Notes under the pieces: model-generated | The model's database searches: none | Seen by the model: the letters and a program-made list of their open reading frames with translations, nothing else | What the model was told of the DNA's origin: nothing | Position numbers and translations under genes: made by a program | In this document: positions 1 through 24,475 of the stretch, one piece after another | How the letters are laid out: each line of letters begins with the position of its first letter | Position numbering within the stretch: the first letter of the stretch is position 1 | IMG/VR virus record: IMGVR_UViG_3300045988_011289 | Coordinates: 1 to 24,475 of that record | Reading direction: 5' to 3' (one strand) | DNA from: a virus | Length of the DNA stretch: 24,475 bases

Positions 1-1799
1 GGCATGATAAATCCTAGTATTGTTGCAATAGACGTTCCTACATATGTTACAACCATAGTTATAAATGAAATGATTCCACTTACCACACTTCCAACTACTT
101 GAAGGATAGATGTTATTACAGGAGTCATACCGATAACTGTTTGAATAATCTTCTTAATGATTGCTAGAATCGGTGGTCCTACAACGCTAAGAATCTTTTG
201 AGCTTGGTTAACAACATTTTGAATTGCGTTACCTATTTTACTTAAGATTTCTTTTGCAATAGGTTCAAGAGCAACTTTCATTTCGTCAATCGCTTTTCTA
301 ACTTCATCAAAAGCAGGAGCTAACACCTCTGAAACTTGACTTGTCAATTCTGTAATTCCACTTGTATCAATCTTGCTTAATACATTTGAAATTACATCAC
401 CAACTTTAGCAAATCCTTGTTGAATACTTTGTATAGCTACTGTAATCAATCCAATGATACCTGCAAGAATAGGAGTAATAAGTTCGCCTATTGGAGTAAA
501 TGAATCAAGAAATGTACGCCCTAAGCCACTTAAAGCGTTCTTTAAGCCACCATTTGCGATATCTTTAACTTTATCCATTGCCCCTTCTACGTCTTTATAT
601 TTATTCCCTACTGTCGTTAAGGACTGAATGAATCCGGCGTTGAAATCTTCTCCCATTGTGCCGAAAGCCGTTGCAGATTTATTCAACTTTTCTTGTTCAT
701 TTGTAGTCTTTGAAATATCTTCTACAATCGCATTCACAACATCTTTTTGAGTTGCTCTTCCTTCTTGCCATGCCTTAAATACATCTTGTGTTTTGGTATC
801 AAAACTATCTAAAGCTCCTTCAATAGTTCCATCAACTAACCGTGTGGTAACTTCGTTGATTGCGTCATTAACTTTATCAAGGTTATAAGCTCCACCATCT
901 AATCCATTCTGCATTAATTGGAAATATTCATCTGCCGAATATCCTGCTTGTGCGAATTTACCGGAGTATTCTGAAATGTTGTCGCCTAACTCATCTGATT
1001 TGTTTAAACCATTCTGAGCACCTGTAGCCATAAGGTCGAAAGCTTCTTGAGAAGTGATTCCGAATTGCTTCATTAATTGTTGAGCACCTCTAAGAGTTTC
1101 ATTCTCATCCATATCGAATGTATCTCTTAAAGTTAATAAATCCTCGGTCACGTTCTTTAGGTCAACATCACTTATGCCTTGCATTTGTTGCTTGACTCTG
1201 CCCATCATATCGGCAACATCTGAAACATCTTCACCGAAATTGTTTGACCAAACATCACGAGCAATGTTTTTAAATTTGCTCATTTCATTGCTTGAAGCAC
1301 CTGTTTGAGCTTGAAATTTAGCCATAGCGTCATCTAATTCTGTAGCTTGGTTAACACCTGTCTTAATTGCTAATGCCATTCCACCGATAGCTCCTGCTAT
1401 GGCAGTAACACCAACAACACCTCCTACGCCTAATCCTGTTAGGGTTTCAGTGATTACAGTAGCTTCCGGACTGATATTCTGAATCTTTCCTAATAGTCCA
1501 TCAAATCCACCTTGAATTGATTCTAAGGCACTGTTTCCTACTTTTTTAAATACATCAAATTTAGAACCTGTTTCTTGCGTTTCTGTTTGTGTATTCTTTT
1601 GCTCTTCGTTTAAATCTTTAAGTTTATCTTTAATCTTTGGTGGTGCTTTTGAACCATCAGAACCTAACTTGTCGATTGCTTTTGAAGTTTCTTTGATAGC
1701 ATTTGTAGCTCCACTTGTGACTTCATGAACGGATTTCATTCCATTCTCTAGACCACTTGTATCAATCTTTGTATCAAACTTTAATGTTCCGTCTGATAT
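1..1799 (-). CDS. Tail tape measure protein, N-terminal ~600 codons (gene runs past window start)
   Basis: The minus frame is open from 1799 to the window edge. It is not in the ORF track because it has no in-window stop or canonical start. My translation contains ...AMAKFQAQTGASSNEMSKFKNIARDVWSNNFGEDVSDVADMMGRV...LRGAQQLMKQFGITSQEAFDLMATGAQNGLNKSDELGDNISEYSGKFAQAGYSADEYF..., which resembles the TP901-type TMP core as I recall it, plus Gly/Ala/Ile-rich hydrophobic stretches. It follows two chaperone-slot ORFs. There is an in-frame TGA at 1800-1802. The first sense codon is ATA (1797-1799), 11 nt after GGAGG (1811-1815). The first ATG is at 1739. Confidence 0.9.
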   Translation of the reverse strand, partial: MSDGTLKFDTKIDTSGLENGMKSVHEVTSGATNAIKETSKAIDKLGSDGSKAPPKIKDKLKDLNEEQKNTQTETQETGSKFDVFKKVGNSALESIQGGFDGLLGKIQNISPEATVITETLTGLGVGGVVGVTAIAGAIGGMALAIKTGVNQATELDDAMAKFQAQTGASSNEMSKFKNIARDVWSNNFGEDVSDVADMMGRVKQQMQGISDVDLKNVTEDLLTLRDTFDMDENETLRGAQQLMKQFGITSQEAFDLMATGAQNGLNKSDELGDNISEYSGKFAQAGYSADEYFQLMQNGLDGGAYNLDKVNDAINEVTTRLVDGTIEGALDSFDTKTQDVFKAWQEGRATQKDVVNAIVEDISKTTNEQEKLNKSATAFGTMGEDFNAGFIQSLTTVGNKYKDVEGAMDKVKDIANGGLKNALSGLGRTFLDSFTPIGELITPILAGIIGLITVAIQSIQQGFAKVGDVISNVLSKIDTSGITELTSQVSEVLAPAFDEVRKAIDEMKVALEPIAKEILSKIGNAIQNVVNQAQKILSVVGPPILAIIKKIIQTVIGMTPVITSILQVVGSVVSGIISFITMVVTYVGTSIATILGFIM

Positions 1800-1819
1800 T
1801 CAATTTGCCACCTCCTTTT

Positions 1820-2383
1820 CTAAACATCAAAATATGAATCGAATTCATCTTTCATTTCTTGTTCCTCTATTGTTAACTCGATTGGGAAAGACCATGCTTC
1901 TTTTGCTCTTTGATATGCTTTATCCTGTGTATCATTCTTTGAAGGCTTTTCATACCCTCTAACACTCTTTGCATATCCCCATAAAGTTGAATCACCTACA
2001 ATATTGTTTGATAACGCTAGAAACTTATGCCAGTGCATATCGCATTCAGTTAAATCAATGCCGTAAAGTTGCATAAAAGCCGAATAAATATATTCACCAT
2101 CTTGTACATAATCTAATGTCTTAACGCCTGTAGAATCACTTCTAGGCGTACTAGAAGGGTTGTATAGGAATTGCTCTAACTCTTTTAAAATATGCTTATC
2201 TATGATAGGTGGTTCATCTACAAATAAATAAGAACAATCTACTTCATCAACAACATGATTGTTGAATCGCTCTAATTCTTCATAGAATCTTATCCATAAT
2301 CGAAAGTCTGTATTTAATAAAATAGGCTCGCCATCTAGCGATTGTATGCTATTTGGCAAGCCTTTTATGCGTAAATCAATCAT
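1820..2383 (-). CDS. Tail assembly chaperone-slot protein (Gp15-like)
   Basis: Track ORF of 187 aa in an ATGA overlap with the upstream ORF. It lies directly upstream of the TMP. It resembles the 'bacteriophage Gp15' family of A118-like siphoviruses from memory. Confidence 0.75.
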   Translation of the reverse strand: MIDLRIKGLPNSIQSLDGEPILLNTDFRLWIRFYEELERFNNHVVDEVDCSYLFVDEPPIIDKHILKELEQFLYNPSSTPRSDSTGVKTLDYVQDGEYIYSAFMQLYGIDLTECDMHWHKFLALSNNIVGDSTLWGYAKSVRGYEKPSKNDTQDKAYQRAKEAWSFPIELTIEEQEMKDEFDSYFDV

Positions 2384-2742
2384 TTCTTCGCCGAAATGCT
2401 AGAAACAGTTTTGCTTGCGTCAAGAAATTGCTTCATTCCATTTGTTCCGAATGTTGTTTTTAATTTCTTTTCTAACTGTTCAACCGTTTTCTTTGAATAT
2501 TCATCATCAATCAAATTGACAATATACAATACTTCCATCAAATCAACTTGTTCAAAGTCTGCACTTCCTAACATGCTTTCAATTTGTTCATCTGTTAATA
2601 CTGTTTTCAGATAGTCGAATTTAGCTCGATATGCTTCTTCATGCGTTGCGTGAAATGCGTTACAAGCGTCCTCTGCTTTTAATACTTCAATTGTTTTAGG
2701 TGGGATTTCGTACTGCTTCCCTTCATACGTGATTCTATTCAT
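2380..2742 (-). CDS. Tail assembly chaperone-slot protein (gpG position)
   Basis: Track ORF of 120 aa with an ATG preceded by AAGAGG. It is the first of two ORFs between the tail tube gene and the TMP. The function is assigned by position only. Confidence 0.7.
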   Translation of the reverse strand: MNRITYEGKQYEIPPKTIEVLKAEDACNAFHATHEEAYRAKFDYLKTVLTDEQIESMLGSADFEQVDLMEVLYIVNLIDDEYSKKTVEQLEKKLKTTFGTNGMKQFLDASKTVSSISAKK

Positions 2743-2760
2743 GATTTACCTCTTCTTTCT

Positions 2761-3267
2761 TTATACTTCTGATGTGCCTTCTGTGAAGGTTACTGTTCCA
2801 TCTGCTACCTTTGCAACACCGACACGAATATCGCTTGCAAAGTTAATATTGAAGTTGATTTTTGAATCGACACCGCTTAATGTATCGAAAATCAATTTAG
2901 CGTCAACTTCCCACGCTTTATAGCCTTTAGTTTTGTCTCCGTCAAACATAAATACAAGTAAAGCTTTTGTATTTACTTCTTCGTTGTTTGGTACGGATTT
3001 CATCATTTGTTCGTAAATGTATTCAAAATCATCTTCGCCTTTAATCATTGTTAAATCTTGCGAAATCTGAGGTGAATAACTCTTTAATGATTCTGTTGGG
3101 TTCTTATCTGCGATAAAGTCATACGTTTCAGTTTCACTATTGAATGAAATATCTAAAGTTGTAGACTTTTTAATTCGCTTGTAACCTTCTCCCATTTGTA
3201 AGAACAATCCAATCATATACTTCTTGACTGTTTGTCCTGTAGTTACTTCAGTTCCTTGAGTTGCTAT
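2761..3267 (-). CDS. Major tail (tube) protein, ATA-start model (168 aa)
   Basis: This extends track ORF 2761-3216. The frame is open up to the TAA at 3271-3273. ATA at 3265-3267 lies 8 nt after AAAGGAG (3276-3282) and overlaps the upstream TAA as TAATA. The extension reads (M)ATQGTEVTTGQTVKKY-MIGLF. The ATG at 3216 has no SD. The position between the head-tail joining genes and the chaperones supports the call. Confidence 0.8.
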   Translation of the reverse strand: MATQGTEVTTGQTVKKYMIGLFLQMGEGYKRIKKSTTLDISFNSETETYDFIADKNPTESLKSYSPQISQDLTMIKGEDDFEYIYEQMMKSVPNNEEVNTKALLVFMFDGDKTKGYKAWEVDAKLIFDTLSGVDSKINFNINFASDIRVGVAKVADGTVTFTEGTSEV

Positions 3268-3686
3268 TAATTAAGCTCCTTTCTGTATTTGACTTGAATA
3301 GTTAACGCATATACTGCTTGACTATCCTCATTTGTGTATAGATATAAACCACTTGAAACGGAAACATCCTCACAATATCTGTTTCCGTCTAGTTGTGGCA
3401 ATTCTCCGCTTAAATTCTTTTCATCAATCCAATTTTCTAATTCTTCTAGAAAAACATTGTTATCTTGCCTTTCTGATTCAATTTGTGTATTCCTACGAGC
3501 TAGAAACGTGTAGTATTCAGTACGCATTTGAGAACCATCAATGTATGTATTTACAATTGCGTTAGGTTCTTTATACAACGCATAAGAGATAGCTTGTTGC
3601 GCTAAAACATCCGTTTCAATACGTTCATCTATCTGTATATTTCCGTAGCCATATAGCCATTGAATCAACGCTTTTGATACTGTCAT
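3267..3686 (-). CDS. Tail completion / tail terminator-slot protein
   Basis: Track ORF of 139 aa with AGGAGG upstream of the ATG. It sits immediately upstream of the tail tube gene. The function is assigned by position. Confidence 0.7.
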   Translation of the reverse strand: MTVSKALIQWLYGYGNIQIDERIETDVLAQQAISYALYKEPNAIVNTYIDGSQMRTEYYTFLARRNTQIESERQDNNVFLEELENWIDEKNLSGELPQLDGNRYCEDVSVSSGLYLYTNEDSQAVYALTIQVKYRKELN

Positions 3687-4039
3687 TCACTACCTCCTAT
3701 CATTTTTTGCGCTTTCTTTAAGATTGTCTCTGCTCCACCATTTCGCATAGATTTTTTAAACCAATGGTCTGATTTACCGCCAACGAAATGAGCATTCTCT
3801 TTGTTGTAATACCACCGTCTAGCATAAGGTGCACTTGGTCCACCTTGCTTTACTAATCCACTACCGATTTGTGTTAATCGTGTAGCCGAGTTTATCAATG
3901 CTCCTGTGTCTCTAGGCGTATAAGTGGTCATAAGCCTAATAACTTCAGAGTCAATCATTTGTTGCACTCGTCCACGTTCTTCAAGTCCTCTTGATTGTTT
4001 AATTTGGGGAATTGATTCAACATCAAGTTTGACTTTCAT
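3683..4039 (-). CDS. HK97 gp10-like head-tail joining protein
   Basis: This uses the frame of track ORF 3683-4063. I start at ATG 4039, with GGGAGG upstream, 2 nt after the previous stop. The motif ...TPRDTGALINS...APYARRWYY... is typical of the gp10 family from memory. Confidence 0.75.
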   Translation of the reverse strand: MKVKLDVESIPQIKQSRGLEERGRVQQMIDSEVIRLMTTYTPRDTGALINSATRLTQIGSGLVKQGGPSAPYARRWYYNKENAHFVGGKSDHWFKKSMRNGGAETILKKAQKMIGGSE

Positions 4040-4041
4040 TC

Positions 4042-4461
4042 CTATTGACCGACAACCTCCCAATGCTTCAACATATCAACATTCGTACAATCTGTTACGC
4101 TTTGAATTGTTGTCCATTTGTGCTTTTTCTTCGCTTCATTGATTGCCTTGATGTTAGATAAATCTTCTTCGACTTCTCCAAAGAATACGAAATCAGTTTT
4201 ATCTGTATTTAATGTGAAGTGCTTTTGCTTTTCATCATTTGAAAGCTTTGCATATGCGTAAGGTTCAACATATCCCTCACGATATAGAATGGTAATATTT
4301 GTGGATGTGGCTATGCTCAGAATATTACCGTTTGCAGTTCTAACAGTTGATTGTCTCCACATACATTTATCAAGTATAGAAGCTTGAAACCTATCTTCTC
4401 TTGTTAACGTGTCATAGTAGTGATTTACAAGTGTGATTGAATCTTCAAAAAATCCTATCAT
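4042..4461 (-). CDS. Head closure / head-tail joining protein
   Basis: This uses the frame of track ORF 4042-4506. I start at ATG 4461, which lies in an ATGA overlap with the upstream stop. The function is assigned by position. It contains one copy of the VEPYAYAKLSNDE repeat. Confidence 0.7.
   Translation of the reverse strand: MIGFFEDSITLVNHYYDTLTREDRFQASILDKCMWRQSTVRTANGNILSIATSTNITILYREGYVEPYAYAKLSNDEKQKHFTLNTDKTDFVFFGEVEEDLSNIKAINEAKKKHKWTTIQSVTDCTNVDMLKHWEVVGQ
4235..4269. repeat. 35-nt direct repeat, copy A (32/35 identical to 4887-4921)
   Basis: tcatttgaaagctttgcatatgcgtaaggttcaac here versus tcatttgaaagtttcacatatgcgtaaggttcaac in copy B. Both copies are read in the same minus frame as VEPYAY(A/V)KLSNDE. 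Confidence 0.85.
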
Positions 4462-4805
4462 AATGCAATCCATCTTTCTTTCATTAAATCTGTATCGCCT
4501 AACCAAAAGGCTATGATATCCTCAAGCATGTTCCTTTTATCCGAGTGTGTAGTGTTTGTAAAGCTTTTGGAATATCCACCATTTGAGATACTTGATACAC
4601 CATCAATCGAATCTTGAAAGATTACATTGTTTAATACATCACAGATACAATCTTTTAAAGTACCTTCGTTCTGTTCATTAATAGAATCAACATTAACATA
4701 CTTCAATACCATTGCTTCTGCTTTGTAAGAATACTGATTGAATTGATTTTCATCAAATTTAGGAAAATGGGAATTGTAATATTCCCAATCTAAAATATTG
4801 TTCAT
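4458..4805 (-). CDS. Head-tail connector/adaptor-slot protein
   Basis: Track ORF of 115 aa with an ATG after AAAGGGGG. It is the first gene after the capsid region. The function is assigned by position. Confidence 0.7.
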   Translation of the reverse strand: MNNILDWEYYNSHFPKFDENQFNQYSYKAEAMVLKYVNVDSINEQNEGTLKDCICDVLNNVIFQDSIDGVSSISNGGYSKSFTNTTHSDKRNMLEDIIAFWLGDTDLMKERWIAL

Positions 4806-4825
4806 TTTACAACCCCCTTTTTTTG

Positions 4826-4966
4826 CTATTTTTTCTTTTTATCTTGAGGTTTAGCTTCCTCTTTTTCTTCTGTGGGTTCTTCTTCGTCATTTGAAAGTTT
4901 CACATATGCGTAAGGTTCAACCTTTTTATCGATAGAAGGATAACCCCATCCGATTTCCACTGCCAT
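4826..4966 (-). CDS. Small charged ORF (46 aa) following the capsid gene
   Basis: It is not in the track because it is under 60 aa. ATG 4964-4966 overlaps the capsid TAA as TAATG. The product is MAVEIGWGYPSIDKKVEPYAYVKLSNDEEEPTEEKEEAKPQDKKKK. It fills the whole gap and carries repeat copy B. Confidence 0.45.
   Translation of the reverse strand: MAVEIGWGYPSIDKKVEPYAYVKLSNDEEEPTEEKEEAKPQDKKKK
4887..4921. repeat. 35-nt direct repeat, copy B
   Basis: See copy A at 4235-4269. Confidence 0.85.
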
Positions 4967-5835
4967 TACTTCGCACTAGCAGATAAGTAAATACCTGCTA
5001 CCTTATTTTCGTATACATCTACGATTCCATATTTACGATATTTCAATACATCTGAATCTGATTCGATGTTATTTTTTGCAGGAATCACATTTGAAACAGT
5101 GTGTTTATCCCATTTCATTACGGCAGGTTTGTGAACAATTAAGAAGTTGATTGCGTGTCCATCCTCTGCCTTTTCGTATCCGCCCTCTAACTCTGTATCT
5201 TTTCCACTCAACAATTTAATTTTTGTATAGAATCGTGTTGAAGGTACAGGAACAATTTTTGCAAATCCTTGTAAAGCTTCACGTGATTTGTATGTATCTA
5301 ATGCTTTAACGCTATTTAATAATGTTGGTGTTGAATATAAGATACGTTGTTCGCTAGGAACTTCATCCTCATCCATTTTAGTGATAGCCGTTAATAATGC
5401 ACTCAAGAACTCTTCTGCACCTGTATAATCTTCTGAAACCGTTGTGATTCCTGTTGTGCCGGCAATCTTAGCGAATGTGTAAGCGTCTGCTTCCGGTGCA
5501 ACCTTTGTACGCATTAATTCCGCTCCTGCCATGCCGAATGCAATATTCATTGATTCTGCGTTATCTTGTGTATCAACTGAGATTTTAGTTCCTCTATCAT
5601 AGTCGAATGTAGCAGTTTTCCATTCTAACTTAACTGAGTTACCTGTATAACCACTGTTTCTATCGTAGTTTCCTAAACCTTTAACAGAAATTTGTGGGTA
5701 GATGATTTCTTTTGCGTTTGCTCCTGCTCGTACCATTGTAGCGCTTGCGTTTAAATCACCTGTGACTGAAGCTAACTTATATACCTCATCCAAATTTGAG
5801 ACATACGTTTTAGCTAATGCAATTTCATTTGGTAT
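4966..5835 (-). CDS. Major capsid protein, ATA-start model (289 aa)
   Basis: This extends track ORF 4966-5793, which starts at TTG. The frame is open up to the TAA at 5839-5841. ATA at 5833-5835 lies 9 nt after GGAGG (5845-5849). The extension reads (M)PNEIALAKTYVSN-LDEVYKLASVTG, which looks like a complete capsid N-terminus. The gene follows the scaffold gene. Confidence 0.85.
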   Translation of the reverse strand: MPNEIALAKTYVSNLDEVYKLASVTGDLNASATMVRAGANAKEIIYPQISVKGLGNYDRNSGYTGNSVKLEWKTATFDYDRGTKISVDTQDNAESMNIAFGMAGAELMRTKVAPEADAYTFAKIAGTTGITTVSEDYTGAEEFLSALLTAITKMDEDEVPSEQRILYSTPTLLNSVKALDTYKSREALQGFAKIVPVPSTRFYTKIKLLSGKDTELEGGYEKAEDGHAINFLIVHKPAVMKWDKHTVSNVIPAKNNIESDSDVLKYRKYGIVDVYENKVAGIYLSASAK

Positions 5836-5849
5836 TAATTAAATCCTCC

Positions 5850-6434
5850 TTATTTCTTTTCTGTAGTTAAGCCCATTGCCTGTCGTAACAATAAATCTTC
5901 GGCGTTTGGGTTATCTCCTTGCCCACTGCTTCCAACAATATTACCTTTAACACTAGGCTCATTTTGTTTTTCTTCAAACAAGATTGGCTTATTCTCTTTC
6001 AAAGTTTTGAAAGCTTTGTCAATGTCATTTGTTTGGTCTTTTGAATTTAGTAAATCATCATAGTTGAATTGTGATTTTGCTAATTCGAAATCTTTACATC
6101 CGTATTCTTTAGCTTTTGCGCTTAATACAGAATCAAGATTCATTTTGCTAATTTGAGTTTCGTATGTAGTCTTTTGAGTATCAATATCATTCGTCAATGT
6201 ATTGATTTTATTTTTCAATTCTTCTACATCAACCCCATCATAGCTTTTCTTGAAATTATCAAACTTTGTTTGAATTTCCTTTGCATTGTTTTCTGCTAAA
6301 GATAGCTTATCTTTCTGCTTATCGAACTCTGCAATTGTCTTGTAGTTATCATTTACTAGCTTTGTAATTGATTCCTCTTGTTCTTTGGTTAATTCAATGT
6401 TTGATTCTTTTAAAATTTCAATAATGTTTTTCAT
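5850..6434 (-). CDS. Scaffolding protein (GP20-like)
   Basis: Track ORF of 194 aa that is coiled-coil and charged. AGGAGGG lies upstream of the ATG. It sits directly upstream of the capsid gene. Confidence 0.8.
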   Translation of the reverse strand: MKNIIEILKESNIELTKEQEESITKLVNDNYKTIAEFDKQKDKLSLAENNAKEIQTKFDNFKKSYDGVDVEELKNKINTLTNDIDTQKTTYETQISKMNLDSVLSAKAKEYGCKDFELAKSQFNYDDLLNSKDQTNDIDKAFKTLKENKPILFEEKQNEPSVKGNIVGSSGQGDNPNAEDLLLRQAMGLTTEKK

Positions 6435-6512
6435 TTTGCCCTCCTAAAGTTATTTATAAACCGAATCTTCTCCGGTATGGCTTTGGCTAACTATATTTTA
6501 GCTTGAATAATA

Positions 6513-6527
6513 GCTCACAATGTGAGC
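6513..6527. promoter_or_regulatory. 15-nt palindrome GCTCACA-N-TGTGAGC (copy 1 of 2)
   Basis: gctcacaatgtgagc lies 3 nt downstream of the minor capsid stop codon. The same core recurs at 15547-15561. It could be a hairpin (6 bp stem, 3 nt loop) or a dimeric protein-binding site. Confidence 0.5.
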
Positions 6528-6530
6528 GTT

Positions 6531-7700
6531 TTAGCCGATTCTAAGCCTATCGTTGTGAACTCTATCTCCCATTTCAGAACTGAAAGCTTTATATACTGCA
6601 TTTGCGTGTTTTAACTTGACTTTGGCTTCTGTACTGCTTAATCCTTGATTGTCCAATAAGATTACTTCCCTCTTTAATGCTCTGATGTTTCTTTCTAATT
6701 CTCTTTGATACTGCCTAGCTTCATATCCTTCATATTTTTTCCCTTGGAATGTGAAAGGCTTTGTATCAATATTCTTTAACTGCTCTTTTGTGTAGGCATA
6801 AGGCATATCAACATCCCATACAGGTTGTGCAAAGTGTCTACATCCATAATCTTTTTCTTCTCCATGCGTCAACTGAAACAAGCTAGGATATAGTTTCCCT
6901 TGCGTATCATATCGCTTCCCTTGCCACTTCTTATGAGTGGGTCTTGCGTTTGCGTGAGCGTCAAACTCAAATACAGTAACTCCCAAATCTTTAGCACATT
7001 TATTGTTAATTTCTTGTGATGATTCCTTTTCTGCGTACTGCATTTGTTGCCTTACCCACACATCCACATTTCGCTTTACGCCTGTATCATATTCAACAAT
7101 CTTTACGCCACTATTTGCCAATTTAGAAATTGCTTTTCTACATGAATCATCAATTGTGCATTTACCACCTACTACATTTTTAACTTCTTCTTGAACTACC
7201 TTTGTAAAGAATACCGGTAGTTTATCTTTACCGATTGCATACGTGTTTGCGTTTGATTTGATATATTTCTTCCAACGCTTTGAAGTGTCATTTTGTAAAT
7301 CCATTTTGAGCTTCTTTTTGATAGGTTTTCCACTTGCTTCTTTGATTAAATCAAGTGTTCCTTGCTTATTTTCTTCAAAATCCTTTTTTGATTCATTGAT
7401 TACATCCTTTTTTAGGCTTTTTGATTCTTTTTTTGTAAATTTACGCAAATCTACTAGTGATTTTGCCAATATCTCATTAAATTTTGCGTTTTCTTCGGTG
7501 TTTTTCTCTAAAACCTCACGAATTTTATTTGAAATGAATATCATCATTCCTAATTCAAATACACTAGCACGCTTAACGCTTTTTCTTTCTCTTTCCTCAA
7601 GCTTTCTTCTTTTTTCAATCTGCTTTTGTAGGCGTTCTTGTTTCCTTTCTTCTTGCCTTTTTTTACGTTCTTGTTCCCTTTGTTCTTCTTCACTTAACAT
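6531..7700 (-). CDS. Minor capsid / head morphogenesis protein (SPP1 gp7-like / minor capsid protein 2-like)
   Basis: Track ORF of 389 aa with an ATG after GGAGGG. The C-terminal part, ...ARPTHKKWQGKRYD...YGCRHF..., resembles this family from memory. The first ~45 residues are hypercharged and rich in E, R and K. Confidence 0.75.
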   Translation of the reverse strand: MLSEEEQREQERKKRQEERKQERLQKQIEKRRKLEERERKSVKRASVFELGMMIFISNKIREVLEKNTEENAKFNEILAKSLVDLRKFTKKESKSLKKDVINESKKDFEENKQGTLDLIKEASGKPIKKKLKMDLQNDTSKRWKKYIKSNANTYAIGKDKLPVFFTKVVQEEVKNVVGGKCTIDDSCRKAISKLANSGVKIVEYDTGVKRNVDVWVRQQMQYAEKESSQEINNKCAKDLGVTVFEFDAHANARPTHKKWQGKRYDTQGKLYPSLFQLTHGEEKDYGCRHFAQPVWDVDMPYAYTKEQLKNIDTKPFTFQGKKYEGYEARQYQRELERNIRALKREVILLDNQGLSSTEAKVKLKHANAVYKAFSSEMGDRVHNDRLRIG

Positions 7701-7714
7701 TTATATGCCCTCCT

Positions 7715-7740
7715 ACAGAAAAAGGGCATTTAAGCCCTTT
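7715..7740 (-). terminator. Intrinsic terminator at the end of the fibre cassette
   Basis: The minus strand reads AAAGGGC-TTAAAT-GCCCTTT followed by TTCTGT. It lies 17 nt after the XkdX-like stop and just before the SD of the minor capsid gene. Confidence 0.65.
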
Positions 7741-7756
7741 AAAACGCTTTTAAAGC

Positions 7757-7876
7757 TTATTTAATTAATTCTTTTCTCTGAGTTTCTGTAATCCAACCGA
7801 TAGAAGCAAACATTTCTAAATCACTTTTTGTAAATAAGCCTAATTCATAATACGATTTAATTAATTCATAACTCAT
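7757..7876 (-). CDS. XkdX-family small protein (39 aa)
   Basis: It is not in the track. The product is MSYELIKSYYELGLFTKSDLEMFASIGWITETQRKELIK. Its size, the YY..G and G.IT motifs, and its position after the fibre genes all match XkdX. Confidence 0.7.
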   Translation of the reverse strand: MSYELIKSYYELGLFTKSDLEMFASIGWITETQRKELIK

Positions 7877-7877
7877 A

Positions 7878-8225
7878 CTACTTCACCCCATTCATCTGAG
7901 CTTTTAATTGAGCGATTTGTAACATTAATTGTGCGTTAATCTTTTCTTGCTCAGTCGGTACTGCTTTTGGTTCTTCGATTGTAGGTTTGTCTCCTTCTGC
8001 AACCTCAATCACTTTACCTTCTACATATTTGTAGTTATATCTTCCGTGTTCATCAACTAACCCTTTTTCTAGATATTGACTTTGAGCATGAGCGTATTTA
8101 TCTCCTTGTCCCTTGTCAATCTCTGCCATTGTTTGAATTTCTTCTTGTGATAAAAAAATATCTGAATTAATAGATGTGATGTATCCGTTTGATAAGGATA
8201 CGTATACTTTATATTCGTTCTCCAT
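7878..8225 (-). CDS. XkdW-like / fibre-associated protein
   Basis: Track ORF of 115 aa with AGGAGG upstream of the ATG. It lies between a fibre gene and the XkdX-like gene. The GYITSINS...GDKYAHAQSQY...YNYKY pattern is recalled from XkdW/DUF2977-type proteins. Confidence 0.6.
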   Translation of the reverse strand: MENEYKVYVSLSNGYITSINSDIFLSQEEIQTMAEIDKGQGDKYAHAQSQYLEKGLVDEHGRYNYKYVEGKVIEVAEGDKPTIEEPKAVPTEQEKINAQLMLQIAQLKAQMNGVK

Positions 8226-8233
8226 AGTTCCTC

Positions 8234-9115
8234 CTAATAGATTTCGGCGTCTAACTCAACGATTCCACCTGTATTACAGTTTCCAACTTTATTTGTTGTA
8301 GCAGTGGTAATGACTGTTAATCCACTGCTATTATTCACACTTGCCGAATACTTTGATAGACCACTACTAGAGCTTTGCGAAAGGGTTACAGTAGGCTTTG
8401 TTCGCATGCTTTGAACCACATGTGAAAATGAGTAATCAAAGTTCGATGTTGCCGAATAAAATACATGAAAGAAATAAATATGGTTATAAAATTGCTTACA
8501 TTTAATTAATTCCTCTGCCGAATTTGGAGCAACAAATTTTGTTGCTACTGAGCCTTGCTCTACTTTTGCATATTTCAAAGTCAGTGTTCCACTATTGACA
8601 CGAATAACTAACCTTTTTATACCTTTACTAAAGGTGAATGTATTTAATCCGTTCTTCAAAGTTCCGATTTCTGTAGTTGAAGAACCATCAGATGGACCTA
8701 CAGATACTGTAGCAGTTCCACTTACGCCAACGACATAAACTTGAACTGTGATATTTCCTTCGACCGGAGTTTTTAACTGTTGAATTAAAGCTCCGTTACT
8801 GTAAGTTGTTGGCGTGATAGTTACCGATTTATCTGAGTTAACTGTTAAACTATGCCCATACAAATACCATCTATCAACTGAATATACATTTTTTATTGTC
8901 TGAGCAACTGCACTAGTATAGCTAGTTTTCCCTCTTTGATTGATATTAAAATCCGGATTGATTAATAAATTCGGATTGCTAAATTTATTTCCTAGATAAC
9001 TTGCCAATTGCGACAATAGTCCTTTTTTTAATCCTGCTCCGTTATGCACCGGTAATAGACTTGTATCTGTAAAGCTAGGCAATGCATCTAATTCTGTTAC
9101 TTGTTTTCCTGCCAT
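8234..9115 (-). CDS. Tail-fibre / receptor-binding-like protein (293 aa)
   Basis: This uses the frame of track ORF 8234-9163. I start at ATG 9115, after AAGGAGG and 1 nt after the previous stop. The N-terminus MAGKQVTELDALPSFTDTSLLPV and the NLLINPDFNINQRG motif are typical of fibre proteins from memory. Confidence 0.7.
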   Translation of the reverse strand: MAGKQVTELDALPSFTDTSLLPVHNGAGLKKGLLSQLASYLGNKFSNPNLLINPDFNINQRGKTSYTSAVAQTIKNVYSVDRWYLYGHSLTVNSDKSVTITPTTYSNGALIQQLKTPVEGNITVQVYVVGVSGTATVSVGPSDGSSTTEIGTLKNGLNTFTFSKGIKRLVIRVNSGTLTLKYAKVEQGSVATKFVAPNSAEELIKCKQFYNHIYFFHVFYSATSNFDYSFSHVVQSMRTKPTVTLSQSSSSGLSKYSASVNNSSGLTVITTATTNKVGNCNTGGIVELDAEIY

Positions 9116-9116
9116 G

Positions 9117-9362
9117 TTATTCCTCCTTGACTTTATATTTCCAATCCGTGCCGACTTCTCCACTTGCTACCTCATAAGACCAATCGGCTAGGATTGGATT
9201 TCCTTTTTCGTCCACTAACTCTTGAGCGCTTGTTGCATTCAAGTTTGTGGTAAAGTGGTTATTCATAACCATTTTATTTAAAGCATTATGTGATGTGGTT
9301 ACAGACTTTATTTTCGAGACAAGCCACTGAATAGAAGCTCTGTCTTTGAATACGAAAGCCAT
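9117..9362 (-). CDS. Small fibre-module protein sharing a C-terminal motif with 10608-11417
   Basis: Track ORF of 81 aa. Its C-terminus NHFTT...LVDEKGNPILADWSYEVASGEVGTDWKYKVK parallels NHFTT...LVDENGHEILADWAYEVDEGEVGKDWTYKVK in fibre-1. Confidence 0.75.
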   Translation of the reverse strand: MAFVFKDRASIQWLVSKIKSVTTSHNALNKMVMNNHFTTNLNATSAQELVDEKGNPILADWSYEVASGEVGTDWKYKVKEE

Positions 9363-9365
9363 ATA

Positions 9366-9974
9366 CTAACCCCACATTGTGTTTAAATCATTTGTAGTAA
9401 TCGCAGTTAATTCTGAACTCTTAACATACGCCGATAAATCAATGTCTGTATTACCAATCTTTTCATATGTCTTTGTTTCTGCTAACCAAATATACTCATC
9501 ATAAATATCTTGCGTTCCGTGTGAATGTGCTACCAAATAAATCACACCATTCGAACCTGTAGCAGGTAAGCTCGTTACCTTTTCATATCTAATAGATGTA
9601 ATATTACCTACTGCCGAATTAATCAACGATTGTACTTGTGATTGCGTTTGATACCCTTTAGCCGTGATAATTGACTCAACGCTCGTCGCCGACTGATATC
9701 CACTGTCATTTGTTAATTGTGATGTCTTTGTTGGCACTGTAACATCTACGGCTTTTGAGCTTGGCTCAACTTTTGTACCGTTAACCTTTACAGACTCAAT
9801 CACATTCGCTTGAGCACCGCTTGCGATACCACTTAACTTTTGCTTTTCTGCGCTTGTGTAGTCATTTGTTGATAAGCCTTTACCACTTACAACATTAACT
9901 TTCCCACCTAATTCAGATTTAATCTTACTGATTAAGAGCGTCAATCCACTCTTATCTAAATATTCAATAGCTAT
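9366..9974 (-). CDS. Fibre protein 2, ATA-start model (202 aa)
   Basis: This extends track ORF 9366-9944, which starts at TTG. The frame is open up to the TAG at 9993-9995. ATA at 9972-9974 lies 6 nt after AGGAGGG (9981-9987). The extension gives (M)AIEYLDKSGLTLLISKIK. The YLDK.GL....KIK pattern is a common fibre N-terminus from memory. A GLSTNDYTSAEKQKLSGI motif is also present. Confidence 0.75.
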   Translation of the reverse strand: MAIEYLDKSGLTLLISKIKSELGGKVNVVSGKGLSTNDYTSAEKQKLSGIASGAQANVIESVKVNGTKVEPSSKAVDVTVPTKTSQLTNDSGYQSATSVESIITAKGYQTQSQVQSLINSAVGNITSIRYEKVTSLPATGSNGVIYLVAHSHGTQDIYDEYIWLAETKTYEKIGNTDIDLSAYVKSSELTAITTNDLNTMWG

Positions 9975-9985
9975 TCTTTTCCCTC

Positions 9986-10315
9986 CTATAGACTATTCCA
10001 TAATTCATCTAGTTCGGTTATTGATACAGATGTTACAGAACCTTCTGCCATAGCTCCAACATCTTCCGGAGTATATACCGGTCTTGTTTCTGCTTTCGCC
10101 CATAAAGGAACTGTTGGGTCTATTTCTTCAACCTCTCCTATGATTTCATTACCGTTTAATTTAGGCTTGTTCTTTAGCTTGTTGTAATCGTTTGTGCCTT
10201 CAACGAATTTCTCGTCTAAGCCTAAAGATAATGCTTCTTTATCTTCGTTGATTTCAACTTGAAGCTTGTCTGATTCATCTTGTATATTCATTTGAATATC
10301 TTTCATAAGAATCAT
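9986..10315 (-). CDS. Fibre-module protein (NKPKLNG motif)
   Basis: Track ORF of 109 aa with an ATG after AAGGAAGTGA. It contains the DYNKLKNKPKLNGNEIIG motif common in phage fibres. Confidence 0.7.
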   Translation of the reverse strand: MILMKDIQMNIQDESDKLQVEINEDKEALSLGLDEKFVEGTNDYNKLKNKPKLNGNEIIGEVEEIDPTVPLWAKAETRPVYTPEDVGAMAEGSVTSVSITELDELWNSL

Positions 10316-10611
10316 GTAATCACTTCCTTATTCAATACTCTATATACTTTTGTTGTTTTGATAGGAGAAGCAATAGCGACTCCTCCTTTTGTAATCATTC
10401 TTAATTGAATGTTGCAAGTTCCCTCTTTGAAATTGAGCGTTTCTTCTTGACTTAACAACACTGAAATAACATTCCCTTCAATGTCTAAATCACTTGATTC
10501 TTTTTTTAAGATATATCCGTTTTGTTCAAATACCACATAGATATTCTGCATTTCATTTAAATCAATATCATTTATTGTTATTTGAATTGTTGGCGTAGTT
10601 CCTTGTCTCAT
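10312..10611 (-). CDS. Fibre-module protein, beta-rich (99 aa)
   Basis: This uses the frame of track ORF 10312-10632. I start at ATG 10611, in an ATGA overlap with the upstream stop and preceded by AAGGTGA. Confidence 0.7.
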   Translation of the reverse strand: MRQGTTPTIQITINDIDLNEMQNIYVVFEQNGYILKKESSDLDIEGNVISVLLSQEETLNFKEGTCNIQLRMITKGGVAIASPIKTTKVYRVLNKEVIT

Positions 10612-11417
10612 GATTTCACCTTGTAAGTCCAATCTTTACCTACTTCACCTTCATCAACTTCATACGCCCAATCTGCTAGAATCTCATGACCATTCTCATC
10701 TACTAATGTTCCATCTTCTGTTAATAGAATCGTAGTGAAATGATTCTCCATAATCATCTTTTCAATATTGGAAATTCTGTTCGATAGCTTTCCTGCCGTA
10801 TTTGCGTCTAACGTATCTTTTACAGTTTCAAACCAATCATTGAACTCTGTTCTATTTGCATTCATTTCAGATTCATTCTGAGCCTTAATTTCTTTGAATA
10901 GCTCCGTTACTTGAGTGAATAAATCCAACGATTGTACACTCTTAATAGCGCTTGTAACTGCTCCACAACGTGTTGAATCTAATCTTGTATCAGTAATATC
11001 TGAGCCTTTAACTTCGTTCGAATTGCCTGTTACTGTTACCGTAGCTAATACTAAATCGTAAATAGAATCACTTCTTGTGATTCCATCATTGATATCACTT
11101 GCTACTAAGGTAATGTTTCTGTATGCGTCATTATCATTCAATCTAAGAATAATATTGTAGCTTTTAGTAGCGCTATTCTTTTCTAATGTGATGGTTTCGT
11201 CATCCCTTTGCCAATAGAATGCTCCGTTAATATTTGCTCGTCCTGCTTTAACTGTTAAGGTTAAGCCTTGAGCTTTCTCAACTCTTAAATGGTCTGAACT
11301 AGAATCATCTATGAATACGCCATTTGTAAAGTAGCTTGAGAATAATCTTCTGAAAGCGTCATATAGTACTAATCTATCGCCATTTCTTGAGACGAATGGA
11401 AAATATGTAGTTGCTAT
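10608..11417 (-). CDS. XkdV-like fibre/structural protein 1, ATA-start model (269 aa)
   Basis: This extends track ORF 10608-11141 (TTG start) by 92 codons. The frame is open up to the TGA at 11424-11426. ATA at 11415-11417 overlaps the portal TAG as ATAG. The extension reads (M)ATTYFPFVSRNGDRLVLYDAFRRLFSSYFTNGVF...KAGRANINGAFYW...SYNIILRLNDND. It matches the conserved N-terminal domain of XkdV-type fibre proteins from memory. Confidence 0.8.
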   Translation of the reverse strand: MATTYFPFVSRNGDRLVLYDAFRRLFSSYFTNGVFIDDSSSDHLRVEKAQGLTLTVKAGRANINGAFYWQRDDETITLEKNSATKSYNIILRLNDNDAYRNITLVASDINDGITRSDSIYDLVLATVTVTGNSNEVKGSDITDTRLDSTRCGAVTSAIKSVQSLDLFTQVTELFKEIKAQNESEMNANRTEFNDWFETVKDTLDANTAGKLSNRISNIEKMIMENHFTTILLTEDGTLVDENGHEILADWAYEVDEGEVGKDWTYKVKS

Positions 11418-12817
11418 TCTTCGTCATCCCCCTCTCCATCATCTTGAATTTCTTCATTTAATAACTCCGTTGCTTCTTCTTCAGTGAATCCGTATTGTTT
11501 CATGAAGTACATAATCTTTAATCTTGGAATGTCAAATGTTAATGCGTCATTTCTTAACGCTTGTGTGGTACTTTGTTTATCCTCGATATATGTATCATCA
11601 TAATCAATAGCAATGTCTAATGAATTGATATTAAGCTTTCTGCCTTGTGTTAATTCATAGAAGTATGCTATTGCTTGAATAATATCTTGAATATATGCAG
11701 TAGATTCTTTACGTTGTGAATTTACTTCTTTCATTGCGTCTTGATTCTCACCAATATATTCTGTAGCCGTCACAATTCTTCCACTTTCAAAGGTGTATTT
11801 TTTTGTACCGAATCCAAACATCATTGATAAGATACTTAATGCAGTTTCTAACGATTGGACAACTTCTGCCGTTCTAACTGTTGGATTGTATTCTTGCCAT
11901 AAAGCTTTTTCTTCCGGTAACTTATCTCTACCTAACTGAACGAAAATCTTTTTCATTTGTGGATTCATCTTAATCTTTCCATTCTCGTCTTTCTGCATTA
12001 ATGCTTCATTCACAAGAACGATTTTATCTGACTTCAACAAATCACGATTCCACATTGTCATTGTTAAATCAATTGTTTTTAGTGGAGCAATTGCACTCCA
12101 AATCTTCGGCAAGCCGTACCCTTGCATTTGTAAGTTGTTCACCTTTGCATTTCTCATAATTGCAAACGGCTTAACCACATCTAATTGAACAATCTGAGCA
12201 CGGTCTTTTATTTCTTCGCCTGTATCTTTGAAGTAATGTGTTTCTGCAATGTACCTTTCGTCTTGTCCTTTTAAGAACATGACCATAACATATACTTTTT
12301 TTAGTTTCTCATAATTTACACCAACGAAAGCTACCTCAACAATTTCATCATTTATAACAGTTAATGGAAGGATATTCATTGAATCACAATAGTTGATTCT
12401 GATTTCTCCTCCACTGAATGTACCATCTTCATAAATCTCGGCATTAGATACCGTAACATAAGCTCCTACTGTACCATTTGCAGACATTTGTTCAACTTGT
12501 TTCCTGTACATTACATCAAACCTATTCTTGTTTAGAATATCTGTAATGATGTCATTTGTAGTACTGTCCTCTGTAGCATTTATATCTATGATTTCAATCA
12601 AGTTTGCATCATCTTCACACAAACGTTTCGCAAAGTCTGTTTTATCAAGTGTGTATTCCTCATTGTTCAAGGTGTATGCCGTATGAAATTCTGTTTCGGT
12701 ATTCGTGTACCACTTGTTACACAATTCAATAATCTCAATTGCATTTGTATCTACATAGTACCCTCTATCGTTTAGGTAATTCTGAAACCACGGATTACGT
12801 GTGTTAGATGTTTCTAT
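11414..12817 (-). CDS. Portal protein, ATA-start model (467 aa)
   Basis: This extends track ORF 11414-12724, which starts at TTG. ATA at 12815-12817 lies 6 nt after AAGGAGG (12824-12830), with an in-frame TAA two codons upstream. The extension reads (M)ETSNTRNPWFQNYLNDRGYYVDTNAIEIIEL-CNKWY. W...L..RGY is the usual N-terminus of this portal family from memory. The gene follows the large terminase. Confidence 0.85.
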   Translation of the reverse strand: METSNTRNPWFQNYLNDRGYYVDTNAIEIIELCNKWYTNTETEFHTAYTLNNEEYTLDKTDFAKRLCEDDANLIEIIDINATEDSTTNDIITDILNKNRFDVMYRKQVEQMSANGTVGAYVTVSNAEIYEDGTFSGGEIRINYCDSMNILPLTVINDEIVEVAFVGVNYEKLKKVYVMVMFLKGQDERYIAETHYFKDTGEEIKDRAQIVQLDVVKPFAIMRNAKVNNLQMQGYGLPKIWSAIAPLKTIDLTMTMWNRDLLKSDKIVLVNEALMQKDENGKIKMNPQMKKIFVQLGRDKLPEEKALWQEYNPTVRTAEVVQSLETALSILSMMFGFGTKKYTFESGRIVTATEYIGENQDAMKEVNSQRKESTAYIQDIIQAIAYFYELTQGRKLNINSLDIAIDYDDTYIEDKQSTTQALRNDALTFDIPRLKIMYFMKQYGFTEEEATELLNEEIQDDGEGDDEE

Positions 12818-12820
12818 TTC

Positions 12821-14158
12821 TTACCTCCTTAAATCTATATATCCACTATGGGTTATAAATGTATAGCAGAACGAATCCCAATCATCATTGATATTGTTTA
12901 CGTTCTCATCTTTTGGAATGTCTTTCTTTTCATCCCATACTAATTCGCTCAATGCGTTTATTAAGTTCTTACAATGTTCTTCTATTTTTAATCTACCTGT
13001 AACAAGTAAGCTATCAACCGTTATAGGACGGTCCGTAAGTTCATTCTTCTTAACTGGTGCAATTATACTTCCGTCTAATCCTTCGGCATAGAAATAAGCT
13101 CTAAGCGTGTTTATCAACGTATTAGAAGCACTGTCCGGAAATATCCATTCTACATATCCGTAACATTCAATACAACGCTTATAGAACCTTACAAATGCTT
13201 TGCAGAACTTTGTTGCGTCTATGGAATTTGACTTTGCCATGTCTCCTTCATCAAGTGCCCACATATAATCCCAATCATTTGTAAACCCTGTTAAGTGCCA
13301 TGAATATTTAGAGCCATTGTCTCCAAAGTCAACGCCTATGATTAAATGACTGAACCTTTTTCCTTGTTCCTTCATCTTTTCTTTTAGACTCTGATATTTG
13401 AATAGGTAAGGTTTGCAGTCATTTGCAAAATAAGGAAAGACTAGTCCTTCGGCAACCATTCTTTCACCTAGAATATCTCTCTTGTACCATACTGAATTCA
13501 TGTCATATTTGTTTTTGATTTCTTCTATTCTTTCTTGGCTCATTGTAGCGTTGTCAAAGATATTGAAATGCTCATATCTGTACCAATCTAACCCCATGAA
13601 TTTATCTATGTAATTCTTATAAATGTCTGCGTTGGGGTTTGATGGGTTTAAATCCCATAATGTAAATGGATGTACGCTTGCAATCTGTCTTGCCATTGCT
13701 ACCTTGATAAAGCTTGTTCTAGAATCATCACAATCGTAATGCTCATTTATTTCGGTCGCTATCCATCCACCATATGAGTTACCTAATATGCTCTTATATG
13801 AATCGGACTTTCCACCACCTGTAAATATCACTATCTTTTCGCCTGTCTTTGTTTGGACAAATAACGCTTCGTTTGATTTGTATTTACCCCAACGACACCG
13901 TCCACGAAAGATATGCTCTAAGCCGAAACCATTGCAATCACCTATATTTAATTTTGCATTTGGTAAGCTTGACCCACTCGCTAAATGTATTTTATCTTCA
14001 CATGTTTCTAAATACATTGAAAAGATTATGCAGTGGTCAATCGTTTTACCACTTCGTACCGCTCCTTCTGCTACACTTTGTTTGTAATTTAGGGCGGTCT
14101 TAATATAGTTCTTGTGTTTATCTGAAAATTTCCCCCAAGGAATCGTTCTAGTCATCAT
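12821..14158 (-). CDS. terL: Terminase large subunit
   Basis: Track ORF of 445 aa with a Walker A-like motif, AEGAVRSGKT, near the N-terminus. It is in an ATGA overlap with the small terminase and lies upstream of the portal. Confidence 0.9.
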   Translation of the reverse strand: MMTRTIPWGKFSDKHKNYIKTALNYKQSVAEGAVRSGKTIDHCIIFSMYLETCEDKIHLASGSSLPNAKLNIGDCNGFGLEHIFRGRCRWGKYKSNEALFVQTKTGEKIVIFTGGGKSDSYKSILGNSYGGWIATEINEHYDCDDSRTSFIKVAMARQIASVHPFTLWDLNPSNPNADIYKNYIDKFMGLDWYRYEHFNIFDNATMSQERIEEIKNKYDMNSVWYKRDILGERMVAEGLVFPYFANDCKPYLFKYQSLKEKMKEQGKRFSHLIIGVDFGDNGSKYSWHLTGFTNDWDYMWALDEGDMAKSNSIDATKFCKAFVRFYKRCIECYGYVEWIFPDSASNTLINTLRAYFYAEGLDGSIIAPVKKNELTDRPITVDSLLVTGRLKIEEHCKNLINALSELVWDEKKDIPKDENVNNINDDWDSFCYTFITHSGYIDLRR

Positions 14159-14520
14159 TTTAATAAATCTGCCAAAGGTGTTAAGTCCTCAATCTCATGT
14201 GTCATTGTTTGTTCAACTTTTTCACTCTGTCCAAGCATTTGTTTACCCAACCATATAAGCATGGTCGTATTTCCTTTTGACGCTTTTTCAAATTGCATAC
14301 GTCTTAAACTTCTTTTTGAGTGGCTTATACCTTTTTTATATGTCTGACAAAACTTTCCATTTCTTAATAATGTTCTTACCGAACATCCTAGGAAATCTGC
14401 AATTTCTTCTTGAGTACATCCAATAGAAGCAAGCTTTTCAACTGCTTCATAATCAATCTTTATTCTTGGGCGTCCTCCTGCGTGTTTCTCTGCTATTTTA
14501 ATACCCCCTATAACAATCAT
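14155..14520 (-). CDS. terS: Terminase small subunit (HTH); start uncertain (ATG 14520 or ATA 14496)
   Basis: Track ORF of 121 aa. The pattern GGRPRIKIDYEAVEKLASIGCTQEEIADFLGCSVRTL...MLIWLGKQ is typical of TerS. ATG 14520 has no SD. ATA at 14494-14496 lies 6 nt after AGGGGGT (14503-14509) and 1 nt after the stop of the upstream small ORF. That start would give (M)AEKHAGGRPR. Confidence 0.85.
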   Translation of the reverse strand: MIVIGGIKIAEKHAGGRPRIKIDYEAVEKLASIGCTQEEIADFLGCSVRTLLRNGKFCQTYKKGISHSKRSLRRMQFEKASKGNTTMLIWLGKQMLGQSEKVEQTMTHEIEDLTPLADLLK

Positions 14521-14647
14521 ATTGATTCAATTGCTTTTTAAGCCTTTGTAATCTTTTCCTTAAATCTCTTTTTCTATATTCTGATGTAGTGTTTTCTAAT
14601 TCTTCTTCAACGCTTTTCATTTGGCGTAAATGTTCTTCTCTAGACAT
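14498..14647 (-). CDS. Small basic coiled-coil ORF (49 aa)
   Basis: It is not in the track. ATG 14645-14647 overlaps the end of the ParB-like gene. The product is MSREEHLRQMKSVEEELENTTSEYRKRDLRKRLQRLKKQLNQYDCYRGY. It fills the gap between the ParB-like gene and terS. Confidence 0.45.
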   Translation of the reverse strand: MSREEHLRQMKSVEEELENTTSEYRKRDLRKRLQRLKKQLNQYDCYRGY

Positions 14648-15323
14648 GTCTTGCTTCTTCTGCTTCAAGTTCTGTAATCTCCTCTGTTCTTTTTAAGAAT
14701 GTTACTGAATTATCATATTCATAAATGATGTCATTATTTTCATCAAATCCTACAGGCTTTAGAACCTTTTCAAAAATCTTATAAGGTGATTGTCCTGCTT
14801 TTGGTGAATTCCATAAATAATGCAAATAATCTTTCATTGTCATTCCTGCATATTTTGCTCTAGCTTCTGATGTATTTGTATTGAAACCCACCGCTTTGTT
14901 ACGTTCAAAGTCTAAGAAGTACATATCCTTTTCAATATCTTTCCAATGTACTCTTCCATGTTTCTTTGCAATTTGTAAAGCTCCACTAAAGTTTCCTCTT
15001 GAGTAATCCCAATTCTTATTTAATGCGTCTAAATCCCACGACGCTTTTTCTGCCGTTTTATTATCTGCAATTCTAAATGCTTTTACTTGCTCATCTGTTA
15101 AATCATCTGCAACCACGCAAGGAACAGTTTCTAAGCCTAATTCTTGACTAGCTTTATATCGTGTATGACCTGCAACAATCACTCCATTTTTATCAATAAC
15201 AATAGGCACTTTGAAACCGAATTCTTCAATAGAATTTTTAACAAATTTCACTGCTCCATCATTGATTCTAGGGTTATTCTCATAAGGCTTTAGCTCATTT
15301 AATCTTTTTTCAACAATATTCAT
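14640..15323 (-). CDS. ParB N-terminal (nuclease-like) domain protein
   Basis: Track ORF of 227 aa with AAGGAGGAG upstream of the ATG. The N-terminal ~100 aa, LKPYENNPR...VIDKNGVIVAGHTRYKA...LTDEQVKAFRIADN, match the ParB-like fold from memory. I do not recognise the C-terminal half. Confidence 0.75.
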   Translation of the reverse strand: MNIVEKRLNELKPYENNPRINDGAVKFVKNSIEEFGFKVPIVIDKNGVIVAGHTRYKASQELGLETVPCVVADDLTDEQVKAFRIADNKTAEKASWDLDALNKNWDYSRGNFSGALQIAKKHGRVHWKDIEKDMYFLDFERNKAVGFNTNTSEARAKYAGMTMKDYLHYLWNSPKAGQSPYKIFEKVLKPVGFDENNDIIYEYDNSVTFLKRTEEITELEAEEARHV

Positions 15324-15340
15324 ATTCTCCTCCTTATTAT

Positions 15341-15367
15341 TAAAAGAACCGAGACAAACGCTCGGTA
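15341..15367 (-). terminator. Intrinsic terminator downstream of the tRNA
   Basis: The minus strand reads ACCGAG-CGTTTGT-CTCGGT followed by TCTTTTAA. It ends about 12 nt before the SD of the ParB-like gene. Confidence 0.65.
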
Positions 15368-15446
15368 ATATAAAAGCCTAATTGTATGCCATTGTTGGTA
15401 TTTAATATCTAATTTTGGAAGGACTTACTGATAGGCTTTGTAATCA

Positions 15447-15522
15447 TGGTTGCAGGAGAAGGATTTGCACCATTCGACCTCTAGCTAATAAGACTAGTGA
15501 GCTACTACTGCTCTATCCTGCT
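15447..15522 (-). tRNA. tRNA-like gene, anticodon UAU (reads AUA), initiator-tRNA-like body, encoded CCA
   Basis: Hand-folded 76-nt cloverleaf: AGCAGGA-UA-GAGC-AGUAGUA-GCUC-A-CUAGU-CUUAUUA-GCUAG-AGGUC-GAAUGG-UGCAAAU-CCUUC-UCCUGCA-A-CCA. The acceptor stem has 6 bp plus an A1xA72 mismatch. The D stem has 4 bp and the anticodon stem 5 bp including one G.U pair. The T stem has 5 bp with one bulged U. U8, A14, G15:C48, A21, U33, G53:C61 and U54/A58 are present. Atypical positions are G55, U19 and U37. Confidence 0.65.
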
Positions 15523-15528
15523 AAAACA

Positions 15529-15537
15529 ATTATTACA
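15529..15537 (-). promoter_or_regulatory. Possible extended -10 element (TGTAATAAT) for the tRNA
   Basis: The minus strand reads TG-T-AATAAT and ends 6 nt before tRNA nucleotide 1. No -35 element was recognised. This is weak, pattern-only evidence. Confidence 0.25.
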
Positions 15538-15539
15538 TG

Positions 15540-15562
15540 AAAAAATGCTCACATTGTGAGCA
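15540..15562 (-). terminator. Intrinsic terminator overlapping the end of the late-activator gene; contains palindrome copy 2
   Basis: The minus strand reads TGCTCAC-AAT-GTGAGCA followed by TTTTTT. The stop codon TGA (15549-15551) lies within the 3' arm of the stem. The core GCTCACA-N-TGTGAGC also occurs at 6513-6527. Confidence 0.7.
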
Positions 15563-15875
15563 CTTTCTTTAAGTTCTTATTTATTTTTCTTGGGATTTCT
15601 TCTCTTGCATAACCTACAATATTAGATGTCTTTTCTGCACTGAATCCTTTTATATATCTATACTCAATCATTGTTCGAGTTGTATCATCAAGTTGGCTTA
15701 ATTTTTCTTTTACATAGTTCATTCTTCTTGCATAATCTGCATGAGCCAAGAATAGCTCGGCTTTTAAAGGATAAATTGCTTCATCCCTTTGTAGCTCTGC
15801 TATCTTTTGCTCATAATATGTGTACGATTGGCATTCACACAAGAAGTGTCTCTTAATATCTTCATATGTACTCAT
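15549..15875 (-). CDS. Putative late-gene transcriptional activator (ArpU/RinA/sigma region 4-like)
   Basis: Track ORF of 108 aa in an ATGA overlap with the upstream ORF. It is the last early gene before the packaging module. The C-terminal IEYRYIKGFSAEKTSNIVGYAREEIPRKINKNLKKV looks like an HTH. Confidence 0.5.
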   Translation of the reverse strand: MSTYEDIKRHFLCECQSYTYYEQKIAELQRDEAIYPLKAELFLAHADYARRMNYVKEKLSQLDDTTRTMIEYRYIKGFSAEKTSNIVGYAREEIPRKINKNLKKVLTM

Positions 15876-16066
15876 GAACTGTATACCTTATACAATCTAT
15901 CCTTTAATTCGCCAACTTCACTTCTTAATTTCTTAATTTCTTTAGCTTGAGTATGAATTGTTGCGTTTCTTTCTTTTAAAGTCTGCTCCAATTCAATATT
16001 CTTCCTTCCTGGTCTGTTGTTTTTAGAAATTAACTCTTTAATCCTTTCTTCATAATTCATTTCTAT
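15872..16066 (-). CDS. Small coiled-coil protein; start ATA 16066 or ATG 16060
   Basis: This uses the frame of track ORF 15872-16075. The track's GTG start abuts AGGAGG (16075-16080) with zero spacing. ATA at 16064-16066 is 8 nt from the SD. ATG at 16058-16060 is 14 nt from it. Confidence 0.7.
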   Translation of the reverse strand: MEMNYEERIKELISKNNRPGRKNIELEQTLKERNATIHTQAKEIKKLRSEVGELKDRLYKVYSS

Positions 16067-16078
16067 TAGTGCCACCTC

Positions 16079-16561
16079 CTAGAATGGTAAATCATCTGAA
16101 GCAATATCTAAATTGCTTTCACCGTTATATTCTTGTTGTGCAATCTGTTGTGTTAAACTAGGTTGCGTATATGTGTTTTGAACGCCGTAAGCGTTGCTAT
16201 TTGCTTGATTTGGATATTGATATGCATTTACATTAGAACTATAATTCTGCCCATTAGAAGTGTTTTTAGGCGGTAATTGTACGTTACTAGCTACAACTTC
16301 AGTGATATAAATTCTTTGTCCTTGTTGGTTCTCATAATTTCTAACACTGATTCTTCCTTCAACTGTAACTAAATCACCTTTCTTGCAATACATATTTACG
16401 ATATCTGCCAATTTATTCCATGCCACACAATTAATAAAATCTGTAGTGTCATTGTATCCATTTACTGCTACCGTAAACTTTGCTACGCTATTTCCATTTT
16501 GTGTTTTTGATAATTCGACATCTTTTGTTAGATGTCCTGCTATTACTGCTACATTAATCAT
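16079..16561 (-). CDS. ssb: Single-stranded DNA-binding protein
   Basis: Track ORF of 160 aa. The OB-fold N-terminus reads MINVAVIAGHLTKDVELSKTQNGNSVAKFTVAVN. A Gln/Asn/Tyr-rich linker follows, and the acidic C-terminal tip is DDLPF. Confidence 0.92.
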   Translation of the reverse strand: MINVAVIAGHLTKDVELSKTQNGNSVAKFTVAVNGYNDTTDFINCVAWNKLADIVNMYCKKGDLVTVEGRISVRNYENQQGQRIYITEVVASNVQLPPKNTSNGQNYSSNVNAYQYPNQANSNAYGVQNTYTQPSLTQQIAQQEYNGESNLDIASDDLPF

Positions 16562-17054
16562 TTTTTATTACCCCACAATTCCATAAAATATCTGTAATTT
16601 TTTCATCCTTATTAATGTCTTTGAAATACCCTTTTTCTTTCATTACGATTAAAGGCATTATATCTTTAAACTTATATCCGCTTGCATAACTTTGTAATAA
16701 ATCATATTCAAACTGAGTTAATTTATACTTTCGCTTAAATGGCTTTAACATCCATTCAATTCTCTTTTTAGCACAAAGTATCCTATCTTTGAAAAAACAT
16801 TGGTCACACAAAATCCATTTGCACGTTGTTGGTTTTCCATTCACTAGTGCAAAATCATAGCCTGCACTTTTGATTTCTTCTTTATAATGTTCAAGGTTAG
16901 ACTCTTTTTTTTCTTCAAAATGTTCATTTACTAATTCACGTAAAAGATTTAAATTGTCGTCAAATCTTCTCGTTTGACTGTTTAAAAAAGTAATACCGTA
17001 AAAAGCGTCATTCATTTCTTTTAATGCTTTTTCATATTCTTCTTTTGTTGTCAT
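16554..17054 (-). CDS. Hypothetical protein
   Basis: This uses the frame of track ORF 16554-17063. I start at ATG 17054, in a TAATG overlap with the upstream small ORF and after GGGGTGG. Confidence 0.75.
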   Translation of the reverse strand: MTTKEEYEKALKEMNDAFYGITFLNSQTRRFDDNLNLLRELVNEHFEEKKESNLEHYKEEIKSAGYDFALVNGKPTTCKWILCDQCFFKDRILCAKKRIEWMLKPFKRKYKLTQFEYDLLQSYASGYKFKDIMPLIVMKEKGYFKDINKDEKITDILWNCGVIKND

Positions 17055-17158
17055 TAAATCCACCCCAATTCTTCAACCTGTTTGTTAACTGCTTTTAATG
17101 TATTGTCAAAAGCACGTTTTTTATACCCTAGCTTTTTAAACATTTCTCTAGCAGTCAT
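17054..17158 (-). CDS. Small ORF (34 aa)
   Basis: It is not in the track. The product is MTAREMFKKLGYKKRAFDNTLKAVNKQVEELGWI. It bridges the gap with overlaps at both ends. Confidence 0.4.
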   Translation of the reverse strand: MTAREMFKKLGYKKRAFDNTLKAVNKQVEELGWI

Positions 17159-17453
17159 CTTTATCTTCCTCCATTAACTTCTGCCCACAGAATGGACAAC
17201 GAGGGTAATATTTGTTTCCATTATAAGTTGGAATAGGCACAACTCCATGCTCACATGTTGGACAACATAACATCAAATCTCCGCATGGTCCAATTTCAAC
17301 ATCTATTGGTTTCTTTGGTGTTTCTTTATCCGTAAGGTCACCCAACAATCGAAAATATAACTTGGCACGGTCAGTCTCTTCTATCCCTGCTACATCACAC
17401 GTAACTTGATATTCCTTTTCAAGAACTTGCAACACTTTTTGATATTCATTCAT
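17148..17453 (-). CDS. Zinc-ribbon protein (CPTC...CPFC)
   Basis: Track ORF of 101 aa with two CxxC pairs. Confidence 0.75.
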   Translation of the reverse strand: MNEYQKVLQVLEKEYQVTCDVAGIEETDRAKLYFRLLGDLTDKETPKKPIDVEIGPCGDLMLCCPTCEHGVVPIPTYNGNKYYPRCPFCGQKLMEEDKDDC

Positions 17454-17479
17454 ACGCTTTTATCTCCCTTTTTAAATCA

Positions 17480-17764
17480 TCAATAGAGTTGATACTCATA
17501 TGCCTTTATCTCCCTTTTTAAATCGTCAATGGCTTTCTTAACATCCTTTAAATCCATATCAAAGTTACTAACTAAATCTGCCATACGATTGTTAGAATAG
17601 CTCTGTAAAGCCGATTCTAGCGTTGTATGGTATGAGATAGGCTTTTGTGCGTCTATCTCATTTCCTTCTTTATCCTTACCCTTTACGAACGTTACAAGGG
17701 CGAATGAACCACCGTTAGAAGTGATTGCATAATTATTTTGTAATCTAATCATTTTCATTCTCAT
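17480..17764 (-). CDS. Hypothetical protein
   Basis: Track ORF of 94 aa in the tightly packed minus-strand operon. Confidence 0.7.
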   Translation of the reverse strand: MRMKMIRLQNNYAITSNGGSFALVTFVKGKDKEGNEIDAQKPISYHTTLESALQSYSNNRMADLVSNFDMDLKDVKKAIDDLKREIKAYEYQLY

Positions 17765-17765
17765 T

Positions 17766-18065
17766 TTAACTCATTAATTTATTTTTGTAACGATTATCCA
17801 ATTCTTCCATAACATGCTTTCCACCATATAGTTTCGATGCGTAAACAATGTAGTCTAATTCATCTAGCATACTGTTCATCAAGTCTTTATTGGTACAGAC
17901 AAATTTAATATTCTTTTGCAAAGATAAATAAGTTTGCTCAATTTGTTTATCGATTTCATAAGCACTGCTTTTATCTAATCTGATAAAAGTATTTATTTTT
18001 ATAGTATCTTCTCTTTGCTTTTTTCTTTCCTTTTCTAAGTTTTTTTTCAATTCTTTATCTGTCAT
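17766..18065 (-). CDS. Hypothetical protein
   Basis: Track ORF of 99 aa. Confidence 0.7.
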   Translation of the reverse strand: MTDKELKKNLEKERKKQREDTIKINTFIRLDKSSAYEIDKQIEQTYLSLQKNIKFVCTNKDLMNSMLDELDYIVYASKLYGGKHVMEELDNRYKNKLMS

Positions 18066-18270
18066 TTTTATTCTTTATCCTTTCATCAACTTTTTCTAAG
18101 CAATATTCCGTACAATTATCGTATTTTAAACATTTGCCAAGCTTATACGCTACACATTTATTTTGTAAGCATTTATGGAGTACTGGTCTTGTGAAATTTC
18201 CTTGACCATATACAATTGGCACAACTTCTTCTTTTGAAGTTAAATCAGGACAAAATTTAATCATCTTCAT
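18055..18270 (-). CDS. Cys-rich hypothetical protein
   Basis: Track ORF of 71 aa that overlaps both neighbours. Confidence 0.65.
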   Translation of the reverse strand: MKMIKFCPDLTSKEEVVPIVYGQGNFTRPVLHKCLQNKCVAYKLGKCLKYDNCTEYCLEKVDERIKNKNDR

Positions 18271-18631
18271 CTTTTCTTTCTTTCTCTTTTACTAATTCTT
18301 CATATTTATCGAGTATAAATGCATCCATTTCTTGCTTTGTGAAACCTAGTTTTAATAATTCATCTTTACAATTCATTCCATAATTCCATATATCATCACT
18401 CAATAATTCCTCTAGTGAATCATTATTAACATCTATATATTTACATCTGTATTCTAAGATGTATTGTTTATACTGCTCTATTTTTTCTGCCAAATCATTT
18501 ATTTCTTTTTTGGCTTGTGCAACATCTTCACTATGTGATTCTTGCTCATCTTTTAGTTCTCTTTTTAAGTGCTCACTATTAAATTTCAATATGTCATATT
18601 CTCTCAATGACATTTGCACAAAACTTTCCAT
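18257..18631 (-). CDS. Hypothetical acidic protein
   Basis: Track ORF of 124 aa with AAAGGAGGA upstream of the ATG. Confidence 0.75.
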   Translation of the reverse strand: MESFVQMSLREYDILKFNSEHLKRELKDEQESHSEDVAQAKKEINDLAEKIEQYKQYILEYRCKYIDVNNDSLEELLSDDIWNYGMNCKDELLKLGFTKQEMDAFILDKYEELVKEKERKDEDD

Positions 18632-18801
18632 TAAAAGTCATCCTCCTTTGGCGGTAAGCATCTAACTACTAAACCACTTTGAAGAAAATCTCTAATCATG
18701 TCTTCGTATTCTTCTTTTGTAAATTTATTCAAATCAATATCAAATGGCATAATTTTACATCCATATTTCCTATTTATTTCATGATATTCTTCAAATGTCA
18801 T
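18631..18801 (-). CDS. Small ORF (56 aa)
   Basis: It is not in the track. It has an ATGA overlap upstream and a TAATG overlap downstream. The product is MTFEEYHEINRKYGCKIMPFDIDLNKFTKEEYEDMIRDFLQSGLVVRCLPPKEDDF. It fills the gap exactly. Confidence 0.6.
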   Translation of the reverse strand: MTFEEYHEINRKYGCKIMPFDIDLNKFTKEEYEDMIRDFLQSGLVVRCLPPKEDDF

Positions 18802-19037
18802 ACCTCAACATCCTCATCTTGTGGCATTTGGAATGTTTCACCGTATGAACATTCGTACCATTCTTGAATATCGTTTAAAACTGATAAAGCTTTATATTTA
18901 GCAGTATATGTACCTAAACTAACGCTTATACCACTTTTGCCACTTAATGTAATCACTGCATATTTAACGCCGTGTTCTTCAATTGCGAAAAAGTCGCAAT
19001 CCATTAAAATTTTTCCATCTTGGCTTCTAATCCACAT
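18798..19037 (-). CDS. Hypothetical protein (79 aa)
   Basis: This uses the frame of track ORF 18798-19085. I start at ATG 19037, after GGAGGGG and in a TAATG overlap with the dUTPase-like stop. Confidence 0.7.
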   Translation of the reverse strand: MWIRSQDGKILMDCDFFAIEEHGVKYAVITLSGKSGISVSLGTYTAKYKALSVLNDIQEWYECSYGETFQMPQDEDVEV

Positions 19038-19552
19038 TAATACCCCTCCTTCAATCTCTGATAGTTGATTTTGTTCTTTACACAATAAGCGTCATAAACC
19101 TGTTCGATTGTGAAGCCTAGGTATTCTGTGATTGCGACTAATACTGTGATAATAGAACATTTATAATAAACTAAATGAGATAGTGCGAATGGCAAACTTA
19201 ATGTTTTAATTCTTAACCGTTCTAGTAAAGTGCCCGACATTTCTTTTTCATTTAAATAACTACATAGCATTTCTTCTCCGGAATTGAAATGATTTTGATA
19301 GATTAATACAAAATGCCAAACATCAACTAATTCACCTAAAACTTTTTTATCATCTACAGGTGCTTGAGTCTTTTTCCACCAACACCATTCACCTTTTAAC
19401 TCATGAGTTAATTCTCCTACTTCATCAAGTGTTGCGAATCTCAACTTCTCTTCATCGATTTCAGTTAATCCATATGCGCTCATAATTGATTTATCTAATT
19501 CTGCTTGTTTATGTAACATTTCTTTAATTAATTCAAATTCTTTACTTGTCAT
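19037..19552 (-). CDS. Dimeric (all-alpha) dUTPase / MazG-like NTP pyrophosphohydrolase
   Basis: Track ORF of 171 aa. The pattern LDEVGELTHELKGEWCWWKK...LGELVDVWHFVL matches the dUTPase_2/MazG-type motif arrangement from memory. Confidence 0.65.
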   Translation of the reverse strand: MTSKEFELIKEMLHKQAELDKSIMSAYGLTEIDEEKLRFATLDEVGELTHELKGEWCWWKKTQAPVDDKKVLGELVDVWHFVLIYQNHFNSGEEMLCSYLNEKEMSGTLLERLRIKTLSLPFALSHLVYYKCSIITVLVAITEYLGFTIEQVYDAYCVKNKINYQRLKEGY

Positions 19553-19565
19553 TTGTTATCTCCTT

Positions 19566-19823
19566 TTATAATTCAACATTTTCAATCAATGCTCTTTTTT
19601 CGAGGATTGATAAATATAATCCCATGTACCTTTTCTGCTCCCTTAGTAATTCAAGTGGGCAATCATGCTTAGTTACTTCTTTCCCAAGCATTTCTTCAAC
19701 TTCAATTTTGTTGCAGAAATTCTTCAATTTCTCATATCTGATTTTTACTTGGCGATATTCTGCTACAAATCTTTCTTTGTAATCGCTTGAACACATTAAT
19801 TCAATTGTTTCTTTTAATTCCAT
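19566..19823 (-). CDS. Hypothetical conserved small phage protein
   Basis: Track ORF of 85 aa with AAAGGAG upstream of the ATG. Confidence 0.75.
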   Translation of the reverse strand: MELKETIELMCSSDYKERFVAEYRQVKIRYEKLKNFCNKIEVEEMLGKEVTKHDCPLELLREQKRYMGLYLSILEKRALIENVEL

Positions 19824-19912
19824 GTTGTTTTTCTCCTTTTTCCTACCATTAGGCTATATAGAAGAAGTGTTGCACCACTTCCACATATAGCTCCACAAAT
19901 CCAATTAATCAT
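19814..19912 (-). CDS. Small hydrophobic peptide (32 aa)
   Basis: It is not in the track. Its ATG follows GAAGGGGATTAA. The product is MINWICGAICGSGATLLLYSLMVGKRRKTTWN, which has one predicted TM-like stretch. Confidence 0.4.
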   Translation of the reverse strand: MINWICGAICGSGATLLLYSLMVGKRRKTTWN

Positions 19913-20242
19913 TTAATCCCCTTCTAGCTCTAATTTATCGATTGAAAGTTTCAATTTTTCTGCGTATAGCGTAATGTATATCATTCTGTCTAAATCAGTT
20001 TCACTTAAATCATAAATATATGATTGTAATTCGCTTGATAGACAGTTTAGTAAAGTCTCTTTATTTATGAAATCATCTGATATTCTTTCAATTCGCTCAG
20101 TAAGTTCTGATGTCATTTGTAATACATCTCTTATTCCTTCAAACATCATTTTTTCTTCTTGAGGTTCTTTATACAAAATAGTTTTAATACGTTCATTTAC
20201 TTTATTGTTGATTATGATTAAAGCTTTTATTTTGTTATCCAT
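19913..20242 (-). CDS. Hypothetical protein
   Basis: This uses the frame of track ORF 19913-20248. The second ATG (20242) is 6 nt from AAAGGGA, whereas the first ATG abuts it. Confidence 0.7.
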   Translation of the reverse strand: MDNKIKALIIINNKVNERIKTILYKEPQEEKMMFEGIRDVLQMTSELTERIERISDDFINKETLLNCLSSELQSYIYDLSETDLDRMIYITLYAEKLKLSIDKLELEGD

Positions 20243-20255
20243 ATTCATTCCCTTT

Positions 20256-21014
20256 CTATGCTCTTAATATTTCCCTTCTCACTCGTTCCATTTCTTTCTG
20301 TACATCTGCATACGATTGATTGCTTTCTTGTGCATAGAATTTAGAATCAAGTTTTACAGGATTGACAGGATTGTTCTTATTTCTTTTCATCCATTCATCA
20401 TGTACCCACTTTTGAATCACTAGTGAATGGTTCTTGTATTTCTTTCCGGATGTTTCAATATATTCATCTAATATCTTTATATGCTCATCTAATGAATCAC
20501 CATATAAATCTAATAGGTGTGTGTGTTCTTTATCTGTAAGTAACACGTGTGAATATTCACCGTATTTGTGTTTACTTACTTTTAATTTATTATTAATTTT
20601 AGTATTAATAACTTTATTATTATCTTTAACATTTTTGTTAATAGGAGTATTTACGATTTCGTTTATACCCTCTAAATCATTTTGTATATACCTATTAACA
20701 TTTTTGTTAATAGGGGTATTTACAATATATAAATGCCTTTCGATAATTTCTTTTGTTCCTTCTTTATACAATGTTTCTACGGCAATATATCCTTTTTTGT
20801 ATAGAGTGCTAATCCATCTACTTACTGTAATTTTAGAAACTTTATATAAATCTGCGAAATATTGATTTGTTGCCCAACAATATCCTTTTTCATTACACAA
20901 TGATGTAATTTCTCCATACAATAGTTTTGCGTTTGGTGGCAATTCTTCATCATATCGAACTTCTGCAGGTATTATTGCGTAATACGATTTCTTTAGTTCT
21001 GCTATTCTAATCAC
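20256..21014 (-). CDS. HTH replication initiator / replisome-organizer-like protein; start uncertain (GTG 21014 or ATA 21005)
   Basis: Track ORF of 252 aa. The N-terminal YYAIIPAEVRYDEELPPNAKLLYGEITSLCNEKGYCWATNQYFADLYKVSKITVSRWISTLYKKGYI is a familiar phage HTH replication-protein N-terminus. GTG 21014 lies inside the GGGGG run. ATA at 21003-21005 is 8 nt after GGGGG and 1 nt after the RusA TAG. Confidence 0.8.
   Translation of the reverse strand: MIRIAELKKSYYAIIPAEVRYDEELPPNAKLLYGEITSLCNEKGYCWATNQYFADLYKVSKITVSRWISTLYKKGYIAVETLYKEGTKEIIERHLYIVNTPINKNVNRYIQNDLEGINEIVNTPINKNVKDNNKVINTKINNKLKVSKHKYGEYSHVLLTDKEHTHLLDLYGDSLDEHIKILDEYIETSGKKYKNHSLVIQKWVHDEWMKRNKNNPVNPVKLDSKFYAQESNQSYADVQKEMERVRREILRA
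20626..20723. repeat. Two 29-nt direct repeats (28/29 identical, 69-bp period) inside the initiator gene; candidate iterons/origin
   Basis: ttaacatttttgttaataggagtatttac at 20626-20654 and ttaacatttttgttaataggggtatttac at 20695-20723. Both encode VNTPINKNV. A very AT-rich tract at about 20581-20625 is adjacent. Confidence 0.6.
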
Positions 21015-21384
21015 CCCCTAGAATTTCTACCTCTATTCTTGGATTCTCTTTATCTGTAAATACTGAATGATTCACTTGATTAATGTATTTTCTTGAATCA
21101 TCCTCGAGTATTCCTGTTCTAACTAATGAATCTTGAATGAATTTAGTTGCAAATGTTATGTTGTCAATATCTTTTCTGTCATTCGGTTCATACCATGTGA
21201 TATTTAACTGAACAGGATATTTCTTGATTTCATAAATTTCACCGAAATTCACTGCCTGTAAGATGTAAGCCATAATTAAGCGTTCATTCTTTTTCTTCAT
21301 CTCTGCGCCTTTATACCTATTAGCTCTACAAGCGTTGATATATTCATTTAGTCCGTCTAATCGTCCTTTAATTGTAAATTTTAT
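21007..21384 (-). CDS. rusA: RusA-family Holliday junction resolvase, ATA-start model (125 aa)
   Basis: This extends track ORF 21007-21300 by 28 codons. The frame is open up to the TAG at 21409-21411. ATA at 21382-21384 lies 6 nt after AAGGTGG (21391-21397). The extension gives (M)KFTIKGRLDGLNEYINACRANRYKGAE-MKKK. The RKDIDNITFATKFIQDSLVRTGILEDD motif matches RusA from memory. Confidence 0.75.
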   Translation of the reverse strand: MKFTIKGRLDGLNEYINACRANRYKGAEMKKKNERLIMAYILQAVNFGEIYEIKKYPVQLNITWYEPNDRKDIDNITFATKFIQDSLVRTGILEDDSRKYINQVNHSVFTDKENPRIEVEILGGD

Positions 21385-21919
21385 TTTCTTCCACCTTGAT
21401 TCCTTTATCTAAATAATATTGAGTACTGATTCCTAGTTGTTCTGCATAATCTAATATGCAATCAATTAAGACTCCCATTTGCTTTGTGTCCATTTGTGAT
21501 GAGCCTAGAAACAATCTACAATTTACAAATTCATTTCCATTGTCTCTTATCTCAGTACCCAATATTTGAACCGCTCTAACTCCATGTGCTTGAGCCAACG
21601 AATCAACACCATCTTTCAAAACTGAAACATATGTATATAAAGCTTTTGCCATTCTCAAGAATTCGCAATACATATCCCATGTATCGTTATGACTAGCGTT
21701 TTCGTTTTCACTTATTTCCTTGATTAATGCCCACATAAGCCGATTCTGATTATTCGTACGTAAATGCTTAACAGAATCAATAATCACGCTATATGACCCT
21801 TTTTCGAGGGTCTGAGCATATGATTCGTATATTGGCTCAGTTAATTCAAATGTTATTTCTAGGTTTCCATCTTCATTTCTTGATTTTCGGATGAAGTTGC
21901 CTATCAATTTTGTTTTCAA
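21368..21919 (-). CDS. NinB/Orf-like recombination protein
   Basis: Track ORF of 183 aa with a TTG start. RTNNQNRLMWALIKEISE and LGSSQMDTKQMGVLIDCILDYAEQLGI parallel lambda NinB segments (LDQNRKLWACLGDVS and GQSTSRMRVGEFAELLELIQAFG) as I recall them. Confidence 0.55.
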   Translation of the reverse strand: MKTKLIGNFIRKSRNEDGNLEITFELTEPIYESYAQTLEKGSYSVIIDSVKHLRTNNQNRLMWALIKEISENENASHNDTWDMYCEFLRMAKALYTYVSVLKDGVDSLAQAHGVRAVQILGTEIRDNGNEFVNCRLFLGSSQMDTKQMGVLIDCILDYAEQLGISTQYYLDKGIKVEENKIYN

Positions 21920-22146
21920 AATCTCATTTGCTCCATTTCTTCAAATTTTTGAATTCTGAAAAGTTCCATTTGCTCTTCTGTAATTCCTAGCTCTTTCATT
22001 CTATTAACATCCGTCCATGAATCTTGATACGGATTGAAATTCTCATCCATGATGTAATTTTCTAAATCCTCAATCCTTTTAGCTTGAGAATAATAGATTT
22101 CTCTAGGATATGATTCTTGATTCGTGATAACATTGTATGAATGCAT
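21916..22146 (-). CDS. Hypothetical protein
   Basis: Track ORF of 76 aa with AGGAGGT upstream of the ATG. Confidence 0.75.
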   Translation of the reverse strand: MHSYNVITNQESYPREIYYSQAKRIEDLENYIMDENFNPYQDSWTDVNRMKELGITEEQMELFRIQKFEEMEQMRF

Positions 22147-22155
22147 ATTTACCTC

Positions 22156-22452
22156 CTACAAATAATTCTTATGAAATATCTTCATAAATTCATTTCTTGT
22201 GTGTTCTTCTTCAAACGCCTGTTGGCATTCCTTTTTAAGTTTCATGTCTAATTTGTGATTGAAATGTACTCCTTCACTGCTCATGTTGTGATGTCTAGCA
22301 CATAATCTTACATAACACCCATGCTCAATTGATTTCTTTCTATTAGCAGTGCCAAAATAAATTTCGTGCGTGTGCAAATCTAAAGTTGAACCACATACAT
22401 AACATTTAGACATATCTTTTTGTAAGATTGACTTATCTCGTTTTATTTCCAA
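22156..22452 (-). CDS. CxxC/HH zinc-finger-like phage protein
   Basis: Track ORF of 98 aa containing CYVCG...HE...LCARHH. The start is uncertain (TTG 22452 or an internal ATG). Confidence 0.65.
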   Translation of the reverse strand: MEIKRDKSILQKDMSKCYVCGSTLDLHTHEIYFGTANRKKSIEHGCYVRLCARHHNMSSEGVHFNHKLDMKLKKECQQAFEEEHTRNEFMKIFHKNYL

Positions 22453-22748
22453 GTTACCCTTACGCTTCCTTTGACTTGCGTTTCTTTAGAAAGTTGATGT
22501 GTTAAGCCCAATTCTTCTACTAGCTTTGTATCAATCACTGTACGTGTTGATGGTGAAGTATATGTGATTTTAACGACATCATTTTCAAACTGCTTGATTC
22601 CGTTTTCTTCCATAGCGGTTTGGATGTTCTTTTTTACTTCCTTTTCTAATTTGTCCATTTCTTTTTTGTACTCATTGAATGATTTCAATTTGTTCAGTGC
22701 TTCCTGTTGAATTTCAATTTGTCCATTTGTTACGTTTACTAATTCCAT
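22443..22748 (-). CDS. Hypothetical protein (101 aa)
   Basis: This uses the frame of track ORF 22443-22814. I start at ATG 22748, after AAGGAGGA and downstream of the Sak-like stop. Confidence 0.7.
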   Translation of the reverse strand: MELVNVTNGQIEIQQEALNKLKSFNEYKKEMDKLEKEVKKNIQTAMEENGIKQFENDVVKITYTSPSTRTVIDTKLVEELGLTHQLSKETQVKGSVRVTWK

Positions 22749-22761
22749 TTTTCTTTCCTCC

Positions 22762-23421
22762 TTACGCTTTTGCGTTTTCCTTGTAAATATCACCGTATGC
22801 CTTGAGTAATCCAACTAGATTGTTTCCATTTAGATTTGCAATGTCTTGTGATGTGATTTTATATTCGGCTTTCAAATGCTCACAAAATTCTTCTGAATGT
22901 GTATCGATACCTAGTTTTTGAAGTGCATTTTGTGCCTTAAAACATCTCATTTTGATTTCTTCAAGCTTCTTTTCTACCGCTTGTTCTTTTTCCTTTTTCT
23001 GTTGTTCAATCTTTTCTTCTTCCGGTAAATCTTCACCTGCATAAATGTATAAACCTAATCCATGTCTAGCAATAGCTTTTGTCAAGCTTCTTTGAATTGC
23101 TTTATTCACATCAAATGAAGTTAATTTATCAAGTGTAATTGATTTGTTTTTGTAATCCATTACTGGTAATTCTTCAATGTGTTCTAGTCCCTCAATGGTT
23201 ACACTTGTCTTAACCCAAGCAGTGTGACCATCTGTAAAGTAATTAATAGGTCCGTAATCTGTTCCACGTTCATAAATCTTATATTGTGCGTTTGGATATT
23301 TCTTTTTAACTTCACCCCACGCATAAGCCCACGATAAATAACTTAATCCATTTTTAGATTCCACTTTGTCTTGAACATTAATACTATTCAATGTTTCAAA
23401 TACTGATTTCTTTTCTTCCAT
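22762..23421 (-). CDS. Rad52/Sak-family single-strand annealing protein (DUF1071-like)
   Basis: Track ORF of 219 aa with AAAGGAGGA upstream of the ATG. The pattern LSYLSWAYAWGEVKKKYP...LPVMD...VNKAIQRSLTKAIARHGLGLYIYAGEDLP is typical of this family from memory. Confidence 0.75.
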   Translation of the reverse strand: MEEKKSVFETLNSINVQDKVESKNGLSYLSWAYAWGEVKKKYPNAQYKIYERGTDYGPINYFTDGHTAWVKTSVTIEGLEHIEELPVMDYKNKSITLDKLTSFDVNKAIQRSLTKAIARHGLGLYIYAGEDLPEEEKIEQQKKEKEQAVEKKLEEIKMRCFKAQNALQKLGIDTHSEEFCEHLKAEYKITSQDIANLNGNNLVGLLKAYGDIYKENAKA

Positions 23422-23457
23422 CTTCCGTTTTCCTCCTTTATCTGCTATAATGTAAGT

Positions 23458-23474
23458 GTTCTTAAATTAAGAAC
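23458..23474. promoter_or_regulatory. Perfect 8+1+8 palindrome GTTCTTAA-A-TTAAGAAC (candidate operator)
   Basis: It lies in the 98-nt intergenic region upstream of the Sak-like gene. Confidence 0.4.
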
Positions 23475-23488
23475 GTCATTTCTTGTGT

Positions 23489-23521
23489 GTGCGTGCTTTG
23501 TCGAGTGCGCACCTCTTTTTT
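23489..23521 (+). terminator. GC-rich hairpin whose T-tract lies on the plus strand
   Basis: The plus strand reads GTGCGTGC-TTTGTCGA-GTGCGCAC followed by CTCTTTTTT. On the coding (minus) strand the hairpin is preceded by an A-run and has no T-tract after it. Confidence 0.45.
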
Positions 23522-23750
23522 ATAGAAATAACATTGCATACGACTTACCTAAACAAGCTATTGAAATAAGTAGAATCACGATTGTTGCGAATAACATAAT
23601 GTTTATTCCTGTTGTGATTCTTTTTTGATACCTTTGTTCCCTTAACAGTTCCTTTTCTTCTTTGCTTAAATGTATTCGCTTTGGATTAAATGGATAAATG
23701 CTCAACTCCATCTCATCATCCTGTATTGCATTCATTCTTATATCTTGCAT
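23520..23750 (-). CDS. Small membrane-anchored protein
   Basis: Track ORF of 76 aa with AAGGAG upstream of the ATG. The C-terminal hydrophobic helix reads INIMLFATIVILLISIACL. Confidence 0.7.
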   Translation of the reverse strand: MQDIRMNAIQDDEMELSIYPFNPKRIHLSKEEKELLREQRYQKRITTGINIMLFATIVILLISIACLGKSYAMLFL

Positions 23751-23752
23751 AA

Positions 23753-24007
23753 CTAACTCCTTCTAAATGACTTTCTAGCTTCAGGGCAACACTTCAAGAA
23801 ATATTCTGTTGGGATTACATTCTGATTAACATTTCTATATACAAATGTGTCTTCCCAAGCAGTACCTGTTTCTTCTTTATAGAACTCTCTAACTGATTTC
23901 ATAATCTTGCTTGATTGGTGTCTTTGTCGGTCTTTTGACAATTCGCTCATATCAAACACCTTTACCAAATCGTCTTTATTTAAATATGATTTGTAATCAA
24001 TTATCAT
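23753..24007 (-). CDS. Hypothetical protein
   Basis: Track ORF of 84 aa with GGAGGTGA upstream of the ATG. Confidence 0.75.
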   Translation of the reverse strand: MIIDYKSYLNKDDLVKVFDMSELSKDRQRHQSSKIMKSVREFYKEETGTAWEDTFVYRNVNQNVIPTEYFLKCCPEARKSFRRS

Positions 24008-24176
24008 ATTCGTTCACCTCCATCCTAGATTCACATGTATTGATTTTATTCACTTCTTGCAAATCTCTAACATTCAATTGATTTGCAATTTCTTTTGCTT
24101 CTGCACTGTCATGTGCTTCAACCTCGAATGTGACATTTGCAGTCACATCGAAGGTTACGAAATATGTTCTAGTCAT
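23997..24176 (-). CDS. Hypothetical protein (59 aa)
   Basis: This uses the frame of track ORF 23997-24200. I start at ATG 24176, after AAGAGGTGA. Confidence 0.65.
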   Translation of the reverse strand: MTRTYFVTFDVTANVTFEVEAHDSAEAKEIANQLNVRDLQEVNKINTCESRMEVNEYDN

Positions 24177-24324
24177 GTTTCTCACCTCTTTTCGATTCAT
24201 CTAAGATACAAGCGATATATCCTTGATGAAATTCTGAAATCTCATAGCCTTTCTTTTTAAGCTCGCTTAAGGCTTCAAAAATTCTCTTGTCTAGTATTGT
24301 TTCACCTCCATGACCTGTCATCAT
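24169..24324 (-). CDS. Small ORF; 51 aa from ATG 24324 (no SD) or 42 aa from ATA 24297 (SD GGAGGTGA, 7-nt spacer)
   Basis: It is not in the track. The product is MMTGHGGET-ILDKRIFEALSELKKKGYEISEFHQGYIACILDESKRGEKHD. Its stop overlaps the next ATG. Confidence 0.4.
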   Translation of the reverse strand: MMTGHGGETILDKRIFEALSELKKKGYEISEFHQGYIACILDESKRGEKHD

Positions 24325-24351
24325 CAGTGCTAGTAGGTCAACTCTAGCAGA

Positions 24352-24367
24352 CTAGCCTATTGGCTAG
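24352..24367. repeat. Palindrome CTAGCC-TATT-GGCTAG overlapping a stop codon
   Basis: The stem is 6 bp and the loop 4 nt. There is no T-tract on either side. Its function is unknown. Confidence 0.35.
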
Positions 24368-24475
24368 TTTCGACATACTTTAATATCAATACGATTGTCT
24401 GTTTCTTTTATACTCACATCATATTTCAATGGGATTGCTATAACTCGTTCATCAACATATAAATAAAGTAATAAA
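24364..24475 (-). CDS. 3' end of a hypothetical gene entering from beyond the window
   Basis: The minus frame is open from the window edge to the TAG at 24364-24366. The translation reads ...YLYVDERVIAIPLKYDVSIKETDNRIDIKVCRN. Confidence 0.5.
   Translation of the reverse strand, partial: LLLYLYVDERVIAIPLKYDVSIKETDNRIDIKVCRN

Follow-up and report, generated by a model that had tools for sequence, protein, structure and literature searches.

ATA start codons and an initiator-type tRNA with a UAU anticodon in a group of human-gut phages

Gene content and start codons

The DNA analysed here, hereafter the window, comprises 24,475 nt of the viral record IMGVR_UViG_3300045988_011289 (positions 1 to 24,475). 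Packaging, head, tail and replication genes with ATA codons at their 5' ends lie on the minus strand together with a tRNA gene (Table 1). A sequence-only reading of the window had proposed that seven packaging and virion genes start at ATA, and its description held for each of the seven codons, for the Shine-Dalgarno (SD) motifs and how far these lie from the ATA, for the stops that precede it in frame and for how far downstream the next canonical start occurs. The SDs are strong, and in-frame stops open the reading frames 0–7 codons 5' of the ATA. Beyond these seven genes there are four to five further ATA candidates in the window, all with strong SDs and two of them in replication genes. In our gene map, 11 of 46 genes open with ATA, 33 with ATG and two with TTG. 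Thus, in this group of human-gut phages, ATA instead of ATG opens about a quarter of the genes, the main virion proteins included.

Table 1. Coordinates of ATA-start genes, the tRNA gene and its flanking hairpins in the window (w/ SD, Shine-Dalgarno motif)
Feature	Position	Strand	Start codon and other details
Small terminase	14155..14496	-	ATA 14494-14496; SD AGGGGGT 14503-14509; PHROG terminase small subunit
Portal protein	11414..12817	-	ATA 12815-12817; SD AAGGAGG 12824-12830; PHROG portal
Head/virion fibre-like protein (fibre-1)	10608..11417	-	ATA 11415-11417, overlapping portal stop codon
Structural protein (fibre-2)	9366..9974	-	ATA 9972-9974; SD AGGAGGG; profile aligns from residue 4
Major capsid protein	4966..5835	-	ATA 5833-5835; SD AAGGAGG; PHROG major head profile
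Minor head protein	3683..4045	-	probable ATA start 4043-4045; ATG two codons further
Major tail protein candidate	2761..3267	-	ATA 3265-3267, overlapping upstream TAA stop
Tape measure protein	1..1799, runs off window	-	ATA 1797-1799; SD GGAGGTG
RusA-like resolvase	21007..21384	-	ATA 21382-21384; PHROG RusA aligns from residue 2
Replication initiation / DnaD-like protein	20256..21005	-	ATA 21003-21005; SD GGGGGTGA
Small ORF	15872..16066	-	SD and ATA 16064-16066; ATA conserved in 38 relatives
Small ORF, uncertain gene	24169..24297	-	strong SD (GGAGGTGA), then ATA 24295-24297
Initiator-type tRNA, anticodon UAU	15447..15522	-	loop CUUAUUA with U37; encoded CCA
Terminator-like hairpin and T run	15348..15366	-	about 80 nt downstream of tRNA
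Hairpin, then TTTTTTT	15546..15562	-	at end of gene upstream of tRNA

We compared the ATA-opened reading frames with protein profiles, with close relatives, and with the more diverged lineages L149, L154, L224, L268 and L407, the last of which is a prophage of Amedibacillus sp. YH-ame6. The residues added by the ATA starts had been said to look like genuine family N-termini, and homologue or profile N-termini do align to them for the major capsid protein, portal, fibre-1 and fibre-2. Residues 3–288 of the capsid protein align to positions 3–294 of its profile; its start is ATA in 35/35 close relatives, and ATG occupies the same aligned codon in 44 homologues of 47–56% identity. The N-terminal 31 residues of the portal align to motifs conserved in homologues that start with ATG, with database entries being truncated, and the ATA is present in 48/48 aligned relatives as well as in L224 and L407. 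For fibre-1, the alignment to a PHROG head-protein profile begins at residue 3, no canonical start occurs until 92 codons downstream, and the start is ATA in 47/47 relatives. The fibre-2 start is polymorphic among close relatives (18 ATA, 7 ATG) in an otherwise identical context. The major tail start is ATA in 32 relatives and in the L407 homologue, and ATG in one relative (L020), while that of the tape measure is ATA in 32/32 relatives, with the L407 homologue opening ATA GCA GAT GGA (IADGTL...).

The small terminase start had been called ambiguous. An alternative ATG does exist at 14520; this ATG has no SD, whereas the ATA has one, and the small terminase genes of L224, L268 and L407 likewise open at SD and ATA, with no canonical start codon in the first 60 codons of the L224 gene. 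The minor head homologue in L224 also has an SD and ATA start, its first ATG lying 9 codons in and lacking an SD. In the replication region, the first ATG of the RusA-like resolvase is 28 codons past the ATA and has a weak SD, an arrangement shared by L149, and the sole canonical codon near the start of the replication initiator is a GTG within the SD itself. Because these two genes open with ATA, use of this codon is not restricted to late genes, and the sequence-only reading was wrong in this detail. The start of the small ORF at 15872..16066 is ambiguous because an ATG follows two codons later.

To quantify the pattern, we took ORFs of 100 codons or more and counted those opening with SD and ATA for which no canonical start with an SD lies close by. 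There were 7 such openings in the window and 233 per 659 kb in 35 close relatives; ATG-using relatives had 3 per 676 kb, which is the level of control triplets. The enrichment over ATG-using relatives is ~100-fold and well beyond chance. Moreover, ATA and ATG have been exchanged at three start sites among near-identical genomes. These comparisons establish, computationally, that the ATA codons are starts. Start-codon reassignment, as earlier suggested, does not hold. ATG still opens ~70% of genes, and internal ATA (114 codons in the window, 21% of internal Ile codons) aligns with Ile, Leu and Val, as ATT and ATC do, and not with Met, indicating that the set of start codons has been expanded, not replaced.

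An initiator-type tRNA that accompanies ATA starts

ARAGORN found no tRNA in a scan of the window. Nevertheless, Rfam model RF00005 aligned full length at 15450–15522 on the minus strand with a score of 48.8 bits, indicating that the tRNA is real. It has an A1xA72 mismatch, G2:C71, C3:G70, A11:U24, G30:C40 and U31.G39, with a one-base bulge in the T stem and the T loop UGCAAAU. In an alignment of 16 such tRNA sequences, 95% of cells were paired and 12 pairs showed compensatory change, covariation that supports the cloverleaf; position 1:72 was unpaired in 14/16 sequences, and G2:C71, C3:G70 and G30:C40 were invariant in all 16. The GAGC/GCUC D stem was invariant in this alignment, which was itself partly pattern-selected for that stem; the Amedibacillus tRNA, which lies outside the alignment, has the D stem GAAU/AUUC and keeps A11:U24. 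Every annotated match in a BLAST search of the tRNA body against 50,697 phage records was a tRNA-Met, and the anticodon arm of variant v4 differs from that of Listeria or Staphylococcus tRNAfMet only at positions 31, 34, 37 and 39. The literature identifies the 1x72 mismatch, G2:C71, C3:G70 and A11:U24 as determinants of formylation and of use in the P site (PMC11231383), and G30:C40 is the one anticodon-stem pair that is essential in E. coli (PMC5389676). The sequence-only reading's description of an initiator-like UAU tRNA thus stands: the body is of initiator type and the anticodon is UAU. Between the upstream hairpin and the tRNA lies TGTAATAAT, which resembles an extended -10 and ends 6 nt before base 1; the tool used called this hairpin on the plus strand, and visual inspection gave the T run on the minus strand and the -10-like motif.

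The tRNA is present in every contig of the clade that covers the relevant region. Four lineages have both the tRNA and ATA starts (the window clade, L149/L268, L154/L224 and L407). By contrast, sister ATG lineages have neither tRNA(UAU) nor ATA starts, and one of these, the L038 group, has an ordinary initiator tRNA with anticodon CAU instead. The window and the Amedibacillus prophage use the same type of start codon in 8/8 comparable gene pairs, seven of them matched by BLASTP (39–68% protein identity) and the tape measure by N-terminal similarity. Phylogenetic co-occurrence of the tRNA with ATA starts, and a choice of ATA that is gene-specific and conserved, are thereby established computationally. 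The base at -1 is A at 12/12 ATA starts but at only 14/33 ATG starts in the window (Fisher p = 4e-4), and in 54/54 unique ATA-start contexts of relatives; U37 of the tRNA is likewise invariant. Since A precedes every ATA start and is complementary to U37, these data suggest a four-base AAUA:UAUU signal.

We consider it likely that these phages possess a private initiator tRNA, derived from Bacillota tRNAfMet by a change of anticodon from CAU to UAU, that serves the ATA starts. This core idea survived all the computational tests run and is supported at the level of sequence comparison; the tRNA would be expressed, would accept Ile or Met and be formylated, and would act in initiation. Several observations count against it. 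Canonical initiators have three consecutive G:C pairs, not all of which are present here: the window tRNA has A29:U41, G30:C40 and U31.G39. U37, G55 and the bulged T stem depart from the norm for any tRNA and could compromise its function; they are nonetheless conserved in >40 contigs, and the T arm is normal in the L149 and L407 versions. For the E. coli enzymes, UAU makes a poor MetRS substrate, and a missing A37 (the t6A site) may disfavour IleRS. Unrelated viral contigs carry an initiator-bodied tRNA(UAU) with A37 and show no evident ATA starts in the flanks examined, indicating that initiator body and UAU alone do not predict ATA starts. Lastly, IMGVR_UViG_3300029219_000010, examined beyond its first 22.8 kb, has capsid and tail genes that start with ATA joined to a phage type in which all starts are ATG.

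Alternative explanations

The tRNA could instead be an ordinary elongator tRNA-Ile(UAU) for internal ATA, with host fMet-tRNA(CAU) reading the ATA starts near-cognately, helped by strong SDs. Phage tRNAs often match codons that the host reads poorly, and the window has 114 internal ATA codons. As in elongator tRNA-Ile(UAU) of Mycoplasma mobile, some lactobacilli and phage tRNA-Ile genes, the UAU anticodon complements AUA, and ARAGORN types the variants that it detects as tRNA-Ile(tat). Unlike those elongators, however, the phage tRNA is mismatched at 1/72 in all four lineages, has A:U of the initiator type at 11:24 and not the elongator Y11:R24, lacks A37, and has tRNA-Met and no tRNA-Ile among its annotated nearest sequences. 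The 1x72 mismatch and A11:U24 are features that exclude EF-Tu and A-site use (PMC11231383). An elongator also leaves unexplained the joint gain and loss of tRNA and ATA starts and the invariant A at -1, and gives no reason for the most abundant proteins to depend on a codon at which a CAU tRNA initiates very poorly. Normal initiators do use AUN starts behind an SD, as in infC AUU autoregulation and at AUA, AUU and AUC in Mollicutes and mitochondria; these systems use CAU or modified CAU and no dedicated tRNA, and in bacteria such starts are rare and weak, whereas here they open about a quarter of genes, those of the most abundant proteins among them. We regard the elongator explanation as improbable.

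More doubtful still is termination-reinitiation, in which translational coupling to the upstream cistron would let ribosomes start the ATA genes and no dedicated tRNA would be needed. Several ATAs do abut or overlap an upstream stop (portal/fibre-1, ATAG; major tail gene, TAATA; after terL, TAA-GAA-ATA), but a gap of 13–140 nt separates the upstream stop from the ATA of the capsid, tape measure, small terminase, fibre-2 and replication-initiator genes, each of which has a strong SD of its own. Reinitiation, as far as is known, still needs an initiator tRNA and a start codon, and coupling leaves both the tRNA and the A at -1 unexplained.

There is very little to recommend the third alternative, that translation really begins at TTG or ATG codons further downstream and the upstream SD and ATA are incidental. 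Gene callers and public databases do list such short forms, including portal entries of 436 aa (a cluster of 1406 members), 365 aa (nr) and 408 aa (Amedibacillus). The downstream codons, however, lack SDs, starting there would skip residues that the families conserve, the first 60–70 codons of some ORFs include no canonical one, and the ATG of homologues falls exactly on the ATA position. Systematic G-to-A sequencing or assembly error, or an elongation code with AUA as Met, has nothing in its favour beyond the pattern itself and is already refuted by the comparative sequence data: the same ATAs, with polymorphic neighbouring bases, recur in dozens of independent assemblies (including contigs of at least six IMG samples and several ENA assemblies) and one isolate genome, arguing against an artefact, the window retains its 33 ATG starts, and internal ATA does not align with Met.

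Comparison with known systems and proposed mechanism

Like bacterial tRNAfMet, including phage copies such as the L038-group tRNA(CAU), the phage tRNA has the 1x72 mismatch, G2:C71, C3:G70, A11:U24, A73 and G30:C40; most phage variants also share the variable loop AGGUC, and the v4 anticodon stem is that of Bacillota tRNAfMet. It differs in having UAU in place of CAU, U37 in place of A37 and U.G in place of G:C at 31:39, in keeping only one or two of the three G:C pairs and, in the window version, in its bulged T stem and G55. Engineered initiators (amber tRNAfMet(CUA), i-tRNA(AAC) and tRNAfMet anticodon mutants initiating with Ile, Val or Phe; PMC11231383; bioRxiv 10.1101/2021.05.25.445580) resemble the phage system in combining an anticodon-changed tRNAfMet body with a complementary non-AUG start behind an SD, the meaning of the codon in elongation being unchanged. 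Those are laboratory constructs, whereas the phage system is natural, conserved over diverged lineages and placed on essential virion genes, and adds loop changes (U37, U31.G39) matched by the invariant mRNA A at -1. We found no description of a natural initiator tRNA reading ATA in the literature searched. As with the recoding of late-gene stop codons by suppressor tRNAs in crAss-like and Lak phages, a subset of genes would be translatable only with the phage's own decoding component, and the affected genes are mis-annotated by standard gene callers. The ATA system, by contrast, acts at initiation and not termination, depends on the position of a sense codon, leaves ORFs without in-frame stops and is not confined to late genes.

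In the mechanism that we propose, the tRNA would sit in the P site of the 30S subunit over an ATA located 6–11 nt past a strong SD. The invariant A before the ATA may pair with U37, and the resulting AAUA:UAUU contact would strengthen three weak A-U pairs. About a quarter of phage genes, among them those for the small terminase, portal, major capsid, major tail, tape measure, resolvase and replication initiator, would thus open at a codon that the host initiator reads very poorly, while within genes a host elongator tRNA would still decode ATA as isoleucine. The phage tRNA would become a prerequisite for translating the ATA genes. Such a system may serve to regulate or insulate phage translation, and the timing of translation might conceivably be gated by the phage tRNA.

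Start codons at the ATA sites

The sequence-only reading had proposed that seven genes of the window (those for the small terminase, portal, two fibre proteins, major capsid, major tail and tape measure) begin at ATA codons that follow Shine-Dalgarno (SD) motifs. We recovered all seven ATA codons with the SD motif and spacing described for them; at each, an in-frame stop lies 0–7 codons upstream and the next canonical start is as far off as had been reported. A scan of every minus-strand ORF in the window, with SDs scored by anti-SD duplex energy, yielded further SD+ATA starts for a RusA-like resolvase, a replication initiator and a minor head protein, and for two small ORFs that are themselves ambiguous. 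ATA opens 11 of the 46 genes in the gene map, ATG 33 and TTG 2. ATA starts were commoner among virion genes (8/21 late genes versus 3–4/26 early genes), and this enrichment fits a regulatory role. The proposal that late-gene translation is gated through ATA is too narrow, because two replication genes also use this channel.

Several comparisons indicate that these ATA codons are start codons rather than incidental isoleucine codons. Homologue N-termini align to the ATA-initiated extensions: PHROG alignments begin at residue 3–4 of the capsid, fibre-1 and fibre-2 proteins, and motifs conserved in ATG-started portals lie within the N-terminal 31 residues of the ATA-extended portal. A capsid scan of IMG/VR returned 35 close relatives (91–99% identity; hereafter the clade), all 35 with ATA at the start; it is constant even though the spacer differs and the second codon may be CCA, GCA or GCG. 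The exactly aligned codon is ATG in 44/44 capsid homologues at 47–56% identity, which begin MPNTIALAK... or MANSIALAK..., and likewise in 13/13 homologues from bacterial genomes. ATA and ATG are swapped at three start positions among near-identical genomes: the fibre-2 start is ATA in 18 close relatives and ATG in seven, the major tail protein start is ATG in one, and a gene starting with ATG in the window starts with ATA in two relatives. We also counted ORFs of ≥100 codons that begin at SD+ATA in the absence of a canonical SD start close by. The clade gave 233 in 659 kb and the ATG-using relatives 3 in 676 kb, the latter number being the same as the control-triplet count.

Opposite the 114 internal ATA codons of the window, homologues have I, L and V, as they do opposite ATT and ATC, and not M, indicating that the elongation code is unchanged and ruling out AUA as methionine in elongation. 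Lengthening the ORFs under code 4 (TGA = Trp) was rejected because TAA makes up most of the upstream in-frame stops.

Public collections carry N-terminally shortened forms of the ATA-start proteins (proteins P0001, P0003 and P0037). The portal is listed with 436 aa in a 1406-member cluster, with 365 aa in nr and with 408 aa in Amedibacillus. Gene callers do not permit ATA as a start.

Positions of features in the window and in comparison loci
Feature	Sequence	Position	Strand
tRNA(UAU)	window	15447–15522	−
Rfam RF00005 match	window	15450–15522	−
T arm of tRNA(UAU), with the stem bulge	window	15463–15480	−
tRNA(UAU) position 37	window	15485	−
Flank on the tRNA 5' side	window	15523–15545	−
ATA, RusA-like resolvase	window	21382–21384	−
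ATA, replication initiator	window	21003–21005	−
ATA, minor head protein	window	4043–4045	−
ATA, ambiguous small ORF	window	16064–16066	−
ATA, ambiguous small ORF	window	24295–24297	−
A at −1 of ATA starts (examples)	window	5836, 12818, 3268, 1800	−
Fibre-1	window	10608–11417	−
Fibre-2	window	9366–9974	−
Portal (shortened in public entries)	window	11414–12817	−
Gene with ATG here, ATA in two relatives	window	9115	−
Large terminase ATGATG	window	14155–14160	−
Small early protein, PF21825 match	window	19566–19823	−
tRNA(UAU), Amedibacillus prophage	L407	7861–7936	
RtcB RNA ligase, same prophage	L407	1235–2419	
Initiator-type tRNA(CAU)	L038	9260–9334	
A37-type tRNA(UAU)	L134	915–990	

The UAU tRNA and its setting

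The window is a portion of a siphovirus-like phage genome (~34% G+C) with every gene on the minus strand. First in gene order is a recombination and replication block (Sak annealing protein, NinB-like protein, RusA-like resolvase, replication initiator, dUTPase and SSB), followed by a small putative regulator, the tRNA and a ParB-like nuclease; then come small and large terminase, portal, head fibre-like proteins, minor head protein and scaffold, and last the major capsid, connector proteins, major tail protein and tape measure. Megablast returned no match for the whole window among GenBank phages, and TerL had no exact match in the assembly index. The large terminase starts at ATGATG, which has no SD and overlaps the small-terminase stop (translational coupling); its ATG is retained in 4/4 lineages, and the adjoining terS and portal genes retain ATA. 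One of the early genes encodes a small protein with a match to Pfam PF21825 (crAss001_48-related protein; E=2e-17).

The tRNA gene is flanked by a hairpin and T run that close the preceding gene, and by a terminator-like hairpin ~80 nt downstream. A separate small transcription unit, placed where the early and late blocks meet, would fit this layout, and the sequence hints that the tRNA may be a primary transcript beginning at or near its mature 5' end. Read by eye, TGTAATAAT is extended −10-like and stops 6 nt short of tRNA base 1; the flank AATTGTTTT near the tRNA 5' side is kept in relatives. The regulator gene beside the tRNA is weakly sigma-r4-like. PHROG and Pfam searches with most window proteins detected no formyltransferase, aminoacyl-tRNA synthetase, initiation factor-like protein or tRNA-modification enzyme.

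The sequence-only reading had described the tRNA as initiator-like, and this is backed by its Rfam score (RF00005, full model, 48.8 bits; gathering threshold 29), its 1x72 mismatch and its tRNA-Met-type body. ARAGORN called no tRNA in the window, because of the bulged T stem and G55; it detects the variants v4 and v8 of the window-type tRNA and the versions in loci L149, L154 and L407. Window-type T stems have a conserved one-base bulge, GAA[U/C]GG or GAAG[A]G against CCUUC, together with G55, and the T arms of the L149, L154 and L407 tRNAs are normal. Exact-pattern scans located the tRNA in 35 IMG/VR contigs as 11 sequence variants. The anticodon-stem versions CUAG/CUAG and UCGG/CCGA are three pairs apart, all fully compensated, and one variant has C31:G39 in place of U31.G39. 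When these variants and related tRNAs were aligned (16 sequences), 95% of cells were paired and 12 pairs had changed on both sides, a covariation not reached by any shuffle. Position 1:72 is unpaired in 14/16; the mismatch is AxA in the window tRNA and CxA in L154/L224. G2:C71, C3:G70, the GAGC/GCUC D stem (A11:U24) and G30:C40 are invariant in 16/16, the D-stem invariance being partly selected since the alignment was partly gathered by patterns that demand this stem; the acceptor-end features were unselected. The L407 tRNA, which lies outside this alignment, also has AxA at 1:72 and keeps G2:C71, C3:G70 and A11:U24 with the D stem GAAU/AUUC.

Formylation is determined by the 1:72 mismatch and by 2:71, 3:70 and 11:24 (PMC11231383; PMC5389676), and the mismatch also bars the A site and EF-Tu (PMC11231383). 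The phage tRNA shares the cloverleaf, the mismatch, G2:C71, C3:G70 and A11:U24 with bacterial tRNAfMet. Unlike tRNAfMet, it has the anticodon UAU, not CAU, in an invariant CUUAUUA loop, and it lacks three consecutive G:C pairs at 29–31:39–41 (A29:U41, G30:C40 and U31.G39 in the window; G29:C41 in v4 and L149), so it is not filed as an ordinary tRNAfMet. G30:C40, the only invariant pair of the three, is the one anticodon-stem pair that is reported to suffice and to be essential in E. coli (PMC5389676). When the tRNA body was searched against 50,697 phage records by BLAST, all annotated matches were tRNA-Met and none tRNA-Ile, and the v4 anticodon arm differs from Bacillota tRNAfMet (Listeria- and Staphylococcus-derived records) solely at 31, 34, 37 and 39. 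We therefore regard the tRNA as a remodelled initiator and not as a tRNA-Ile. Elongator tRNA-Ile(UAU) shares its anticodon but has a paired 1:72 and Y11:R24, as opposed to the mismatch and A:U of the phage tRNA, and a purine at 37, where the phage tRNA has U in 4/4 lineages. Position 37 is almost always a purine in tRNAs, and t6A37 is typical of those reading ANN codons.

A stands immediately 5' of the start codon in 12/12 ATA starts of the window but in only 14/33 ATG starts (Fisher p=4e-4). The same holds for 54/54 unique ATA contexts from relatives and for almost every ATA start in L224 and L407, the L407 Dit gene being a possible exception. A(−1) and U37 are placed to pair, so the start signal may be a four-base AAUA read by UAUU; to judge from the covariation of these features, a fourth pair may be added to three weak A-U pairs.

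Co-occurrence of the tRNA and ATA starts

Within the clade, the tRNA was present in every contig whose relevant region was covered, and the contigs lacking it (L009, L025, L028, L033/L413 and L034) end before the tRNA position. The one other contig in which no tRNA was found, L024/L389 (IMGVR_UViG_3300029219_000010, covered here in part, beyond its first 22.8 kb), joins an all-ATG phage type to a window-type ATA-start capsid-tail module. It reflects either natural recombination or chimeric assembly. In 42 loci related to the all-ATG type, none of 819 ORFs opens with ATA.

The CUUAUUA loop and a 1x72 mismatch recur, with diverged stems, in the tRNAs of three further lineages, and SD+ATA starts are present in 3/3. 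The first is L149/L172/L268, whose tRNA has a normal T arm; SD+ATA opens the RusA-like resolvase and a replication-region gene in L149, and terS, portal and both fibre genes in L268. The second is L154/L224, with C1xA72 and with terL 73%, portal 62% and capsid 53% identical to the window; in L224, SD+ATA opens terS, portal, capsid, the homologue of the window minor head gene (4045) and a 73-residue ORF without a window counterpart. The third, L407, is a prophage of Amedibacillus sp. YH-ame6 (Erysipelotrichaceae; GCA_053848845.1, contig JBSPEZ010000008.1), a host recognised via its portal homologue. Identity to the window is 68% for its capsid and 53% for its portal, and SD+ATA opens terS, portal, capsid, major tail, tape measure and probably Dit. 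Start-codon type was equal in 8/8 comparable window/L407 pairs (seven by BLASTP, tape measure by N-terminal similarity): ATA for portal, capsid, major tail and tape measure, and ATG for terL, minor head, scaffold and g3686. The choice of start codon is thus specific to the gene and maintained by selection, although one transition would turn ATA into ATG. The same prophage has an RtcB RNA ligase gene a few kb upstream of its tRNA, which may be tied to repair of cleaved tRNA.

ATG-using sister lineages have no such tRNA. One of them, the L038 group (also L039–L043 and L079), carries a conventional initiator-type tRNA(CAU) with a G1xG72 mismatch and three G:C pairs, ~700 nt upstream of a capsid gene that starts with ATG. 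UAU tRNAs that combine an initiator body with A37 are present in unrelated viral contigs of varied environmental origin (L134, L135, L136/L153, L142, L157 and L164), some with a paired U1:A72; the flanks examined at L134, L135, L136, L142, L157 and L164 contained no convincing ATA starts. Scans of IMG/VR and metagenomes for U37-type tRNAs gave no further lineages among the matches listed, which comprised nine A37-type tRNAs and otherwise chance matches in coding sequence. No close relative was found among GTDB representative genomes.

A probable dedicated initiator and its alternatives

Taken together, the comparisons make it probable that the phage tRNA serves as the initiator at (A)AUA codons placed by the SD. 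A fixed subset of phage genes would reach a useful translation rate only while the tRNA is present. Reinitiation without a dedicated tRNA could be imagined where a stop lies close by, but it does not fit those ATA genes that are far from any upstream stop. The initiator body, the lack of A37 and the co-occurrence of the tRNA with ATA starts contradict the idea of an elongator tRNA-Ile alongside near-cognate reading of ATA starts by the host initiator. Short forms made from downstream starts, or an artefact, are contradicted by the comparative data, and sequencing error is excluded because the same ATA codons recur in many independent assemblies and an isolate genome.

C34 is the main MetRS determinant in E. 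coli enzymes, and in E. coli a tRNAfMet with an isoleucine anticodon starts proteins with isoleucine in vivo. By analogy, the phage tRNA, which lacks C34, may be charged with isoleucine. Against this, A37, the t6A site and an IleRS determinant, is absent from the phage tRNA, while A73, G2:C71 and C3:G70 are retained. A broader reading, which we put forward tentatively and consider rather unlikely as a whole, is of a private, partly orthogonal channel in which (A)AUA is read by positions 34–37 (UAUU), proteins probably start with formyl-isoleucine and the same gene set has long been kept. Since the same genes have stayed on this channel over long divergence, the output of virion and replication proteins would depend on the tRNA. 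That dependence could serve timing or the insulation of prophage genes, and the channel could give immunity to host toxins that cut the tRNAfMet anticodon loop; any such purpose, be it timing, insulation or evasion of nucleases directed at the host initiator, is speculative. The changes at 37 and 39, together with the RtcB gene in the Amedibacillus prophage, hint at conflict over the tRNA.

To our knowledge, a CAU-anticodon initiator tRNA is regarded as universal for initiation, and we know of non-AUG initiators only as laboratory constructs. Our literature search, with most subscription journals outside its coverage, found engineered non-AUG initiators and no natural non-CAU initiator tRNA or phage ATA-start system; an earlier description is possible. 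As judged from its sequence, the phage system would share with engineered orthogonal initiators a tRNAfMet body with altered anticodon, a matching SD-led start and a retained sense meaning. It is unlike phage stop-codon recoding, as its ORFs are open under code 11 and the sole window tRNA is UAU, not complementary to a stop.

If the proposal is correct, it exposes a systematic annotation error, in which ATA-start genes are shortened or missed and the tRNA is overlooked or called tRNA-Ile. Synthetic biology would gain an orthogonal initiation pair shaped by natural evolution, with unexplored design features (U37 facing A at −1, U31.G39, and G30:C40 alone retained). The cultured host, Amedibacillus sp. 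YH-ame6, makes the hypothesis directly testable. Selection would have kept a natural non-CAU initiator in viruses, start-codon expansion would join the natural variations of the code beside phage stop-codon recoding, and a virus would be able to tie key genes to a translation component of its own.

Follow-up and report, generated by a model that had tools for sequence, protein, structure and literature searches.

Introduction

All natural initiator tRNAs described so far have, to our knowledge, the anticodon CAU, and we know of non-AUG-specific initiators solely as laboratory constructs. Among elongators, tRNA-Ile with the anticodon UAU has examples in Mycoplasma mobile and in tilS suppressors of Bacillus subtilis. 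Phages reportedly recode stop codons by means of suppressor tRNAs of their own, often in structural or lysis genes, as Borges et al. are said to have described in 2022. Engineered initiators start translation at codons complementary to their anticodons, with CCU/AGG the most efficient of 12 pairs (bioRxiv 10.64898/2026.04.16.719103). In mitochondria, tRNA-Met with f5C34 reads both AUA and AUG (PMC2655697). In addition, native tRNA-fMet reads AUA quite well in vitro in an optimised context (PMC5499595), so ATA starts alone would not require a special tRNA. IF3 monitors codon-anticodon pairing and not codon identity (PMC10158994).

Here, we analyse 24,475 nucleotides of phage DNA (positions 1 to 24,475 of IMG/VR record IMGVR_UViG_3300045988_011289), which we call the window. 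It contains a tRNA gene at 15447..15522 on the minus strand. Judging from sequence comparisons, this element is very probably the phage's own initiator tRNA, with an anticodon altered from CAU to UAU, and starts genes at ATA. The phage has a low GC content, comes from the human gut and is known from metagenomes only. Its terL is most like those of Clostridioides difficile phages. Megablast of the region against GenBank phages gave no match, and an exact-pattern scan for the UAU anticodon arm across 185,579 species genomes returned neither a match nor a host prophage. A preliminary description of the window had called a natural AUA-reading phage initiator undescribed, as far as was known; our literature search agrees, returning engineered systems only and no published natural initiator with a switched anticodon.

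Results

An initiator-type tRNA with a UAU anticodon

The preliminary description had folded positions 15522->15447 of the minus strand into a 76-nt cloverleaf with an encoded CCA and the anticodon UAU. That exact sequence is present. It consists of the acceptor strand AGCAGGA, UA, the D stem GAGC and GCUC around AGUAGUA, a single A, the anticodon stem CUAGU and GCUAG around CUUAUUA, the variable loop AGGUC, the bulged T stem GAA(U)GG and CCUUC around UGCAAAU, the acceptor strand UCCUGCA, the discriminator A and CCA. The anticodon lies at 15490-15488, U37 at 15487 and the CCA at 15449-15447, and the acceptor stem opens with an A1xA72 mismatch. Infernal, one of the checks suggested earlier, aligns RF00005 end to end (model positions 1-71 of 71) with 15450-15522(-) at 48.8 bits and E = 8e-8, above the gathering score of 29. 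This is the sole Rfam match within the window, and its lone non-standard pair is 1:72. Our family model R1 gives the window tRNA 84.9 bits. ARAGORN, also suggested, calls no tRNA in the window or in L001. It does call the sister variants of L029 and L034, as tRNA-Ile(tat), and the miss in the window reflects the scoring of the window variant. The single-sequence fold is a cloverleaf as well, with an energy no better than that of shuffles (z = -0.96). Therefore, the case beyond chance rests on the covariance model, conservation among contigs and compensatory changes.

A missing Watson-Crick pair at 1:72 is a determinant for formyltransferase and an anti-determinant for EF-Tu. Next to this mismatch, the window tRNA and all UAU variants have G2:C71, C3:G70 and the discriminator A73. 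A11:U24, within the GAGC/GCUC D stem, is found in all UAU and CAU members and in some CCU members of the family, whereas the elongators in the same family-model search have C11:G24 or U11:A24. Together with the AGGUC variable loop and the encoded CCA, this completes the initiator elements listed in the preliminary description, all of which were found. The deviations that it listed are equally real. The window variant has a 7-nt D loop without GG, G55, U37 and a one-base bulge in the T stem, and its anticodon stem (A29:U41, G30:C40, U31.G39) has one of the three initiator G:C pairs at 29:41, 30:40 and 31:39. It is the most degenerate member of the family, in which G30:C40 is near-invariant; types 3, 5 and 6 have G29:C41, G30:C40 and U31.G39. 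The anticodon is UAU where an initiator would carry CAU, and U37 is invariant among all UAU variants.

Conservation and covariation of the tRNA family

Conservation of the tRNA extends over 35 viral contigs and 28 from metagenomes. When 23 members of the family are aligned, 95% of cells are paired and both partners have changed in 16 of the 21 pairs. None of 500 shuffles reaches the family value, and slid controls give 38-47%; covariation among these 23 relatives supports all four stems. Position 1x72 is unpaired in 19 of the 23 members, while the remaining six acceptor pairs are paired in 100%. In the UAU types, base 1 opposite A72 is A, C or G and never U. The anticodon stems of the UAU group vary (CUAGU/GCUAG, CUAGC/GCUAG, UCGGU/GCCGA, UUGGU/GCCAA and CCGGU/GCCGG) around the invariant loop CUUAUUA, and the T-stem bulge moves among relatives with pairing preserved. 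Independent lineages place the same loop on canonical cloverleaves, with C1xA72 and a canonical elbow in L083/L167 and with G1xA72 in L175.

Identity to E. coli tRNA-fMet (reference sequence verified) is 77-79% among the less derived UAU variants, compared with about 57-64% to Ile and Met elongators; identity to E. coli Ile tRNAs is about 57-66%, and the elongator reference sequences are provisional. The nearest matches of the tRNA among GenBank phages are tRNA-Met/fMet, never Ile or Arg. By contrast, the related prophage L144 has an ordinary elongator tRNA-Ile(UAU) with a paired 1:72, C11:G24 and A37; its score with the family model is 40 bits, less than the 85 of the window tRNA. Related phages, and Streptococcus phage Javan59 too, have canonical CAU initiator-type tRNAs at the corresponding genomic position; an initiator tRNA of its own is a common cargo of such a phage. 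The pattern GCTCGTCGGTCTNNNTAGCCGA, designed to reveal further anticodons on the same stem, found no loci beyond those already known.

Genes that start at ATA

At least eight genes of the window have no canonical start (AUG, GUG or UUG). Their ATA lies 4-11 nt behind a Shine-Dalgarno sequence and immediately after an in-frame stop, and the N-termini read from ATA align with PHROG and Pfam profiles. All genes described here are on the minus strand. The portal gene (11414..12817, ATA 12817-12815) follows directly on the terL stop in the context AAGGAGGT-aagaa-ATA, with A at -1, and phrog_533 aligns from residue 22 at profile position 27. In the next head protein gene (10608..11417, ATA 11417-11415), the ATA shares bases with the stop codon of the portal gene (A-ATA-G). 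Alignments to PHROG profiles begin at residues 2-8 of a translation that has the ATA codon as its residue 2. A start at the first canonical codon would cost 93 residues, and the orthologue in L078 begins at the same ATA. In the major head protein gene (4966..5835, ATA 5835-5833; AAGGAGG-atttaatta-ATA, A at -1), phrog_422 aligns residues 3-288 to profile positions 3-294 of 297. Homologues of 289-290 aa with MPNNI or MANTI starts align exactly with IPNEI of the window, and capsid homologues that are 64-70% identical have their Met1 at the ATA. In the closest capsid cluster, which comprises 1,224 member sequences, the annotation is 14 residues too short.

Elsewhere in the structural module, A is at -1 of both the phrog_24103 gene (9366..9974, ATA 9974-9972), whose profile aligns 4-200 to 4-195 of 197, and the tail-proximal phrog_3099 gene (2761..3267, ATA 3267-3265). 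The former has ATG at the same place in two of six relatives, an interchange of ATA and ATG. The latter encodes 168 aa of function not known; its profile aligns from residue 10, and L078 has the same start. A is likewise at -1 of the replication initiator or DnaD-like gene (20256..21005, ATA 21005-21003), where position 1 of phrog_19658 aligns to residue 6, and of the RusA-like resolvase gene (21007..21384, ATA 21384-21382), where Pfam RusA aligns residues 24-121 to profile positions 21-123 of 124. Starting RusA at its first ATG would cost 28 residues, and the ATA is kept in relatives. A small ORF of 42 aa (24169..24297, ATA 24297-24295) begins behind GGAGGTGA, again with A at -1.

An ATA start is probable for a minor head protein gene matching phrog_556 (3683..4045, ATA 4045-4043), with a Shine-Dalgarno sequence 9 nt upstream; the ATG two codons downstream is absent from a relative, which reads ATA GGT ATC. 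Two further starts are ambiguous, each with an ATG two codons downstream: the ATA at 16066-16064 (gene 15872..16066), at ideal spacing behind AGGAGGTG, and the ATA at 18071-18069 (gene 17766..18071), behind a weak Shine-Dalgarno sequence. ATA starts are limited to a subset of the phage genes. The early genes for RusA and the replication initiator are among them, a poor fit with a simple late-gene switch. Within genes of the window, 94 of 470 Ile codons are ATA.

The anticodon and the start codon change together

The portal gene starts at ATA in 38 of 38 close relatives; of these, the 31 whose sequence reaches far enough upstream all carry the tRNA. In the independent lineages L083/L167 and L175, ATA is at terS, portal and capsid. 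At Shine-Dalgarno-proximal ORF starts, ATA is 17-fold enriched over 72 related loci without a CCU or UAU tRNA of this kind, although there are just three or four UAU lineages and many of the loci are closely related, so that the enrichment figures are not phylogenetically independent. The matches to ATA in the 72 control loci are 'ATA ATG', and neither ATA nor AGG is used as a start there. L078 (Logan contig ERR10754278_32531) has eight ATA starts and no tRNA in the 20.7 kb searched, out of a contig that runs ~12 kb further. In 62 of the 86 MCP-related loci examined, the aligned capsid start is ATG.

A parallel system exists in related Lachnospiraceae prophages, where the same kind of tRNA has the anticodon CCU and the orthologous genes start at AGG, namely terS (AKGKYQ), portal, capsid and tape-measure. 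Across these four sets of orthologues, anticodon and start covary, UAU with ATA and CCU with AGG. The CCU version is present in a cultured isolate, Roseburia lenta NSJ-9, where the CCU/AGG prophage (locus L088) lies at about 560-581 kb of NZ_JACOPG010000001.1.

The covariation extends to the base preceding the start codon. A is at -1 in 12/12 ATA starts and in 25/31 AGG starts with U37 tRNAs, compared with 56/108 ATG starts (p = 8e-5). At the orthologous tape-measure start, C37 tRNAs co-occur with G at -1. The match of U37 with A(-1) and of C37 with G(-1) suggests four-base pairing between tRNA and mRNA. In E. coli, A37U/G mutants of tRNA-fMet prefer complementary -1 bases (PMC10018350).

Genomic setting of the tRNA

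The tRNA sits between a late regulator gene and the packaging genes. Upstream, an intrinsic-terminator-like hairpin at 15540..15562 on the minus strand (TGCTCAC-AAT-GTGAGCA at 15562-15546 with T6 at 15545-15540) ends a sigma-70-region-4-like gene and separates it from the tRNA; the scan listed this hairpin on the plus strand, and reading places the T run after it on the minus strand. A candidate extended -10 element, TGTAATAAT (15529..15537, minus strand), read by hand and conserved in relatives, ends 6 nt before the tRNA 5' end. On the strand of the tRNA, a scan for the two consensus sigma-70 hexamers gave no promoter. Downstream, a second terminator-like hairpin from the scan (15348..15366, minus strand) lies ~80 nt beyond the tRNA, just before the Shine-Dalgarno sequence of a ParB-like gene. 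About 25 of the roughly 45 genes, among them the neighbours of the tRNA, were scanned with PHROG and Pfam; none matched a synthetase, a formyltransferase or an initiation factor. We rejected a reading of the tRNA as an attachment site, given its position and the lack of a nearby integrase.

Discussion

Our data suggest the following mechanism. The tRNA would be transcribed as its own small unit between the two terminator hairpins, heading the packaging and head block. Charging would most likely be by an anticodon-driven synthetase (IleRS). The unpaired A1xA72 beside G2:C71 and C3:G70 would probably cause EF-Tu to shun the charged tRNA, which would instead be offered to formyltransferase and IF2. 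In the 30S P site, it would pair with AUA codons behind Shine-Dalgarno sequences and so start at least eight genes, among them portal, head, major head, phrog_3099, the replication initiator and RusA. A pair between U37 and A(-1) is also probable (mRNA 5'-A-AUA-3', tRNA 3'-U37 U36 A35 U34-5'), and this fourth pair would reinforce a weak duplex made of A and U only. The outcome would be a start codon private to the phage, with essential genes translatable only when the phage tRNA is present. Its purpose could be to gate the translation of essential genes or to gain independence from the host initiator. ANN-reading tRNAs carry t6A37, on a purine that is an IleRS determinant in E. coli; U37 excludes this modification, and the stem determinants of E. 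coli IleRS are absent from the tRNA. MetRS, for its part, should reject U34.

The preliminary description had kept a conservative alternative, an ordinary elongator tRNA-Ile(UAU) that supplements AUA decoding in an AT-rich phage. On this view, host tRNA-fMet would read the ATA starts, efficiently or not. ARAGORN labels the L029 and L034 variants in this way, ordinary phage tRNAs of this type exist (L144 has one), the ATA share of internal Ile codons leaves room for a benefit from more AUA decoding, and native initiator translates AUA mRNA well in vitro (PMC5499595). The structure of the tRNA speaks against it. Every UAU variant has the 1x72 mismatch on an otherwise perfectly paired acceptor stem, U37 removes the purine and the t6A typical of ANN-reading elongators, and the body is fMet-like and not related to Ile tRNAs. 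The true elongator of L144 differs at each of the diagnostic sites noted above and scores less than half as many bits. This alternative also leaves unexplained why ATA starts come only with the tRNA and why a parallel CCU/AGG system exists, and we regard it as very unlikely. An initiator-type tRNA that starts translation at AUA, the reading favoured in the preliminary description, gains support from the genes that have only ATA to start from, from co-occurrence, from the CCU/AGG sister group and from the contrast with L144.

An initiator could also serve mainly to replace host tRNA-fMet at AUG when a host defence destroys or withholds it, with the ATA starts as secondary drift permitted by UAU. 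By the wobble rules, U34 can pair with G, so the anticodon UAU can in principle pair with AUG as well as AUA. CAU initiator-type tRNAs do occupy the same place in related phages and in Javan59, and VapC-type toxins cut initiator tRNA in the anticodon arm (PMC5175351). Yet the CCU relatives, which cannot read AUG, have the same architecture and dedicated starts. Across relatives, ATA is strictly retained at the same genes with no sign of drift, and only a subset of genes uses it; replacement at AUG seems less plausible still than the elongator. The least plausible is a decaying relic or a tRNA-like RNA outside translation, such as a late-operon processing signal, a recombination site or a decoy for anticodon nucleases. 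The silence of ARAGORN, the missing GG, G55, the bulged T stem and the z value of -0.96 would suit a relic, and altered anticodon loops may, according to one proposal, let phage tRNAs escape defences directed at tRNAs (PMC10264068). However, the sequence stays nearly the same in over 35 contigs; its anticodon stem shows compensatory changes, and its bulge moves without loss of pairing. Sister lineages carry the identical loop on fully canonical cloverleaves, no integrase is adjacent to this gene between regulator and packaging genes, and the anticodon matches the start codon of eight or more genes, both of which switch in the CCU group.

We therefore favour a switched initiator. On a broader scale, phages of gut Clostridia have probably evolved a natural form of orthogonal initiation, in which switched initiators (UAU, CCU) read A-AUA, A-AGG and G-AGG through positions 34-37 and the host initiator reads these starts poorly or not at all. 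If true, initiator tRNAs would have their first natural exception to the CAU rule, and the stop-codon recoding of phages a start-codon counterpart, in that a virus privately reassigns a start codon. Proteins would then begin with a residue other than Met. Gene callers shorten or overlook ATA-start genes, and the start-codon tables used for phages would need ATA and AGG wherever such a tRNA occurs. Dependence on the tRNA may serve to gate expression, to prevent a prophage from leaky expression or to make the phage independent of the host initiator. For synthetic biology, the phages may offer naturally optimised orthogonal pairs of initiator and start codon, including the fourth pair between position 37 and mRNA -1.

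Like bacterial tRNA-fMet, the phage tRNA has the unpaired 1x72, G2:C71, C3:G70, A73, A11:U24, GAGC/GCUC, AGGUC, G30:C40 and an encoded CCA. Unlike it, the phage tRNA has UAU and U37 in place of CAU and A37, and the window variant has one of three G:C pairs, U31.G39, no G18G19, G55 and a T-stem bulge; it is also the product of a phage gene and has ATA starts to match. The engineered anticodon-mutant initiators of E. coli resemble it in that a changed anticodon makes the complementary non-AUG codon behind a Shine-Dalgarno sequence a start. Those are laboratory constructs, described in a paper that mentions neither 'natural' nor 'phage' (bioRxiv 10.64898/2026.04.16.719103), whereas the present one is natural and phage-borne, serves many essential genes and is coupled to changes at position 37 and at 31:39. 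Mitochondrial tRNA-Met is similar in that the initiating tRNA itself permits an AUA start, but its gene has CAU and its decoding is widened by modification, whereas the phage gene has UAU and its sister group CCU. Elongator tRNA-Ile(UAU) shares the anticodon that reads AUA and differs in its paired 1:72, pyrimidine11:purine24 and purine 37, all of which L144 shows and the window tRNA does not. The phage tRNAs that evade nucleases (PMC10264068) are likewise phage-encoded with unusual anticodon loops, but they keep their decoding identity and act in elongation, whereas here the anticodon and the start codons have both changed. As in stop-codon recoding, a phage tRNA redefines a codon and a set of genes becomes translatable only with that tRNA; there, stop codons are reassigned in elongation, whereas here a start codon is reassigned through an initiator-type tRNA.

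Results

An initiator-type tRNA gene with a UAU anticodon

The preliminary description proposed an initiator-like tRNA with a UAU anticodon that reads AUA, and the sequence it gave matches the minus strand at 15522-15447 exactly: AGCAGGA-UA-GAGC-AGUAGUA-GCUC-A-CUAGU-CUUAUUA-GCUAG-AGGUC-GAA(U)GG-UGCAAAU-CCUUC-UCCUGCA-A-CCA. The Rfam tRNA model gives a full-length match at 15450-15522 on the minus strand (48.8 bits, threshold 29, E = 8e-8), which is the sole Rfam match within the window, and its alignment flags 1:72 as the only non-standard pair. ARAGORN called no tRNA in the window, and the minimum-energy fold, a cloverleaf with a bulged T stem, has an energy no better than that of shuffles (z = -0.96). 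The gene is therefore real by covariance model, yet unusual. Its oddities are a 7-nt D loop lacking GG, G55, U37, the T-stem bulge and A1xA72.

A covariance model built from the tRNA family (R1) scores the window tRNA at 84.9 bits. Over 23 family members, 95% of cells are in standard pairs, compared with 75.7% in shuffles (0 of 500 as high) and 38-47% in slid controls, and both sides have changed in 16 of the 21 pairs. Position 1:72 is unpaired in 19 of these 23 members and acceptor pairs 2-7 are paired in 100%. R1 gives family members at least 58.9 bits, whereas ordinary tRNAs of these loci reach 46.8 bits or less. Among the latter is a genuine elongator tRNA-Ile(UAU), in locus L144, which has a paired 1:72, C11:G24 and A37. 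The less derived UAU variants (types 3 and 5) share 77-79% identity with tRNA-fMet of E. coli and B. subtilis, the E. coli sequence having been verified in 5,426 genomes, and 57-64% with Ile and Met elongators.

The anticodon stem reads CUAGU/GCUAG in the window, CUAGC/GCUAG in L029 and UCGGU/GCCGA in L034-L039, amounting to three compensatory pair swaps around an invariant CUUAUUA loop; the last of these stems is that of E. coli tRNA-fMet apart from 31:39. The T-stem bulge shifts among clade members (GAAUGG, GAACGG, GAAGAG) with five pairs retained. Its extra base (window 15464-15481 and relatives) varies between U, C and a shifted A/G, and either A or U occupies T-loop position 59. Every window-clade member has the bulge, which is missing from two more lineages that carry the CUUAUUA loop on fully canonical cloverleaves (GG D loop, UUCGAUU T loop): L083/L167 (C1xA72, stem UUGGU/GCCAA) and L175 (G1xA72, stem CCGGU/GCCGG). 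In both lineages, terS (AKGKYKE), portal and capsid have A-ATA starts. Base 1 of the UAU variants is A, C or G and never U, so that 1x72 is mismatched throughout. Large phages on IMG/VR contigs of up to 196 kb (L028, L030-L033) encode, within the stretch examined, as many as 28 arrayed tRNA genes. These include a CAU tRNA 82% identical to the window tRNA, and a 96-nt 'tRNA-Ile(tat)' call comes after it. This CAU tRNA shares the odd D loop (AGUAGUA) and has a UGCAAGU T loop with G55, so the odd elbow also occurs outside the UAU clade.

Every gene of the window lies on the minus strand. Upstream of the tRNA are, in order, SSB, a small coiled-coil ORF, a 108-aa protein with a weak sigma-70 region 4 match, and a hairpin with a T6 terminator. 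A second terminator-like hairpin lies ~80 nt downstream, and is followed by a ParB-N-domain protein, an HTH small-terminase-like gene, terL, portal, head genes and tail genes. From this layout, the tRNA appears to form a small separate unit heading the packaging and morphogenesis block. A consensus promoter scan of the tRNA strand found none; TGTAATAAT, ending 6 nt upstream of the tRNA 5' end, may be a candidate extended -10, judged by its sequence. A GenBank search gave no close relative of this phage; the terL of Clostridioides difficile phages and of a human faecal phage shares 45-50% identity with that of the window. Streptococcus phage Javan59 (L272:6001-6073; MK448817.1 20081-20153; also Javan74) has an unannotated initiator-type tRNA(CAU) with C1xA72 immediately upstream of terS, the same genomic position as that of the window tRNA.

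Essential genes start at ATA

A mechanical scan of stop-to-stop ORFs found genes in which ATA, rather than ATG, GTG or TTG, lies 4-11 nt behind a strong Shine-Dalgarno (SD) sequence and immediately 3' of an in-frame stop. On the minus strand, with the first base of ATA given, these are the portal (12817, directly after the terL stop), a head protein (11417), a structural-module gene of unknown function (9974), the major head protein (5835), a tail-proximal gene of unknown function (phrog_3099; 3267), RusA (21384), the replication initiator (21005) and a small ORF (24297). At 11414-11418 the head-protein ATA overlaps the portal stop TAG as A-ATA-G, an ATA version of the well-known ATGA coupling overlap. 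Site 4045 is probably an ATA start, and its downstream ATG is missing in one relative; at 16066 and 18071 an ATG two codons further on leaves the start ambiguous.

PHROG and Pfam profiles reach the extreme N-termini of the ATA-initiated proteins. Residues 3-288 of the major head protein align with positions 3-294 of a 297-position PHROG profile, residues 4-200 of the gene 9974 protein with 4-195 of phrog_24103, and residues 24-121 of RusA with 21-123 of 124 in Pfam RusA; the alignment of the head protein at 11417 begins at residues 2-8. In every profile-supported ATA gene, the first canonical start would remove conserved residues. Capsid homologues of 289-290 aa (64-70% identical) begin MPNNI or MANTI and align with the window's I-PNEI. 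Relatives keep ATA at the window's ATA-start sites, and two of six have ATG at the identical position in gene 9974. Essential genes of the window can start solely at ATA. The closest database capsid clusters are gene-caller truncations, of 275 aa (P0001) and 256 aa (P0002, P0003). Public major head protein calls of the clade are thus 14-33 residues short because callers disallow ATA, and the P0001 truncation alone represents 1,224 sequences.

The tRNA and ATA starts occur together

Exact-pattern scans found the window-type tRNA in 35 IMG/VR and 28 metagenome contigs, mainly from human gut. The portal starts at ATA in all 38 loci fetched via the portal protein. The tRNA lies 2.2-5.2 kb upstream of portal in 31 of 31 loci with enough upstream DNA, and the other seven end within 3.9 kb. 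L078, whose capsid is 85% identical to the window's, has eight ATA starts, and no tRNA was found within the 20.7 kb of this locus searched. Capsid relatives with an ATG start (L079-L081) have no tRNA. L078 also carries a QueT-family (queuosine precursor transporter) gene at 819-1238, between a ParB-like gene and terS, and L081 a group I intron at 9687-9910 (Rfam RF00028, 79.5 bits) in its structural module, adjoining HNH/NUMOD4 and GIY-YIG genes.

Non-canonical codons at ORF starts close to an SD were counted, without prior choice of codon, in UAU loci (626 kb), CCU loci (206 kb) and 72 other loci (1,210 kb). ATA ranked first in UAU loci (122), as did AGG in CCU loci (16). In the other loci the count was 14 for ATA, nearly always as 'ATA ATG', and 7 for AGG, two of the latter from L100 and L102, later shown to carry a CCU tRNA. 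Enrichment over the other loci is 17-fold for ATA and 13-fold for AGG. The conserved UAU-anticodon tRNA with initiator hallmarks and the ATA-only genes strictly co-occur. A Blautia schinkii DSM 10518 prophage without the family tRNA (L106) has a lone candidate ATA start at 18982 (gagaggtgaaaagaa-ATA), 19 codons ahead of any canonical start, which may be chance.

A sister system pairs a CCU tRNA with AGG starts

Eighty capsid-related prophages were taken from bacterial genomes, mostly of Lachnospiraceae and other Clostridia. The aligned capsid start is ATG in 62 of 86 loci (L078-L163), and A-AGG behind a strong SD in prophages L089, L110 and L126. In prophages of Lachnospiraceae and other Clostridia, ARAGORN and then R1 found initiator-type 'tRNA-Arg(CCU)' genes that precede the capsid gene by 0.6-0.75 kb. 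CCU loci from bacterial genomes are L087, L088 (cultured isolate Roseburia lenta NSJ-9), L089, L096, L100, L102, L105, L110, L114, L126, L128, L149, L153, L155 and L158, and those from IMG/VR are L237, L239, L249 and L266. ARAGORN labels these tRNAs tRNA-Arg or misses them; their nearest GenBank matches are tRNA-Met/fMet, not Arg. Their bodies are of the same kind as the UAU family, with A73 and a mismatched 1x72 (AxA, CxA, GxA, AxG, GxG, CxU; UxC in L266), and the anticodon arm is often identical (UCGGU-CU-CCU-UA-GCCGA, with U31.G39 and U37). In the CCU loci, AGG is the start codon of the terS (AKGKYQ), portal (ENCVKEYL), minor head, capsid (PNTIALAKNY) and tape-measure (ADGSLIFDTKLD) orthologues. 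Other relatives (L095, L112, L115, L116, L123, L131, L163, L255 and L258) encode a tRNA of this type whose anticodon is the usual CAU and whose 1:72 pair is weak or missing. CAU, UAU and CCU are the only anticodons of this type in the loci examined, including Javan59. CCU/AGG is a system parallel to UAU/ATA.

Position 37 and the base before the start codon

All ATA starts of the window (8/8 strong, 3/3 weaker) have A at -1, compared with 13 of 30 ATG starts. Across lineages, A precedes 37 of 43 starts served by U37 tRNAs; among ATG starts of these loci the figure is 56 of 108 (p = 8e-5). Most of the exceptions are either weak calls or have G at -1, and this G could pair with U37 as G.U. CCU variants with C37 (loop CUCCUCG or GUCCUCA) occur at L100:3885-3955, L102:1040-1110, L096:537-607 and L266:6848-6918; the tape-measure start is G-AGG with the C37 tRNAs of L100 and L102, whereas the orthologue in U37 phages has A-AGG. 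The A37 tRNA of L088 goes with no -1 preference (C, A, A, T). Quadruplet pairing of position 37 with mRNA -1 has been shown for A37U and A37G initiators in E. coli (PMC10018350). The covariation seen here fits such pairing, and with few independent lineages and an A-rich background it is suggestive, not conclusive.

Discussion

By established knowledge of initiators, the 1x72 mismatch together with G2:C71 and C3:G70 would direct formylation and exclude EF-Tu. IF3 tolerates a codon-anticodon pair of any identity so long as it is fully complementary (PMC10158994). The amino acid might, as a guess, be Ile, through anticodon-driven recognition by IleRS; U37 and the stem pairs depart from the E. 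coli IleRS determinants.

As to purpose, we favour a translational lock, by which essential genes would be tied to the phage's own tRNA. RusA and the replication initiator, which are early genes, are also ATA-started, and a simple late switch therefore does not fit. The main alternative is that the tRNA gives independence from the host initiator. Since the native initiator reads AUA fairly well in vitro (PMC5499595), the argument from ATA starts alone is weakened; the argument regains its force from AGG and the switch of anticodon.

Anticodon-mutant initiators begin translation at complementary codons (bioRxiv 10.64898/2026.04.16.719103). In that preprint, on twelve engineered initiator/start-codon pairs, the words 'natural' and 'phage' are absent. 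The literature searched in full text, whose coverage was incomplete so that an earlier description is possible, held engineered non-AUG initiators only and no natural or phage one. Initiator tRNAs are known, as is recoding of the phage code by phage tRNAs. The window tRNA would break the CAU rule for initiators, and is directly testable.
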